Assembly (NCBI GenBank): GCA_040830765.1
Contig: JBFOMH010000027.1
Span: forward strand, 37,273-101,272
DNA: 64,000 nucleotides
Direction of reading: 5' to 3'
DNA from: Puniceicoccaceae bacterium
Lineage (GTDB): Bacteria; Verrucomicrobiota; Verrucomicrobiia; Opitutales; Oceanipulchritudinaceae
How positions within the stretch are numbered: position 1 is the stretch's first letter; each line of letters starts with the position of its first letter. Both the position numbers and the translations under genes were made by a program. The notes under the pieces are model-generated. The model ran no database searches, was not told the origin of the DNA, and saw nothing but the letters and a program-made list of their open reading frames with translations. Shown here piece by piece: positions 1-64,000 of the stretch.

Positions 1-657
1 GGGGCCGACCTCCCGATAGTCGCCGGTCTCAGGATCGATCGCGATGATGTGAGGACGAACAACGCGAACCAGGGCCGCAAGCGAGCCATCGTCACCTGCG
101 AGTGGATAGAGGTACTTGTCGCTCTCGGACATGCGCCCGAAGGGGGTGAGGGTTTTCGTTTCCGGATCGAATTTTGTCAGGCTGGCTTCCGGATAAGCAC
201 CGATCCAAATGGCTCCGTCCAGTGATTCGGTGATGCCGGTTGGAAAGGTCACCCCTTCGGAAATCAGCCCGAGATCCTCGATCCCTTTTTCAGGGTGATT
301 CGGATCGAATTGATGAAGGTGTCCATCCCAGGCAGATCCGATGTAGAGAATGCCCGTCTGCAAACTGCGGAAAGTCGCCGTCGAGAAACTTGAGTTCTTC
401 CGATCCTGAACCGCGTACTGGGTGCAGTGTCCCGTATCCAAGTCGATATCGATAACAAAGAGCCCTCCGTTGGTCTGACTCATTGTGGCGAGGAGCGACG
501 GCTTCCCATCGGCAGTTTGCCCCGCGTGAAGGCGCACCCAACTCACGCCTTTTACCGGGATGCCCAAGTCCCGGGCTTCTGGCATGGGTGCTGTACCGGC
601 CATGAGGACGGGCGAGGTCAGGAGAAGAAAAGCGAGACGAATTACCAATTTCACCAT
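1..657 (-). CDS. Secreted beta-propeller-like protein (5' part; runs off the window edge)
   Basis: Not in the ORF track. Manual translation from ATG at 657 is open to position 1: MVKLVIRLAFLLLTSPVLMAG (signal peptide), then LYIGSAWDGHLHQFDP, IWIGAYPEASLTKFDPET and IIAIDPETG, which look like propeller blades. Confidence 0.7.
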   Translation of the reverse strand, partial: MVKLVIRLAFLLLTSPVLMAGTAPMPEARDLGIPVKGVSWVRLHAGQTADGKPSLLATMSQTNGGLFVIDIDLDTGHCTQYAVQDRKNSSFSTATFRSLQTGILYIGSAWDGHLHQFDPNHPEKGIEDLGLISEGVTFPTGITESLDGAIWIGAYPEASLTKFDPETKTLTPFGRMSESDKYLYPLAGDDGSLAALVRVVRPHIIAIDPETGDYREVGP

Positions 658-745
658 CCCTTAGTCTTAGGACACTCCCCCGAGCACAGCTACCTGTATT
701 ACCCGTTTCCGGTAAAGCACGATGACCAGTACTCCGCAGCGGACT

Positions 746-1522
746 CTACATGAACTTTTTGGACTTCAGTAATTCCAGGAACATCGCCGAGACGGTTTCA
801 TGCCGTTTCTTGGAATACTTCAGTTCGGAGGTGTAGAAGTGGGCGACCTTGGTAATGTTGGCCGCTTCCAGTTTTTCGAGCATGCCGGAAATTTGGCCGT
901 AGCGGGCCCATGCCTGTTTTTCGAATTTCCGGTACAAATCGGTGATTTCCTCATCGGTTTTTCTGTCGTAGGCCTCTTCATGAATGATGGTCGCGAGGGG
1001 GAGTCGGTTGCGGACTTCGGGGACCTCCTCATCGGGGTAGCCGACGACGAGGCTGGTCACCGGGACGACGGTTTCCGGCAGCTTGAGATGCTCGGAAATC
1101 TTGTCCGCTGACCAGAGGGTGGTTCCCATGTAACAGATGCCGAGGCCATGCGACTCGGCGGCAATGGCCACATTCTGCGCCGCAATGAGGGCGTCGGCCA
1201 TGCCGGTGAGGAATCCGAGGAAGTCGTCGAAGGAGCCTTTGGCCTCGTTAATTTTCAGCCATCGACGAATCCGGTAGAAGTCCGAACAGAAGGTCAGGAC
1301 AACCGGTGCCTGGAGGATCATCTTCTGGCGGGAGTGCAATTCATAGAGCTTTTCCCGGCTCGCGCGTTCCTTTGAAATGACAACGCTCCAGCTTTGCAAA
1401 TTCCCCGAGCTGGAAGCCCGTTGGCCACAATAGATGAGGTCCTTGAGGAGGGCATCATCGATCGGGGTCGATTTGTACCGTCGGATGGATCTATGGCTTT
1501 TGAGATGGTCTGGAATTTCCAT
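746..1522 (-). CDS. Nitroreductase / NADPH-flavin oxidoreductase (NfsA/Frp-like)
   Basis: HRSIRRY, RASSSGNLQSWSVV, DALIAAQN, AESHGLGICYMG and LVVGYPDE..RNRLP motifs. Start taken at MEIPD (1522). Confidence 0.88.
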   Translation of the reverse strand: MEIPDHLKSHRSIRRYKSTPIDDALLKDLIYCGQRASSSGNLQSWSVVISKERASREKLYELHSRQKMILQAPVVLTFCSDFYRIRRWLKINEAKGSFDDFLGFLTGMADALIAAQNVAIAAESHGLGICYMGTTLWSADKISEHLKLPETVVPVTSLVVGYPDEEVPEVRNRLPLATIIHEEAYDRKTDEEITDLYRKFEKQAWARYGQISGMLEKLEAANITKVAHFYTSELKYSKKRHETVSAMFLELLKSKKFM

Positions 1523-1675
1523 GGATGCATGCATTACCACTGAAATTCGCTTTTGAAAACCAAAATGGAGGATGCCATTGATGAGTTTTTCAGTGGATGA
1601 AGAAATCTTGGTGAATTGGACATCCGTAAGCAGGTTGCACATTGAGCGTTGAACTTATGGAGAAGCTTTTCAATA

Positions 1676-4384
1676 ATGGCCCATTCAAGGTCTCAAATCG
1701 CCTCAACAACGCCGTCGCCAGTGACTCATCTACAAAGTATTATTCGCTGCAAGTTTAGCATGCTTGTCGTGCTAATCTGTATGTTTCTTCCACAGAGCGG
1801 ATTTAGCTCCCAGAATACGCACCCTCGGGTGATTGTTTCTACCGACATTGGCGGGACGGATCCCGATGATTTCCAGTCGATGGTGCATCTGCTCCTTTAT
1901 GCCGATAGCCTCGACCTAGAGGGGTTGATCTCCTCGCCTTATGGTCCTGGGCGGAAGCAGGACATCCTCGAAGTTATCGACCTTTACGAGCGCGATTATG
2001 TCAACCTTCGGAGACATTCGAAGAACTACCCCACGCCAGCGATGTTACGCTCTATCACGATGCAGGGCGAAATCGAGGTTGCTCCATACGCTGGCTTCCG
2101 GCAACCGACTGAAGGTTCCCGGTGGATCGTGCAATGCGCGAGGAAGGAAGATCCCAGACCCTTGCACCTATTGGTCTGGGGTGGCATTGAGGATCTCGCG
2201 CAGGCGCTGCACGATGCACCCGACATTCTTCCCAAGCTGCGTGTTTATTTCATTGGTGGACCCAACAAAAAGTGGAGTCCTGATGCCTACCACTACATCG
2301 CCTCTCACCATCCCGATCTGCAAATCATTGAAGCCAACTCCACCTATCGCGGATGGTTTGTCGGGGGCAACCAGGAGGGAGATTGGGGCAACCAGTCCTT
2401 CGTCGCCAGTTACGTTGCCGGACGGGGTGCATTAGGGGAGTTCTTCGCGACACAACTGGGTGGTACGATCAAGATGGGTGATTCGCCCTCCGTGGGTTGG
2501 CTTTTGCATGGGAATACGGCGGATCCATCGCAGCCCGGTTGGGGCGGTCGATTTGTCCGGGCTTGGGAACGGAAGCATGGTACTTTTCATCGGCTTACCA
2601 CGAAGGATGACCTTATCGAGGTTTTTTCGGTGCTCGAACTGGTTCTGCCGATCGGCTCCTCCAAGCAGGATAATTTTGAAGCTCAATTGCTTATTGAAAA
2701 CCAATCGCTGAAGGGATTTCTGGACGGCAAGGGGAATGTGCGGTTCCGGTTTTCTCCAAAGGCGGCCAAGACATATCATTACAGCATCCGGAGCAATATT
2801 CCGGCGCTCAATGGAATGACTGGCGAACTCACCGCATTCCCCGTTTCGCCTGAGGCCGCAAAGCAACCTGATACCACACGGCCAAACTGGTGGACCGACG
2901 ATCCTTCGCCCAAACTCAGCAACGCACCACACGATGGTACAAAGACCGTAAATCGCTGGCGCGAGGACTTTCTCAGCGACTTTGCGAAACGCATGATACG
3001 TTGCAGCGCACCAGCCACCCATTTACCTAAACCGCGTGTGATCGTCACCAGCGACGGTGAGGTGGATGACGAATGTTCCATGGTCCGATTCCTCCTTTAT
3101 GCCAACGAATGGGATATCGAAGGGATCATCACATCGAGTTCACAATACCATTGGCAGGGACATAAGTGGGCCGGGGATGACTGGGTTCAGCCGTACCTTG
3201 ATGCCTATGGGGAAGTGCATGCCAATCTGGTCAAGCATGACAGTCGATACCCTACTGCAGCGTACCTTCAGTCGCGCACTTTTCTTGGAAACGTGTCAGC
3301 AGAGGGTGAAATGGAGGCGGTGACACCGGGCTCGGAACACATCGTAAAGGTCCTCCTCGACGAATCGGACGATCGTCCAGTCTGGCTCCAGGCTTGGGGC
3401 GGAACTAACACCATCGCCCGGGCACTCAAGACCATCGAGGAAGAGCATCCCGAAAAAATGGGCGATGTGGCGGACAAGATCCGATTCTTCTTCATCTGGG
3501 AACAGGATGCGACATATCAAACCTACATCCGTCCCCACTGGGGCAAGTATGACATCCTGACGATTATCTCGGATCAATTTATCGCCATTGCCTACCATTG
3601 GAAGAGGATCATTCCTGAAGATAAGCAGGCGGTCTTTACCGGTGAGTGGATGAAGGAAAACATCTTACAAAACCACGGACCCCTGTGCGAATTGTACAAA
3701 GCCCATGTGGATGGGGACAAAGGCTATGTGGAAGGTGACTTCAGGTCCGAGGGTGACTCACCTGCATTCCTGCATACCATTGTGAATGGATTACGAAATA
3801 TGGAGTCCCCCGATTGGGGCGGCTGGGGCGGTCGCTATCTCAGGGTTCGCGAAAACACCTGGCTCGACCCTGTTCCGGAAACCGACTACGAATATCCTGA
3901 GGGGAGATGGTATACCGCATCAGCGTGGGGACGTGAACGCCTACGGGCAGACATACCGGATGACAAGAAGCTGATGGCGTACCTCAAACCCATTTGGCGA
4001 TGGACGGATACTCTGCAAAACGATTTCGCGTCGAGAGCCGACTGGTGCGTCAATGAATTTGCGGAAGCCAACCATCCACCGCTAGTCGCTCTCGGGCACG
4101 CGACGGACCTGAAAGCCCGGCCGGGTGAGCCTGTCGTACTGAGTGCGGCGGGGACGACAGATCCCGACGGTGATGAGCTCGAATATCGCTGGTGGCAGTA
4201 TCGGCAAGCTGGATCCTTTGACGGAACAATCGAAATAATGGATGCCGACAATCAAGACGCCTCATTTACGCTACCCGCTGACATCGGCATAGGCCAAACA
4301 GTCCATGTAGTCTGCGAGGTGACGGACAGGGGCACGCCACGATTAACCCGGTATCAACGGGTGGTTGTTGAAATTATAAATTAA
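1676..4384 (+). CDS. Secreted protein with two DUF1593 (nucleoside-hydrolase-like) domains and a C-terminal PKD/Ig-like domain
   Basis: PRVIVSTDIGGTDPDDFQSMVHLLLYA and PRVIVTSDGEVDDECSMVRFLLYANE; two GWGGR motifs; C-terminal DPDGDELEYRWWQY...CEVTDRGTPRLTRYQRVVV. Start uncertain. Confidence 0.82.
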   Translation: MAHSRSQIASTTPSPVTHLQSIIRCKFSMLVVLICMFLPQSGFSSQNTHPRVIVSTDIGGTDPDDFQSMVHLLLYADSLDLEGLISSPYGPGRKQDILEVIDLYERDYVNLRRHSKNYPTPAMLRSITMQGEIEVAPYAGFRQPTEGSRWIVQCARKEDPRPLHLLVWGGIEDLAQALHDAPDILPKLRVYFIGGPNKKWSPDAYHYIASHHPDLQIIEANSTYRGWFVGGNQEGDWGNQSFVASYVAGRGALGEFFATQLGGTIKMGDSPSVGWLLHGNTADPSQPGWGGRFVRAWERKHGTFHRLTTKDDLIEVFSVLELVLPIGSSKQDNFEAQLLIENQSLKGFLDGKGNVRFRFSPKAAKTYHYSIRSNIPALNGMTGELTAFPVSPEAAKQPDTTRPNWWTDDPSPKLSNAPHDGTKTVNRWREDFLSDFAKRMIRCSAPATHLPKPRVIVTSDGEVDDECSMVRFLLYANEWDIEGIITSSSQYHWQGHKWAGDDWVQPYLDAYGEVHANLVKHDSRYPTAAYLQSRTFLGNVSAEGEMEAVTPGSEHIVKVLLDESDDRPVWLQAWGGTNTIARALKTIEEEHPEKMGDVADKIRFFFIWEQDATYQTYIRPHWGKYDILTIISDQFIAIAYHWKRIIPEDKQAVFTGEWMKENILQNHGPLCELYKAHVDGDKGYVEGDFRSEGDSPAFLHTIVNGLRNMESPDWGGWGGRYLRVRENTWLDPVPETDYEYPEGRWYTASAWGRERLRADIPDDKKLMAYLKPIWRWTDTLQNDFASRADWCVNEFAEANHPPLVALGHATDLKARPGEPVVLSAAGTTDPDGDELEYRWWQYRQAGSFDGTIEIMDADNQDASFTLPADIGIGQTVHVVCEVTDRGTPRLTRYQRVVVEIIN

Positions 4385-4603
4385 TTTCATTATATTTCAT
4401 TGTTTTTAAAATGCGTAGAGGAGGGTTGTTTTGAGCAAAAATCTATATAATTCATGAAATAAATCTATTATTTCAATTTAATATTCTTGAAGAACATTGA
4501 ATTCATCCTACGGTCGTAAAAAATGCCAAGAGTCCTGAGTTTCCGGGATCTGGCACATTTCGCCGCAACCCAACATAACCCAATTCAGTCAACGGAAAAC
4601 ACT

Positions 4604-6643
4604 ATGCATCCCATGAGACCAATACTCAGATTCTGGCGCCGGCCGGACATGGCCAAGTTTGCCTGGATTTCGGTCATGCTAGTCCTCGTGACCGGAGTAC
4701 CCCGGATATCTGCACAGGAACAGGAAGAGGAACGATGGGCGGGTTACCTGATCAATAGTTTGGGTTATGTTGCGACTCCGACTTCATTCCTTGGCCAGGC
4801 CAGGGTTAAATTCATTTCAATCGAACGACCATGGGAGTTTTTGGAGACATCCTGGGTGTACTCAGAAGGGATCGGCGGTTGGTTTTACCTTGAAGAAGTA
4901 TGGATGACGGAAGCGGGCTCATGGGCCTATGCACTGGAATTTGACGAGGACACGTATGACTTCAACTGGGCTGACCTTGGCTGGCTCTACGCCCGGAGGT
5001 CCGGAACCTGGGTCTGGGTGAATGAACCGGACAGGATCCAATCCGCAGGAAACGGATGGGTCTATATTCTCTATGGAGAGTCGCTGCCGGATGATATTGT
5101 CGTGACGAGTGAATACAGTGCCAATATGCCGGTTGGGAACGAAAACCTTCCGGGTTATTTGAACGCCCGGCCAGCCAATGAAGCGGAACTGGCTCGATTT
5201 GAGGGGGCCATGCACCTGGGACTGGAGGAACTGTTATCGAACATGGAGCCGGGACCAGACGTTTCCTTCCAACTGACAGAGGAGGGCATTGTCTTGCATA
5301 ATGCAGGTTTCGGGAACCGCTCCGCCCGCTTTTTTTATCATCCCCGAAAAGTGGGACTGATCGACCTGTCTGGTCTGCAAGGCATTACTGGGGAAATAGG
5401 GGTGACGATGCTCGCTGACGTGGATCTTACAAACAGCACGGGTGGCTTTTATTGTCACCTCCGCAATGAAGGGATTGTTAATGCCCTCAAGCGGACGAGA
5501 GATGTCCCGGATAATATTGCCGAATACTACAGTGACTTTTACGATGTCGGATCTTTCAGTCGCCTTGAGAAAGGCATCCAATACGGTGATGTGCTGCTTG
5601 AGAATCACGTGATTCATCCTTTCGAAGCGGCTTTCATTGAACTCGTCCTTCCCGCTCAGGCTACCGTGACCGTTAAAAGTGTCTTTCTTAATCTGGAGAC
5701 CGCCATTCGCGGATTTGCGGGAATGGAGGAAAAGATCACCGGCGGCACTGGAGCCCCCGCCGAGAACATCCACACCGTCAGCAACGTCCCGGAGATGCAG
5801 GAAGCCCTTCTGGCTGTACGCAACGCTTCCGGGCCATCCATCATCTATGTGGATGGCACCATGACCCTCGATGACTGGGAAGGCTCCAATGGCCAGTCCC
5901 AGCAATTCAACATCAGTGACAGCGTCCGCAATCTATCGATCATCGGGATTGAGGGTCATGCCGTGTTGGATGGAATGGGGTTCAAGATTCATGGAACCAA
6001 TGTTATTCTGGAGAACCTTACCATCCGGAATGCCTGGATGCAGGATGCATTTGAGATTAACAATGCTCGATACATTCGTGTCTCTTATTGTACCGCGGAG
6101 GGTGACAATGGCGCTTCCGGGAATCGATTTGACGAGTTCATCTCGATCAAGAACACCTCCCGTTACATCATTATCTCCTGGAATCATCTGCGCAACGATC
6201 CCCAGGGCCGCGGGATCCTCATAGGCAGTAATGACGAAATCGAAGCTTTGCCGGACCGGTCTATCATCATACACCATAACTGGTTCCAGACCACCGGTTC
6301 CCGGCACCCGCTTGTGCGCGGTGGCTACAGTCACATCTACAACAACTTCTTCGATGACATTGGTCGGGGAAGCAACGTGCGCACCTTTGCACGGACACGT
6401 ATTGAGAACAATTACTATTACAGTGTTAGCCGGGCCATTTTCCTGGGAGATGAGCTTCCTGAATTAAGTGGCAGGTATGAGGTGGCAGGGAATTTCTTTG
6501 AGGAGGTTGGAAGCGGTGGTCAACCAACTGATTCGACCGTAAGCCTCACTTTCGAGGATGCCTACACCTATGAACTGGATTCTGCAGATGCGGTTCCTAA
6601 TATTCTCAGGGCACAAGCCGGTGCCATTCCGCCTCTGGATTAA
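4604..6643 (+). CDS. Secreted polysaccharide lyase family 1 (pectate lyase-like) with a Trp-rich N-terminal module and an uncharacterised middle domain
   Basis: C-terminal beta-helix: ITGGTG, NVILENLTIRN, IIISWNHL, IIIHHNWF, SRHPLVRGG, HIYNNFF, RIENNYY. Signal-like hydrophobic segment. Start uncertain (4523/4604/4649). Confidence 0.8.
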   Translation: MHPMRPILRFWRRPDMAKFAWISVMLVLVTGVPRISAQEQEEERWAGYLINSLGYVATPTSFLGQARVKFISIERPWEFLETSWVYSEGIGGWFYLEEVWMTEAGSWAYALEFDEDTYDFNWADLGWLYARRSGTWVWVNEPDRIQSAGNGWVYILYGESLPDDIVVTSEYSANMPVGNENLPGYLNARPANEAELARFEGAMHLGLEELLSNMEPGPDVSFQLTEEGIVLHNAGFGNRSARFFYHPRKVGLIDLSGLQGITGEIGVTMLADVDLTNSTGGFYCHLRNEGIVNALKRTRDVPDNIAEYYSDFYDVGSFSRLEKGIQYGDVLLENHVIHPFEAAFIELVLPAQATVTVKSVFLNLETAIRGFAGMEEKITGGTGAPAENIHTVSNVPEMQEALLAVRNASGPSIIYVDGTMTLDDWEGSNGQSQQFNISDSVRNLSIIGIEGHAVLDGMGFKIHGTNVILENLTIRNAWMQDAFEINNARYIRVSYCTAEGDNGASGNRFDEFISIKNTSRYIIISWNHLRNDPQGRGILIGSNDEIEALPDRSIIIHHNWFQTTGSRHPLVRGGYSHIYNNFFDDIGRGSNVRTFARTRIENNYYYSVSRAIFLGDELPELSGRYEVAGNFFEEVGSGGQPTDSTVSLTFEDAYTYELDSADAVPNILRAQAGAIPPLD

Positions 6644-6714
6644 CGAGAGAAGGGTTATTTCTGTCTTTAAGGGATGGCAAAAGAATATCTCCACCCCAAT
6701 GGGAGGATCGTATA

Positions 6715-8262
6715 ATGAATCGTAAATTTAACACATTCAAACTATTCGTAATAACCTTTCTATTCTGTCCTGCACTCGCCTTTGCCGATCAACAACTTGC
6801 CTTCCCAACGGCTGAAGGTTACGGAAAGTACACGGTTGGAGGACGGGGCGGGGCGGTCTATGAAGTGACAAACCTCAGTGATTCCGGTGCGGGCAGCCTT
6901 CGTGCGGCGGTTGAAGCATCGGGACCAAGGACAGTGGTGTTCAGGGTTTCGGGTACGATAATTCTCGAGAGTAATTTGAAGATTTCCAATCCCTATATCA
7001 CGATCGCCGGTCAGACCGCACCAGGAGATGGTATTTGCCTGAGGCGGTATCCATTGATTATTGGCGCGGATGAAGTCATCATTCGTTATATCCGGGTAAG
7101 ATTCGGGGATGAATCGGGGCAAGATTCGGATGCCATATCCAGCAGATACACGAAAAACATCATCCTGGACCATGTGTCGGCCAGTTGGAGTGTTGATGAG
7201 ACGATGTCGATTTACCACTGCGAAAACGTTACCGTCCAGTGGTGCTTGATTTCGGAGAGCCTTTATCAATCCAACCATGCAAAATCGCACCATGGATTTG
7301 GCGGCATCTGGGGATCGAACAACAGCACCTATCATCACAACCTGTTGGCTCATCACTCCAGTCGAAATCCACGCTTCGCATCAGGATGTGGAAATACGGA
7401 CTACCGGAATAACGTGGTTTACAACTGGGGTTACAATAGTTGCTACGGGGGAGAAAAGGTGCAAAGCGGCAGTTCAGAATTTGTCTTCACCAATATCAAC
7501 ATGGTAGCGAATTATTATAAACCAGGCCCAGCGACCAAACCCGGAGATGTCACCCACCGGATTGCGGGTCCATCCACGCGCGATGGGGATGCTGATTACG
7601 GAAAGTGGTATATCGCCGAAAATGTCGTCGAGGGCAACGCCACCGTAACAGCCGATAACTGGAATGGAGGTGTGCAACCCTCCCTGCCAGTGCTGAAACT
7701 CGCTCATCCCTGGCCATCCATGGCGATTAACCAGCAAACCGCGGACGAGGCTTATCTTGCTGTTCTTGAAAATGCAGGTGCAACCTTGCCCAAACGGGAT
7801 GCCATCGATGCGCGCATTATTGATGAAACTCGTAACGGCTACGCCACATATGAAGGGCCCGCTTATGAACAACAGCAATCCGTTCACGATGAATCCATGA
7901 AATGCGGTATCATTGATTCGCAGGAGGACGTCGGTGGCTGGCCGGAACTGATCAGCGCAGAAGCGCCCACCGACACGGACCATGATGGCATGCCCGATGA
8001 TTGGGAAGTCCTGAAGGGGCTGAATCCCGAAGATGCTGCCGACAGGAACCAGATTGCGGCCGATGGTTACACTATGCTGGAGACTTATCTGAACAGTATC
8101 GGATCCGGCAAAAGCGGCAATGTTGATACCGGAAGTTTCCTCGGGTGGGTCAATACCGATTACGCTCCGTACCTATGGGTCTACGCTATCAGTCGATGGG
8201 TATACGTGGAAAACTTTCCAGAAATATCCGCCGGGGCATGGGCGTATTTATTCAAGGCCTGA
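6715..8262 (+). CDS. Secreted pectate lyase (PL1, AFPxAEG-type) with a Trp-rich C-terminal tail
   Basis: Signal peptide; AFPTAEGYGKYTVGGRGG, IAGQTAPGDGI, IILDHVSASWSVDE, HHSSRNPRF, DTDHDGMPDDWE. Confidence 0.9.
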   Translation: MNRKFNTFKLFVITFLFCPALAFADQQLAFPTAEGYGKYTVGGRGGAVYEVTNLSDSGAGSLRAAVEASGPRTVVFRVSGTIILESNLKISNPYITIAGQTAPGDGICLRRYPLIIGADEVIIRYIRVRFGDESGQDSDAISSRYTKNIILDHVSASWSVDETMSIYHCENVTVQWCLISESLYQSNHAKSHHGFGGIWGSNNSTYHHNLLAHHSSRNPRFASGCGNTDYRNNVVYNWGYNSCYGGEKVQSGSSEFVFTNINMVANYYKPGPATKPGDVTHRIAGPSTRDGDADYGKWYIAENVVEGNATVTADNWNGGVQPSLPVLKLAHPWPSMAINQQTADEAYLAVLENAGATLPKRDAIDARIIDETRNGYATYEGPAYEQQQSVHDESMKCGIIDSQEDVGGWPELISAEAPTDTDHDGMPDDWEVLKGLNPEDAADRNQIAADGYTMLETYLNSIGSGKSGNVDTGSFLGWVNTDYAPYLWVYAISRWVYVENFPEISAGAWAYLFKA

Positions 8263-8403
8263 TTCTGTTTCCCTGCCAAAACTTTTGTTATCGTACCCAG
8301 TCTTAATCAAAAACTGGGGTCCCATAGCGGACGAAATACTAACCTTTCTCTGTTTTGTTTACAGTTTTAGGCACTTTTTTGGGTGAGTGTTTCAAGCTTG
8401 ATT

Positions 8404-8421
8404 TGCATAAATATTTATGCA
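8404..8421. promoter_or_regulatory. Perfect 18-bp palindrome, candidate toxin-antitoxin operator
   Basis: TGCATAAATATTTATGCA is its own reverse complement and ends 13 nt before the toxin ATG. Confidence 0.6.
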
Positions 8422-8434
8422 GGCTTGTTTTGGA

Positions 8435-8713
8435 ATGGAGTTCGAGTATGACCCGGATAAATCCCGCAGGAATGCCGACAAGCACGGGATCGACTTTGTC
8501 GATGGGCAAGCGCTGTGGGAAGATTCGGGTCTTCTGGTTCTGCCTTCCCGCTATCCGGAGGAGTCACGGTATTTGGCCATTGGGCAGATCGATATGCTTC
8601 ACTGGACGGCGGTATTTACTGAACGCGGTGAGCGGGTGCGACTGATCAGCATTCGCCGAAGCCGTCACGATGAAAGGGAACTGTATGAGCAAAACAAACC
8701 AGGACAATTTTGA
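8435..8713 (+). CDS. brnT: BrnT-family type II toxin (ribonuclease)
   Basis: MEFEYDPDKSRRNADKHGIDF...EESRYLAIG...VFTERGERVRLISIRRSR. Confidence 0.88.
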   Translation: MEFEYDPDKSRRNADKHGIDFVDGQALWEDSGLLVLPSRYPEESRYLAIGQIDMLHWTAVFTERGERVRLISIRRSRHDERELYEQNKPGQF

Positions 8714-8951
8714 GGAGCGCTTCGAGGCCGGCGAGGAGGTACTCGACTACTTTGAAACGGGAACGGTGCTGACCATTCACCGGCTGGCGGAGTTGTCAGC
8801 CATACTCAATCTTTCGGCCCTGGCGCGGGAGGCGGGAATTAATATTCAGACCCTGCAGGCTAAGATTCGTCGCAAGACGCCCCTCTCCGGTGAGGAGACC
8901 CGCAGCATTGTCAATGTTCTCAAGCGGCACCATCTGGCAACTGTGGCCTGA
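8685..8951 (+). CDS. Putative cognate antitoxin (BrnA-like acidic N-terminus, HTH-like C-terminus)
   Basis: Overlaps the end of brnT. FEERFEAGEEVLDYF N-terminus; LNLSALAREAGINIQTLQAKIR resembles a helix-turn-helix. Confidence 0.7.
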   Translation: MSKTNQDNFEERFEAGEEVLDYFETGTVLTIHRLAELSAILNLSALAREAGINIQTLQAKIRRKTPLSGEETRSIVNVLKRHHLATVA

Positions 8952-9058
8952 CTGGGTTTTCATCAAAACTGGCCAGCCATGAGCGAATCCGCGCATGCGT
9001 GAGAGCCGAATGGGGCTGTGCCCCGCGACTTGTCGTGCGAAACGCACTGTAGTATGAA

Positions 9059-9076
9059 GTCCCTCTGCAGAGGGAC
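9059..9076. repeat. Perfect palindrome immediately 3' of tRNA-His
   Basis: GTCCCTCTGCAGAGGGAC. Confidence 0.6.
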
Positions 9077-9080
9077 GAAC

Positions 9081-9159
<79 letters not shown>

Positions 9160-9273
9160 CAAGTTAAGGTGGGTAAGAGAAGAGGTAGGGCGGGGGTTGT
9201 CAATACCCCAATTGGGAAGAAAGCCGGGTAATTCGGATTGCAGGAAGGGGCGCGGGGCATTTTTCTCAGTGGC

Positions 9274-12132
9274 ATGCGACGATTGATCAGTTTGTCACCG
9301 GCGGTGGCGGAGGTTTTCAGTGACCTGACCGGGAAGACCGGTCCGGACTGGTTTTGCGCCCATGACCCGGTGGACAGCAAGCTGGGCAGTGGGGGTGGAA
9401 CAGTGCATCTTTTAAGGGAAGCCTGGCTGGCCGAGGGGGCAGGGGACCGCTTTTCGGATTGGTTGTCGCGGGAGGGGGGAATCATCCTCCATGCAGGCGG
9501 GCGAAGCCGCCGCCTGCCTGCCTATGCGGCGGAGGGGAAAGCCCTGATCCCGGTCCCGGTGGCGCGCTGGTCGCTGGGGCAGCGGATTGACCAGACCCTG
9601 CTGGACCTGCAGATGCCGTTTTTGGAAAAGGTCCTTTCGCAGGCCGACGGGGAATCCCGTTGGCTCATTGGGAGCGGAGATGTCCTGCTGGAAGCGGATG
9701 CCCTGCCGGACCCGTTACCGGCGGCGGATGTGGTTTGCCTTGGCCTGTGGGGCGAGCCGGAGCAGGCCTCGCGTCATGGTGTCTTCTTCACTCCGAGGAG
9801 TGACCCCGGCCAGCTCTCCTTCATGCTGCAGAAGCCCTCGCTGGACGCCATCCGCAAGGGCAGCGAGGGGCACTATTTTCTTCTCGATGTCGGCGTGTGG
9901 CTGCTGAGTTCGCGGGCGATGCGGGTGCTGGTGGAGCGGAGTATGGAATCGGGCAATGATTCCGGGATCCGGGAATTTGACCTCTACGGGACCTTTGGCC
10001 CGGCATTGGGTGAGGAGCCGCATCAGCAGGACGCTGACATCAACGCCCTGACAACGGCCGTCGTGCCGATGGAGGGTGGCCGCTTCAATCACTTCGGTAG
10101 CGGCAGTGACATCATCCATTCCTGCCTGGAGCTGCAAAACCGGGTCATTGACCAGCGGCGCTTGTCGAATTTGAACATCAAGCCACATCCCTCCCTGTTC
10201 GTGCAAAACAGTGCCTTGGGGAAGTCTATCCTGAGCAGCTCGCTGGAAGACATCTGGGTGGAGAACAGCAGCATTCCGGAGGGCTGGCAGCTATCGCGGG
10301 GCAACATTGTCACCGGCATGCCGGAAAATGACTGGGGACTGCAGTTGAAACCCGGGATGTGCCTCGATGTGGTCCCGATGAAAAATGGCGGCCGGGCATG
10401 GCGGGTCTACGGGCAGACTGATACTTTCCGCGGGGCATTGGGTGAGGAAACAACCCTTTACTGCGGCGAACCACTTGCCCGTTGGCTGGCTATGCGCGGC
10501 TTGAGCCTTGAGGCCCTGGGACTGGACCCGGCCTGTGACATCCAGGAAGCACCGATCTTTCCGTTGATGGAGAACCTGCCGGATGAAGCATTTGTGCAGT
10601 GGTTGCTTTCCGGTTCGGATGATTCCCGCGCGGCAACCTACCTGTCGTCCCCGAGGATCTCCGCGGATGCTATCAGTGCCGGGGCGGATTTATGGCGGAT
10701 GCATGATTCCCGCCGGTACCACTTGAGCAAGGCCCTTCCGGCAATGTACAAGCACTCGGATCGGAGTGTTTTCTACCAGGTTGACCTCGAGGATATGGCA
10801 AGGAAGTGTCACGCCGACAATTTTGAGCCCGCCGGCAACCGACCTGAACCGGAGAGCGACTTATTTGCCCATATCCGGGATGCCATGTTCCGGTCACGCC
10901 TTCTTGAACTGGGCGGACAATCCGGGCAGGAGGAGTCGCAGCGGGCCTTCCGGGCCCTCTCCAATGCAATGATCGACACGGCCCGCGAAAATCCGGTCCG
11001 GCCCCGGTTGGATTGCCTGGACGACCAGATCATCTGGGGCCGCAGTCCCGTCCGCCTGGACCTTGCCGGGGGTTGGTCGGACACGCCCCCTTATTGCTTC
11101 CTCAACGGCGGCCGGGTGGTCAATGTGGCGGTCCAGCTCAACGGGCAGCCGCCGATCCAGGTATTTGTGCGCAAGCGCAAGGAGCGGGGGATCCGCATCC
11201 GGTCGATTGATTTGGGCCATGCCGAGGAGATCATGAGCTATGATGACCTGAGATCCTACGCCCAGCTTGGATCGGGCTTTGCCGTACCCAAAGCAGCGCT
11301 GGCCTTGTGCGGCTTTTTGCCTGAGTTCCATGCCGGGAGCAATCCAGGCGACCTGCCGGAGCTGCTGGAGAACTTCGGCAGTGGGTTCGAGATGTCCCTC
11401 CTCTGTGCCGTACCCAAGGGATCCGGTCTGGGGACCAGCAGCATCCTCGCGGCGACCGTCCTTGGCGTCCTGAATGATTTTTGTCAGTTTGGCTGGGACC
11501 AATACGCGATTGCCCAGCGCGTCCTCGTCCTCGAGCAGATGCTGACCAGCGGGGGCGGATGGCAGGACCAGTACGGTGGTATCTGCCGTGGCCTGAAGTA
11601 TCTGGAAACCAATGCCGGGCTGGACCAGATGCCGACTATCCACTGGATTGACGATCATCTGCTCACCGATCCGGTCCACGAATCGAAGGTTCTTCTTTAC
11701 TACACCGGCATCACCCGGGTGGCCAAGAACCTGCTTGGCGAGATTGTCCAGGGAATGTTTCTGAACAGCCGGGATCGTCTCCGTATCCTCGATAAGATTC
11801 GTCAGCATGCCGCCCACACTCGGGATATCCTGAACCAAGGCAGCTTTGAGGGACTGGCACAGGCCATCGACCGCAGTTGGCGGCTTAACCAGGCACTCGA
11901 TGCCGGCACCAATCCACCGGAGGTGCAGGCGATCCTGGTGCCGATCAGTGACTGGATTGCCGGGTGCAAGCTGCTTGGCGCCGGTGGGGGTGGCTACCTC
12001 CTCATCCTGGCCAAGGATGGCCCGGCGGCCGTGAAAATCAAGCAGCACCTGGAAGCCAATCCCACCAACGACCGGGCCCGCTTTGTCGATGTCAATGTCT
12101 CCCGGGAAGGACTGCAAGTGACGCGGAGTTAG
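9274..12132 (+). CDS. fkp: Bifunctional L-fucokinase / fucose-1-phosphate guanylyltransferase
   Basis: DPVDSKLGSGGGT and LHAGGRSRRLPAYA in the N-terminal domain; GHMP kinase motifs PVRLDLAGGWSDTPP, PKGSGLGTSS, GGGWQDQ and KLLGAGGGG. Confidence 0.93.
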   Translation: MRRLISLSPAVAEVFSDLTGKTGPDWFCAHDPVDSKLGSGGGTVHLLREAWLAEGAGDRFSDWLSREGGIILHAGGRSRRLPAYAAEGKALIPVPVARWSLGQRIDQTLLDLQMPFLEKVLSQADGESRWLIGSGDVLLEADALPDPLPAADVVCLGLWGEPEQASRHGVFFTPRSDPGQLSFMLQKPSLDAIRKGSEGHYFLLDVGVWLLSSRAMRVLVERSMESGNDSGIREFDLYGTFGPALGEEPHQQDADINALTTAVVPMEGGRFNHFGSGSDIIHSCLELQNRVIDQRRLSNLNIKPHPSLFVQNSALGKSILSSSLEDIWVENSSIPEGWQLSRGNIVTGMPENDWGLQLKPGMCLDVVPMKNGGRAWRVYGQTDTFRGALGEETTLYCGEPLARWLAMRGLSLEALGLDPACDIQEAPIFPLMENLPDEAFVQWLLSGSDDSRAATYLSSPRISADAISAGADLWRMHDSRRYHLSKALPAMYKHSDRSVFYQVDLEDMARKCHADNFEPAGNRPEPESDLFAHIRDAMFRSRLLELGGQSGQEESQRAFRALSNAMIDTARENPVRPRLDCLDDQIIWGRSPVRLDLAGGWSDTPPYCFLNGGRVVNVAVQLNGQPPIQVFVRKRKERGIRIRSIDLGHAEEIMSYDDLRSYAQLGSGFAVPKAALALCGFLPEFHAGSNPGDLPELLENFGSGFEMSLLCAVPKGSGLGTSSILAATVLGVLNDFCQFGWDQYAIAQRVLVLEQMLTSGGGWQDQYGGICRGLKYLETNAGLDQMPTIHWIDDHLLTDPVHESKVLLYYTGITRVAKNLLGEIVQGMFLNSRDRLRILDKIRQHAAHTRDILNQGSFEGLAQAIDRSWRLNQALDAGTNPPEVQAILVPISDWIAGCKLLGAGGGGYLLILAKDGPAAVKIKQHLEANPTNDRARFVDVNVSREGLQVTRS

Positions 12133-12164
12133 GCTTGTCCTCGTTGTAATTCGTAGCCTGAAAT

Positions 12165-12193
12165 AAAAAAACCCGGCCACGAGGGCCGGGTTT
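12165..12193 (-). terminator. Rho-independent terminator between convergent fkp and fasciclin genes (possibly bidirectional)
   Basis: AAAAAAACCCGGCC-ACGAG-GGCCGGGTTT stem-loop with a U-tract on the minus strand. Confidence 0.8.
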
Positions 12194-12222
12194 GGAGAGT
12201 TGGTAAGTACAGATTTAACAAG

Positions 12223-12753
12223 TTACTCGCCGACGACAACAGGGAGCAGGACGAAATCGATTTCGTGGACGACGCCGTTGGAGGCATCAATGTCCACTTC
12301 AATGATGTTGGCTACGGAACCAATGGCATCGAGAGTGGCGGAACCGGATTCCTTGAAAACGAAGGACTTGTTCATGGTACGGATGCGCTCGGCGGGTACG
12401 ACATCCTCAGCCAGACGTTCACCCGGAGCAACATGGTAGAGAAGGACTTCTTCGAGGAGACCGTTGGTCACTACGAAGTTGACCAAGCCGTCAACATCGG
12501 TTTCGAGCGCAGCTGCGGTGGCTGCAAATGCTTCGTCATTGGGGGCGAAAACGGTGAATTGGCGCTTGCCGTCGAGGATGCCGGTGAGGCCGGCCGCATC
12601 GAGTGCAAAGGCCAGGATGGAGAAGCGCTCGGTGGAATCAACAATACCAGCGATGGTCATTTCTTCGTGGTCGTCTGCCTGAGCAGCGGAGAATCCGAAA
12701 AGGGTTGCTGATGCGATGAGGAGGAGAGAGATAGCTTTCTGTGTCTTTTTCAT
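12223..12753 (-). CDS. Secreted fasciclin (FAS1) domain protein
   Basis: Signal peptide; FTVFAPNDEAF, LLYHV, DIDASNGVVHEIDFVL. Confidence 0.93.
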   Translation of the reverse strand: MKKTQKAISLLLIASATLFGFSAAQADDHEEMTIAGIVDSTERFSILAFALDAAGLTGILDGKRQFTVFAPNDEAFAATAAALETDVDGLVNFVVTNGLLEEVLLYHVAPGERLAEDVVPAERIRTMNKSFVFKESGSATLDAIGSVANIIEVDIDASNGVVHEIDFVLLPVVVGE

Positions 12754-12914
12754 GATGTCTTGTAATTAAGTGTGTTTCCTAATGCAGATTTGCGTTAGTA
12801 ACATACCCCAATCCCTTCTCTCATGATTGGTCATTTCCATGAATGGTCGCAAAGGACCGCTCAGCGGCAATAAACTGCCTGCTGAAGGAAATTCAGCCTG
12901 AATCAGCTGTCAGC

Positions 12915-13511
12915 CTAGAACGGATGGGGAATCAGGATCGACTCCATCCCGGCCTTTTCAGCGCCTTCAATGCCGAGGAGGCTGTCTTCGAGGACCAGGC
13001 AGTCACTGGGAGCGACACCCATTTTCTTTGCAGCGAGAAGAAACAGGTCGGGGGCCGGCTTGGCGTTTTCCACATCATCAGCCGTCACGACGACTTCAAA
13101 GAGCTCCCCGAGCCCGATGTTCCGGAGGGTAAAGAGGACATCATCGGTAGTCCCTCCGGAGGCCACACTGACGGCTGCTCCAGCTGCGTGGCAGGCGCGG
13201 GCAAAATCCACCACCGGCTCAATCGGGCCGATTGCATGACGATGTTGTTCGAAGTAGGCGTTTTTCGCTTCAATGACGACATCCGGGTCGATTTGCAAGG
13301 TATGGGTCTCGTTCCAGTGTTCGACCGTCTCACGCAAGGCCATGCCGGCGACACTCATGAAATTCTTCCCATCCAGGTGGAAAGGGGCTTGAGCGGCCAC
13401 CAGTCCGGCATTCCAGGCACGCAGGTGAAGGGGCATGGAGTCGGCCAGGGTGCCATCGCAATCAAAGATATACCCCTTGTAGGGCTTTTCCGGTGCGTTG
13501 AAGCTGATCAT
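12915..13511 (-). CDS. HAD-superfamily phosphatase (beta-PGM/YqaB-like)
   Basis: FDCDGTLADS, KPAPDLFL, LEDSLLGIEGA. Confidence 0.9.
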   Translation of the reverse strand: MISFNAPEKPYKGYIFDCDGTLADSMPLHLRAWNAGLVAAQAPFHLDGKNFMSVAGMALRETVEHWNETHTLQIDPDVVIEAKNAYFEQHRHAIGPIEPVVDFARACHAAGAAVSVASGGTTDDVLFTLRNIGLGELFEVVVTADDVENAKPAPDLFLLAAKKMGVAPSDCLVLEDSLLGIEGAEKAGMESILIPHPF

Positions 13512-13641
13512 GTGACCGAGAAGAACAAATACCACCGCGAGGTCGAGTCTGGAGACTATCTTTTGACAATTGTAACCTCAGTTCTTGACCTGCTATAATT
13601 TTTATATATAGAATTTACTCAGTATAATTCTTTTCAGCAGC

Positions 13642-15228
13642 ATGTCATTCGACATTAAAGGATTTCAGGTCAAGTACGTCCTCTCCAACAAGGAGATGGC
13701 GGAGATCTGCAAGTGTTCCCTTCCGACGATTCAAAAGTGGCGGAGTGGGGAGGTTTCAGTTTCCGGGGCTGCGGGTCAATTACTGCGCATGCTCGACATC
13801 AGCTCTGAAGGAGATCCCAACCGACTCCGGGAAGTATTGGTCAAGTTGGACGAGGAAACCTTCTCCACCGGACAAGTTCTCAATCCTGAACTGGAGGAAC
13901 TGGAAAGCAGCATGACGAAGGTGGTGGATCGACTCGAGATCATGCTTGAAAGCCGTCGCAAGGAGAAGGAGCTGGCAGAGAGCGAGGCGCGCTATCGTTC
14001 CATGCTGCAGTCCTTCGTGCATCCCGTTTGCCGCTGGTTGCCGGACACAACCATCACCTACGCCAATGCGGCATATGGCAGGCTGTTTGGGACGGAAAGT
14101 TCGTTGCTCCTTGGGAAAAAGTGGCTCGATCTCGTTCCGTCGAATCGGCGGTCCGATATGGAAATGATCGTGTCCGACATGGTGCGCCGCGCGGAAGAGG
14201 AAGTCGGGGTTCATGAACTTCCGGATGCCGAGGGGAATTTGCGCTACTTCGAGTGGCGGGAAATCCCAGTCAAAAACGAGCGGGGCGAGTTGGTGGAATT
14301 CCACTCCATTGCCCATGAGGTAACCGAGTTGATGCAGCTACGGAGCCGGATGGAGCACTTTGAAGCGGCCAAGGCTGCCATCTTTGAGAGTAGCGGACAA
14401 CCTGTTCTGGTCTTTGACAACGCCGGTCGATGCGTGGAATCCAATGAGTCGTTCCGCCGCCAATTCGGCTGTCGTGAGAACTGTCGCGACCTGACTGAAC
14501 TCTTGCCCCGCCCGGCCTTCAACAAGTTGATGCGTCTGCTGAAGCGCCTCTCCTCAGAGGATGAGGTCTGTTTCCAGGTCATGGTATCCGGGGTCGCTTA
14601 CTTGATGAACATTCGCCAACTGGCCTCGGGTGAAGGCACTGGACCATATTTGGTGGTTTTCCAGACCCTCGAGCAGAATGGGGAACGAAAAGTCATGCAG
14701 GTGCGGCTGCAGCACGAGGTCATTTTACAGGGCGAAAAGCATCAATTCCTTATCGAGGATAAGCTTTCTGACGAGGTTCGGTCGATGATGGCCCAGCTTG
14801 GGCGGGCTGTCCAGGGCCACCGGATCTATGTATTTACCCTCGATGAGGCGGAGCGCGTATTCGATAATATCCTCGAGTGGTGTGCAGAAGGCATTACCCC
14901 GCACATTGATGACCTGCAACGGATTCCGATGAGCGAGTATCCATGGTGGATGGGGCGTCTCCGCAAGCAGCAGTGGATCACTGTCGATGATACGACCAAG
15001 TTACCCCGTAATGCTTCCCGGGAACGGGAAATCCTGATGGCCCAGGATATCCGCTCGATCATGGTGGCACCGCTATTGATGGGAGGCGGAGTCGTTGGAT
15101 TCGCGGGCATTGACCACAATCACACCACGCGCATCTGGCACCAACAGGAACGGCAGCAGCTGGAAACCTTCAAGGGCCGGATTGAGCAACTCCTGGCCGG
15201 CGCGCTGATTCAATCGCCCCAGGTCTAG
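13642..15228 (+). CDS. HTH-PAS-PAS-GAF protein, putative one-component regulator
   Basis: LSNKEMAEICKCSLPTIQKWRSG (HTH); LAESEARYRSML..PVCRWLPDTTITYANAAY (PAS); second PAS-like segment; GAF (RIYVF..EWCAEGI..DIRSIMVAPL..GFAGID). No kinase or cyclase domain. Confidence 0.75.
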   Translation: MSFDIKGFQVKYVLSNKEMAEICKCSLPTIQKWRSGEVSVSGAAGQLLRMLDISSEGDPNRLREVLVKLDEETFSTGQVLNPELEELESSMTKVVDRLEIMLESRRKEKELAESEARYRSMLQSFVHPVCRWLPDTTITYANAAYGRLFGTESSLLLGKKWLDLVPSNRRSDMEMIVSDMVRRAEEEVGVHELPDAEGNLRYFEWREIPVKNERGELVEFHSIAHEVTELMQLRSRMEHFEAAKAAIFESSGQPVLVFDNAGRCVESNESFRRQFGCRENCRDLTELLPRPAFNKLMRLLKRLSSEDEVCFQVMVSGVAYLMNIRQLASGEGTGPYLVVFQTLEQNGERKVMQVRLQHEVILQGEKHQFLIEDKLSDEVRSMMAQLGRAVQGHRIYVFTLDEAERVFDNILEWCAEGITPHIDDLQRIPMSEYPWWMGRLRKQQWITVDDTTKLPRNASREREILMAQDIRSIMVAPLLMGGGVVGFAGIDHNHTTRIWHQQERQQLETFKGRIEQLLAGALIQSPQV

Positions 15229-15644
15229 AACTGGTAGTCTTCGACCAGGCGAGCGATACTGGGACTGAAGTACTGCTTGCCTTCCTTGGCCGCGGCGATC
15301 GCTTTCTGCAGTTCATCGAGCCCGTAGGCCTTTTCCACATAGGCAATAGCGCCATTCTTGAGGGTTGTGTGGAGGATGTCTTCCGAGAGGGAGCCGGTGA
15401 AAATGATGACCTTGGTTTCCGGCAATTCCTTATGCAGGACCTTGAGGACGTCGATTCCGCTGACCTCGGGCAGGCGCAGATCGAGGATAAGCATCTCCGG
15501 CTTCAGTTCACGGCATTTCTCAATTGCCGACGCACCGTCGCGGGCATCACCAAGAAAGTTGATATCCTCCTCGGCGCTCAGGAATTCAGCCAGTAATTCA
15601 CAAACCAGCTCTTCATCTTCGATTAAAAATAGCGAAATCGGCAT
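15225..15644 (-). CDS. Stand-alone NarL-type response-regulator receiver without an output domain
   Basis: LIEDE, ILDLRLPEVSG, IIFTG, YVEK; ends at YFSPSIARLVEDYQF with no LuxR HTH. Confidence 0.85.
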   Translation of the reverse strand: MPISLFLIEDEELVCELLAEFLSAEEDINFLGDARDGASAIEKCRELKPEMLILDLRLPEVSGIDVLKVLHKELPETKVIIFTGSLSEDILHTTLKNGAIAYVEKAYGLDELQKAIAAAKEGKQYFSPSIARLVEDYQF

Positions 15645-15721
15645 TCTATTTTTCAGTTTGGTACCCTGATAAGGGATGTCCATTCCCAATTCAAACGTTT
15701 TTCTTCAATATCGCCAGGTCC

Positions 15722-16819
15722 TCAAATATCGTCCTCCAGGGTTGTTTCGACCTGTTTCCGGTAGCGGAGGACGCGTTCGGAGATCATGTCGAGCGAGGTC
15801 TGGACGATGTGACCCATGCGGGTGCACTTGAGGAACTTCTTGTTCTTGTGGTATTCGGCCATGCCTTCCCGGAGCTGGGCGATTTTCTCGTCCGCGGAAA
15901 TCCGGTCCTCGCACATGCAGGCCAGCAGGCGCTTGACGCGGGTCTCGGCCAGCTGGATGCGCCGGAAAATGACCGATTGCTCCTCTTTCTGGTACTGCCG
16001 GGCGGTCTGCAGGTTGAGCTGTTGCACGGTGAACTCGACGAGCGCGTTGTTGTCCTTGAAAAACTGCGGCAGGTAGAACTTGAGCCGTCCACTGTAGGAT
16101 TGCTGGTCGAAGTCCATGGCCCGGATGCGGATCTGCACATCCTCGAAATCGGGGGTGACATCGACCACGAAGTTGTAGGCCCGCATGTCGCCCAGCAGGC
16201 GGACAAAGCAGCGTTCATTGAATTTGACCAGTTCCTTGGCCAGCCGGATCTGGTTGAGGTGCTCGTCGTGCAACCACTGTTCGATAAAGACATCCCCGGG
16301 GATACCGACCACATGCTCCTCGACCAAAATGTCATCCGCGACGAAGTAGTGCATCCGGTTGGGGGAGAGCAAATGCTCCAGCTCCAGCCCGTAGATCCGG
16401 GAAGCGTCGGACTTCTTGATGTAGTAGTAATCCTGGTTGTCGTTGTAGGAATTGACCACCCGGATGCGGAAGGGATTGCTGTTGCCGAAGGTGCAGTAGT
16501 CCACCCGGTCAACGTAGAGGTGGTCGACGAAAGAGGTATCTCCCTCCATCTTGAGGAGGGCGTAGACAGTGGTCAGCTGCTTGTTGAGGCGCCGCCATAT
16601 TTCCGGCCGGTAGATGACTGTCCGCCACAGCGTATCCTCGCCGTCGGGACCATACAGGGGCATGGCCTCGGCCCACTCCAGGAGGCGGGTGTAGGAGACG
16701 GGCAACTCAAATTCCCGGCTGTACTGCTTGAGGTAATAATGCAGGCCCTCACCCACGGGATACATGGGCTTTTTCTTGGTCGCGAAGGCGTCCAGAACGG
16801 GTACGGGGTCATCCTGCAT
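15722..16819 (-). CDS. Conserved hypothetical protein with atypical kinase-like motifs
   Basis: Long ORF with typical codon usage; TFGNSNPF, YYYIKK, LLGDMRAYNF, IRAMDFD. Start uncertain. Confidence 0.65.
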   Translation of the reverse strand: MQDDPVPVLDAFATKKKPMYPVGEGLHYYLKQYSREFELPVSYTRLLEWAEAMPLYGPDGEDTLWRTVIYRPEIWRRLNKQLTTVYALLKMEGDTSFVDHLYVDRVDYCTFGNSNPFRIRVVNSYNDNQDYYYIKKSDASRIYGLELEHLLSPNRMHYFVADDILVEEHVVGIPGDVFIEQWLHDEHLNQIRLAKELVKFNERCFVRLLGDMRAYNFVVDVTPDFEDVQIRIRAMDFDQQSYSGRLKFYLPQFFKDNNALVEFTVQQLNLQTARQYQKEEQSVIFRRIQLAETRVKRLLACMCEDRISADEKIAQLREGMAEYHKNKKFLKCTRMGHIVQTSLDMISERVLRYRKQVETTLEDDI

Positions 16820-17068
16820 AAGTGGCATTAAGAGAACCGCTGCATGGCTAGGCAATACCGTTTCAAAAATATCCCCAATTGGGGAGGATGCCTTTGAGCT
16901 TGAACCCTTTCGGTAAATTGGCCCATTTTATGGGTTTAATAAGATGATCCCTTGTGAACCAGAAGAAACGGAGCCTGACAGTAGATGCCTTCAAGGCATG
17001 GCTTCCGCATACCATAATTTAGATGAACCGGCCGTGTTGGCCGTTGCAGACAAAAGGGAGGGCCGCCA

Positions 17069-18115
17069 ATGACCACGCTCATTCTGGCCATCGCCTTTAC
17101 CCTGAGCGCTTCCGCCGTTTGTTCCCTGCTGGAGGCCTTTATTCTCAGCTCAACCATGGCGGAAATTGAGAGCCTCAAGAAACGCCATCCGCGCATCGGA
17201 ACGATTCTTGAGAACTACAAGATCGACATCAACGAGACCAGCTCGGCGATCCTTATTCTCAACACCATCGCCAATACCGCTGGAGCGACCATTGTTGGGG
17301 CTCTTGCGGCCCAGCTCCTTGACAGTACATGGCTCGGTATCCTCATGGCCGGGATGGTCCTTGGGATTCTCTTTTTCTCGGAGATCATTCCGAAGAACAT
17401 CGGGGTCGCCTACCGCAAGCCGTTGCAGGTCTACCTGGTCTACCTGCTGGTGGTCGTCCGCACCCTGATGAAGCCGCTTTCCTTCCTGGCCAAGCAGATG
17501 CTGACGGTTATCGTTTCCCATGAGGAACCAACCGAGGAGGAACAGGAAGAGGAAATCCGGCTTCTGGCAGCCCGGAGTGCCAAGAGCGGGGCCCTATCGG
17601 ATGACGAGCGCGATCTCATCTCAAACGCCCTCAGTCTGGATGATGTCAACGTGGAGTCGATCATGACACCCCGGACGGTCGTTACCTTTCTCCGGAACAC
17701 CCTCACGGTCGAGGAAATCTGCCGCGACTTGAAGGTCATTCCGTTTGCCCGGCTCCCGGTTTACGGGGATTCCATTGATGAGATTGTCGGTATAGTGCGC
17801 CGGCGGGACATTCTTGAGGCCAACAGTGAAGGGAGGAACGAGCTGACAATGGAGGATCTCATGGCGGAAACCCTTTTCATTCCTGAGACGGCTTCCGGCA
17901 TGCAGGCCCTGCAACAGTTCCTCAAGCAGCACCAGCAGATCGCGGTCGTGGTTGATGAATATGGCTCCACCGCGGGTGTGATTACCATGGAGGACATTGT
18001 TGAGCATCTCCTCGGCAACGAGATCTATGAGGAGTCGGACGTTGCCGTGGACATGCGGGAACTGGCCAAGAAACGGGCTGAGCGCCTTCCCAGTGCAACC
18101 CCGGATGTGCCGTGA
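17069..18115 (+). CDS. CNNM/DUF21 plus CBS-pair membrane protein (CorB/hemolysin-like)
   Basis: CSLLEAFILS, FSEIIPKNIG, IMTPRTVV, VVVDEYGSTAGVITMEDIVE. Confidence 0.9.
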   Translation: MTTLILAIAFTLSASAVCSLLEAFILSSTMAEIESLKKRHPRIGTILENYKIDINETSSAILILNTIANTAGATIVGALAAQLLDSTWLGILMAGMVLGILFFSEIIPKNIGVAYRKPLQVYLVYLLVVVRTLMKPLSFLAKQMLTVIVSHEEPTEEEQEEEIRLLAARSAKSGALSDDERDLISNALSLDDVNVESIMTPRTVVTFLRNTLTVEEICRDLKVIPFARLPVYGDSIDEIVGIVRRRDILEANSEGRNELTMEDLMAETLFIPETASGMQALQQFLKQHQQIAVVVDEYGSTAGVITMEDIVEHLLGNEIYEESDVAVDMRELAKKRAERLPSATPDVP

Positions 18116-18117
18116 AC

Positions 18118-18239
18118 CCTTTGGAGTGCGGTGGCATGCCACCGCCTTGTCGCCTTTGGAGTGCGGTGGCACGCCACCGCCTTCAATTGCCTCGACATGT
18201 CGAGGCTTAACAAAGCGCTGACATGTCAGCGCACTCCAA
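18118..18239. repeat. REP-like palindromic cluster (GGAGTGC type)
   Basis: Two 31-nt direct copies of CCTTTGGAGTGCGGTGGCAYGCCACCGCCTT (18118-18148, 18153-18183), palindrome GCCTCGACATGTCGAGGC, and an inverted unit AAAGCGCTGACATGTCAGCGCACTCCAA. Confidence 0.85.
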
Positions 18240-18280
18240 GGAGGTTGACTTCCGCTGACTGAACCAAGAACGTCCACAAC

Positions 18281-19141
18281 ATGGCATATTGGGTCCACGA
18301 CCTTAATCCGGTTATCTTTCAATTCACCGAGACCATCGCCATCCGCTGGTACGGACTTTCCTACGTCTCCGGTTTCCTGATCGCATTTTTCCTGCTTGGC
18401 CTTTACTGGAAGAAGGGCCGGTCGGTTCTCAATCCGCGAATGCAGGAAAGCCTTGCCATGGCCCTCATCATCGGGGTCGTCATTGGTGGGCGGCTGGGAT
18501 ATTTCCTCCTCTATGAAGGGGCAAACTTCCTGCGTGATCCCCTGATCTTCTTCCAGGTCTGGGAGGGTGGTATGTCGAGCCATGGTGGCTTTGTGGGAGC
18601 AATCCTGGGCGGCCTTTGGGTGGCGCGAAAATTCGCCATCAACCCATTCCAGATAGGTGACATCGTGGCCTCAGTGACCGCTCCGGGACTGATGCTGGGC
18701 CGAATGGCTAACTTTATTAACGGGGAGCTGTGGGGGAAGGTCACCGAGGTCCCCTGGGCGGTCATTTTTCCCGGTAGCGCCCCCGTGGGTATGCCGGTGG
18801 AACTCATCGCGGCAAGGCATCCCTCACAACTCTACCAGGCTTTCCTGGAGGGATTCCTCCTCCTCGTCTTCATGCAATGGCGCTTCTGGAGCGTCAAGGG
18901 GAGGGGACCAGCGGCCGAGACGGCCCCATATCCCTCTGCCCGTCCCGGCCACTTGATGGGCGAATTCCTCATCGGCTACAGTCTCATGCGGATGCTTGGG
19001 GAACTATTCCGCGAGCCCGATGCCGCCTTGATAGCGGGAATGAGCCGGGGATCCTTTTACTCCATATTCCTTCTGTTGGCCGGAATCGTCCTGATTTTCC
19101 TTGTGCGCCGCAGACAGTTGACAAATTCCCGAAGTCAGTAA
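18281..19141 (+). CDS. lgt: Prolipoprotein diacylglyceryl transferase
   Basis: IRWYGL, GGRLGY, WEGGMSSHGG, GRMANFINGELWG, RHPSQLY, ELFREPD. Confidence 0.96.
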   Translation: MAYWVHDLNPVIFQFTETIAIRWYGLSYVSGFLIAFFLLGLYWKKGRSVLNPRMQESLAMALIIGVVIGGRLGYFLLYEGANFLRDPLIFFQVWEGGMSSHGGFVGAILGGLWVARKFAINPFQIGDIVASVTAPGLMLGRMANFINGELWGKVTEVPWAVIFPGSAPVGMPVELIAARHPSQLYQAFLEGFLLLVFMQWRFWSVKGRGPAAETAPYPSARPGHLMGEFLIGYSLMRMLGELFREPDAALIAGMSRGSFYSIFLLLAGIVLIFLVRRRQLTNSRSQ

Positions 19142-19151
19142 CCTTTCCCAC

Positions 19152-19487
19152 ATGGAAATCGTTGCTTACCTGAAACCAACCTGTGGCTGGAGTAATGGCG
19201 TTCGGGCCATTTTCCAGAAGTACAACCTCTCCTACGAGGAGAAGGATATCATCAATAGCGCAGAGAACTACGCCGAGATGGTTCAGCGTTCGGGCCAGCC
19301 GCTCTCACCCTGTGTGGTGGTCGATGGTGTCATGCTGGCCGACGTCAGTGGTGAAGAAGTGGAAAATTACCTTCTTTCCAACGAGTTGGTCTCCCCCAGC
19401 GAGTCCCAGACGGATGTCCCCACCAATGCCCCTTGCACGGACGAGGAGCATGAACAGATGCGCTCCAAGACCATCCGGTTCTTCTAG
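19152..19487 (+). CDS. Monothiol glutaredoxin-like protein
   Basis: YLKPTCGWS, RSGQPLSPCVVVDG. Confidence 0.8.
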   Translation: MEIVAYLKPTCGWSNGVRAIFQKYNLSYEEKDIINSAENYAEMVQRSGQPLSPCVVVDGVMLADVSGEEVENYLLSNELVSPSESQTDVPTNAPCTDEEHEQMRSKTIRFF

Positions 19488-20734
19488 TCCGAAGGTGCCT
19501 TGGTTTCTGAGGCTGCAAATACAGCTTCGGCTACCCGCTTACCCGAGTCCAATCCGTCATCGCCGCTGAACAGGTAATGGATGCCGCCGTAGACGCGGCT
19601 CCAGCTGATTTCCACTGCACATGCCCATAAGCTTGTGAATTCTCGCGTATGGCCGGGTACGGAGTCACTTCTCGTTGAGAATGCGAGGTCATCTGTCCCG
19701 AAGTACAATTGCAGAAACCGCGCCGCTGCTCCACTGAAGCTACTGTGCCCGGAGGGGTATTCCGGGTGGGGTGGGGATTCCAGATAGGAGTTCCATGAAG
19801 TGTCGGGCTCGGTCTGGCTGTTGCCATCCCGTTCGGCCTCGTAAATCGCGGTGATCGGGCGCCAGAAGTTGAACCGGTACTTTGCTTCCCAGCAGACAAT
19901 TCCGGCATCAAGCATGGCCGTGTTCAGCCATGCCAGAAGGTGCGCTTCCTCCATCAAGGAGTAGTCCCGCTGGCGGGCGATTCCTGAGGCAATCTGGTTC
20001 CAGTGCCCGGGGGGGGTGATGGTATAGCTGAAATCCGACCAGAAGCGCGCGATGATGGACTGTTCCTCGGTTCTCAACTCGCTTTCCTTCGCCCCGATGG
20101 TATGAACCTGGTGCAGCGCCGTGGCCCAGTCGGCAGAGGTCATGTCGGGAGGTCCGGGAGGGAGGAAACTCTCAAGCTCTTCGATGACGTAGGGCCTGAC
20201 ATGACGCGCATGGGGTAATTCCGGCGGCCGGTAGGAAGGGGGTGTCCGTCTCCACTGACCGGGCTCGTCCCGGGGAACATAGGTCAGGCTCCCGCTGAGA
20301 CGGTCATCCTCCCGGGCCTTGAGATGTGCGATGGCACAGCGCTGGCCAATCGCCCGGGCCCTTTGCAGGACGTCGGGTTCTGCGGAAGCTGTCTGGTCCT
20401 CCAGAAGCCTGTCGAAGAGGGGCCTGGATGAAGGGAAGAGCGCGAGAGTGGCTGTGTGGGCCGCATAGGCGGCTGCCAGCTGCGGAGGGGGAGGATTTGC
20501 TTCCTCCTGATCCAGCTCATCCATGAAAAAGGGATAGGGAGCATCCGGACTGCACTGCAGGGCGGCATCAAAGGCTGCCTGGTGGACAATTGCCAGATTC
20601 CTGACCAGCAGGAGCGGGGGTGGTGTCTGCGGGCGGATGGCGGCCAAAATGGCCCCATTCCATTCAACCATGGTATTCCCGGGCAAGGAAGTGGCAGCAG
20701 TGAAGACCAGCAGTATCGGCAGGAACAACTTCAC
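19484..20734 (-). CDS. Secreted vanadium-dependent haloperoxidase / PAP2-superfamily protein
   Basis: Signal peptide; WEAKYRFNFWRP, PPHPEYPSGHS, SRVYGGIHY, TPPGHWNQIA. Confidence 0.85.
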   Translation of the reverse strand: MKLFLPILLVFTAATSLPGNTMVEWNGAILAAIRPQTPPPLLLVRNLAIVHQAAFDAALQCSPDAPYPFFMDELDQEEANPPPPQLAAAYAAHTATLALFPSSRPLFDRLLEDQTASAEPDVLQRARAIGQRCAIAHLKAREDDRLSGSLTYVPRDEPGQWRRTPPSYRPPELPHARHVRPYVIEELESFLPPGPPDMTSADWATALHQVHTIGAKESELRTEEQSIIARFWSDFSYTITPPGHWNQIASGIARQRDYSLMEEAHLLAWLNTAMLDAGIVCWEAKYRFNFWRPITAIYEAERDGNSQTEPDTSWNSYLESPPHPEYPSGHSSFSGAAARFLQLYFGTDDLAFSTRSDSVPGHTREFTSLWACAVEISWSRVYGGIHYLFSGDDGLDSGKRVAEAVFAASETKAPSD

Positions 20735-20738
20735 AGTC

Positions 20739-21887
20739 TCAAATGCCGGTCATTTTCACCGTCAGCCGGATGAGGCGATTGGGTTCGGAACCCGTTGTCA
20801 CAGGATGCAGGTCCCTCGTCTTGACCTCCCGTTTGCTGTCCACCATTTCCGAGCTCATTTCCTCGGTATTGCCTTCGCCACTGGACCAGGTTGCGCCGCC
20901 ATCCCCGGAGACTTCAACCATAAAGATGATATCATCGGCACCAGGATTGGCCCGGTAGGTGAGCGTAGCGTAACTTTCCTGATTCAGGCCGATTAATCCC
21001 ACCTCCGGCAGATCCTCGAAGTCGAACTCCCTCGGATTCAGCCCGAGGGCATATTCAAGCAGGTTGGGAATGGTGTCACCGTCCGGATCCGAGGCCAGTC
21101 CGCCAATGCGGTTGTCAGCCTGTTCAGCCGGAGTGAAGTTGGCATCCCGCCAGCCGACAAAGGGTGGGGGGCCAATCTGGATGGTAACCGGCAGGGAGGC
21201 CGTCTGGGTTCCTCCGGAGGAGACGGCAATGGCGGTCAGGGCGACAGCCCCTGATCCGGCAGCTGTCCAAGTCGCGGTGTAGGGAGCAGCCGTGTCGATG
21301 GAAAGGCTCTCTCCATCGATCTGGAACTCAACCGAGGTAATGCTGCCGTCGTAATCAATCGCCACGGCGCTGAGCCCGACATTACTGGAAGCGGAATACC
21401 GCTTGCCCTCGGCGGGCGAGGTAATGGCGATATAGGGGGCCCAGGCAATGGCCACCTCGGTCCCGGTGAGGTCGGAGATGATGACGTTGGAAAAGCTGAG
21501 GGCACGACTTCCTTCGGGAACTTCCGAGAGGAGGTTAATCTCCATGTCAGCAACCATCCCGTCGCCAAGTACCGCATTTGTATTGGAAATAACCACTACA
21601 CGGGTTTGTCCGCTGGCGACTGTTTCAAAGTCCAGGATATGTCCTGCGGCAGCGATCCCCTGCCTGACATCGGATAACTCGACCACTGCTGGATCGTAGA
21701 ACATGTCAAACTGCAGGGCGGTGATGCCGTCACCAGACCGAACCTCCATCGGGACCGAAAGGGTCTCGTTGGCCAGGCCGCTGGAGGGTCCCAGGTGCAG
21801 GGTGGTTGCCCCACTGGCCGGAAAGGCCGCCAACGCTACTGTCGCGAGAGCGGCTAGAGCAGTCCGGATGTTACGATTAGGCTTCAT
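20739..21887 (-). CDS. Secreted cohesin-domain protein with an Ig-like domain and a C-terminal DPDGD..NLLEYALG domain
   Basis: Signal peptide; TLSVPMEV..GITALQFDMFYDPAVVELSDV..G (cohesin-like); ITSPAEG..AIDYDGSITSVEF..DTAAPYTATW (Ig); DPDGDTIPNLLEYALGLNP. Confidence 0.75.
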   Translation of the reverse strand: MKPNRNIRTALAALATVALAAFPASGATTLHLGPSSGLANETLSVPMEVRSGDGITALQFDMFYDPAVVELSDVRQGIAAAGHILDFETVASGQTRVVVISNTNAVLGDGMVADMEINLLSEVPEGSRALSFSNVIISDLTGTEVAIAWAPYIAITSPAEGKRYSASSNVGLSAVAIDYDGSITSVEFQIDGESLSIDTAAPYTATWTAAGSGAVALTAIAVSSGGTQTASLPVTIQIGPPPFVGWRDANFTPAEQADNRIGGLASDPDGDTIPNLLEYALGLNPREFDFEDLPEVGLIGLNQESYATLTYRANPGADDIIFMVEVSGDGGATWSSGEGNTEEMSSEMVDSKREVKTRDLHPVTTGSEPNRLIRLTVKMTGI

Positions 21888-21916
21888 GTTTGATTGGACA
21901 ACTTGGATACGCTACT

Positions 21917-24061
21917 TCAATTGGCAGTGAACTGGGCGAAAGCCTCCAGCGTTCCAACTCCTGAAGGAATGACACCGGAGACAATGGCGGTTCCCCCGGT
22001 CATGGTGGCAGTTCCCGCGGTGGGCAGGGATACGGAACCCCCGGCGAAGTTAACCGTGACTGTTATGGAGGTGCCATCCGGGACATTGCTCCCTTCAACA
22101 ACCACATTGACTGTGCCGCCGTTGCTGAACACGACATCCGGAGTGGCGGTACTGCCCGAAGGGGGTTGGCTGACGGCTTCCCCGTCGACGGAAGAAATAC
22201 TCAGGCTGGGCTGGGAGGCCAGGAAGGCGGCAAAATTTTCCGCGACCGGGGAACTGGAGGACGGCTCGTTGGTGTGGGCATTGTTCTCCAGCGGGCGCTC
22301 GTAGGCTTCGAGACGGATTCGTCCAAGGTGGACGCCGCCGTTGTTGTCGCCACCGCGGACATCGATGAAGCCCGTTCCCAGCAAGCGGTCCGCGACCAGC
22401 TTGACCGCGCCACCGGAACCAATACCGGAATAGTCGTCAATGGTCCCGGAATTGTCATAGATCCGGTTGCCTCCCTTGGCACGGATTTCCCCGTTCAGGA
22501 TAATGTCCCGCGAGGATGCTATCAGAATAGCTCCACCGCCGCCGCCACCGCCGCTGCCATTTTCGGTCTCGATAGAGGGGGTCCCTCCACCTCCGGAACC
22601 GCCGATTAGCGGAATGATGAAATTGTTGCCATAGGTATTGTAGTGGGTCCCCCAACCACCACTGTCGAGGCTGTTATCGAACGGGCTAGTCCCGGCTGTG
22701 CCACCTCCCGGTCCTTGTCCCGGGGAGCCGGCATAGGAGCCAGAGTTGTTGAAGGCAATGCCCCCAAGTCCTCCGTCAAAGCCACCGGGACCCCCTTCGG
22801 CCACCTCGAGGTCGAGGGTCGTGGCAAAGCCGTTTTGTCCGGATACATTGACCACCCCGTCGATGGTCACATTGCCGGTGGCCAGCCAGACGACCGGCGT
22901 GTTGGCGGCATTCTTGGTGAAAATAACCGTCACGTTGGCAGGGACGTCTATTGTCGTGAAATTGTAGATTCCGGTAAGGTTGTCCCGCATATCAATGTAA
23001 TAGTTCCCTCCGATCACGTGATTCCAGTTGGTCCCATCAAAAGCATATGTAACACGGGTATAGTTCGAGTCTCTCAGGAAACCTGCGATGTGCAGGATCC
23101 GGTTCAATGACCCTCCGTGGTAAACCATCGCCGAGTGATAGAAATTCCTTGGTTGGATTTCGAAGGGATAGAGGAGGGGAAAAACTTCACTCCAGCCAAC
23201 CCCGTCCTCGAATACCCATGTACCCCTGTAGTTGGCATTGTTGGAGCCACCACGCATGACGACCACTTCGTTAACAGGGTCGTAGGCCATGCTGTGGTCT
23301 TGCCGGCCTGGAGGAGCAATCGCTGAAGAAATGATGGACCATTCCGACCCGTCCCATCCCCAAGTGTCGCTTCGACCGTTATACCCGCCATACATGAATA
23401 TACGGCTGTTCTTGCCGTTCCAGCACATGGCATGCTCGCTCCGTGTAGCCGGGCTTGTGGAAGGGGTTTTCTGGGTCCATAGCGTGCCATTCCAGACCCA
23501 GGTATCATTGATGTAACTCCCGTTGTAACCTCCAAAAAGGACAACTTCCTGCCGGAGAGGATCGTAGGCCATAGCTGTGCCTTCGCGGGGAGTCGGGCTG
23601 AGGACCGGTGACTTGTTGGTCCACGTACCATCCTTCCAGACCCAGGTGTCATTCATCCGGCTACTGCCGTTGAAGCCGCCGAATAGGACAACTTCCCCTC
23701 GGGCAGCGTCATAGGCCATGGCATGATTTCTTCGGGCCGGTGGAGAGGCAACGGGTGTACGGGGAGACCATGTGGTCCCGTCGAAGGTCCAGGTGTCAGC
23801 CAGATAAGTATTGGTAAATCCTCCAAAGACCACTGTCTCGTCGTTAAGTTCGTCGTAAGCTGCAGCGTGGAAGTAGCGGCTCGATAGCGCCACCGGGATG
23901 ACCAATGCACCGTCTGTGCCATTCGATCCACTGCTGAATGGCAGGTCATCCTGTGCCTCAAGGGAAAGGCCTCCCATCGCAAGGGCCATTGTCACGATAA
24001 CGGTGACGGCATCTCTGGTGGAATAGCGGTGTAGGTTCTTGATGGTGCTTATCGGATTCAT
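21917..24061 (-). CDS. Secreted Kelch-repeat beta-propeller plus Gly-rich domain protein
   Basis: Six repeats of R..HAMAYD....VVLFGG....DTW.WDG..W; Gly-rich GGPGGFDGG, GGSGGGG, GGGGGGAILIAS and GSGGAVKL motifs. Confidence 0.8.
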   Translation of the reverse strand: MNPISTIKNLHRYSTRDAVTVIVTMALAMGGLSLEAQDDLPFSSGSNGTDGALVIPVALSSRYFHAAAYDELNDETVVFGGFTNTYLADTWTFDGTTWSPRTPVASPPARRNHAMAYDAARGEVVLFGGFNGSSRMNDTWVWKDGTWTNKSPVLSPTPREGTAMAYDPLRQEVVLFGGYNGSYINDTWVWNGTLWTQKTPSTSPATRSEHAMCWNGKNSRIFMYGGYNGRSDTWGWDGSEWSIISSAIAPPGRQDHSMAYDPVNEVVVMRGGSNNANYRGTWVFEDGVGWSEVFPLLYPFEIQPRNFYHSAMVYHGGSLNRILHIAGFLRDSNYTRVTYAFDGTNWNHVIGGNYYIDMRDNLTGIYNFTTIDVPANVTVIFTKNAANTPVVWLATGNVTIDGVVNVSGQNGFATTLDLEVAEGGPGGFDGGLGGIAFNNSGSYAGSPGQGPGGGTAGTSPFDNSLDSGGWGTHYNTYGNNFIIPLIGGSGGGGTPSIETENGSGGGGGGGAILIASSRDIILNGEIRAKGGNRIYDNSGTIDDYSGIGSGGAVKLVADRLLGTGFIDVRGGDNNGGVHLGRIRLEAYERPLENNAHTNEPSSSSPVAENFAAFLASQPSLSISSVDGEAVSQPPSGSTATPDVVFSNGGTVNVVVEGSNVPDGTSITVTVNFAGGSVSLPTAGTATMTGGTAIVSGVIPSGVGTLEAFAQFTAN

Positions 24062-24119
24062 GGGTCGGTCCTTTTGATGGGTTAAATTGCTTTCAATGAT
24101 GTGTAGGCAGGTGGATCAA

Positions 24120-26837
24120 TCAGTTGTTATCGTAACTTACGCCGGAGCTGGCCACGTCGACACGGGTACCGGGCGGAAATTCGAAATCAGTCATATTGCT
24201 GTAGGAACTGGCAGTGGACTTGAGGAAGACAGAAATACTGGTGGGCACCTGGAATGGCTGGTCGTTGTAGTAACTGTAGGGACTGGAGCTAATCCGGAAA
24301 TCGATGTTGCCATAGATTCCGTAGGCATTTGCGTTCATGAAGGAAGCAGGGAATGAGCTGATACCGAGCAATGGGCGGCTTGCCGGATCGGAAGGATCGC
24401 TGTTTTCCGCGACCTCCCCGGCATCGTCGTAGCCATCGTTGTCGGTGTCCGGGTCGAAAGGATCGGAGTTGGCCGCGAACTCCTCCTTGTTCAGCAAACC
24501 GTCATTGTCGAAGTCCTCATCCCCGTCCTTGATTGTGTTGTCGTCGGAATCCTCATCCTGGGGGTCGGTGCCGTAAAGGATCTCTGCGGTATTGGTGAGG
24601 CCGTCCGCGTCGTTATCCTCCTCGCCATCGAGAAGTCCATCCCCATCCGTGTCCGGATTGAAAGGATCCATACCGAGGATGACTTCCACGTTGTCCGGCA
24701 GGCCATCGAGATCGCTGTCCTCAAATCCGGCCTGGGTAAAGCGGGAGACAAACTCCTCGGTAAGGGCATTGCCGGCAAGGTCCTGAATGGTCTCGAGGAC
24801 CCGGATGGTATGGGTTCCTTCCTCGGCGGGACTGGCAAAATTAAAGTAGACTGTACGGGTGTCCTCATCCCATTCCAGAGAGCCATCGATTCGTTCGTCA
24901 TCCCCGTTGCCGGGGACCCCGTCCAATCCTTCGCTGAAGACGCGGACTCCCGGATTGGCGGGAGTCTCAGGGGGTGCATCCGGTGGCGGCGTCCCGAAAA
25001 TGGTGGCAGTGTCCAGGACTTCACTGAAGGTGATGGCGATGGTGGAAAGTTCCCCGACAATGGCATTGTTGCGGGGAATGACATTCATGACGAAAGGTGG
25101 TGTCCCGTCCGGTGTCAGGAGGATGATGATTTCTTCCGCCCGGGCGATGTTGCCCCCGGTGTCGGTAGCGACTGCTTCAATTGTGAACCGGTCCTTGGTG
25201 GCTGTGATGAGCGGGGTAGGGAAGCGGAATTCAAAGGGGAAATTCCCATCGATGAAGCGGGACTCGCCATCGATGATAAATTCAACATTTCGGACCTGGA
25301 TATCATCACCAACCCGTGCCGTAGCGGTCATGACCTTCCCTTCCTCGAACTGATTCTCGATAGCGTCGGTGACCAGTTCGATGCTGGGTGGGATTCCCCC
25401 GGAGTCATAAGGCAGGTAGTTGAGGACGAGCAGGTTGCCATTTTGCTGGCCGGCCTTCCAGTCCGTCACGTAAGCCAGCCCATTGAAAATAGCAACGGAG
25501 CGTGCGATATCCGGTGTTTCAAAGATAACCACGAGTTCGGAAAGCTCGCCGTTGTCCCCAATTTCATAGAGGGTGACATTCTGGGGGCCGTCGAGGGCTC
25601 CATTCGCACTGACAGCTGCAACCATCAGGCCTGATCCGTTGGCAGCCCCCCATTTGAACCCAAAGACCCCGAGGTCATTGAAGCTCCGCAATTCCGGCGC
25701 CAACGGGTCATCGAGGCTAAGCGTCATGAAACCCCGCTCATGGTTGAGGACGGCAAAGGTGTCGCCGACGAAAAGCCGCCTCACATGGTTGCAGCAGGGA
25801 ACCCGGCCCTGGAGGTCCAGGCTGTGAACCGTGTTGAATTGATTAAATTTGATATCAACCGTATAAAAGCGGTTTCCGGCCACCGCATAGAGGACGTTCT
25901 TGCCCAGTCCGAGGTCGGAAACAGGATCCCCGGTGGGAAGGATTCGTGCCAGTTCGATCCCGGTATTCAAATCCACCCAGACAATAAATCCATTTGCCAG
26001 CCCGGCATAGGCCTGGTCCCCGTTGATGGCTACTGAGTGGACGGGGCTCCCCAGGTGAAGGGTGCGTTCCACTGTCGCAGAAGGAGGGTCAGTGATATCC
26101 ACCACGACCAGTCCGCCGTCACTGGCCGCCACTGCGATCAGCTCCGCGGCACAATCGACATCGCGGATTGTACCGTCGATGGGGACATCGGAGATGCGGA
26201 TCGGGTTGGCCGCTTCCGTGACGTTGAAGACCGTAATGCCGTAATTGACCTGTCCGACGATGGCGAGGTTGTTGTTGACGCAGATGGTGGTCGCTCCTTG
26301 AACCAGCCCGGCTCCGACGATACCGGTTTCAACGATAAATCCATCCAGTGGATTGAGTCCCTGGACGACTTCCGGTCCATCGCGAATTCCGTCCCCGTCG
26401 GTATCCGGATTAAAAAGATTTGTCCCGACAATGAATTCCCGGAGGTCGCTAAGGCCGTCGCCATCGGTATCGAAATCATCGAGGTCATAATACTCGTAGG
26501 CCGGGATTTCCGTATCGACTCCATTTGGGCTGGTAGTGAAATCCTGAGTCGCAACACCGAGGTTCTCAGTGTAAAGCGCGTACAGGGTGTAATTCGTATT
26601 GGGAGCGAGGATAAGATTGTTAAAGCCACCAAAGTCCATCTGTCCCTGTCTGGCGGTCCTGCCTGTATCTCGCTCGATGATGATGTAGTAGAACAGTCCC
26701 TGGTCCGAGACGGCCACCCTCTGGGCTTGCAAACCGCTCCACGCCAAGGCACTGGCCAGCGCCAGGGCAGTAGCCGTGACCAGCCGCAGATAACGGTAGT
26801 AAGGACGGCAATTGGGCTTGGTGGCAAAGCGGTTCAT
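24120..26837 (-). CDS. Secreted protein with TSP3-like Ca-binding repeats, LVIVD-type propeller, Ig-like domains and C-terminal 23-aa repeats
   Basis: Signal peptide; DTDGDGLSD..E...GT....PDTDGDG repeats near both ends; GITVFNVTEAANP, GLVVVDITDPP, GFMTLSLDDPLAP; DGTPPFVMNVIP..IAITFSE..IQDLAGNAL (Ig). Confidence 0.8.
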   Translation of the reverse strand: MNRFATKPNCRPYYRYLRLVTATALALASALAWSGLQAQRVAVSDQGLFYYIIIERDTGRTARQGQMDFGGFNNLILAPNTNYTLYALYTENLGVATQDFTTSPNGVDTEIPAYEYYDLDDFDTDGDGLSDLREFIVGTNLFNPDTDGDGIRDGPEVVQGLNPLDGFIVETGIVGAGLVQGATTICVNNNLAIVGQVNYGITVFNVTEAANPIRISDVPIDGTIRDVDCAAELIAVAASDGGLVVVDITDPPSATVERTLHLGSPVHSVAINGDQAYAGLANGFIVWVDLNTGIELARILPTGDPVSDLGLGKNVLYAVAGNRFYTVDIKFNQFNTVHSLDLQGRVPCCNHVRRLFVGDTFAVLNHERGFMTLSLDDPLAPELRSFNDLGVFGFKWGAANGSGLMVAAVSANGALDGPQNVTLYEIGDNGELSELVVIFETPDIARSVAIFNGLAYVTDWKAGQQNGNLLVLNYLPYDSGGIPPSIELVTDAIENQFEEGKVMTATARVGDDIQVRNVEFIIDGESRFIDGNFPFEFRFPTPLITATKDRFTIEAVATDTGGNIARAEEIIILLTPDGTPPFVMNVIPRNNAIVGELSTIAITFSEVLDTATIFGTPPPDAPPETPANPGVRVFSEGLDGVPGNGDDERIDGSLEWDEDTRTVYFNFASPAEEGTHTIRVLETIQDLAGNALTEEFVSRFTQAGFEDSDLDGLPDNVEVILGMDPFNPDTDGDGLLDGEEDNDADGLTNTAEILYGTDPQDEDSDDNTIKDGDEDFDNDGLLNKEEFAANSDPFDPDTDNDGYDDAGEVAENSDPSDPASRPLLGISSFPASFMNANAYGIYGNIDFRISSSPYSYYNDQPFQVPTSISVFLKSTASSYSNMTDFEFPPGTRVDVASSGVSYDNN

Positions 26838-26861
26838 GGCAATCAATTCATCAACAGGTTG

Positions 26862-27260
26862 TTATTTGGTCAGCTTCCAGCCGGATGATGTGTTAATCAG
26901 GTTCAAGGCGACGTTGACTTCACGTCCCCGGGTCACGACGAAGACTCGGACCCAAACCCGGGCAACATCCCCCTCGACGAGCTGACGCCAGGCAAAGCGT
27001 TTTTCAAGGTCAGCGTTGATGAAGACATCGAGAGCCGATTCAAGACCACCGAGGCTTTCGAGCCAGGCAAGGTACTCGGGGACCATGTAGCGGCTGCAGG
27101 TTGAGAGGTCCCCTGTCTGGATGTCCCTGACATAGGCCCCTGCCAAGGCTGCCGGACTCCCGTCAGGAGGGGGTGTTTCGGCATATTCCGACCACGGGCC
27201 AGTGGCAAAGAGCGAGGATGCAAGGAGGAGAAGAAGACTGGTCAGGATGGTTTGTTTCAT
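26862..27260 (-). CDS. Small secreted protein, possibly NTF2-like fold
   Basis: Signal peptide; SPAALAGAYVRDIQTGDL..VEGDVARVWV..LINTSSGWKL. ATGA overlap with the upstream gene. Confidence 0.6.
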   Translation of the reverse strand: MKQTILTSLLLLLASSLFATGPWSEYAETPPPDGSPAALAGAYVRDIQTGDLSTCSRYMVPEYLAWLESLGGLESALDVFINADLEKRFAWRQLVEGDVARVWVRVFVVTRGREVNVALNLINTSSGWKLTK

Positions 27261-29509
27261 TGTGGAATCACCTCGCTGGAGGTTGTGCCGGGTACAGGTT
27301 CAGGAACCTGGAGCACCGCTTCAGAAACAGGGCCGAGGGTGTTTTCCCTGGTTATGGCGGCGAGTTGGAAAGTGAAACTGCTACGATCCTCGAGTCCTGG
27401 CAGGGTGTACTTGAATTGGGGGCCAGCCAATGGTGGAAGGCTGTTAAGCCGCCGTATGTTGCCTTCCTGGGCGTAGTCCACCATCAGCGCATAGCCGACC
27501 AGGCCGGCTTCCTCGAGGTCCTTGGGTGTCGTCCAGGACAATTGCGCCACGGCTGGACCTTCTTCCTGCTCGACAAGGACAACCTTCAAGTCAGCAGGCG
27601 GTTCGACACCTTCGGGCAGGCGGTCTGAGCGAATCCAGACGGTTGTTGGGAGGCTTGCCTCAGCCGGCCGGACGCCTCCGACGGCGAGCACCGAAAAGCG
27701 CGGCTTCAGGCCCTTTTCGAAAGTGTCGCTGGAGAAAGTCACGGAACGGGTGTCCGCTGGCCAATCCATCATCCCGGGTACCGGTTGTCCGTCCATGAGA
27801 ATCCTGAAGCCTTTCAGGTCATGGAACGATTCGTCATACTCCCAGTTCAATTCGACCGAATAGGCGTTACGGTCAAAGCTGGCCGTGACCCCGGTAACCG
27901 GAGGCAACTGTAGGGCGGGCATGTATATGTCAGTGGTTGCCGGTTCCCCGGTGATGCCTTCCTCAGTGATGGGCAGAAGGCCCACCCGGATGAAGCGACC
28001 GCCCGATATGTCGAGGGGATAGAAGTAGCGGTTGCCCTGGAATGGTTTGATCTGTGCCTGGAGGCGAAGATTCCCCTGTTCGGTGGCGTCACTGAGAATG
28101 CGGAAGGAGGCTGTCCGTTGATCCCGGACCGACGGGAGGTCCCACTCAAGGAGGATACCCGGCTGGCCTTTCTGGACCTGGAAGCTGCCTCGGAAATTCT
28201 CGGGTTGTGGTGGCCGGCTCTGGCCCAGATAGAGGAGGACAATCCGGGGGCCGGCCCATTCCACATCCCACTTGTCGATGGCGATGACCCTGTAATCGTA
28301 TACTTTCGAGTATTCCTTGGAACCGGAGTCGCGGAAGGTCCGGGATTGCGGAGGGAGCAGGGTTGAGATACGCTCAAATTCACCGTTTTCCGCCCGTTCA
28401 ACATAGAATCCAGTGACGCGGTCCGCGGCATCCGCGGGGTAGTTCCAATCGATCTGGACGTCCGCCTCGTTGACCACCATGTGCCTGGCGATTTCGGCAG
28501 TGGGCAGCGGTCGAAACCGGTCAGCAAGGAATGGTATCTCCGTGCGTCCGAAAGTTGTTTGAAACATATTGCGTCCGACAATCGCGTAGGTCTGGTCGAC
28601 GTTCGCGTTTCCAGCATTGTCATGGAAGGTGAAATGCAGGGAGTTATCGTCTCCCTCGTTGCTGCCGATGGGATTGTTGACGAGGAGTTCCCATTCCCCG
28701 GATTCCTTATCCAAGCGGTAAATATCAAATCCGAAAAGGGCCCGCTCCCTTGCTGTTGCCCGGTCGTAGCGCCATTTAAGGACGACAATCCCGTCCCAGA
28801 CATGCTGTTCGACCTTGGGCGGTGCCCCGTTTTCAGGTGACAGCACCTGTGCTTGCCAAGTCGATACAGGAGTACTCGCTGTATATCCCGCATTGTCCAC
28901 GGCAAACAATCCGTACTCCCGCTCACCGACGCTGGCACCAGTGTCGACTGGTAAATGGTCGAGGTAGGCGAATCCACTGAAAAGGGCGATATTGAAATCG
29001 GATTTCTGGGACAGGCGGTCGCCGGACTGAAGTCCGTCGTAATTGCGGAGCAGGGTTAGGACTTCCTCCGAAGTCCGGTCCGGAATCCGGGTCCCGAAGG
29101 ACTCCGCCCGGACCTGCATCAGCTTGGCCCTGTCTTCTTCTGTCAATCCCTGGTTGGTCCAGTCCCTCTCCGGATGAAAACTGGGACGAATCGGATCGGT
29201 ATGTAAGTCCTGCCAATCGTTCCCGCTGCCTTGACGGACTCTGAGACGATAACCGTTGAGCCAGAGCGGCCAGTTGCGGGTTTCCCAGTAGAGGCGGACA
29301 AGGTCCTGCTCCGGTTCGACGAATCCGTACAAGGTGGCCTCTGGTGCCCGGTTGTCGCCGAGAGCTGGTTGAGCATGGGCGACCGTTGCCACGAGCATGG
29401 GAATAATGCCAAGCACGATCCGCATGGCAGCAAGTCCCAGGCTGTGAAGCCTGGGTGGTTGCTGTTCTAAACTGGCTGACAGTTTGCTCATCCAATCAAA
29501 TGTACTCAT
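27257..29509 (-). CDS. Secreted multi-fibronectin-type-III-like protein
   Basis: Repeated L.W.......G[FY].[IV] and Y.Y.V.A motifs (VRLYW, VVLKW, VQIDW, ILLEW, VELNW, AQLSW). Start overlaps the upstream stop. Confidence 0.75.
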   Translation of the reverse strand: MSTFDWMSKLSASLEQQPPRLHSLGLAAMRIVLGIIPMLVATVAHAQPALGDNRAPEATLYGFVEPEQDLVRLYWETRNWPLWLNGYRLRVRQGSGNDWQDLHTDPIRPSFHPERDWTNQGLTEEDRAKLMQVRAESFGTRIPDRTSEEVLTLLRNYDGLQSGDRLSQKSDFNIALFSGFAYLDHLPVDTGASVGEREYGLFAVDNAGYTASTPVSTWQAQVLSPENGAPPKVEQHVWDGIVVLKWRYDRATARERALFGFDIYRLDKESGEWELLVNNPIGSNEGDDNSLHFTFHDNAGNANVDQTYAIVGRNMFQTTFGRTEIPFLADRFRPLPTAEIARHMVVNEADVQIDWNYPADAADRVTGFYVERAENGEFERISTLLPPQSRTFRDSGSKEYSKVYDYRVIAIDKWDVEWAGPRIVLLYLGQSRPPQPENFRGSFQVQKGQPGILLEWDLPSVRDQRTASFRILSDATEQGNLRLQAQIKPFQGNRYFYPLDISGGRFIRVGLLPITEEGITGEPATTDIYMPALQLPPVTGVTASFDRNAYSVELNWEYDESFHDLKGFRILMDGQPVPGMMDWPADTRSVTFSSDTFEKGLKPRFSVLAVGGVRPAEASLPTTVWIRSDRLPEGVEPPADLKVVLVEQEEGPAVAQLSWTTPKDLEEAGLVGYALMVDYAQEGNIRRLNSLPPLAGPQFKYTLPGLEDRSSFTFQLAAITRENTLGPVSEAVLQVPEPVPGTTSSEVIPQ

Positions 29510-32500
29510 CGATTTCAGCCGACTCGGATTCTCCTCCAGCGGAAATAGTGACCGTGCCACGAATACGCGTGTTGGACCCGTTATCTGTGATGTCAACGTT
29601 CCCGGAGGCGGTTACCGAATAAACAGAAACACAATCGTCACCACAAACGAGGCAGGGCCACTTGACCCGGACAGTGCTGGTTCCGCCAACACTCGCCCTG
29701 ATCGTCCCGGTGAAACCCCTGCTGTCGAAATTGGCATTCAAGGCGCCAAAGAGTTGGATCGTCAATTGACCGTCAATCCCGAATCCGTACCAGGTTGATG
29801 TATCGATAGCTTCATCACAACTGGAGCTGTTGAATCCATCCGGGTAAGTGTAGTTAAATTGCCCTTCATAATCAAATCGCCCGAAGACCCGCCCGCTGAC
29901 GCTGCCGGAAGAGGTGAGGGGAGCGCTGACATTGATTCCGGCCCGGACATCGACCACGTCGAGGATTTGGCCAGTGGCGTTCTCCCCGTTGACGGTATAG
30001 CGGGAGGCGGAGATGGCGAAGCGGATGCTGCCGGAATTGAGCCTGAGGATACCGCCATCACCCGGTGGAATGTTGATGGTGGAATTAAGGTCACCCTGGA
30101 TCATTTCAGAGCCAAGGGTATAACTGATATTCAGGTCGCCTTGGAAGATGTGGGGTGCATTGGCCGTCACCTTGACCGAACCTTCAAGCTGGATTGTTGT
30201 TGCCGCCCCAAGGATCAAACGGGCATAGCCCTCGAGGAGGGCCAGGTCCCCGACATCCGCTATCCCCAGGCCAAACCCGATCGTGAGTGACCCCTGGACG
30301 GCCTGACCGGTTCCGCCTGGCTGGGTGGGGGCTTCCCAATTGTATCCGAATTCACCCGCCAGGCTCTTGATTTTAAGCCCGGACTGCCCAAGCGGGAATC
30401 CAGGTGTCGAGACAGCGAGTGAGAAGAATCCATAATTGAAGGTTTCTGTCGCCCCGATGACGATTTCTCCACGTATGGATACCTTCTTGGCAAATTGCCC
30501 ACTGAAGTTGCCACGGAATTCCGTTTCGGCAAAGGTGATACTGATTTCAAAGGTGACGGGAGATTGGTCGACAGACCCGCTCAATTCACCGACCGAGACA
30601 TTCCCCTTATCATCGATTTTGAAGGTCTTCACGGCCAACTCGAGGGTGGGAAGGGAGACCATGGCGTCAAACTGCAGGGTGCCTTCCGCCTTGCTGTAAA
30701 CCGCCCGGCTGAAGGAAAACTCAATCTTCTGCTTATACTTGAGCCGGATTTGTTCGACCGTGAATTCCTCGACCGATCCGTCCCGGATGCGAAAGGTGAT
30801 ATTGGTGAAACTCTGGTCAAAGTCATTATGCTTGCCGGAGATTCCAACGCCCTCGATGCCCTCGAGGTCAAAGTCATAGGTGACAGTGGCACGAAGAGCG
30901 CCCGAAATGGTCATACCGAAGGCCATGATACCTTCCGCCCCGACTGTCGCCGTGACAGTTGTCGGCGTAAAGGCCAGCTCGAGGATAAACTCGCCATCGA
31001 CGTTGGTGACATCGGCAATGCGAATCCGTCCGGTACCATCGATGAATTCGATCTCCGAGTTGGGAATGGAGTAGTTCATTCCGAGGTCAAGCTGCTCAAG
31101 GGTGACGGAAAAGCCCTTGGTTGTGTAGGTCCCCGGTGTGTTGGCACTGAAGCGGGCATTGTTGATGTTCCCTTCACTGTCAAAGCTCTCAGCTGAAATC
31201 TTCCCGATGACCACATCCCCCTTCCGCAACTCGATCAGGATATTGGTAATGCCTTGAAAGTCCCATGCACCAGCAAATCCGGCCTGACCCAGCATGTAGG
31301 AATACTTGAACTGGCCGGTCAGGTCCTTCTTGAGGATGGCGATGCCCCCGACATTGACATCCTCCGTTTGCTCCACGGTAAAAGTCAGATCCCCACTGAG
31401 GTCACCCGAGTCGCTGACGGTCAGGCTGGCCGCGGTGACGTTGGCCTGGATAACCCCGAATTTGCCAAGGTCCTTCTTGCCTTCCCATTCCACCGTCACG
31501 TCCTTGAAAGCTCCTGTACTCTTGTGCTCCTTCCAACTGACGGTTGTTCCCTCAAGAGCGCCGCTCTTCTCGAACACTCCCTTCATTTCAACCGTCACTT
31601 CGGCGGGCGTGCTGTAGATGCAATAGTCACCCTCTTCGCCGGTGCTGACGATATTGCCTGGCAGGCTGACCTTCAACGGGCCAAAGCGGAGGGTGCCGTT
31701 CTTGTCAGGGCAACAATCCCCGCCGACACAAAGGCTTGCTTCCGTATAGCAATCCGTTCCGGGCACGGATGCCCGAACGGTGACGGAACCGGCTTCCTCG
31801 CCAGCGGTTACCTTGCCTGTCTCAGGATCAATTGTACATCCCTTGGCATCCCCTTCGATGGACCAGACGATTTCCTTGTCATCCGGGTTCACAGAAGTGG
31901 CTGCCATGGAGGTGGATTCCCCATCCGGAGGAATCTCTTCCGGGCTAAAAGATATGTCCGGAATTTCGATGACATTAACGGTGAAGGTGCCGGCAACAGC
32001 AACAGAGGCCGTATCCGGGCAATCGCCGTCGCCCTTTCCGCGGACCTCACAGGTGAAGGTGTATGTGCCACCGCGGTCAAAACTGGCGGACGAGGGATCC
32101 TCGGGCAGCCAGACATACTCCGGGGTATAGGAAACTGTCTGGACTTCCTTGCGGTCAGGTTGCTCATTTTCCGGGCAGACGAAATTATTGCTGATCGTCC
32201 GTTCCTTCTTCCCGTCACTGATCTCCGTCCCGGTAATGGTGGGTGCCGATACAGAGTCCCCGGAACAGATTTCCATCTCCTCGTCGGGGAAGGAACCGGC
32301 CTGGGTTACCGCACCGGACTCTTTGCAGATCCATTCTCCTTCGGTCTCTGTGCCGGTTTCGTCGCAGGGCTCATCATCCTCTTCATCATCGTCTTCCTCC
32401 TCGTCCTCATCTTCGTCCTCGCTGCCGTTTTTCTTGGTCCGGGTCTGCGTTCCGGGCTGGGTCGGGTGCCATCCGGGCTGACGGATTCCAGTACCTGGAT

Positions 32501-33935
32501 CCGAGACCACATAGAGCCCGTCGTCCGAAACCGTCATTGGCCCGGCGATTTCCCAGGTTCCCTTGTCGTGATTAAAACTCCAGAGGGAGCTCTTTTCGCC
32601 CGGTTGCAGGCGTTCACCGGTTACAGGATCCGGAAGATTGGGAAAGCGGACTGGAATAGGGACATCGAAATTGGTGGCACCGTCGGTCTGAACAGTGATG
32701 ACCATCGCGGGATTCAAGCCTTCCGGCAGGGGCTCCGGCAACCGGTCCGGGACGACCGGGGCGATGCCTACCGCACCACCACGGCTCCCGTCATTAGAAA
32801 AGAGGGCGTTAGGGGGGATTGTCAGGGATACCCTTTGCAAATCCTCAGGATCGTAATCCCGGGGAACGCCCTGGGCTGGGACGGCGTTCAGGACCGACGC
32901 CGGAAAGGTGATTTCAGTGGATTGGGTGGCACTGACAGTCGTCAGGGAGCCTTGGCGAACGAGGGGAAGGAAGACTTCCCCGTTGCCGTTGACGAGATTG
33001 TCCGTGCGGCCGGCAACGGCGAACCAGGGTTTGGCAATAAAGGGATAATAATCGCCATTCGGATAATCCGACTGGATGGGCGTAAAGCCGGCCGGTGGAT
33101 TGGACTTGGCCTGTCGGCCGTCGAGGTTGACGAAGAACCTGCCGGCGGGAGTATTCTCAAGGACGAATCTGCCATCCGGTCCGGTCGTGGTGCGGATCGT
33201 TTCCTCGGCCCCGATGACTTCAATGATGACGCCTTCCAGTGGGACCTTGTAGTAATTGGGGCCCAGTTCAGCAGTGTAGACCACCCCTTGCACGGAGGTT
33301 CCTGGCAGCCCGGCGATACTGCAGGTGTCGAAGTCCATGAAAGCGGTTCCGCCCGCCTGTCCGTCCCCGTCGGGATCCAATTCCCGCCCAAGATAGTCGA
33401 ATACGCCGGTCCCGTCAAAGACCACCCGGATGCGTGCGCTGCTAGGCAAGTTTTCCTGGAAAAAGAGCGTGGCCTTGAGTCGGTCCTGCGATAGCTCGAC
33501 CCGTGAGAGCAGCTTTTTTCCGGCGAAATATCCGGCAAAGTGATCGGTCGTCAGGACGGTGTCTTCCGCCAGCGGAAGGCTGAACCGGGCGATCGCTTCC
33601 CGCGACAGGCTGACATTTTCCTCGCCATCGGTAGGGCTGAAGGCGGCAACCTGGAGAAGCGGAAAAGGCGTAAATGGATTCCGCTCGAGAATGATGTCTG
33701 TCAGTGATTGAACATCATAGGTATTGAGGTAGCTGTCCCGATTGACATCGGCGAAGGGCACCAGGTTCGTCTCAAGGAATTCGGAGCCCTGCAGGTGATT
33801 TACCAAAAGGACGATGTCCTTGATTGTTGGCTGCCCGTCGCCATCCAGATCACCCAGATTCACCGGGTCCTGACCATAAACTGCGAGAGGCAGTAGGGCT
33901 ACTGTGATTATTCGAGTGAGCCAGTCCCTGAACAT
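29496..33935 (-). CDS. Giant secreted protein: dockerin, Ig-like and carboxypeptidase-regulatory-like domains, acidic/Cys-rich segment, long beta-rich C-terminus
   Basis: Signal peptide, then GDLDGDGQPTIKDIVLLVNHL...ADVNRDSYLNTYDVQSLTDII (duplicated dockerin Ca loops); FSPTDGEENV (Ig); TTTGPDGRFVL; 17-residue D/E run. Confidence 0.8.
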   Translation of the reverse strand: MFRDWLTRIITVALLPLAVYGQDPVNLGDLDGDGQPTIKDIVLLVNHLQGSEFLETNLVPFADVNRDSYLNTYDVQSLTDIILERNPFTPFPLLQVAAFSPTDGEENVSLSREAIARFSLPLAEDTVLTTDHFAGYFAGKKLLSRVELSQDRLKATLFFQENLPSSARIRVVFDGTGVFDYLGRELDPDGDGQAGGTAFMDFDTCSIAGLPGTSVQGVVYTAELGPNYYKVPLEGVIIEVIGAEETIRTTTGPDGRFVLENTPAGRFFVNLDGRQAKSNPPAGFTPIQSDYPNGDYYPFIAKPWFAVAGRTDNLVNGNGEVFLPLVRQGSLTTVSATQSTEITFPASVLNAVPAQGVPRDYDPEDLQRVSLTIPPNALFSNDGSRGGAVGIAPVVPDRLPEPLPEGLNPAMVITVQTDGATNFDVPIPVRFPNLPDPVTGERLQPGEKSSLWSFNHDKGTWEIAGPMTVSDDGLYVVSDPGTGIRQPGWHPTQPGTQTRTKKNGSEDEDEDEEEDDDEEDDEPCDETGTETEGEWICKESGAVTQAGSFPDEEMEICSGDSVSAPTITGTEISDGKKERTISNNFVCPENEQPDRKEVQTVSYTPEYVWLPEDPSSASFDRGGTYTFTCEVRGKGDGDCPDTASVAVAGTFTVNVIEIPDISFSPEEIPPDGESTSMAATSVNPDDKEIVWSIEGDAKGCTIDPETGKVTAGEEAGSVTVRASVPGTDCYTEASLCVGGDCCPDKNGTLRFGPLKVSLPGNIVSTGEEGDYCIYSTPAEVTVEMKGVFEKSGALEGTTVSWKEHKSTGAFKDVTVEWEGKKDLGKFGVIQANVTAASLTVSDSGDLSGDLTFTVEQTEDVNVGGIAILKKDLTGQFKYSYMLGQAGFAGAWDFQGITNILIELRKGDVVIGKISAESFDSEGNINNARFSANTPGTYTTKGFSVTLEQLDLGMNYSIPNSEIEFIDGTGRIRIADVTNVDGEFILELAFTPTTVTATVGAEGIMAFGMTISGALRATVTYDFDLEGIEGVGISGKHNDFDQSFTNITFRIRDGSVEEFTVEQIRLKYKQKIEFSFSRAVYSKAEGTLQFDAMVSLPTLELAVKTFKIDDKGNVSVGELSGSVDQSPVTFEISITFAETEFRGNFSGQFAKKVSIRGEIVIGATETFNYGFFSLAVSTPGFPLGQSGLKIKSLAGEFGYNWEAPTQPGGTGQAVQGSLTIGFGLGIADVGDLALLEGYARLILGAATTIQLEGSVKVTANAPHIFQGDLNISYTLGSEMIQGDLNSTINIPPGDGGILRLNSGSIRFAISASRYTVNGENATGQILDVVDVRAGINVSAPLTSSGSVSGRVFGRFDYEGQFNYTYPDGFNSSSCDEAIDTSTWYGFGIDGQLTIQLFGALNANFDSRGFTGTIRASVGGTSTVRVKWPCLVCGDDCVSVYSVTASGNVDITDNGSNTRIRGTVTISAGGESESAEIDEYI

Positions 33936-34143
33936 TGTCCTTGCCGGTGAGCAAATCCCCACAAAAGCGGTGAGAAGAGTTGCTTATTAAGTAAGGAAGA
34001 AACCCTAATAGATCAAGGTTTTTTTCCTTAGCTTTTGGGTTTATTGATCAAGGGGCAATCGGGTGGAATCAGGCTTGTCTTCCGGGCTTCAGCAACTCAC
34101 CTGTTGACATCGGGGGACGTTACTCCAAAAATAGTACGTCCCA

Positions 34144-34581
34144 ATGAGCACAACAGCGCGCAATCTTTTAGCATCGAAGGCGACACAGGAGATATTCTCG
34201 GTCAAGCCTGACCAGTCCACGTATGAGGCCCTGCAGCTTATGGCATCGAAGGATGTCGGTGCGGTAGCGGTCATGGAGGAGGGGCATTTGCTCGGCCTGC
34301 TGACGGAGCGGGAATATGCCCGCAAAATTGTCCTGCATGGCAAGGCATCCCGCCATACGCCGGTTTTTGATACCATGAACCGCGACTACCCAAAGGTCGG
34401 ACCTGAGGCCACCATCCATGAGTGCATGCAGCTCATCACCGACCGGCATTTCCGCTATGTCGCGGTGATGGAAGGCGACAACTTTATGGGCCTGATCAGT
34501 ATCGGCGATATCGTGAAACACATCATTGCCCAGCAGCAGGCCAATATTGAGCACCTGGAGCGTTACATCACAGGTATCTAG
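34144..34581 (+). CDS. CBS-domain protein
   Basis: GLLTEREYARK, GLISIGDIVK, LERYI. Confidence 0.9.
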   Translation: MSTTARNLLASKATQEIFSVKPDQSTYEALQLMASKDVGAVAVMEEGHLLGLLTEREYARKIVLHGKASRHTPVFDTMNRDYPKVGPEATIHECMQLITDRHFRYVAVMEGDNFMGLISIGDIVKHIIAQQQANIEHLERYITGI

Positions 34582-34650
34582 GGGATGTCCGGGGTCGATT
34601 TTTCTGGCCGGGGAAAGAACACCTCATTCTGAGCTGGGGAGGAAACGGCT

Positions 34651-35343
34651 ATGAGGCATGTCGTTGTCCTCACCGGGGCTGGAATCAGCAGTGAAAGCGG
34701 ATTGGCAACCTTTCGGGGCGCGGGCGGCCTCTGGGAAGGGCATAATGTCTATGAGGTGGCCACGCCCGAAGCCTGGCAGCGTGATCCCGATCTGGTGCTT
34801 CGTTTCTACAACTCGCGCCGGCAACAGCTGCGACAGGTGGAGCCCAATGCCGCCCATCGTGCCCTGGTCCGGCTTGAAGAGCATTTCAATGTCACAATCG
34901 TCACCCAGAACGTGGATGACTTGCATGAGCGGGCAGGCTCATCCTCGATCATTCACTTGCATGGGGAGTTGCTCAAGGCACGCAGCACGGCTGATGCCTC
35001 CGTTGTCATTGAGTTGGGGGAGAAGGACATTGAACCTGGAGACTTGTGCCCGTTGGGGAGCCAGTTGCGGCCACACATTGTCTGGTTTGGGGAGGCCGTA
35101 CCAGAAATGGGGCATGCGATGGAGGTTGTACGTTCTTGTGACATCCTGATGATTGTCGGGACCTCACTACAGGTTTATCCGGCGGCAGGACTGGCGCAGA
35201 TGGCGGTTCGGGCAGGACGGCCCTATGTCGTCGATCCGGTGATTCCCGCAGGGGTCTCCGATGATGCCTTCATACCCGTGGCCAAGTCGGCAGTGGTGGG
35301 GGTTCCTGAACTGGTTGACCAATTGATTGCTCGTCAGAAGTAA
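34651..35343 (+). CDS. cobB: NAD-dependent protein deacylase (class III sirtuin)
   Basis: GAGISSESGLATFRG, FYNSRR, TQNVDDLHERAG, HLHG, RPHIVWFGE, GTSLQVYPAA. Confidence 0.93.
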   Translation: MRHVVVLTGAGISSESGLATFRGAGGLWEGHNVYEVATPEAWQRDPDLVLRFYNSRRQQLRQVEPNAAHRALVRLEEHFNVTIVTQNVDDLHERAGSSSIIHLHGELLKARSTADASVVIELGEKDIEPGDLCPLGSQLRPHIVWFGEAVPEMGHAMEVVRSCDILMIVGTSLQVYPAAGLAQMAVRAGRPYVVDPVIPAGVSDDAFIPVAKSAVVGVPELVDQLIARQK

Positions 35344-35424
35344 GCTCCCAAGGCCTGGCTGACGACTGTCCGCCGACTATCGATTTCCGTTGCCAATTGT
35401 TGGCCTCTGGAGCATTACGATGCC

Positions 35425-37338
35425 ATGTCTTCCCTCATTGATGCCTGGTGCCGTTTTCCGACTTACCTCCTCCTGATTCTCATCATGACCGGTTGTGGCA
35501 AGGAAGCGGTGGAGGAGGCTGCCTATGACAATACAGAGGAAGTGGATGCCTATTACAGGGACAACCCGGACCGATTCGCCTTCGCCTCCCCCGAGGATAT
35601 CCCGGACAACCTAATCTGGGAGGATGGCAACGAACTGACGCCTTTCGGGGATCCCCGGGCCGAGCGGGGAGGGCGCCTCAATCTTCGCCTTGCTCGCATG
35701 CAGCCCACGCTGCGTATTCTGGGGCCAGATTCCAACGGTACCTTGCGGGGGCCCTTGTGGTCGGCCAATACCGTCTACCTTATCCACCAGCATCCCTGGG
35801 AGGATGGCTACATTCCAGGGATTGCCAAACGCTGGTCGGTGGATCCCGACAACCGGCGCAGGATTTTCCTCGAACTGGACCCGGATGCTCGCTGGAGCGA
35901 CGGCCGGCCAGTGACCGTCGAGGACATGTTCTTCAGCCTCTACATGCAGCTCTCACCCAATATCAATGACCCGGCCATCAACCGGGTCATTGGGGAAAAC
36001 TTTCAGCGCTTTACCCGCTACAGCGACCATTTGTTTTCCATGACGCTGACGAACCCGACACCGAATCCATTAAGTGCAGCGGAAACCTTTATCCTCAATC
36101 AGCGGGAATTCTACCGTGAATTCGGTGAGGACTATCCCGACCGTTATCACTGGCGCTTTGCCCCGGTTACGGGGCCCTACACCCTGGACGAGAAGGATAT
36201 CAAGCGCGGGGAGCAAATCACCTTCCGGCGCATCGACGACTGGTGGGCCAATGACAAGCCGTTCTATCGTCACCGGTTTAACCCGGATGCGCTGACGTTT
36301 GTCGTCATCCGGGATGACACCAAGGCATTTGAATCCTTCCTGCGGGGCATCATCGACTGGCATGCGCTGAATGAAACTGACCTCTGGTATGACCGGGCGG
36401 ATGTTGAACCTATCCGGAAAGGCTATATCGAGCGGGCCTGGTCCTACGACCTGCTGCCGGCCCCCCGCTCCGGAATGTATCTCAATGCCATGCAACCACT
36501 GCTCGACAACCCGGATGTGCGGACCGGGATCCACCATGCCATCAACTACCAGCGGGTTAATGACGAAATCCATCGCGGGGATCGTCGTCGCATCCGGTCG
36601 TTTGCCGACGGTTTTGGTCCCTATGACCATCCTGATTTGCGGGCCCGTGAATTTGATCTCGAAAAGGCCCTTGAGCGCTTCGCCAAGGCCGGTTTCTCGG
36701 AGCGTGGGCCGGATGGAATTCTACAGAATGCGGCCGGTCAGCGCCTCTCCTTCACCTTGACGGTCAGTACGCAGGGGGAAGATGTGGACATCGCCACCGT
36801 GATGAAAGAGGAGGCCATGAAGGCCGGCCTCGAACTGCGCATCGAACAGATGGATCCCACTTCCTTCTTCACCAAAATCTTCGAGAAGAACCATGAGTTG
36901 GCTCTTTCATCCTGGGATACCGGCTACTCACAGTTGCCTGCCTTCCAGTGGGAGATGCGGGGGGAGGACGCCGGCAAGCCAAAGAACTTTAACACCAGTA
37001 ATATCAAGGTGAAGCGGCTGGATGACCTCCTCGAGGAGTGGGATGCGACGGATGATCCGGCAGAAGCACGCCGGATATCGCATGCCATTCAGCAGGAAAT
37101 CCACGACTTCGCCGCCTGGATACCCGGATTGACCATCGATTTTACCCGGATCGGCTACTGGCGCTGGGTCCGCTGGCCGGACTATTTCCAGGTCCCGCGC
37201 TACTTCTTTTTCATGAGCACGGGCGTGTTCTGGATCGACGAAGACCGGCGCCAGGAAACCCTTGAGGCACGGAAGAGCGGGACGACCTTTGAGCCGGTTA
37301 CACGCGTCTATGACCGCTGGAAAAAGGCTGATGAATAG
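35425..37338 (+). CDS. ABC transporter peptide-binding lipoprotein (family 5, YejA-like)
   Basis: Lipobox LIMTGC; GDPRAERGG, ARWSDGRPVTVED, TGPY, DWWAND..RHRFNPD. Confidence 0.85.
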   Translation: MSSLIDAWCRFPTYLLLILIMTGCGKEAVEEAAYDNTEEVDAYYRDNPDRFAFASPEDIPDNLIWEDGNELTPFGDPRAERGGRLNLRLARMQPTLRILGPDSNGTLRGPLWSANTVYLIHQHPWEDGYIPGIAKRWSVDPDNRRRIFLELDPDARWSDGRPVTVEDMFFSLYMQLSPNINDPAINRVIGENFQRFTRYSDHLFSMTLTNPTPNPLSAAETFILNQREFYREFGEDYPDRYHWRFAPVTGPYTLDEKDIKRGEQITFRRIDDWWANDKPFYRHRFNPDALTFVVIRDDTKAFESFLRGIIDWHALNETDLWYDRADVEPIRKGYIERAWSYDLLPAPRSGMYLNAMQPLLDNPDVRTGIHHAINYQRVNDEIHRGDRRRIRSFADGFGPYDHPDLRAREFDLEKALERFAKAGFSERGPDGILQNAAGQRLSFTLTVSTQGEDVDIATVMKEEAMKAGLELRIEQMDPTSFFTKIFEKNHELALSSWDTGYSQLPAFQWEMRGEDAGKPKNFNTSNIKVKRLDDLLEEWDATDDPAEARRISHAIQQEIHDFAAWIPGLTIDFTRIGYWRWVRWPDYFQVPRYFFFMSTGVFWIDEDRRQETLEARKSGTTFEPVTRVYDRWKKADE

Positions 37339-37347
37339 GACCCCGTC

Positions 37348-40300
37348 CTAATAGGCGGTCGCCTCAAGCATGAAGAAGAGGCGTTCGGAGGGATCCTCGA
37401 AAACGGCTTCCACCAGCTGATGCCCGTTTTCGTCCGTCCAGATGACGTTTATTCGGACAGGGACGGCTTCTTCCCAGCTACCCAGGTCCATCGACTTCCA
37501 ATGCGTCCTCTGCACGCCCATTGCCTTGAGGTCCCTGTAGTAGAGGAACGAATACAGGTTTGTAACCGGGTCGCGGTAAGCGGCCGGCATCTCAGCCCCG
37601 GTCATGGCGAACGGGTTCAGTCCCATGGAGAAGGCGAGGACATTCTCAACCAAAAGGGGGCCATTGACGTCATCTGCCTGGCGGTTACTGGGATGGATGC
37701 CATGGAGGCCGGCCCACTCGCTCATGGTGATGAGCCCTTCCTTCTGGGGATCGTAGAGAACGGTTGCCAGCTGGCTGATAAGGGTATCAATAACCAGGCG
37801 GTCGTCTGAGCCAGCGTTGATATCGAGGTAGTTCAGGCGAACATCGACATCGAGCAGGATAGGGAAGTTGAGCAGGGTGGAGATTTCAGAAAGGTTGTTG
37901 TTATACAAGTCAACGATGAACAGGTTGGCCAAGCCGGCCAATGGATGGAGGTCGCTGATTTGGTTATCTGCAAGATAGAGATAAAAGAGGTTTGCCGCGT
38001 GTTCGAGGCCAACGAGGCTGGCGATGTTGCGTCCACGGGCATCAAAGGTAGTCAGGATGGCCATTTCGACATCAACAATTGGTTCGCCGGGCAACCGGCC
38101 GAGGTGCTGCTCGAGAGCTGTGCGCAAATTCGGATCAGGAATGTTGATGGCGAGGGAAGAATCGATGATTTCCACTGGAATCTGGATGGAGGACAGGGAA
38201 GGTTCATCAAGGGCAATGTCGCCCGTTGTGTAAACGGCTCCGGAGATTTCGGGGAGTGGACTGAAGTTGAGGTCGACAACTGTTTCCACTCCTGGAAATA
38301 GGATCCCTGCAGCAGGGGCAGCGCTCACCCAGCCATCCGGCGAGGTGAGGCTGAACGTGACCAGGTTGATACCGCCATTGACCAGGGTTAGCGAGCCACT
38401 GGCCGTTCCACCAGTAGTGCCTTGCAGACGTATGCGGCCGGGGTTGGCCGCGACTGGGTAGGGCATGGGATAATTCAAGTAGATATTGCCAGTGGAGAGG
38501 TCCACTCCATCGGTCAGTCCGGTGACTTGAATGATGTAAGTCTGGCCGGCAACCGCATCAAAGGTGACACCGGCAAAGTAGCTGATGTAATCATCATTGG
38601 CACCCACGAGGGTGAGGGAGGCAAGCTCCGTGCCGGTGTAGACGGCCATCGCGGTGTCAAAGGTACTGTCAACGGTGTCGATGGTTACCGGACCGGATGT
38701 GGCAGCGGTCCATTCCCACCAGACGGACTCGCTGCTGGCACCGATTGGATTGACCGGCTCATCGGTCTCGGAAGTGGCATTGTCGTTATTGCCTTCAGTC
38801 CGGATGGTTCCGGCAGGCAGGGGAATCCGGTTCTCAAAGTTGTCATTGGGCGGCCTCCGGATGCCGGGGAGCGGGTAATTCAGCGTAACCGAACCAGTTG
38901 CGCCATCCCAACCACTGACTTGGACATGGAAGGGCTGTCCAAGCGCTGGAGTGAAGGTGACGGAACTCTGCTGGCCTGAATCATCATTGTTGCTGGCGAG
39001 GAGGACGAGGTCATCGAGGCTGGTTCCACTATACACTGCGAGGGTGGTGTCGAAGCTGCTGCCAACCGTTGTGATGGTGGCCTCTGTATCGCTGGCCGCT
39101 ACCCATTCCCACCAAATAGTTTGTGAACCCGCACCGGCTGGATTGACTGGTTCGCCCGCCTCCAGGGTTGCTCCCTGGTTGATTCCAGTTGTGCTGGTTG
39201 TTCCTAACGGCAAGGTGATACGGTTGGCAAAGTCGTCATTGAGTGGATTCGGGTGGGCTGCCTCGGGGTAGTTGAGCTTGATGTCCCCGGTCGAAGCGCC
39301 CGATCCATTGACTTGGATTTTATAGGAAGTTCCCTGAGTGGCGATAAAGGATACCTCGCTTTGTGAGCCAACGTTATCATCGTTATCGGCCACGAGGACA
39401 AGTTGATCGATTGCATCGCCGGTGTAAGCGGCCAAGGTTGTATCAAAGGTACTGCCGACTGTATTGATCACAACACTACCGGAGATCGGGGAGATCCATT
39501 CCCACCAGACTGATGCGCCGCCAGCCGTTGCCGGCTGGATGGGCTCGTCGGTCTCGATGGTAGCACCGGTGTTGCTGCCACTGGTCTGGGTCGAGCCGGG
39601 TGGAAGGAGAATCCGTTGGGCAAAGAAATCATTCGGAACAACGGGTGGGGCCGGGTCCGGGTAATTGAGGACGATGCTCCCGGTTGTCGGGTCGGCGTAA
39701 TAGAGCCCGTAGACTTGGATCAGGTAGGATTCTCCCGGGGTTGGTGTAAAGGTGACCGAGCTCTGGATACCTCCGGAATCGTCATTCCACGCAACCAGAG
39801 AGAGGCTGTCGAGTTGCGTTCCCTGATAGATGGAAAGCACGGTGTCAAAACTGCTCCCAAAGGTGGTTATGGTTGCCGGCGTGGAGGAGGGGGCAATCCA
39901 TTCCCACCACACGGTTTCCCAGCCTTCAGAAAAGTAGATGTTGGGTTCCCCGGGTTCAATGGTCGCGCTGATGTTGCTCCCGGTGGTCTGCGTTGTTCCG
40001 GAGGCAAGGACGAACCGGTCGTCAAAGTCATCATTGAGGGGACCAACGTAGAAGTCGCCATAGTTCAATTGGATATCCCCACTCCAGTAGGCATAGCCGT
40101 TGACCTGGATGAAGTAGGACTGGCCGGCTATGGCATCGAAGCGGACACCACTTTGCAGGCCGATAGCGTCGTCGTCGGCGTCAAGCAGGACAAGATCGCT
40201 CAGGCTAGTGCCCGAATACACGGCGAGTGTTGTATCAAAGGAACTGCCGGTGGTTGAGATGCTGAAGTTGCCCGATGAGTCAGGGACCCATTCCCACCAG

Positions 40301-42114
40301 ACAGAATGGCCTCCGGCACCGGGTGGATTCAAGGGTTCGCCAATCTCGAGGGTCGCCTGTGAATTGTATCCTGTGGTGGAGGTCTCGGCATTTGAGAGCA
40401 GTATCCGGTCAGCGAAATTGTCGTTGGGAGGAGGAACAATGATGCTGAAGGATTCGATCACATTGGCGGGATTCTTCCCCGTTGCCGTAACGGAAATGTT
40501 GAGGTTGGTCGAGGACGGTCCCGCGGGAACAAAAATCGCTGCGGTGTAGATGGCATCATTGGCAACGGCATCCGGGGCAGTTCCGTCGTCAAGAAAGGCG
40601 GTCACTGCTCCACCATCAATGTAGGCAGTTACCGTGGCTCCTGTCAGGGGGAGGAAGTCGTTCACCTGAATGAAGATCGTATTATCCTCATCCGCCACGA
40701 AGACGCCGTTGGAGGTGTAGGCCCGCAGTTCCAGGTCGCCATCAGCGGCAATCGTTAGGGCGGTCTCGCCGTTGACCATGCCACCTGTCGCAACGAGCCC
40801 GTCCAGACTGGCAAGTGGAGTGACTGATTGGAGGAGCCGGGCGCGCTGTTCCGCGATTCCGGCAGCGGGATACTGGCTGGCCACGAGGGCGGCAATACCG
40901 GCCACATGCGGTGTCGCCATGCTGGTGCCATCAAAGTAACTGTAGCTGGTATCGGAAGCGGCCGTGGCCGAAAGGATGGCTACACCCGGGGCGGCAAGGT
41001 CCACTCTTGTGCTCCCGTAGTTGGAGAAGTAGGCGAGGGTGCCGGTCCGGTCGATAGCAGCCACGGCGATGACATTCTCCACATCGTAACTGGCCGGGTA
41101 GATGGGGCTGAGGTCATTGTCCGTTCCGGAATTGCCGGCTGCCGCTACAAAAAGGATGCCGGCCGCATTTGCGGATTCGATGGCATCCTCAAGGGCCTGG
41201 CTGAAGCCGGAGCCGCCCCAGCTGTTGTTCATGATGTCGGCCCCGTTTGTAATGGCATAGTCTATACAGGCCAGGGCGCCTGATATGGTCCCGTTCCCCG
41301 TGCTGTCGAGAAACTTCAGGGCCATGACCTTGACGTTGTAGGCAACTCCGACGTGTCTGCCAGAGTCAAAGGGGGTTGCGGCGATAGTTCCAGCCACGTG
41401 GGTCCCGTGGTTATGGTCGTCCATGGGATCGCCGGTCCCGGTAATGGCGTTGATGCCATAGATGTCGTCGGTGAAACCGTTTCCATCATCATCAATCCCA
41501 TTTCCGGCAATTTCCCCCGGGTTGGTCCACATGTTGCCGGCAAGGTCCTGATGGGTGTAGCGTATGCCGGTGTCAATGACGGCCACTGTCACGGATGCGG
41601 AACCGGTCGTGATGCCCCATGCGCCGACCGCGTTGACATCCCGCCCGGCAACCCCGCCGTTCTGGCCGGTGTTGCGAAGGCCCCACAGGTCCCCGTTGGC
41701 GAAGGAGGTGTCGGTGGGCAATGTTTGCAGGACGCTGACCTGCCAGTCGTGTTCGACATACTCAAAGAGTCCGGTCGCGCGCAAGGCTTGCATGCGCTTC
41801 TCAAGGCCTCTCCTGCCAGCATCAGGGGCAGCTTTCGACTTTTCGTTACGGATGATCTTCAGGCCCGGTACAGACCGGATCTCTTTATCAAGGCGCATCC
41901 CGTTTGCTTTTAAAGCCGCAGACAGTCGAGCTGCGTTGGCCCGGGGATTCTTCAATTTAACGATCAGGGTATCCCCGGAAATTGTTGGAGGAGCTGTTCC
42001 TTTTCCTTCTGTGGCAAGTTTACCCGGGCCCCCTGCGAACAGAGCCACAGTTCCCATGAACAACATCCCCATCGGGATGCAGCAGCGGATGATGGATTGC
42101 CTGTAACGATTCAA
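37348..42114 (-). CDS. Secreted S8 subtilase with five tandem PPC-like domains, a short LRR block and a C-terminal domain
   Basis: VAVIDTG, HGTHVAG, AAGNSG and GTSMATPHVAG catalytic motifs; five P.ND.F..R...VWWEW...SSFDT.LAVY.G repeats; IPDPNLR..L.L..N.I.DL LRRs. TTG start inferred from a GAGGAG RBS. Confidence 0.9.
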   Translation of the reverse strand: MNRYRQSIIRCCIPMGMLFMGTVALFAGGPGKLATEGKGTAPPTISGDTLIVKLKNPRANAARLSAALKANGMRLDKEIRSVPGLKIIRNEKSKAAPDAGRRGLEKRMQALRATGLFEYVEHDWQVSVLQTLPTDTSFANGDLWGLRNTGQNGGVAGRDVNAVGAWGITTGSASVTVAVIDTGIRYTHQDLAGNMWTNPGEIAGNGIDDDGNGFTDDIYGINAITGTGDPMDDHNHGTHVAGTIAATPFDSGRHVGVAYNVKVMALKFLDSTGNGTISGALACIDYAITNGADIMNNSWGGSGFSQALEDAIESANAAGILFVAAAGNSGTDNDLSPIYPASYDVENVIAVAAIDRTGTLAYFSNYGSTRVDLAAPGVAILSATAASDTSYSYFDGTSMATPHVAGIAALVASQYPAAGIAEQRARLLQSVTPLASLDGLVATGGMVNGETALTIAADGDLELRAYTSNGVFVADEDNTIFIQVNDFLPLTGATVTAYIDGGAVTAFLDDGTAPDAVANDAIYTAAIFVPAGPSSTNLNISVTATGKNPANVIESFSIIVPPPNDNFADRILLSNAETSTTGYNSQATLEIGEPLNPPGAGGHSVWWEWVPDSSGNFSISTTGSSFDTTLAVYSGTSLSDLVLLDADDDAIGLQSGVRFDAIAGQSYFIQVNGYAYWSGDIQLNYGDFYVGPLNDDFDDRFVLASGTTQTTGSNISATIEPGEPNIYFSEGWETVWWEWIAPSSTPATITTFGSSFDTVLSIYQGTQLDSLSLVAWNDDSGGIQSSVTFTPTPGESYLIQVYGLYYADPTTGSIVLNYPDPAPPVVPNDFFAQRILLPPGSTQTSGSNTGATIETDEPIQPATAGGASVWWEWISPISGSVVINTVGSTFDTTLAAYTGDAIDQLVLVADNDDNVGSQSEVSFIATQGTSYKIQVNGSGASTGDIKLNYPEAAHPNPLNDDFANRITLPLGTTSTTGINQGATLEAGEPVNPAGAGSQTIWWEWVAASDTEATITTVGSSFDTTLAVYSGTSLDDLVLLASNNDDSGQQSSVTFTPALGQPFHVQVSGWDGATGSVTLNYPLPGIRRPPNDNFENRIPLPAGTIRTEGNNDNATSETDEPVNPIGASSESVWWEWTAATSGPVTIDTVDSTFDTAMAVYTGTELASLTLVGANDDYISYFAGVTFDAVAGQTYIIQVTGLTDGVDLSTGNIYLNYPMPYPVAANPGRIRLQGTTGGTASGSLTLVNGGINLVTFSLTSPDGWVSAAPAAGILFPGVETVVDLNFSPLPEISGAVYTTGDIALDEPSLSSIQIPVEIIDSSLAINIPDPNLRTALEQHLGRLPGEPIVDVEMAILTTFDARGRNIASLVGLEHAANLFYLYLADNQISDLHPLAGLANLFIVDLYNNNLSEISTLLNFPILLDVDVRLNYLDINAGSDDRLVIDTLISQLATVLYDPQKEGLITMSEWAGLHGIHPSNRQADDVNGPLLVENVLAFSMGLNPFAMTGAEMPAAYRDPVTNLYSFLYYRDLKAMGVQRTHWKSMDLGSWEEAVPVRINVIWTDENGHQLVEAVFEDPSERLFFMLEATAY

Positions 42115-42392
42115 TGCCCCTTGCTCCTCGTCTTCCGTGCCGGACCTGACACTGTTCGCATTGTAAGCGAAAGGCGAGCCTCGCAACAACGATAAACTGT
42201 GTTAGAAATCTGTAAAAATGATCTCATTAGGGCCGGTTTGGACCGTTGTTCAGTGCGATATCGCCACCCGTTCCAGATGAAATTATCTGGATGCTTCGCT
42301 TAATGAAAGTGAATGCACGATAATGCACAGTTTTCTGCAAAATCATTTGCCATTTTAACGGCGATTCGTCACAAACCGTGACCACACCCTTT

Positions 42393-42809
42393 ATGTTTAG
42401 CCACCTTGACCATATCGCCATCCTCGTGAAGGACACTGAAGAAGCCTTGGCCTTCTACCGGGACAAACTGGGACTAACAGTCCGGGTTTCGGAGAAGTTC
42501 GAACAAACCAACGTGCGTCTGACCCATCTGGATCTGGGCAATCTAGACCTGCAGCTGGTGGAACCCCTGACCGCGGATCATCCGCTGAAGGAGGAATTGG
42601 ACCGGCGCGGCGAGTGTTTGCATCATCTGTGCCTGAGAACGGAGTCGCTTCCGGACAGTGCTGATGGCTTCAGTGCAGCTGGAATCAACCTCAAGGCCCC
42701 GAACCCGCATCCGGCAGTGGAAGGGAAGAAGGCCCTTTTTCTCAAGTCTGAGGATACGCGGGGTATTGTCTGGGAATTGACAGGTCCGGATCCACAGGAG
42801 GCATCCTAA
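42393..42809 (+). CDS. VOC-family protein (methylmalonyl-CoA epimerase-like)
   Basis: LDHIAILV, LQLVEP, GECLHHLCL, GIVWEL. Confidence 0.85.
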   Translation: MFSHLDHIAILVKDTEEALAFYRDKLGLTVRVSEKFEQTNVRLTHLDLGNLDLQLVEPLTADHPLKEELDRRGECLHHLCLRTESLPDSADGFSAAGINLKAPNPHPAVEGKKALFLKSEDTRGIVWELTGPDPQEAS

Positions 42810-43858
42810 TGGAGACCTACAGAATCGCCTTGCTTCCAGGGGATGGAATCGGACCGGAAGTGACAAACTCAGCCGTCGAGGTCCTTGAGGCGGTAAGCGG
42901 AGAGAAGGAAGGACTGCTGCTGGACATGCAATCCCATCCAGCTGGAGCGGGGGAATTCATGAAGAACGGCAATGACTTGCCGGAATCGACCCTCGAGGCA
43001 TGTGCGGATGCGGATGCCGTCCTGCTGGGGGCTATGGGGCTGCCATCCGTTCGCTGGCCGGATGGTCGCGAACTGACCCCACAAATCGATATCCGGGAGC
43101 GGCTCGATCTGTACGGCGGGCTCCGCCCGATTAAGCTATATCACAGGGATGATACACCTCTGAAGAATCACGAGGCGGGCGGCATCGACATCATGCTGGT
43201 GCGGGAGAACACCGAGGGGCTATTTGCCGCCCGCAAGAACGGCATTTCAGATGACAGCAAGGCGACCGATCAATTGGTCCTGACCCGCAAGGGCTGCGAA
43301 CGGATTGTTCATCTTGCCATGCAGGAAGCCATGAAGCGCCGGAAGAAGGTTACCTTGGTGGACAAGGCAAATGTCCTCCCGTCGATGGTTTTCTTCAGGA
43401 AGATCTTTGAGGAAGTGGCGAGTGGTTATCCCGAGGTGGAGACGGAGTCGGTTTACATTGACGCCATGGCCCTTTACCTGGTTCAGCGCCCGGAAACTTT
43501 TGATGTCGTGGTTACGGAGAACATGTTCGGGGATATCCTTTCCGACCTGCTGGCCGGGATCGTCGGCGGGATGGGTTTTGCCCCTTCCGGGGACATCGGT
43601 GATACCTGTGCTGTTTTCCAACCATCGCATGGCACAGCCCCCGATATTGCCGGAAAGGGCATTGCCAATCCGGTGGCGACCATCCTTTCCGCGGCCATGA
43701 TGTTGAATTGGCTGCCTGGGGAAGCGGCTTCCAGTGCCGGAATTCGGATTGAACAGGCTGTTGCTTCCGCACTCGCCAATCCTGAAAACCGTGGGGCCGA
43801 CAGGGGCGGAAGTCTCGGGACAAAGGAATTAACAACCCGGATTATCGAATGTCTCTGA
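42809..43858 (+). CDS. Isocitrate/isopropylmalate/tartrate dehydrogenase family enzyme
   Basis: LPGDGIGPEV, VRENTEG, VDKANVL, NMFGDILSD, PSHGTAPDIAGKGIANP. Confidence 0.9.
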   Translation: METYRIALLPGDGIGPEVTNSAVEVLEAVSGEKEGLLLDMQSHPAGAGEFMKNGNDLPESTLEACADADAVLLGAMGLPSVRWPDGRELTPQIDIRERLDLYGGLRPIKLYHRDDTPLKNHEAGGIDIMLVRENTEGLFAARKNGISDDSKATDQLVLTRKGCERIVHLAMQEAMKRRKKVTLVDKANVLPSMVFFRKIFEEVASGYPEVETESVYIDAMALYLVQRPETFDVVVTENMFGDILSDLLAGIVGGMGFAPSGDIGDTCAVFQPSHGTAPDIAGKGIANPVATILSAAMMLNWLPGEAASSAGIRIEQAVASALANPENRGADRGGSLGTKELTTRIIECL

Positions 43859-45876
43859 CTGTCTATATCGACCTGACTGCCCCGGTTGTCGATGGCAATC
43901 CGGGAGTCAGCATTCGATCCGCCAAAACACTTGCGGACGATGGCTGGAATGCAACCACCCTTGAATTATATTCCCATTCGGGGACACACATGGATGCACC
44001 CATCCATTTCGGCTGTGGTGAGACGACCCTTGACCAGATTCCGCTTTCCCGGTTTCTCAGCAAGGCTTGGTTGGTCGATATTCCCAATGTGCAACCGAAG
44101 CAATTGTTGGAGGTCGGCCACCTTGGTCAGACGGCTGGCAAAATTGCCCGGGGAGACTCACTCATATTACGAACCGGCTGGGCCCAATATGCCGGGAATG
44201 CCGAAATTTTCCGTCATGGGCTTCCGCGGATAGGCGAAGAGCTGGCCGAATGGATTGTCGCTAAGGGAATAAACCTGGTTGGGGTTGAACCGCCGTCTGT
44301 TGCGGATGTTGACAATCTTCCCGAGGTAACCCGCATCCATGAGATCCTGCTCGGAGGCGATGTGATCATTGTCGAAGGTCTCAGCGGATTGGAGAAAATC
44401 CATCACGAGACCTTTACCTTTGGTGCCTTTCCTCTCCGCATCCAAGGGGGTGATGGGTGTCCCTGCCGGGCCTTTGCGAAGCTTCCGGTGAATGAAGTGA
44501 ATCTCGCCTACGGGGAAGTTCTTGCGAGCTTACCGCAGTGGACAAATGAAGACCTGACCGGGGCAATCAGGGAAGCACGGCGCTCAGCTAACATTGTCAT
44601 TGCGGTACTTGATGATGATCCGACCGGCAACCAGACGGTTCACGGGGTGTCTGTCTACACCCGCTGGGACAAGGATGCGTTGGTCACGGAAATGCGCGAG
44701 GGTCCGGGCCTGTTCTTTCTGCTCACCAACACGCGGGCGATGGTCGAGGAGGATGCAGTCGAACTGACACGCTCGACAGGAGAACTGTTGCAGACGGCCG
44801 CCAAGGAGGCCGGTTGCCGGCTTTTGACGATTAGCCGCGGGGACTCGACCTTGCGGGGACACTACCCGGCCGAGGTACTTGCCCTTGGGGAAGGATTGGG
44901 GATCCCGGAGGCACCGCATGTTATCGCTCCAGCTTTCCAAAATGGCGGCCGCTTAACGCTCAACGGTGTCCACTTTGTCCACGAGGGGGAAGAGCTTGTT
45001 CCGGCGGGAGCGACTCCATTCGCCCAGGATGAAACCTTTGGCTTCAGTTCCTCGAATTTGCCGGATTGGATTGCCGAGAAGACCGGAAGCCGGGTCCCTG
45101 GGGAGACAATCCAGTTGATCGACATCCAAACGATCCGCAAGGGTGATCCGGTAGATTTGTCTTCGACGGCGAACCACATCATTCTTGATGCCGCTGCCGA
45201 TAGGGACCTGCAAGGACCTGCACTGGCCTTTCTCAAGGCTATCGCTGAAGGAAGGGACTTCCTATTCCGGACCGCGGCGGACTTTGTTCATGTCGTTGCC
45301 GGCATTGAGCCGAAGCCACTTCTGGAAGCAGCTGACCTGACGTTCCCAGATGGCAAGGGCGGCCTGTTTGTTGTAGGATCGCATGTTCCGAAGACAACCC
45401 GCCAGCTGCAGGTGTTAATGTCGCATCCTTCCGTTGTTCCACTGGAAATTGATGTTGAAGTGCTGTTGTCTGAATCCGGTGAGGCTTACCTCGAGGAGTG
45501 CAGGGCGACTTTGAATGAATCCATTGAATCCGGTCATTGCGTTGTTGCCTACACAAGCCGGAAGCTGAAGACCGGGAGGGACAAGCAGGAGAGTCTGCGA
45601 CTGAGTTTACGGGTGTCTGACTTTCTTGTCGAATTGGTTGCGGGACTGGAGCGGGCTCCCGGGTTCCTGGTCTCCAAAGGGGGAATTACCTCCTGCGAAC
45701 TGGCGCGGAAGGCATTGGACGTCGGGCGGGCCTCCGTGCTCGGGCAGGCGCTACCGGGAGTTCCTGTCTGGAGCCTGGGTGAGGGGAGTCGTTATCCCGG
45801 CCTGCCATTTGTTGTCTTTCCCGGAAATGTCGGTGACGACCAGGCATTGTTAACATTGGCCAATAAACTGTTATGA
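43849..45876 (+). CDS. Fusion of a cyclase/kynurenine-formamidase-like hydrolase and a DUF1537 four-carbon acid-sugar kinase
   Basis: HSGTHMDAP..H, LILRTGW, IIVEGL and GGDGCPCRA, followed by VLDDDPTGNQTVH, SRGDSTLRGH, KGGITS and FPGNVG. Confidence 0.85.
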   Translation: MSLTVYIDLTAPVVDGNPGVSIRSAKTLADDGWNATTLELYSHSGTHMDAPIHFGCGETTLDQIPLSRFLSKAWLVDIPNVQPKQLLEVGHLGQTAGKIARGDSLILRTGWAQYAGNAEIFRHGLPRIGEELAEWIVAKGINLVGVEPPSVADVDNLPEVTRIHEILLGGDVIIVEGLSGLEKIHHETFTFGAFPLRIQGGDGCPCRAFAKLPVNEVNLAYGEVLASLPQWTNEDLTGAIREARRSANIVIAVLDDDPTGNQTVHGVSVYTRWDKDALVTEMREGPGLFFLLTNTRAMVEEDAVELTRSTGELLQTAAKEAGCRLLTISRGDSTLRGHYPAEVLALGEGLGIPEAPHVIAPAFQNGGRLTLNGVHFVHEGEELVPAGATPFAQDETFGFSSSNLPDWIAEKTGSRVPGETIQLIDIQTIRKGDPVDLSSTANHIILDAAADRDLQGPALAFLKAIAEGRDFLFRTAADFVHVVAGIEPKPLLEAADLTFPDGKGGLFVVGSHVPKTTRQLQVLMSHPSVVPLEIDVEVLLSESGEAYLEECRATLNESIESGHCVVAYTSRKLKTGRDKQESLRLSLRVSDFLVELVAGLERAPGFLVSKGGITSCELARKALDVGRASVLGQALPGVPVWSLGEGSRYPGLPFVVFPGNVGDDQALLTLANKLL

Positions 45877-46925
45877 GCGAACAATCATTCAAGGGTGTAT
45901 GCGTGGGGGCCGGATATTTCAGCCGGTTCCAGTATCAGGCGTGGAACGAACTGCCGGAAACCGAGATTCTGGCTGTCTGCAACCGTTCCGTTGACAAGGC
46001 GGAGGTCATCGCACGGGACTTCGGGATTCCCAATGTGTATTCGATCGGCGACTACGAGAAGATGCTTGATGAACAACAGCCCGACTTTGTCGATATCATC
46101 ACGCCACCGGAAACCCATCTGCCGTTGGTTGAGGCGGCCATCAATCGGGGAATTGCTGTCATCTGCCAGAAGCCACTGGCCCCAACATGGGCAGAATGCC
46201 GTCGCATGGAGGAAATCGTTAAGGCCAGCCCTGTGCCTTTCATGGTTCATGAGAATTGGCGTTGGCAGCCATGGTACCGTGAGGTCAAACAGTTGATGGA
46301 CGCTGATGCGATTGGAGAATTCTTCCATTGCGCCATCCAGACCAGGCTCGGTGACGGATGGGGCGAGGACGCTTACCTTGCCCGGCAGCCCTTCTTCAGG
46401 GACTACCCACGACTTTTTATCTACGAGACAGGTGTTCACTTTCTTGATACTTTCCGGTTTCTCTTTGGAGAGGTCGATTCCATCCATGCCTCAATTGCGA
46501 AGCGCAATCCGGTAATCAAGGGTGAAGACAGTGCCATGCTTTTCTGCAAATTTGCCGGAGGGGGGACAGCCCTGCTCGATGCCAACCGCTACAATGAATC
46601 GGAGGCCGATAATCCGCGTTACACCTTCGGCAAGATCCGCATTGAAGGAAGCAAGGGGCATCTCGAAATCGACTTTGACGGCTCGATAACGATTAAGCCG
46701 TTGGGCAAGCCCACCCGGGGCCACGAGTATACGCCTTCCCGAGATGGATTTGCCGGCAACTGTGTTCATGCCGTGCAGCGGCACTTTGTCGATTGCCTGA
46801 TTGCCGGCCAACCGTTCGAAAGCACCATTTCCGACTACCTCCAATCCGTGAAGCTGGTGGAGGCCGCCTATGCCAGTGCCGCCACTGATTCTGTTATCAC
46901 CCCTTCAACCTACAACCCCTCGTAA
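45873..46925 (+). CDS. Gfo/Idh/MocA-family oxidoreductase
   Basis: GAGYFS, DIITPPETH, CQKPLA, HENWRWQPWY, ETGVHFLD. Confidence 0.9.
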   Translation: MSEQSFKGVCVGAGYFSRFQYQAWNELPETEILAVCNRSVDKAEVIARDFGIPNVYSIGDYEKMLDEQQPDFVDIITPPETHLPLVEAAINRGIAVICQKPLAPTWAECRRMEEIVKASPVPFMVHENWRWQPWYREVKQLMDADAIGEFFHCAIQTRLGDGWGEDAYLARQPFFRDYPRLFIYETGVHFLDTFRFLFGEVDSIHASIAKRNPVIKGEDSAMLFCKFAGGGTALLDANRYNESEADNPRYTFGKIRIEGSKGHLEIDFDGSITIKPLGKPTRGHEYTPSRDGFAGNCVHAVQRHFVDCLIAGQPFESTISDYLQSVKLVEAAYASAATDSVITPSTYNPS

Positions 46926-46929
46926 GCTT

Positions 46930-48180
46930 ATGAAATTCCGCGGTCGTTTTTTCTTTGTCCTCGGGACCTTTTCCTTGTCCCTGCTTTTGTATATTGACCG
47001 GACCTGTATCTCCGTTGCCAAGGACCCGATTGCCGCCAGCCTTGGCCTCAGCGACAACCAGATGGGCTGGATTCTTTCCGCCTTCGCTCTTGGTTATGCC
47101 CTTGCCCAGACACCGTCCGGCATGCTCGTTGACCGGTTCGGCGCTCGCCATGTCCTTGCTGGAGTAGTCACCTTCTGGTCAGTCTTTACCGCCCTCACGG
47201 GATTGGCCTGGAATTTTGTCAGCCTGATTACGGCCCGCTTTATTTTCGGGGTCGGTGAAGCCGGTGCCTTCCCGGGAATGGCCAGGGCAACCTTTTCCTG
47301 GATTCCCCTCCGGGAGCGGGGCCTGGTTACCGGAATCAATTTTTCCGGCTCCCGCCTGGGCGCAGCTTTTGCCATGCCCCTGATGGCATGGATGCTGACG
47401 GTCTTCGGCTGGCGGGCAACCTTCATCATCCTCGGGGTGGTGGGCATCTTCTGGGCCGTGGCATGGTATTTTCTCTTCCGGAATCTTCCGGAGGAACATC
47501 CCCGCATGTCCGAGGATGAGAAGGCCTATATCATCGAGCACCGGCAAAAGCTTGCCGAAGGCGCACCCCCGATGAAAGCCAGTCACGTCATGACCTCTGG
47601 AAACATGTGGGCTGCCATGCTGCAATACTTCTGCAGCAATTTCACCTTCTTCTTCTGCCTGACATGGCTTTTCCCGTATATCAAAAATCATTACGGACTG
47701 GGAGTCATTGAAGCCAGCTGGCTCACTACCGTACCCCTCATCGGTGGAGCCTGCGGAAACTGGTTCTCCGGCTGGCTGATCGATTTTATCTACCGGAGGG
47801 GCCACTGGACCCTTTCCCGTCGTCTGACAGCGATCACAGGGTTTGCGCTGGCCGCGATCGGGCTCATCGGCAGCCTGCAGATGGATACGGCAATCGGAGC
47901 GGTCCTGCTTCTGACCATTGCCATATTTGGCGCGGACATGACCCTGAGCCCATCCTGGTCTTTCTGTGTCGACATCGGGGGCAAGCATGCCGGGGCCATT
48001 TCGGGCACCATGAACATGGCCGGTAATATCGGGGCCTTTGTCACCTCCCTGGCCTTTCCCTACCTCAACACCTGGTTTGGCAGCACGGAGCCCTTCTTCT
48101 ACATCGGGGCCGGGCTCAATGTCGTCGCCATTACCATGTGGCTCTATATGAACCCGCAAAAACCGCTTGGTGGGAGTTAA
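46930..48180 (+). CDS. MFS transporter, ACS family (acid-sugar/glucarate-like)
   Basis: YIDRTCISVA, DRFGAR, GEAGAFP, WIPLRERG, FGWR, SGTMNMAGN. Confidence 0.9.
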   Translation: MKFRGRFFFVLGTFSLSLLLYIDRTCISVAKDPIAASLGLSDNQMGWILSAFALGYALAQTPSGMLVDRFGARHVLAGVVTFWSVFTALTGLAWNFVSLITARFIFGVGEAGAFPGMARATFSWIPLRERGLVTGINFSGSRLGAAFAMPLMAWMLTVFGWRATFIILGVVGIFWAVAWYFLFRNLPEEHPRMSEDEKAYIIEHRQKLAEGAPPMKASHVMTSGNMWAAMLQYFCSNFTFFFCLTWLFPYIKNHYGLGVIEASWLTTVPLIGGACGNWFSGWLIDFIYRRGHWTLSRRLTAITGFALAAIGLIGSLQMDTAIGAVLLLTIAIFGADMTLSPSWSFCVDIGGKHAGAISGTMNMAGNIGAFVTSLAFPYLNTWFGSTEPFFYIGAGLNVVAITMWLYMNPQKPLGGS

Positions 48181-48222
48181 AACAAAGGAGTAGGAGAGGC
48201 CCCGACTGGTGTCCCCCCTTGC

Positions 48223-49512
48223 CTACAAGGCCGTGTGCCTTTGAATATAGTCTGGATCGATAGCCACCCCCAGGCCAAATCCTGAGGGAACCTTGATCGA
48301 ACCTGCAATTGATTCGAAGGGCCCTGCCGTGCTTTCAACCGGGATGGGGGTTCCATTGGCATCCTTGGTGGCGAACATCTTGAATTCGTGATAGTCGTAG
48401 GCGGCCGGGCAGACGGAGACCATCTGCAGCATGTAGACAAATCCCAGCCCGCCGCCTGAAATGTGCGGAGTGATCCTCAGTCCGGCAGCCGCGGCCATCC
48501 GGGCGACTTTCATCGTCCGGATCATGCCGCCGAAGTAAAAGAGGTCGGGTTGCAGGATCTGGAATACCCGGTTCCCGGCAAAAAACCGAAACAAGTGCAT
48601 GCTGAATTCTTCTTCACCACCCGCCATTGGGATGTCCAATGACCGTTCGACTAGTTTCTGTTCCTCGTACCAGTTCCATGGAACCGGCTCCTCGTAGAAA
48701 GCGTAGTTGTATTCCTCCAGCAGGCGGCCAATACGAATAGCCTCTTGGACCGAATAGGATCCATTTCCATCAATCATCAGCACCATGCCATCGCCAAAGA
48801 CTTCACGGGCCATGCGGATCAGCTTTTCGGTGCGGCCCGGGGCATTGTCCTTATCCAGACCCATCTGATCGCCACTTCCGGCCCTTAACTTGATCGCCCG
48901 GGCACTGGTTTCCTCGGCGTCGCGGCGCATCAACTCAAGGGATTCTTCCGGTTCCAGTTTTCTCAGGTTGCTATAGTGATGCCCCAGGTAGATCGCCACT
49001 TCCGAATTAATCACATCGCCAAGCAAGCGACCGGCCGGCAGATGGGCGATTTTACCCAGCATGTCGAGGATGGCAAACTCCAGTGTGGCCAACTGAACAC
49101 AGAGAGGCACTCCCTGGTTTTTGACCAGCCGTTCAGCAGCCAGTTCCACCAGTTGGTCGAGGTCCCTTGCATCCTGGTTGAGGAAACGCGGAGCAAGCAA
49201 GTTCACGAACATGGGATAGCTTTGCTTCGAGATGAACGGGTGACCGATGGAAATGCCTTCGGCCCCGTCCTTTGAGCGCACCCGGCAAATGAAGTTGTTG
49301 CGGTCCCGTAGCAACTCCACGGAATCGATGGTGACGGGATTTGGGAACAGCCCCCTTCGCAGGACAGGTTGCTTGAGGATCGCATCCAGAGTTTTGTAAT
49401 TGGTTACCGGTTCGTGGGAGTGGCCCCTTAAGCCCGTGCTCGCTTCGGTCGTGCCAGTTGCCAATCCTAGGATGGCAGTGGACTTGAGAAAGGCGCGGCG
49501 ATTCGTCTTCAT
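48223..49512 (-). CDS. Mandelate racemase/muconate lactonizing (enolase superfamily) enzyme with a Tat signal
   Basis: NRRAFLK; AIKLR, LMIDGN, FYEEP, AGGEEE, LQPD, TPH. Confidence 0.85.
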   Translation of the reverse strand: MKTNRRAFLKSTAILGLATGTTEASTGLRGHSHEPVTNYKTLDAILKQPVLRRGLFPNPVTIDSVELLRDRNNFICRVRSKDGAEGISIGHPFISKQSYPMFVNLLAPRFLNQDARDLDQLVELAAERLVKNQGVPLCVQLATLEFAILDMLGKIAHLPAGRLLGDVINSEVAIYLGHHYSNLRKLEPEESLELMRRDAEETSARAIKLRAGSGDQMGLDKDNAPGRTEKLIRMAREVFGDGMVLMIDGNGSYSVQEAIRIGRLLEEYNYAFYEEPVPWNWYEEQKLVERSLDIPMAGGEEEFSMHLFRFFAGNRVFQILQPDLFYFGGMIRTMKVARMAAAAGLRITPHISGGGLGFVYMLQMVSVCPAAYDYHEFKMFATKDANGTPIPVESTAGPFESIAGSIKVPSGFGLGVAIDPDYIQRHTAL

Positions 49513-49680
49513 GGGAACTGATTCTTGTGGAACTGACGGTACCCTGCAATGATTGAATGGCGGCGACTTGTCCGGTTTCCTCGATGACAGCTTTCTATTT
49601 ATTGACGGGTCTTGTCCGGAGCCTGATAGTGAAGTCTATACTTGCAGCCACATGAACCGCCCCGAAAAGGATAGAAACCG

Positions 49681-50580
49681 ATGAACCGTTTGCTCGGGAT
49701 TGACATTGGCGGGACCAAGTGTGCCGTCTGCCTGGGCTCCGTGGGGGCTCAGGTTCTCGGTCGCAGGGAAATTCCTACAGGTGGAAATCCGGAGAAGGTC
49801 CTTGACCAACTGGCCGCCATGGGCAGGGAACTCGCCGGGGAATTTGCCCCTCCGCAATCTGTGGGAATAGTCTGCGGAAACCCGATGGACGCTAAACGCG
49901 GTTTGATCCTGTCTCCACCCAACCTGCCGGGTTGGGATGCGGTGCCAGTGGTGGAGTATTTCCGGAACCATTTTAATTTGCCCGTCCGCCTGATGAACGA
50001 TGCCAATGCGGGAGCACTGGCCGAATGGCAGTACGGCGCGGGGCAGGGGACCCGGAACCTGGTTTTCTGCACCATGGGGACCGGGTTCGGTTGCGGCCTC
50101 ATTCTCGACGGCCGACTCTACGAGGGAACCAATGGCAACGCCGGGGAAATTGGGCATGTCCGCCTGACCCCGGACGGGCCGGAGGGCTACGGCAAGGCCG
50201 GTTCCGTGGAGGGCTGGTGCAGCGGGGGCGGGATTGCCCGTTTGACCAAGACACACCAGACCACAAAAGCACTCGCTGAGGCGGCGAAGGCGGGCGACAA
50301 GGAAGCAATAGCCATTTTTGAGACAGTCGGTGAACGCCTCGGAATGGCACTTTCCATGACAGTCGATCTGTTCAATCCCGAAGTTATCGTCATCGGGAGT
50401 ATTTTTGTCCGCTGTGAGGAGTTGCTTCGGCCGGCCATGGAAAGGGTGATGCAGCGGGAGTGTTTGCCATCCGCCCTGGAAGCCTGCCGGGTCGTGCCAG
50501 CCGCACTTGGTGAGGCAATCGGGGACAAGGCCGCCCTGGCGGTGGCTAATCTGGCATTGGAGGAATCATGCAAAAAATAA
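49681..50580 (+). CDS. ROK-family sugar kinase
   Basis: GIDIGGTK, PPNLPGW, NDANAGALAE, GTGFGCG, GEIGH. Confidence 0.9.
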   Translation: MNRLLGIDIGGTKCAVCLGSVGAQVLGRREIPTGGNPEKVLDQLAAMGRELAGEFAPPQSVGIVCGNPMDAKRGLILSPPNLPGWDAVPVVEYFRNHFNLPVRLMNDANAGALAEWQYGAGQGTRNLVFCTMGTGFGCGLILDGRLYEGTNGNAGEIGHVRLTPDGPEGYGKAGSVEGWCSGGGIARLTKTHQTTKALAEAAKAGDKEAIAIFETVGERLGMALSMTVDLFNPEVIVIGSIFVRCEELLRPAMERVMQRECLPSALEACRVVPAALGEAIGDKAALAVANLALEESCKK

Positions 50581-51185
50581 TTGAAGAGCTTGTGCAGCGC
50601 TATCCCTCCCTGGAGGCATGTGTTGAGGATATCACTACAGCATTTGACCTACTGGCTGGTTGCTACGATCAGGACGGTATTGTCTACCTCTGTGGAAACG
50701 GGGGCAGTGCCGCCGATGCGGCGCACATTGTTGGTGAGCTGATGAAGGCATTTGACCAGAAGCGGCCGTTGCCGGATGAGGCCAGGGAAGCCTTGAACGA
50801 TTCCTATCTGGCCGACCACTTGGAAGGTTCACTACGGGCGATCGATCTTTCCGCCCATACCAGCCTGGTCACGGCCATTGCCAATGATACCGATCCCAAC
50901 CTGATCTTTGCCCAGCAGATTCATGGTTACGGTCGGGCCGGGGATGTTCTCTGGGCCATTAGCACCTCCGGCAATGCCAAAAATGTTAATTATGCCCTCA
51001 AGGCGGCCCGCGCAAGGGGGCTCAAGTGCCTTGGGATGACCGCCCATGATGGTGGCGCAATGAAGGCCCTCTGCGATGTCTGCATTCGGGTCCCGGAAAC
51101 CGAGACCTTCAAGGCCCAGGAACTGCACTTGCCCGTCTATCACGCCATTTGCCGAATGCTAGAGGCGCGGTTCTGGGACTCATGA
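50568..51185 (+). CDS. SIS-domain phosphosugar isomerase (GmhA-like)
   Basis: CGNGGSAADAAH, TAIAND, FAQQ, ISTSGN, QELHL. Confidence 0.88.
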   Translation: MQKIIEELVQRYPSLEACVEDITTAFDLLAGCYDQDGIVYLCGNGGSAADAAHIVGELMKAFDQKRPLPDEAREALNDSYLADHLEGSLRAIDLSAHTSLVTAIANDTDPNLIFAQQIHGYGRAGDVLWAISTSGNAKNVNYALKAARARGLKCLGMTAHDGGAMKALCDVCIRVPETETFKAQELHLPVYHAICRMLEARFWDS

Positions 51186-51202
51186 GGACAGGAGTCGTTT
51201 AT

Positions 51203-51445
51203 TTAAAATGCGTTGCCCGAGTGGGATTTCAGGTAGCTCTCAAATGCAAGGGCTAATTCTTTGCTTCTGAAACGAATCACCGTTTCCATTTCCCATGGCC
51301 GAAACCGACGCGTATATTTAGAGTTGCCGCTATTGTGACCATCAAGACGGGACGAAAGGTTGGTGGTATAACCAATGTAGGTTTTCTTTGGGAAAGGGAT
51401 ACTGCGGAGGATATAGACGTAGTAGTATGGGTATGTTTTAGGCAC
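51203..51445 (-). CDS. Small GIY-YIG nuclease (SLX1/UPF0213-like), C-terminus possibly clipped by a 1-nt deletion
   Basis: YYVYIL..TYIGYT.NL..RL..HNSG..KYT..RPW..A..FE.YLKS.SG. GTG start inferred. Confidence 0.85.
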   Translation of the reverse strand: MPKTYPYYYVYILRSIPFPKKTYIGYTTNLSSRLDGHNSGNSKYTRRFRPWEMETVIRFRSKELALAFESYLKSHSGNAF

Positions 51446-51521
51446 TCCTGAGACTGTGGGGTTTGAGGAGAATACCGCGAATAACGGGATTACCCAATTT
51501 TGCGGTTGCTGCGCTCTCTCT

Positions 51522-51698
51522 TGCATGGCTGCGCCAACCCCGCTTCGCCCTAATCTCCAGGCTCCACAGCGTTTCGCCTGACAAGCTCTCCTGCATGGCT
51601 GCGCCAACCCCGCTTCGCCCTGCGGGCTTCGCGGGGCATGCTTCGTTCTAATCTCACTTCTGCATGGCTGCGCCATGCGAAGTTCGAAGAACGAAGCA
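51522..51698. repeat. Structured direct repeats between the tRNA-Pro-like gene and the GIY-YIG gene
   Basis: TGCATGGCTGCGCCAACCCCGCTTCGCCCT at 51522 and 51592, and its 15-nt core at 51661 (spacing 70 and 69 nt); several CTTCG/CGAAG hairpin elements. Confidence 0.85.
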
Positions 51699-51775
51699 TG
51701 GTCGGGCTGACTGGATTCGAACCGGCGACCCCTTGCACCCAATGCAAGGGCGCTACCAGACGGCGCCCCAGCCCG
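51699..51775 (-). tRNA. tRNA-Pro-like gene (anticodon TGG), atypical or possibly pseudo
   Basis: CGGGCTG-GG-GCGC-CGTCTGGTA-GCGC-C-CTTGC-ATTGGGT-GCAAG-GGGTC-GCCGG-TTCGAAT-CCAGT-CAGCCCG-A-CCA. C1:G72/A73 Pro identity, but G8, C14 and a T-stem mismatch. Confidence 0.8.
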
Positions 51776-52023
51776 CCATAAAGGGAACATAAAGAAGGGA
51801 AGGAGGGGCAGGGGTCAAGGCAATCCTGAATTTGTCTTCAGTGGGGGGTGGATTGGTGTTTCCGTGCTTAATTCAGGTATTAGTAAAGTATGACTGGACA
51901 GCTGTTCCGGTATTCGTGATTCTAATAGCGCTCCCAAGCAGGGCGGGCATTAAAACCCCGGATGCCTCCGTTCTATAGACAGCGACAATACCCCTATTAA
52001 TCGTATCGCAAGGCGCGTTGACG

Positions 52024-53697
52024 ATGACAGCTCAAACCCCAGATCCGCATGGCGACGACCTTCGGGCCGTTGTCATTGATTTGTCGGAACGCCTGAAAGC
52101 CGTGGAGGCCAGGTTGGGCATCGCCAGCCAGGCAGTGGTAACCCGGGAGCCATCACCGGCAGAGTCGGAAGTCGTGGAAGCCTCTGCCCGCGAGCAGCAG
52201 GATTCGCTGGAATTCGAGGTGGGACAGAACTGGTTCGCCCTGATTGGGATTGTCGTGCTGGCGATCGGGATGGCCTTCCTGTTGTCACTGCCATTTGCCG
52301 GTCTGCCGGCGGTCCTTCCCTCGGTTGCGGGGTATGCCATTTGTGGCATCATGCTGTTGCTGGCGCGCTTTTCCCAACGGTCGTTCGAGACCCTCTCGAA
52401 GTATCTCCGGGGAGCGAGCATGCTGTTGCTCTTCTTTGCCACCCTGAGACTGTTCTACTTCGGCGAGACATTGGCCCTGCAGACCGAGTCGCTGGTTGGC
52501 CGGGCCATCTTCATTGCCGTATTGGCATTAAACCTGACCCTGGCCTGGCGACGGGATTCCCAACCGCTCTTCTTTATTGCTATGCTGACCGGCTATGCCA
52601 CGGCCGTGGCAGTGGACTCGACGGGATTCCTGCTCGGGCTAGTGACGGTGCTCGCCTTCCTCGTGGTCTATGTGCGGATAAAGCGCCAGTGGCGCAACCT
52701 GGCCCCCTTGGGATTTGTCCTTTCCATGGCCACCTATGCCATCTGGGCGGTGGGCAATCCGGTTGTGGGGAATACAGCGGCCATTCAGCGGGAAGCGCAA
52801 CTGGCGGTGTACTTTATTCCCCTGTGGATGGCTGTCTTTTCAGCAGGAACCCTTCTACGCGAGAATCTGGAGAAGGAGCATACCAATGTCCAGGTAACCG
52901 GCCTGTTGGTCTGTGGAATGGGCTTCGGGGTGTTTTTCCTGCACAACCTGATCGCCTTTGACACAACCTTCATCGTTTCCCATCTGCTGGCTTCCGCGGT
53001 GTTGCTGGTATTGGCGGTAGCGTTTTGGAAACGCGAACAGAGCTGGTTCTCGACCTTCATTTACGCCATGACCGGCTACATGGCCCTCAGCTTTGCCTTG
53101 ATGAAGGCCTTCGCCGTGCCGGAGGTGTTTGTCGCCCTTTCCCTGCAGAGCCTGGTGGTCATCGCCACCGCTATCTATTTCCGGTCACCGTTCATCATTG
53201 TGACGAACTGCCTGATTTTCATCGGTATCATAGTAGGCTATGTTGTCGTGGCGGAGGCGGAGCAAGGGATGAGTATCGGTTTCGGTATCGTGGCCCTGGT
53301 CAGTGCACGGGTTCTCAACTGGCAGCAGGAACGCCTCAGCCTGAAGACGGACCTGATGCGCAATGCCTACCTGGCGATTGCCTTCGTAGTCTTTCCCTAT
53401 GCTCTATACTATCTGGTTCCGGCAGCCTTTGTCGCCGTTTCGTGGGTAGGTATTGCGCTTTTCTACTACGGCATGAATCTGATCATGCGGAACCGGAAGT
53501 ACCGCTGGATGGGACACATGACTTTGATCCTGACAGCGCTCTACGTATTGATCATCGGGACCAGTCAGCTGGAAAGTCATTACCGGATCATTACATTCTT
53601 CGTGCTCGGTACCATCATGCTAGTGGTCTCACTGGCCTTCACGATGGTTCGGGGAAGGCGACAGCAAAACCAGGAAACAGGGGAGTCTGGCGAATGA
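52024..53697 (+). CDS. Multi-pass membrane protein (DUF2339-like)
   Basis: RLKAVEARLG N-terminus, LEFEVGQNWFALIGIVVLAIG, many hydrophobic helices, YRIITFFVLG near the C-terminus. Confidence 0.75.
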   Translation: MTAQTPDPHGDDLRAVVIDLSERLKAVEARLGIASQAVVTREPSPAESEVVEASAREQQDSLEFEVGQNWFALIGIVVLAIGMAFLLSLPFAGLPAVLPSVAGYAICGIMLLLARFSQRSFETLSKYLRGASMLLLFFATLRLFYFGETLALQTESLVGRAIFIAVLALNLTLAWRRDSQPLFFIAMLTGYATAVAVDSTGFLLGLVTVLAFLVVYVRIKRQWRNLAPLGFVLSMATYAIWAVGNPVVGNTAAIQREAQLAVYFIPLWMAVFSAGTLLRENLEKEHTNVQVTGLLVCGMGFGVFFLHNLIAFDTTFIVSHLLASAVLLVLAVAFWKREQSWFSTFIYAMTGYMALSFALMKAFAVPEVFVALSLQSLVVIATAIYFRSPFIIVTNCLIFIGIIVGYVVVAEAEQGMSIGFGIVALVSARVLNWQQERLSLKTDLMRNAYLAIAFVVFPYALYYLVPAAFVAVSWVGIALFYYGMNLIMRNRKYRWMGHMTLILTALYVLIIGTSQLESHYRIITFFVLGTIMLVVSLAFTMVRGRRQQNQETGESGE

Positions 53698-53729
53698 TGG
53701 GGTCGATAACCTTATGGGATGCGGCCAGG

Positions 53730-54071
53730 CTATTCCGCAGCCAGCGAACGCAGGTAAGCGACAACGGCGTCCACTTCCTCCTCGGAAAGCTTCTTTCCAA
53801 AGGCCAGCATGACCTTCTTGCCGCTTTCATTCTTAACCCCGTCGATAACAGCGGCCTTGATGTCCGCGTCCGACCATTCCGCCTGCACCGCGGGATCGGT
53901 GTAATCCCGAATCTCAAAGCGCTTGCCCATGGCGGTCTGGCCCGTGCCATCCTCGCCGTGGCATTTCTTGCAGTACTTCATCCAGACTTCCTCGCCGGTG
54001 GAACCGGAAACGACGAAGGGGAGGGCGATGAGGGAGATGGCTGCGATAATGGGGATAAGCTGTTTCTTCAT
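53730..54071 (-). CDS. Monoheme class I cytochrome c
   Basis: Signal peptide; CKKCHGEDG; distal Met in MLAFGKKLSEEEVDAVVAYLR. Confidence 0.92.
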   Translation of the reverse strand: MKKQLIPIIAAISLIALPFVVSGSTGEEVWMKYCKKCHGEDGTGQTAMGKRFEIRDYTDPAVQAEWSDADIKAAVIDGVKNESGKKVMLAFGKKLSEEEVDAVVAYLRSLAAE

Positions 54072-54172
54072 GCCTTCAGGGTGCCTTCAGCAGCTAAAAG
54101 TGTCAACGACTTTGCTGGTTCTGGAAACGCCGGGAACCACCTTCTCAATTGCAACCATTTCTCCTTATCGAC

Positions 54173-54709
54173 ATGAAGATGCGAACCAACCTGATTCTAT
54201 TCTACACCATGGTCGCGGCCACGGTGGGCCTTGTCAGTTCCCTCGACATACCAGAAACGACCGATTCCGGGAGCGGGAATAATCCCGAGGAACTGATCGC
54301 GGTGGCACCCCCTCCGTTTTCCGAGGGCGTATTCCCCTGTTCCGATTGCCACTTCGAGGATGATGAAGTGGACCTGGACCCGCATGAGGTGGATTTCCAC
54401 GACACCGTCCACTTTGACCATGCCTCGGATAGTCGCTGGTGCCTTGACTGCCATGACGCCCAGAATCGGGACATGCTGCACCTCGCCGACGGTCGCCTGA
54501 TCCCCTTTGAGGAATCCTACCGGCTCTGCGGCCAATGCCATGCCCAGCAGAGGCGCGACTGGGAAGCTGGTGACCACGGGCGCCGCACGGGCGAATGGTC
54601 CGGAACCAAGCAATACCTCCTTTGCGCCCATTGTCATGATCCGCACAGCCCGGCTTTTGAATCCCTCACGCCATTACCACCCCCTATCCGACAGGAGAAT
54701 ATCAAATGA
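54173..54709 (+). CDS. Tetraheme cytochrome c
   Basis: Four CxxCH motifs: CSDCH, CLDCH, CGQCH, CAHCH; N-terminal hydrophobic segment. Confidence 0.9.
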   Translation: MKMRTNLILFYTMVAATVGLVSSLDIPETTDSGSGNNPEELIAVAPPPFSEGVFPCSDCHFEDDEVDLDPHEVDFHDTVHFDHASDSRWCLDCHDAQNRDMLHLADGRLIPFEESYRLCGQCHAQQRRDWEAGDHGRRTGEWSGTKQYLLCAHCHDPHSPAFESLTPLPPPIRQENIK

Positions 54710-55620
54710 GCACCGAGAATCATGCAGATTGCCAGACCGTCAACCGGCGGGAAGTCATCAAGACCCTCTTCACCCTTGCGGCAGCTTACACAGCCACTGG
54801 CTGCAAGCGGGAAGCCGATTCGTTGAGCACCTTCTTCCATACCCACTTTCAGGAGATGTCACCGGAGAAACTGGCCTCCACTTTGGAGGGCTGGGAACGG
54901 CGCTACAAAAAACGCTACAACCGTGACGTGGCAGTGAATGCCACTCCGGCACAGGAAGGCGTCCTCTTCGGGTACGCGCTGGATGTCTCCCGTTGTATTG
55001 GCTGCCGAAAGTGCGTCTATGCTTGTGTTGAAGAGAACAACCAGTCCCGCGATCCCCAGGTCCACTGGATTACTGTCCTTGAGATGGATAACAAGCACGG
55101 GATCGATCTGCGCCATGCGGATGCCTACTATGATGCTGAGAAGGTTCCGCGGGAGGACAAGTTCTACTTCCCGGTGCAATGCCAGCAGTGTGAGAATCCA
55201 GCCTGCGTCAAGAGCTGCCCGGTCAAGGCGACTTGGAAGGATTCGGACGGTATCGTCGTTGTTGATTACGAATGGTGTGTCGGGTGCCGCTGCTGCGTGA
55301 CCGCCTGTCCCTACGGGGCCCGGAGCTTCAACTGGGCCCGCCCGAACGTGCCGGCCGAGGAAATCAATCCCGTCACGGAGTACCTTGGCAACCGGCCCCG
55401 GCCACAAGGGGTGGTCGAGAAGTGCACCTTCTGCATGCAGCGCTCGCGTAACGGCAAGTATCCTGCCTGCGTCGAGGTCTGTCCGGTGGGAGCCCGCAAG
55501 TTTGGCAACCTTTTGGACCCTGAGAGCGAAATCAATTACGTCCTCAAGAACCACCGCATCTTCATTCTTAAAGAGGAACTGAATACCCAGCCTAAGTTCT
55601 TCTATTACTTCTCAATCTGA
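54706..55620 (+). CDS. NrfC/DsrO-type 4Fe-4S protein with a twin-arginine-like N-terminus
   Basis: NRREVIK; CIGCRKCVYAC, CQQCENPACVKSCP, CVGCRCCVTACP, KCTFC..PACVEVCP. Confidence 0.92.
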   Translation: MSTENHADCQTVNRREVIKTLFTLAAAYTATGCKREADSLSTFFHTHFQEMSPEKLASTLEGWERRYKKRYNRDVAVNATPAQEGVLFGYALDVSRCIGCRKCVYACVEENNQSRDPQVHWITVLEMDNKHGIDLRHADAYYDAEKVPREDKFYFPVQCQQCENPACVKSCPVKATWKDSDGIVVVDYEWCVGCRCCVTACPYGARSFNWARPNVPAEEINPVTEYLGNRPRPQGVVEKCTFCMQRSRNGKYPACVEVCPVGARKFGNLLDPESEINYVLKNHRIFILKEELNTQPKFFYYFSI

Positions 55621-55634
55621 AAATACGACTTCCC

Positions 55635-56876
55635 ATGAAAGCAATCATCCGGATCATGTTCAAAGGCAGTTTTGCCTACTATGCGTGGGTCTTTTTCCTG
55701 CTCATCTGCATTGTGCAAGGGCTCTTGGCCTACGCTTCACAGTTTGCCGACGGCCTGATTGTCACCAACATGCGGGACTCTGTCTCCTGGGGGTACTACA
55801 TCGGTAATTTCACTTTCCTTGTCGGGGTAGCGGCTTCCGCCGTGATGCTGGTTATTCCGGCCTACGTGTATAACTGGAAGCCGATCAAGGAAGTGGTTAT
55901 CTTTGGCGAATTGCTGGCGGTGGCGGCGATTGTCATGTGCCTGCTGTTTGTCCTGGTCGATATGGGTCATCCGGAGCGCTTGTGGCACATGATTCCGGGG
56001 CTGGGGATGCCCAACTTTCCCAATTCCCTGATGGCTTGGGATGCCCTTGTGCTCAACGCCTACCTGGCGATCAACTTGTTCGTGGTCATCTATCTCCTCT
56101 GGTCTGCGTATCAGGGAAAGCCCTACAATACGAAAATTGTCATTCCCCTTGTTATCCTGTCCATCCCCTTGGCAATTGGTATCCACACGGTAACAGCCTT
56201 TCTTTACAGCGGAATGGCCAGCCGGCCCTACTGGAACGCCTCCATCCTGGCTCCACGATTCCTTGCATCTGCTCTTTGCTCGGGACCGGCAGTATTGTTG
56301 ATCCTGTTCCAGGTCCTGCGCAAAATAACGCCGCTGGAAATCAAGGACAATGCCATCCACAAGATTGCCGAGCTGATGGCCTACGCGATGGGCTTCAACC
56401 TCTTCCTCTTCGGGGCTGAGATCTTCAAGGAGTATTATTCGAATACCCATCACCTGGTCCATTACGAGTACCTGCTTTTCGGTGTGAACGGTGAGCCATC
56501 ACCCATCGCCTTGTATGCCTGGACATCCCTGGTCTTCTCCATTGTGGCGTTTTTCCTTTTCGTCATCCCGGTGACACGGCGCAATTTCTTCACCATGAAC
56601 ATCGGGGCCCTCCTGATCTACTTCTCCGTTTATATTGAGAAGGGAATCGCTCTTATCATTCCGGGCTACACGCCCGACTCGCTGGGGCAGATCTATGCCT
56701 ACACGCCAAGCGCCACCGAGCTAAGGGTGGCCGTTGGTATCTTTGGTATCGGGTTCCTGATATTCACGCTCTTTGTGCGAGTGGGCATATTCCTGCTCTT
56801 TGAGCGAGAACAACCGGCAAGGACGGTCAAGGAGGAGATTAGCCCCAACGTGGCAGCTGAGGGTTCCTCGATCTAG
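55635..56876 (+). CDS. NrfD/DsrP-type integral membrane subunit
   Basis: WGYYIGNFTFLVGVAA, VDMGHPER, IHTVTAFLY, APRFLASA. Confidence 0.9.
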   Translation: MKAIIRIMFKGSFAYYAWVFFLLICIVQGLLAYASQFADGLIVTNMRDSVSWGYYIGNFTFLVGVAASAVMLVIPAYVYNWKPIKEVVIFGELLAVAAIVMCLLFVLVDMGHPERLWHMIPGLGMPNFPNSLMAWDALVLNAYLAINLFVVIYLLWSAYQGKPYNTKIVIPLVILSIPLAIGIHTVTAFLYSGMASRPYWNASILAPRFLASALCSGPAVLLILFQVLRKITPLEIKDNAIHKIAELMAYAMGFNLFLFGAEIFKEYYSNTHHLVHYEYLLFGVNGEPSPIALYAWTSLVFSIVAFFLFVIPVTRRNFFTMNIGALLIYFSVYIEKGIALIIPGYTPDSLGQIYAYTPSATELRVAVGIFGIGFLIFTLFVRVGIFLLFEREQPARTVKEEISPNVAAEGSSI

Positions 56877-57379
56877 CTTGAGGATGGAGGGATAACGCCC
56901 CCGGTCAGGGAACCGACCGTCAGGTTGGAGGCGATCTCGAAAAGAAGCCGGGCAGTAACAAGGCCGATGACCCGGTCTTCCTCAGTGATTGCCGCGACCT
57001 CGGTCTGGTTCTCAGCAAGACAGAGAAAGGCATCCTCGAGAAAAGCATCCGGGGAAAGCCGCGGGATGTCCCGGTTCATGATCTGACCGACTGTCAGATG
57101 TAGGTTTCTGGCGACAATTTCCGCAAATCCGTCGTCTGACGGGGACTCTGAATCCATTGGTCCACCAGCGACGGAGGAAAGAATGGCCTTTGGTTCAAGG
57201 ATGCCGGCAAATGTCCCATCCTCCGCAATTACCACCAGGAAGGGCAGTCCGTTTTCCTCAAAGTGCTTGTCGGTCAGGAATCCCATGACCTCGTGCATGG
57301 TGTGGGATTCACCCAGGCGGAGGTAACGGCGCAGCATGATATCCCGCAATCTCTGGCGGCTTTTCGATTCCGCACTCAT
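56873..57379 (-). CDS. CBS-pair protein
   Basis: LRDIMLR, LVVIAEDGTFAGIL, TVGQIMNRD, RVIGLVT. ATGA overlap with the SulP gene. Confidence 0.75.
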   Translation of the reverse strand: MSAESKSRQRLRDIMLRRYLRLGESHTMHEVMGFLTDKHFEENGLPFLVVIAEDGTFAGILEPKAILSSVAGGPMDSESPSDDGFAEIVARNLHLTVGQIMNRDIPRLSPDAFLEDAFLCLAENQTEVAAITEEDRVIGLVTARLLFEIASNLTVGSLTGGVIPPSSS

Positions 57380-59685
57380 GATTCCACCTCCTTGATGTCA
57401 TCGCCTTCACCCTCATCCAGATCGAGATGAATATTGAGCGCGTTGCCCAGGGCGGCGATCAACTGGCCTTCGTCGATGACCCCGAGAATGCGTCTCTCCG
57501 GATCACAGACCGGCATCACTCCCGCTTGAATCCGCCCTGCGCTTTGCAACAGGTTGATGAGCATGTTCGACTCACTGCAGACTGGCATGCCGACATTGGC
57601 AATTTCAGATATCGGACGACTGAAAGAGCCGGCAAGGCGGTTGCCCAGTTCCTCGTCGCTGGCTGGCCGGCCCAGTTCCTCCAGGCGGATGTGGGAGGCC
57701 ATTTCCTTAAGGATGGCCAAGGTCTCCAGTTGTCCGGCGAGGCGGCCTTCCGTGTCCTGCAGGAACAAGGGTCGGGCGGAGTAGGTGACTTTGCGACGGT
57801 ACATCTCCGACATCAACCAGACGGCTTCCCGCAACTGATGCTGATTGCCAAAGCGAATGCACTTGCGCGTCATGATTGAATCCGCGTCGGGCAGTGCGGG
57901 AACCGCCTTTGGCTTGGCATCCGCTGGGGTTTCGCGGCGGCGTTCCATCTCGACAATACTCCAGGCCCGCGCCAGCGCCAGCTCGGTAGACTGGAAGAGC
58001 TTGTTGTCGGCGTAGAAAATGTTCTGTTCGCCAACCTGCTGCCGCAAGCCGGTACCGGTCATGACCTTTTTCAATTCCTCCTCGATGCCGCAGACAACAA
58101 GGTAGATGTCGCGGTCCTTGAGCAGTTCGTAATAGTGTTTCAGGATGGCCATGGCTGTGCTGCCAACTGCCCGCAGGCGCTTCATGCGCAGGACGACAAC
58201 ACGGGTCTTCGGGGTCAGGCAGCGGACCAATTCATAATCAAGGTCCTCGACAGCGGCAAAGTAGAGATCGCCCTCCATGTTGATCGTAACCACCTCGGAA
58301 GCGGCGGCCCGGTTGAAGGGAACTTCCTCGAAACCGGAATCCGGCGACTGGACCAGTTGGGTCAGGTCGGTACTTCCCGTGACCCGTAGGAGGAGTACGA
58401 TGGACAGAAAGACCCCGACAAAGATGGCGTACTCAAGGGGCAGGATGAGGGTAGAGGCCAAGGTCCCCCCGAGGACCAGCCTGGAATTGGCCCCGGAACG
58501 CCAGGTCAGCTTGAGGCGTTCCTTCTCGATCATCGACCAGGCAATGATGATGAGCAATCCGGCGAGGCTGGCCTTGGGGATGTAATTGGCGAACTTGGCC
58601 AGCAGGATCACCGTCAGCGCTGTCCAGATGGCAGAGAAAACAGCCGCCATCCGGGTGCGTCCGCCAGACTGGAAGCAGACTGCGGTGCGTGTAAAGGAAC
58701 CCGAGCCGGCAAAACAGGAGAAAAAGGAACCGACGACATTACCGGCACCCTGGCCAATGAACTCCCGGGTAAAGTTCAGGCGCTGGCCGGATTGGGAAGC
58801 GACCGCCCGCGCTATGGAGGCCGCCTCAATCAGACCCAGTAGGGCCAACGCAAGGGCGCCGGCACCTAATTCACGGGTTAGTTCGTAATTCGGGTGAAGG
58901 ACCAGTTCCGGGATATGGAATTCATTCAGTTGACCCGTGATGGGTTGGATGTCGCGGACAATTTCCACCTGTCCGGCCCCGAGGGCATCATTGTGCCAGC
59001 CCAGCAAAGCCGACAGGCCGGCGGCTGTGATGACCCCGATCAGGGCACCTGGAATCTTCGGGTTGATCCGTTTCAGGATGACCACGACCGCAATTGTGCC
59101 TAATCCGAGGGCCACTGCCCGCCAATTGGCTTCCGGAACCATCTGGATGGTCCCGATCAGGACCTCGTAGAAGCGCTCTGCATGAGCTTCCAGATTAACT
59201 CCAAGGACATTCTTGAGCTGGTTGATGGCGATCAGGATGCCAGCCCCAGCGGTGAAACCGACCACCACCGAATTGGAAACATAACGGACGATACCTCCCA
59301 TCTTGAGAAAGCCGAAAGCCATCTGGATGAGGCCGGTCATTAGGGTCAGGAGAAAGACAATCTCGATGAGGCTGACTCCATACTTATCCGGCAAATGTGC
59401 CGTGAGGCTGAGGATGACCATGCACAGGGCATTGGTCGGTCCGGTGACGAGGTGGTTGGAGCTGCCGGAGATGGCCGCAACGATACAGGTCGCGATGGAG
59501 GTATACAGGCCGTAAACGGGAGGCAGTCCGGCGATTAGGGCATAGGCCATCGCCTGCGGTACCCCCATGACGGCCACCGTTAACCCGGCCAGGGCATCGT
59601 GGCGAAGCTCACTGCCGGCATAGTGCACACTGGCCTTGCCCGCTTCCTTGAAGCTTCCGGTCAGTGATTGTAATGAGAATTCCAT
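57376..59685 (-). CDS. SulP-family anion transporter with STAS domain and a degenerate C-terminal CBS pair
   Basis: DALAGLTVAVMGVPQAMAYALIAGLPPVYGLY, GPTN, GFTAG, SGSFTRT, EGDLYFA; C-terminal extension ADSIMTR..MPVCDPERRILGVID. Confidence 0.9.
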   Translation of the reverse strand: MEFSLQSLTGSFKEAGKASVHYAGSELRHDALAGLTVAVMGVPQAMAYALIAGLPPVYGLYTSIATCIVAAISGSSNHLVTGPTNALCMVILSLTAHLPDKYGVSLIEIVFLLTLMTGLIQMAFGFLKMGGIVRYVSNSVVVGFTAGAGILIAINQLKNVLGVNLEAHAERFYEVLIGTIQMVPEANWRAVALGLGTIAVVVILKRINPKIPGALIGVITAAGLSALLGWHNDALGAGQVEIVRDIQPITGQLNEFHIPELVLHPNYELTRELGAGALALALLGLIEAASIARAVASQSGQRLNFTREFIGQGAGNVVGSFFSCFAGSGSFTRTAVCFQSGGRTRMAAVFSAIWTALTVILLAKFANYIPKASLAGLLIIIAWSMIEKERLKLTWRSGANSRLVLGGTLASTLILPLEYAIFVGVFLSIVLLLRVTGSTDLTQLVQSPDSGFEEVPFNRAAASEVVTINMEGDLYFAAVEDLDYELVRCLTPKTRVVVLRMKRLRAVGSTAMAILKHYYELLKDRDIYLVVCGIEEELKKVMTGTGLRQQVGEQNIFYADNKLFQSTELALARAWSIVEMERRRETPADAKPKAVPALPDADSIMTRKCIRFGNQHQLREAVWLMSEMYRRKVTYSARPLFLQDTEGRLAGQLETLAILKEMASHIRLEELGRPASDEELGNRLAGSFSRPISEIANVGMPVCSESNMLINLLQSAGRIQAGVMPVCDPERRILGVIDEGQLIAALGNALNIHLDLDEGEGDDIKEVES

Positions 59686-59748
59686 AGCGCCGTCGGAACA
59701 ACGGGTTTTTATCTATGGATTTCCCTGGCCCAAGGCAAGCCAGATAGC

Positions 59749-61020
59749 CTATTCCAGGGCAAATGCAGTGTTGTTTGGGCGGGAGAGGATCATCTGGGTG
59801 ACATTGATGTTGCGGGTGGCAAAGGCTGCCTCGCAGTAGGCCAGATAATAATTCCACTTGCGCAGGAACACCTCGTCAAATCCCAGTTCCATGACGGCAT
59901 CCTTGCGCTTGTTGAATCCATCCCTCCAGATATGAAGAGTCTTGGCATAGTGGAGACCGAAACTCTCCAGATGGTGGATATAGAGGTCGCTGGTTGAATT
60001 CGCGGAATCCATCAAGGCCTTGATGGAGGGTAATTGTCCGCCAGGAAAGATGTACTTCTTTATCCAGTCGACTGACTTGCGCATCGCCTCATAGCGGGAA
60101 TCCGGGCAGATGATGACTTGCAGCCCAACCCGGCCGCTTTCCTTCAGGAGATGATGACACTGGCTGAAAAAGGCCGGCAGGAACTTGTGCCCGACCGCCT
60201 CAAGCATCTCTATGGAGACAATGGCATCAAACTGGCCCTGGATATCCCGGTAGTCGCATAGCTTGACCGTGATCCGATCCTCTAAACCGGCTTCCTTGAC
60301 CCGTTCACAGGCCTTTTCAAACTGGGCCTGGGAAATGGTTATGGCGGTCACCTCAACGCCGAAGTTTGTCGCCGCATGGATGGAAAAGCCGCCCCAGCCG
60401 CATCCAATTTCCAGGACCCGCATGCCGGGGGCGAGACACAGTTTTTCGCAAAGGCGCTGGTACTTGTTGATCTGGGCATCCTCAAGGGATTCCGAACCGT
60501 TGAACCATGCGGATGAATAGGTGAGGGTACGGTCCAGCCAGAGGGAGTAAAAGTCGTTGCTGAGGTCATAGTGCTCACTGATGTTGCGTCGGCTGTTGCT
60601 CCGGGTGTTCCGCCGCCGCCAATGGGCGAACCGGTTCAGTGCCCGCAATAGATTAAAGGCAGCCTTCCGGGAATGGCTTCCCGACATGTGGGGAATGTGC
60701 TCAAGGTTCTCGATCAGGGCAGCCAGCAGCCGTGGCAGGTCGGGAGTGGACCAGTCGCCGTCCATGTAGCCTTCTCCAAAGCCGATTTCCCCATTGAGGA
60801 GGACCCGCTTGAAGAAGGTATCCCGGTGGATGTGGATCTCCGCGCCGCCTGAACCCTCCGGGCCGAAGTGACTGGTGGTGCCCTCAGGAAAGCGAACCTG
60901 GATACCTGTGTTCTCAAACCGCTCCATGATATTGACGAAGGCCTTGCGGGAGAAACGATCTGTCCATGGTAGTCCGGCGGGAACCGTTTCAGGTTCCTTT
61001 GGTAGAGAGGTCTGTTTCAT
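59749..61020 (-). CDS. Cfa-family SAM-dependent fatty-acid methyltransferase (UfaM-like)
   Basis: GEGYMDGDW, NISEHYDLSNDFY, LEIGCGWG, SIEMLEAVG, KYIFPGG, YLAYCEAAF. Confidence 0.9.
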   Translation of the reverse strand: MKQTSLPKEPETVPAGLPWTDRFSRKAFVNIMERFENTGIQVRFPEGTTSHFGPEGSGGAEIHIHRDTFFKRVLLNGEIGFGEGYMDGDWSTPDLPRLLAALIENLEHIPHMSGSHSRKAAFNLLRALNRFAHWRRRNTRSNSRRNISEHYDLSNDFYSLWLDRTLTYSSAWFNGSESLEDAQINKYQRLCEKLCLAPGMRVLEIGCGWGGFSIHAATNFGVEVTAITISQAQFEKACERVKEAGLEDRITVKLCDYRDIQGQFDAIVSIEMLEAVGHKFLPAFFSQCHHLLKESGRVGLQVIICPDSRYEAMRKSVDWIKKYIFPGGQLPSIKALMDSANSTSDLYIHHLESFGLHYAKTLHIWRDGFNKRKDAVMELGFDEVFLRKWNYYLAYCEAAFATRNINVTQMILSRPNNTAFALE

Positions 61021-61026
61021 TGTGCG

Positions 61027-61821
61027 TCAGGAACTAGTCGATTGATGTTTCTTGGGCAAAATGCCCGTCTGCAGGTGAGGATTTTCATCTTTAGCGTGAA
61101 ACGGGACCTTCTTCAAATATAATTTCAAGGCATGCCAATGGATTAAGAGTATGACCTTCAGGGTTATGAGCGGGAAGCGCAGGCTGTAGCGGAGCAGGGA
61201 ACCCGTGGTCAGCGGCACCCTGGCACCCGTCAGGCTGGAACGGAAAAATGGCTTGGGTTCACCCTTTTCATAATTGTTAACGTAGAGCGCTAGTCTACCT
61301 CCCGGCATCTCCGCCTTGATTTCGAGGACTTGGTCGAGCTCGGAGAAGGGGGAGATGTAAAACAGCTTGGGATACTTGCGGGAGAACTTCCTGTCCTTGA
61401 GGTCTTCCCTGGTAAGGAGGAAGGGTTTCAATTCCCCAAAGGTGTTATGGACCTCGACAACGACGGCCAGCGGCTGGTCCTGCTCATCGTAGCAGAAGTA
61501 AAAGCTCACCGGATTGAAAACGTGGCCAAAGGTACGCAGATTTGTCAGGAGGGTGATCCGGGCCGGTTTCTCATCAACGCCCTCCTGCTCGAGGTAGGCC
61601 TCCACGTTTTCCCGCAGGGTAGGCTGGCCGAGATAAATGTGGTCAGCGTCGCGGAAGGAATAGATATTGAAGCGGTTGTGACTAACCAGGGGATTTTTCC
61701 GGATCACCGTATCGATTTCATCCAAATCAAGGTGCCACATGAAGACACGGGTGGTGAACCCGTAGTCCCTCGGGGAGACGCGTTTGTGGAAAACAGTACA
61801 GCTATACAGCGAGCTTTGCAT
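61027..61821 (-). CDS. DUF1365 protein (UfaO-like)
   Basis: VFHKR, LDLDE, GHVFNPVSFYFCY, EVHNTFGE, KLFYISPF, IHWHALKL. Confidence 0.9.
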   Translation of the reverse strand: MQSSLYSCTVFHKRVSPRDYGFTTRVFMWHLDLDEIDTVIRKNPLVSHNRFNIYSFRDADHIYLGQPTLRENVEAYLEQEGVDEKPARITLLTNLRTFGHVFNPVSFYFCYDEQDQPLAVVVEVHNTFGELKPFLLTREDLKDRKFSRKYPKLFYISPFSELDQVLEIKAEMPGGRLALYVNNYEKGEPKPFFRSSLTGARVPLTTGSLLRYSLRFPLITLKVILLIHWHALKLYLKKVPFHAKDENPHLQTGILPKKHQSTSS

Positions 61822-63082
61822 GGGGCCTTGTATGCTTGAGAAGCATTTCCGCGGCGGCGTATCCGGACATCAAACCGTCCTCATGGAAACCGTAGCGGAA
61901 GTAACTGCCACAATAGTAGAGCTTGCCGGCTTCATTCAAGCGCGGAAGCTTCTCCTGTGCCTGAACGGCGGGTTTGTCGAAGATCGGGTGGTCAAAGCTG
62001 AACTGGCGCAGGATTGAGTCCTCCCGGATACCTTCGGCACCATTTACCGAGACAAAGTAATTTTTTTCTGCAGCGAGGTCTTGCAGGGAATTCATCCAGT
62101 AGTGGGTACTGGCCTCCTCTTCGTCTCCCTCGACGGTATCCATACGGTAGTTCCACGAGGCCCAGGCTCGCCGGTTTTGCGGCATGATGGATTCGTCGGT
62201 GTGCAGGGTAATGTCGTTGGCGGCATATTTGAAGCAGCTGAGCACCCGTTCTTCGTCCGCGGTCGGATTCTGGAGCAGGCGGACGGTTGTGTCGGCATGG
62301 GTGGCCATGACCACTTTGTCGAAAAACTGCTTGTCGCCATCAGCTGTCCGGACCTCGACGTTAGTTTCATGCCGGATAACCTCAGTTACCGGGCGCCCGC
62401 ATTGAATATGGTCGCGGAAAGGCTTGATTAATTTGTCACGGTAGGAACGGCTCCCTCCCTTGACTGTCCTCCAAGTGTGCTGGGTCTGGACTCCAAGGAG
62501 CCCATGATTGTACATAAAGCGAATCAGCGTGTGAGCAGGAAACTGCAACATGGTTCCTGGCGGGGTGGACCAGATGGCAGATGTCATCGGGACAAGGTAG
62601 GCCTTGAGGAAAGTCTCTCCCAAACGGTGTTCATGGGCAAACGACTCAAGCGTTTGGTCGAGGATCTGCGGATCGGCGAGCGCCGCATTGGCCAATTTGT
62701 TGAACCGGAGGATGTCCCTGATCAGGCCATAGAATTTTGGGTTGAGTAGGTTCCTGCGCTGGGCGAAGAGCCTGTTCAGGTTGGAGCCACAATATTCGAG
62801 GCCTTGAGGAGTGTACTGGACACCGAATGACATGTCCGTCTCATAGGTCTCCACCTCAAGTTCCTTGAAGAGGAGGGTGAGGAGGGGGTAGGTCACCTCG
62901 TTGTAGACCATGAAGCCGGTGTCTACTGGAATGTCCGCCCCTTGCTCCTGGACATCCACCGTGTGCGTGTGGCCGCCAGGTTCCAACTCTGCCTCAAATA
63001 AGGACAGGTTGACTTTGCCGAAAAGCTTGCGGGCGCAGGACATGCCTGCAATTCCCGTCCCAATAACCGCTACTGACTCCAT
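61802..63082 (-). CDS. FAD-dependent oxidoreductase (UfaD-like)
   Basis: VIGTGIAG, GGHTHT, VDTGFMVYNEVTYP, AWASWNY, YWMNSLQ, GFHEDG. Confidence 0.9.
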   Translation of the reverse strand: MESVAVIGTGIAGMSCARKLFGKVNLSLFEAELEPGGHTHTVDVQEQGADIPVDTGFMVYNEVTYPLLTLLFKELEVETYETDMSFGVQYTPQGLEYCGSNLNRLFAQRRNLLNPKFYGLIRDILRFNKLANAALADPQILDQTLESFAHEHRLGETFLKAYLVPMTSAIWSTPPGTMLQFPAHTLIRFMYNHGLLGVQTQHTWRTVKGGSRSYRDKLIKPFRDHIQCGRPVTEVIRHETNVEVRTADGDKQFFDKVVMATHADTTVRLLQNPTADEERVLSCFKYAANDITLHTDESIMPQNRRAWASWNYRMDTVEGDEEEASTHYWMNSLQDLAAEKNYFVSVNGAEGIREDSILRQFSFDHPIFDKPAVQAQEKLPRLNEAGKLYYCGSYFRYGFHEDGLMSGYAAAEMLLKHTRPHAKLAV

Positions 63083-63297
63083 ACCACCTAAAAAACCCTC
63101 ATTTTTCCTTCCTAACAAACTATCCGGGACAAGCTGTCAAATTATCCGGATAAACCCCTTATTTCAAGGCTGAACGGTCGGGTTTCACCTCCCGTGTTTT
63201 CAAATCCGCGAGGAATTCGAATTTTTGGATTGTAGTTGAGAAAATTGAGGGGATTGCTTTAGTTATTAATCCTTGCTATAAAAACTAAACGAACGTG

Positions 63298-64000
63298 ATG
63301 AAAACAGTTACAAAACTACTAACGACTACATTGTTATTTTCAGCAGTAGCCTCCCATGCCGCTACGCTTACGCTGTCTGATGGTTCATCCATCAAGGGTG
63401 ACCTGCAGAGTGTCCATGACGGGGTCTATTATTTTGAGACCGCCTTTGCCGGTGTCTTGGAAATCAAGCAGGATCAGGTTGTGGCCCTCGAGAGCGCTGA
63501 TCCGGTCTTCCTCCGGACAGGCGCTGGAGAGGTCTTCCAAGGGCCTGTCATGGCGGGCGAAGGTGGACAAGTCACCGTTGCTTCGGCCTCTGGTCCCGTC
63601 AAGGCGGAGCTTGGGACAGTTGCCTCGGTCTGGAAACCGGGTGATCGGGATCCGATAATGAAAGCCAAGGAAGCAGCTCTTGCCGGCCAGATGCGCAAGT
63701 GGAGCTACCAGGCCAGCGTCGATATTTCCGGCAGTGACGGAAATACCGAGGAATTCGGGTCCATGCTGGCCTTCCAGGCCAAGCTCGAAGGTCCGGATGA
63801 CCGTCTCCTCATGTATGCCAATTACACCTACAAGTCCACGGATGGTGAAGCGACCAATGACGAGCAAAAGGGTGGTATCAAGTACACGAACTTCGTATCA
63901 GGCAAGTGGGGCTGGTATATCCGCGAGGAACTGGAACGGGATACTTTCGAGGAGATTGACTTCCGGTCCACGACAGCAGGTGGTTTGTCGTACAAGTTCA
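63298..64000 (+). CDS. DUF481/YdiY-like outer-membrane beta-barrel protein (partial)
   Basis: Not in the ORF track. Manual translation: MKTVTKLL..ASHA signal, TLTLSDGSSIKGDL..FETAFAG.LEI, KWSYQASVDISGSDGNTE, ELERDTFEEIDFRST; open to the window end. Confidence 0.75.
   Translation, partial: MKTVTKLLTTTLLFSAVASHAATLTLSDGSSIKGDLQSVHDGVYYFETAFAGVLEIKQDQVVALESADPVFLRTGAGEVFQGPVMAGEGGQVTVASASGPVKAELGTVASVWKPGDRDPIMKAKEAALAGQMRKWSYQASVDISGSDGNTEEFGSMLAFQAKLEGPDDRLLMYANYTYKSTDGEATNDEQKGGIKYTNFVSGKWGWYIREELERDTFEEIDFRSTTAGGLSYKF

Follow-up and report, generated by a model that had tools for sequence, protein, structure and literature searches.

The window, a 64,000-nucleotide stretch of a Puniceicoccaceae contig from a marine-type Verrucomicrobium, contains seven co-oriented, tightly packed ORFs (g1 to g7) on the minus strand at 19484–33962. 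g2 and g3 overlap by 4 nt and the remaining gaps are ~4 to 58 nt, the ORF calls bearing out the packing and spacing of the original prediction. Pfam likewise agreed with its assignment of FN3, TSP3/Ig, Kelch and haloperoxidase-like proteins and with the absence of glycoside hydrolases, of which 0 families were found in the seven proteins at E ≤ 0.01. Signal peptides were called by eye on the translations. Promoter and terminator scans of the cluster yielded site counts below those of shuffled sequences, and RNA-library contigs span the flanks and the cluster alike, so they are no proof of cluster transcription.

The first gene, g1 (29496–33962), is a 1488-aa ORF that probably starts at the ATG at 33935, giving it a signal-like N-terminus, which is followed by a dockerin, a conserved N-module, an acidic linker and a captured C-terminal region of ~930 aa (g1C). 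The dockerin (33696–33857, minus strand; residues 36–89) has two DxDxDG-type calcium loops, both of which are present in an alignment of 28 family dockerins, and scored 26.8 bits against the Dockerin_1 cut-off of 22.9. Its model superposed on cellulosomal type I dockerins with Z 10.3–11.5, that of Clostridium thermocellum (2ccl_B) giving Z 11.5 and an rmsd of 1.1 Å over 62 residues. Together with the cohesin in the sixth gene, the dockerin predicted for the first gene was thus upheld by both Pfam HMM and fold.

The N-module (32436–33665, minus strand; residues ~100–509) consists of a Big_5/CopC-like Ig domain, Big_5 also being matched by Pfam, a transthyretin-like domain and a ZU5/GAIN-like beta-sandwich, and ends in a nearly invariant PGWH motif. 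The transthyretin-like domain also matched the teneurin TTR domain 8fia_A (Z 10.3), while the ZU5/GAIN match had Z ~8, a value that according to the tool can reflect a common arrangement. The N-module was modelled with pLDDT 86.9 and pTM 0.80. A search of 1.84 billion representatives returned 3373 relatives at E ≤ 1e-3 and 929 at E ≤ 1e-30. Identity across the phylum is 47–62%, unusually high for an adhesin, which hints at a role outside the reading presented here. The acidic low-complexity linker (32328–32423, minus strand; residues ~514–545) joins the N-module to the captured region and is predicted to be disordered, with pLDDT below 50 at model residues 476–516.

The captured region g1C (29499–32285, minus strand; residues 560–1488) is beta-rich; profile searches of the PDB gave relatives only for an N-terminal Ig-like stretch. 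Outside this locus it is encoded as a separate protein of ~940 aa (relatives of 871–949 aa, 31–47% identity), and a survey of 401 genomes of the phylum found it in two, counting the present one. One full-length g1 orthologue was found (1494 aa, 71% identity). g2 (27257–29596, minus strand; likely start 29509 or 29491) encodes a secreted FN3-containing protein (Pfam fn3, 37.1 bits), the FN3 stretches covering residues 328–410 and 645–729 in a PDB sequence search. No g2 homologue was present among 40 relatives at 1e-8, and a g2-like gene lies immediately 3′ of a g1C-like gene in locus L114 and in three of four metagenome loci. Together g1C and g2 make up an independent cassette of two genes that occurs elsewhere without the locus, among adhesin-like genes rather than toxin systems, and that has been fused in here. 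g3 (26862–27260, minus strand) encodes a small secreted protein of 132 aa that was originally called NTF2-like, a label that did not hold: it gave 0 Pfam and 0 NCBIfam matches, and no related ORF was found in 88 loci. It adjoins the cassette but, being without relatives, has nothing that ties it to the cassette.

g4 (24120–26846, minus strand) comprises calcium-binding TSP3 repeats, an LVIVD-type beta-propeller region, Big_7, Big_5 and further TSP3 repeats, with Pfam matches to TSP3_bac (80.1 bits), Big_5 and Big_7. The LVIVD repeats that had been proposed for it scored 17.4 bits, below the cut-off of 20.2, in g4 itself and pass in its homologues. g5 (21917–24061, minus strand) has a Kelch propeller (23012–23956; Kelch families up to 114.5 bits) followed by a Gly-rich right-handed beta-helix and a C-terminal Ig-like domain (21920–23008). 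The model of residues 340–714 (pLDDT 82.2) was closest to beta-helices of adhesins and two-partner secretion (TPS) proteins, EtpA giving Z 8.4 and HxuA Z 8.3; at Z ~8 such a match can, according to the tool, reflect a common arrangement. The helix also resembled HMW1, and the Ig domain was of RTX-adhesin type. Taken with FHA and the extender domains of RTX ice-binding adhesins, EtpA and HMW1 are the nearest folds to the C-terminal half of g5, at a borderline Z of 6.3–8.4. In contrast to TPS adhesins, however, the helix of g5 is C-terminal rather than part of an N-terminal TPS domain, and the cluster lacks a gene for a TpsB-type transporter. All folds found in the cluster are of the surface-protein or adhesin kind.

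The single-cohesin protein g6 (20739–21887, minus strand) consists of a signal, the cohesin (21465–21800; residues 30–141; Pfam Cohesin 35.2 bits against a cut-off of 24.1), Big_7 (21231–21437) and a Verrucomicrobiota-type C-terminal domain (20742–21191). This last domain is common to many other secreted Verrucomicrobiota proteins, an occurrence that suggests it may retain proteins at the cell surface, and a separate putative cell-attachment module is likewise found in single-cohesin anchors of the C. thermocellum OlpA/OlpC type. Anchors vary among lineages while the cohesin is constant: short cohesin proteins have an ~85-aa C-terminal domain with an RFYRA..P end, and the Opitutales forms have Ig_7/BACON and a Trp-rich tail. 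The phosphate/vanadate-binding motifs of vanadium haloperoxidases are also those of the acid phosphatases of the PAP2 superfamily. The last gene, g7 (19484–20734, minus strand), encodes a secreted vanadium-haloperoxidase-like PAP2 protein (PAP2 43.6 bits, VCPO_2nd 27.0 bits), and its closest solved relative is the vanadium iodoperoxidase of Zobellia galactanivorans (4cit_A, E 5.6e-33, over residues 153–402). These phosphate/vanadate-binding motifs, KxxxxxxRP, PSGH and SRxxxxxH, can be read in its translation, as in the Zobellia enzyme.

The cluster represents one version of a locus that occurs across Verrucomicrobiota. The core of this locus is the N-module, usually fused to the TSP3/LVIVD-propeller/Ig region, followed by the beta-helix protein: 57 of 80 loci encode the N-module and the g4 region as one protein, the latter as its C-terminal half, the same fusion is seen in 107 of 109 representatives with a length of at least 1300 aa, a gene like the C-terminal part of g5 (g5C) follows the g4 region in 39 loci, and a g7-like gene was seen in 13 of the loci scanned. 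Roseibacillus ishigakijimensis KCTC 12986 (L055) and four further loci (L068, L067, L054, L042) have the order cohesin, dockerin/N-module, ~450-aa membrane-anchored protein, g4-like, Kelch/beta-helix and haloperoxidase-like, and L075 and L098 show the same order as far as their contigs extend. Co-conservation of the genes in the originally predicted operon holds for the N-terminal part of g1 and for g4 to g7, which recur jointly, and not for the independent g1C–g2 cassette or for g3. Moreover, since the g1 N-module and g4 are usually a single protein, a multi-subunit structure would have fewer independent subunits than had been supposed.

We examined the cohesin–dockerin pairing by copy number, co-variation and complex modelling. 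Pfam found 1 Cohesin and 2 Dockerin_1 matches in the genome, the second Dockerin_1 at the C-terminus of a 6958-aa protein, and family-specific HMMs found exactly 1 cohesin, 1 dockerin, 1 N-module, 1 g5C and 1 g7 in the assembled 97% of the genome. Among the best 80 of 383 relatives, taken from one-genome-per-species contigs, the dockerin was present in 25 loci; the cohesin gene lay within the locus in 19 of these, and in the other 6 (L032, L036, L039, L058, L059, L097) a contig edge fell at the expected cohesin position. No cohesin was found in the 54 dockerin-less loci, 40 of which have at least 2 kb on either side, with an HMM that was built from cohesins beside dockerin loci and could therefore miss very different ones; in L035 the cohesin was present and the N-terminus cut off. 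Neither Cohesin nor Dockerin_1 was detected by Pfam in the 79 neighbouring ORFs of 10 of the 54 loci at E ≤ 1e-6, a threshold only slightly above the scores of true family members. As the loci share ancestry, 19 against 0 does not represent 73 independent trials: on a quick tree of 83 N-modules the dockerin-less state requires 5 changes, of which well-supported branches force a minimum of 2, and the cohesin tracks each dockerin change, giving only 2 to 5 inferred transitions.

When the g6 cohesin and the g1 dockerin were modelled together, the check that had been proposed for the pair, a complex was predicted with ipSAE 0.85, 0.85 and 0.86, compared with 0.01 for the best of three controls. 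Of 157 solved complexes, 116 attained the mark that the pair did, as against 2 of 215 mismatched pairs. Partner pLDDT was 76 and contacts were concordant over the three runs. The score may stem from the model's memory of solved cohesin–dockerin complexes. Because gain and loss of the two domains coincide among relatives, the pair very probably represents a genuine docking device of non-cellulosomal type whose partners would bind one another. On balance we favour, as the probable reading, a secreted, adhesin-like cell-surface assembly held by a private one-to-one cohesin–dockerin pair.

A different view of the locus is suggested by what follows the N-module in some relatives. WapA of Bacillus subtilis is an Rhs/YD polymorphic toxin with a pathway-specific N-terminal domain. 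As in Rhs/YD toxins and teneurins, some family members have DUF6531, RHS repeats, DPxGL and a variable tail behind the N-module: DUF6531 and RHS repeats follow it in L025 (2152 aa), P0116, P0100 and P0117, and L025 and P0116 were checked and have canonical DPxGL motifs and variable tails of 120–250 aa. Peptidase_M15_3 (P0064), HH_signal (P0021) and DUF900, an alpha/beta hydrolase (lipase-like) domain (P0025), are also joined to it. The N-module could thus be a display or delivery platform for polymorphic effectors in contact-dependent antagonism or host interaction, anchored by cohesin–dockerin where the dockerin occurs, with g1C as payload and g2 and g3 as helpers. The position of g1C on a disordered acidic linker and its rare, patchy family, typical of captured payloads, fit this, as does a survey of PT-TG polymorphic toxins that, in its account of associated domains, includes cohesin and dockerin (PMC13483458). 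We nevertheless regard such a platform as unlikely. Most members lack a toxin-like domain, and nearly all long representatives have the g4-like adhesin region instead. Pfam (E ≤ 0.01) assigned no RHS, toxin or enzyme family to g1, and the g1C–g2 cassette has adhesin-like neighbours elsewhere. No immunity gene was seen and none is conserved: g3 is without relatives, and in L025 the g4-like gene follows the Rhs protein after ~100 nt. The N-module protein shares the TTR domain with teneurins and in its canonical form then has a beta-propeller, but this is mostly of LVIVD rather than NHL type.

It is improbable that the cohesin and dockerin are merely neighbours without mutual binding, either as relics or with other partners. 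The genome does have a second dockerin-like module, and complex predictors can score family members well because they have memorised them; however, the co-variation is seen with three different gene orders and in several taxonomic orders of the phylum, conservation extends to both calcium loops and to the cohesin core, and the family-type pair is single-copy. Quite improbable too is a structural coat, in which Ig-rich proteins would form an S-layer-like lattice or sheath attached by cohesin–dockerin. The N-module is strongly conserved and predicted to be compact, and its best Foldseek matches were SbsC and Sap, both S-layer proteins (E 1e-7 to 1e-5), but with TM-scores of only 0.13–0.20 these reflect single Ig domains. 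Unlike an essential coat the locus is patchy: a scan of 41 genomes of the order placed the N-module in 7, the present one among them, and some genomes have several paralogous copies.

Cellulosomes gather enzymes via cohesin–dockerin pairs, and the cluster does include an enzyme gene, g7, but a cohesin protein that collects dockerin-bearing enzymes for polymer breakdown is very hard to reconcile with a single cohesin and two Pfam dockerins in the genome, no multi-cohesin scaffoldin, no catalytic family (glycoside hydrolase or peptidase included) in g1 to g6 by Pfam and no dockerin in g7. The pair resembles cellulosomal type I pairs in its two-calcium-loop dockerin, in a cohesin above the Pfam cut-off and in a confident predicted interface. 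It differs in its Gram-negative host, in an N-terminal dockerin on a non-enzymatic, adhesin-like protein, in pairing a single cohesin with a single matching dockerin in each genome where cellulosomal scaffolds have many clients, and in the absence of an SLH module, CBM and glycoside hydrolase. Closer by lineage is the 'planctosome', a genome-based hypothesis of non-cellulosomal cohesin and dockerin use in freshwater Planctomycetes of the PVC superphylum, proposed for peptide degradation (PMC6461901). As outlined there, it resembles the present locus in having thrombospondin type 3 repeats and in anchoring through a separate protein, and links peptidases for protein degradation on the basis of domain co-occurrence; here peptidases are absent and the support is gene-by-gene co-variation in 80 loci and a single-copy pair.

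The calcium-dependent, cohesin-anchored surface structure first proposed is thus partly supported, in its pairing and not as a seven-gene unit. For the adhesin-like assembly that we favour, we infer binding of the pair, location at the surface, dependence on calcium and an adhesive function. g6, in which a single cohesin is combined with an Ig domain and a putative surface-retention domain at the C-terminus, would be the anchor into which g1 docks via its N-terminal dockerin; g7 would be a recurrent accessory, and the g1C–g2 cassette, fused to the N-module in the present lineage, an extra displayed payload. Since the N-module, g4 and g5 correspond to a fused protein and an adjacent gene in most relatives, they are most probably one functional unit, which would bind a surface, a polymer or another cell.

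The original prediction for this region was a seven-gene operon encoding a calcium-dependent, multi-subunit surface structure anchored through its cohesin protein. As an observation this was confirmed as a whole, while its interpretation was only partly supported. Seven co-oriented open reading frames (ORFs) lie on the minus strand at 19484-33962: g1, a dockerin protein with a conserved N-terminal module (1488 aa); g2, an FN3 protein (779 aa); g3, a small secreted protein (132 aa); g4, a TSP3/LVIVD/Ig protein (908 aa); g5, a Kelch and beta-helix protein (714 aa); g6, a single-cohesin protein (382 aa); and g7, a haloperoxidase-like PAP2 protein (416 aa). Packing is tight, g2 and g3 overlapping by 4 nt and the remaining gaps being ~4-58 nt, and all seven proteins have signal-peptide-like N termini as judged by eye. 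Unrelated genes of the opposite strand flank the cluster, encoding Lgt and a CNNM/CBS protein on one side and CBS, Sir2 and solute-binding proteins on the other. On the cluster's own strand, 3.4 kb upstream, is a gene for a secreted-looking subtilase (Peptidase_S8, 1613 aa; 37348-42189, minus strand), which carries no dockerin and matches galactose-binding-like and LRR families weakly.

The domains originally called were upheld by Pfam at the positions given for them: Dockerin_1 in g1, fn3 in g2, TSP3_bac/Big_5/Big_7 in g4, Kelch in g5, Cohesin in g6 and PAP2/VCPO_2nd in g7. LVIVD in g4 fell under the Pfam cut-off, yet exceeds it in homologues, and the reported absence of glycoside hydrolases was borne out, no such Pfam family occurring in the seven proteins. 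The NTF2-like label of g3 was not upheld, as no Pfam or NCBIfam family matched the protein; among all seven, NCBIfam matched g4 alone, through partial TSP3 repeats (CglD, MtsD) that score far under the cut-offs. A catalytic fold was found in none of the g1 N-terminal module, g4, g5 or g6. Vanadium-dependent haloperoxidases (VHPOs) and PAP2 proteins are marked by KxxxxxxRP, PSGH and SRxxxxxH motifs and by the helical-bundle domains of VHPOs. All three motifs are readable in the g7 translation, which scores 43.6 bits for PAP2 (cut-off 27.2) and 27.0 bits for VCPO_2nd, exactly at the threshold of 27.0; its closest solved relative is the vanadium iodoperoxidase 4cit_A (E 5.6e-33). By its sequence, g7 belongs to the VHPO/PAP2 superfamily, whether as a vanadate enzyme or as a phosphatase. 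The idea that g5 supplies peroxide to g7 was dropped because no galactose oxidase came up in a PDB sequence search with g5, its only matches being Kelch domains from dynein, muskelin and KLHDC10.

Contigs from four RNA runs in two studies, two of the runs being oligo-dT metatranscriptomes labelled mollusc metagenome, are 99-100% identical to the region 18800-34600. In one run (X1), 30 of 30 bins are covered and a single 5249-base contig spans g1 and the g1/g2 junction. Flanking genes are also covered, including by a contig that bridges the convergent ends of lgt and g7. Because of this coverage of the flanks, and because the contigs show neither strand nor level, the data establish presence in RNA libraries and are not proof of co-transcription. 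Promoter and terminator scans were uninformative, giving 6 and 7 sites where shuffled sequence would give 7.4 and 14.4. The mollusc-labelled libraries do hint that the bacterium lives with an animal host.

Type I-like dockerins (Pfam PF00404) are marked by two tandem calcium-binding loop-helix (F-hand) segments of ~22 residues each, and cohesins (PF00963) by a beta-sandwich module recognised by the family profile. Both modules exceed their Pfam cut-offs here, residues 36-89 of g1 matching Dockerin_1 with 26.8 bits (cut-off 22.9) and residues 30-141 of g6 matching Cohesin with 35.2 bits (cut-off 24.1), or 35.7 bits in a six-frame search of the genome. The two calcium loops are kept in 28 aligned dockerins of the family, with G8, D9, D13, D20, D43 and D54 invariant, and the modelled g1 dockerin resembles the type I dockerin 2ccl_B (Z 11.5, rmsd 1.1 Å over 62 aligned residues); a PDB sequence search with g1 returned weak dockerin matches only. 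The complex of the two modules was predicted, alongside three controls, from alignments of 24 rows for the g6 cohesin and 28 rows for the g1 dockerin. Its ipSAE values were 0.85, 0.85 and 0.86, against 0.01 for the best control, with contacts agreeing across three runs and a pLDDT of 91 for the cohesin chain and 76 for the dockerin. Of 157 solved complexes 116 score this well, as do 2 of 215 mismatched pairs; the score shows likeness to a working pair rather than binding, and may partly be the predictor's memory, because many cohesin-dockerin complexes have already been solved.

The pairing appears to be one-to-one within the genome. A six-frame search of the assembly (96.9% complete, 40 contigs) found a single Pfam cohesin, that of g6, and two Pfam dockerins, and family-specific HMMs found exactly one each of dockerin, cohesin, N-terminal module, g5-type beta-helix and g7. 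The second Pfam dockerin occupies residues 6830-6876, at the extreme C terminus of a 6958-aa ORF on another contig (C6:47812-68685) whose N terminus bears an 'LEPRLLLSADP'-type motif. It was not matched by the family-specific dockerin HMM, but the 6958-aa protein might also dock onto the g6 cohesin as another client.

A cohesin-dockerin pair is marked by specific, calcium-dependent binding of its two modules. Here binding is a prediction, and the pairing is well supported, if indirectly, by comparison across loci. In the best 80 of 383 relatives among one genome per species, a dockerin starts the protein with the N-terminal module in 25. A cohesin gene is present in 19 of these 25, either upstream, or immediately after the beta-helix gene on its downstream side, or following a fused protein of 3000 aa. 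In the remaining six (L032, L036, L039, L058, L059 and L097), the contig stops on the side expected to hold the cohesin. No dockerin was detected in 55 loci, of which L035 alone has a cohesin, its N terminus being lost to the contig end. Cohesin is found in none of the other 54, 40 of which have at least 2 kb on either side, and in the dockerin-less forms a TSP3-like repeat occupies the dockerin's place. As an HMM-independent control, Pfam Cohesin and Dockerin_1 were absent at E ≤ 1e-6 from 79 neighbouring ORFs of 10 dockerin-less loci, the neighbours being unrelated housekeeping genes. We also built a quick maximum-likelihood tree of 83 N-terminal modules, after removing five duplicate loci and any fragment shorter than 300 aa. 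It requires 5 changes to account for the dockerin-less state, at least 2 of which are forced by well-supported branches; L046, which has both dockerin and cohesin, is sister to five loci with neither (98% support), and the module from the window lies in an all-dockerin clade of 14 rows. Cohesin tracks dockerin at every inferred change. Since the loci are kin, the contrast of 19/25 with 0/54 reflects a handful of events, not 73 trials.

The same comparison redefines the extent of the unit. Within the order, relatives exist only for g1 residues ~14-570, in 7 of 41 genomes including this one, and in each of the seven a g6-like cohesin gene lies beside or near the g1 relative. This region contains the N-module (residues ~100-509), composed of Ig, transthyretin-like and ZU5/GAIN-like domains. 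Used as a query against 1.84 billion representative proteins, g1 residues 30-545 gave 3373 matches at E ≤ 1e-3 and 929 at E ≤ 1e-30, the best 150 having 47-62% identity and lengths of 455-3237 aa; named relatives come from Opitutales, Akkermansiaceae and Verrucomicrobiae and bear generic names only. A g4-like region continues the same protein in 110 of 149 representatives, and in 107 of the 109 that are at least 1300 aa long. N-module and g4 region are fused in 57 of the 80 best loci and split in 13, the other 10 having no g4 region within the stretch, mostly on short or cut contigs. As they are mostly fused in relatives, the N-module of g1 and g4 correspond to the two halves of a protein that is usually single. 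Among the loci scanned, a g5-type beta-helix gene comes next in 39, a Kelch domain is found in 15 and a g7-like gene in 13. A six-gene form, comprising in this order cohesin, dockerin/N-module, ~450-aa, g4-like, Kelch/beta-helix and haloperoxidase-like proteins, is found in Roseibacillus ishigakijimensis KCTC 12986 (L055) and in L068, L067, L054 and L042, and as far as the contig end in L075 and L098. In these seven loci the ~450-aa protein, encoded between the N-module and g4-like genes, has a signal peptide and a C-terminal transmembrane helix; it has no Pfam or NCBIfam family and is absent from the window. The cluster is a variant of a phylum-wide Verrucomicrobiota locus. Of the proposed seven-gene unit, a conserved core (the g1 N-module, g4, g5, g6 and often g7) is well supported by comparison; a unit of seven subunits is not, because the C-terminal part of g1 (g1C, residues 560-1488) was captured with g2 as a cassette, and because relatives of g3 are lacking.

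Neither g1C nor g2 nor g3 had any relative in 88 related loci. Elsewhere, g1C is related to stand-alone proteins of 871-949 aa (31-47% identity), one of them from a Planctomycetota MAG, to a 1707-aa Fulvivirga protein and to one full-length 1494-aa orthologue with 71% identity. It occurs in 2 of 401 Verrucomicrobiota genomes, this one included. In the other (L114) a g2-like gene lies directly 3' of the g1C-like gene, an order repeated in three of four metagenome loci, the fourth contig stopping just past its g1C-like gene. The N-module, g4, g5, g6 and g7 are found neither in L114 nor in the four metagenome loci, and because the pair recurs at such loci, g1C and g2 make up a two-gene cassette of their own. 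Here the cassette has been fused, in this lineage, onto the N-module through an acidic disordered linker and it occupies the place of the C-terminal region and ~450-aa protein of the six-gene form. HMMs of that 'type A' locus, covering the ~450-aa protein and the g1-like C-terminal region, matched none of g1C, g2 and g3 (best E 0.11), so these parts have been replaced in the window rather than having diverged. For g1C itself the ESM Atlas gave nothing usable (best score 0.76), and its profile matched an Ig-like stretch only in the PDB.

Two further cassette loci have features of their own. At L114 (G264:C1:461000-480999) the g1C-like gene is broken into two ORFs of 612 and 358 aa and lies in a low-GC-looking stretch that opens on an integrase-like fragment, features pointing to a copy that is mobile or decaying. 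On metagenome contig L117 (1-18512) the genes flanking the cassette encode an 1806-aa protein with a Cohesin and six CARDB domains and two Dockerin_1 proteins, each having a type IX secretion sorting domain and one also having SprB repeats. In L117 the g1C-g2 cassette is therefore surrounded by another cohesin-dockerin surface locus, unrelated to the first, and the sorting domains and SprB repeats suggest that it comes from Bacteroidota.

The anchoring role proposed for g6 directs attention to its last ~140-150 residues (20742-21191), where a WxxxF / DPDGDG..NLLEYA motif is followed by a small beta-sandwich. This domain has no Pfam family and repeats at the C termini of many large secreted proteins in relatives. 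In this genome it matches 28 ORFs, and at least eight besides g6 have a near-full copy no more than 15 residues from the ORF end; carriers include C5:393887-409975, C3:48860-50134 and C36:6302-10198. Look-alikes in the ESM Atlas are Verrucomicrobiota clusters (TM 0.78-0.89), where it sits at the end of proteins that also bear oxidoreductase, CBM, lamin-tail or CotH domains. Cohesin tails elsewhere are a ~85-aa domain ending RFYRA..P, or Ig_7/BACON with a Trp-rich tail. The relatives of g6 thus resemble anchoring scaffoldins in carrying a constant cohesin on interchangeable C-terminal modules. We infer that these modules hold the cohesin protein at the cell surface, and the g6 domain may be a phylum-specific sorting or surface-retention signal.

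We judge an adhesin-like, cohesin-anchored surface assembly to be the best reading of the locus, and a reasonably probable one. The model of g5 residues 340-714 (pLDDT 82.2) is a right-handed beta-helix with an Ig-like domain, its nearest folds being those of adhesins or secretion domains, namely EtpA (Z 8.4), HxuA (8.3) and HMW1 (7.6), followed by RTX-adhesin extender domains (6.5); Foldseek gave no match at E ≤ 0.001. Two-partner-secretion (TPS) domains are N-terminal beta-helices recognised by a cognate TpsB transporter. The likeness of g5 to them is one of fold alone (Z 7.6-8.4), its helix sitting in the C-terminal half, and neither a Pfam TPS family in g5 nor a transporter gene within the cluster was found.

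The boldest reading remaining is of effector display, in which the N-module would be a hitherto unrecognised Verrucomicrobiota platform for interchangeable surface payloads, latched by cohesin and dockerin in one branch and possibly self-cleaving at a PGWH motif; we regard this as unlikely. The payloads would be Rhs cage toxins, cell-wall peptidases, lipase-like domains or adhesin arrays, and here the captured ~930-aa protein family with its FN3 partner. Rhs/YD polymorphic toxins are marked by a shell of RHS/YD repeats, by cleavage at a DPxGL motif and by a toxin domain of variable sequence at the C terminus. Relatives of the N-module carry DUF6531 and RHS repeats (L025, P0116, P0100, P0117), Peptidase_M15_3 (P0064), a hedgehog-type (LAS) peptidase domain (P0021), the alpha/beta hydrolase domain DUF900 (P0025), FGE-sulfatase with NHL repeats (P0053) or PPC domains (P0051), and in both Rhs forms inspected, L025 and P0116, DPxGL motifs occur along with a variable tail 120-250 residues long. 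Payload-bearing forms are a minority among the relatives, however, and g1 has none of these domains, with no Pfam RHS_repeat or DUF6531 match at E ≤ 0.01 that would place it among Rhs/YD toxins.

Self-cleavage was considered from the predicted fold. The model of g1 residues 30-545 (30 aligned sequences; pLDDT 86.9, pTM 0.80) contains, by all-against-all structural search, a CopC/Big_5-like Ig domain (Z 11.6) and a transthyretin-like domain (carboxypeptidase D, Z 11.0; fly teneurin TTR, Z 10.3). Autoproteolytic ZU5/GAIN domains are beta-sandwiches with a cleavage motif of His, a hydrophobic residue and Ser/Thr at the last strand. The last beta-sandwich of the N-module (g1 residues ~330-506, window ~32445-32975, minus strand; model residues 301-477) resembles the GAIN and ZU5 folds, with borderline matches to GAIN 4dlo_B (Z 8.5, 131 aligned, rmsd 3.6) and ZU5 3ud1_A (Z 8.3, 127 aligned, rmsd 3.2). 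A nearly invariant PGWH closes this domain, the family sequences diverging right after it, and the g1 sequence has no Ser/Thr nucleophile following it. On the model, the N-module may cleave itself at PGWH. Were effector display true, cohesin-dockerin docking would serve contact-dependent antagonism or interaction with a host, in a bacterium associated with molluscs. A cellulosome, marked by a multi-cohesin scaffoldin and many dockerin-bearing carbohydrate-active enzymes, is rejected, as this near-complete genome has one cohesin and two Pfam dockerins, and the cluster has no dockerin enzymes, no scaffold and, in its seven proteins, no glycoside hydrolase family.

Cohesin and dockerin modules are widespread outside cellulosomes, and to our knowledge almost nothing shows their role there. 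Among the concepts nearest to the cluster are the single-cohesin anchoring scaffoldins of cellulosomes and the 'planctosome' proposed for Planctomycetes (PMC6461901). Non-cellulosomal dockerins are suggested as adhesins in giant proteins of Omnitrophota (PMC10066038), and a survey of PT-TG polymorphic toxins counts cohesin and dockerin with the domains joined to them (PMC13483458). We found no account of this locus or of the N-module family in the open-access literature searched. The analysis defines a large uncharacterised Verrucomicrobiota family (929 cluster representatives) with a strikingly conserved N-module, now linked to Rhs toxins and cell-wall hydrolase domains, and flags a common C-terminal domain that may retain proteins at the surface in this phylum. 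With a one-to-one pair, in a single cluster, gained and lost together across the phylum, the locus is about the cleanest genomic natural experiment for a non-cellulosomal role of cohesin and dockerin, and because it is present in the culturable R. ishigakijimensis KCTC 12986 the question is directly testable.
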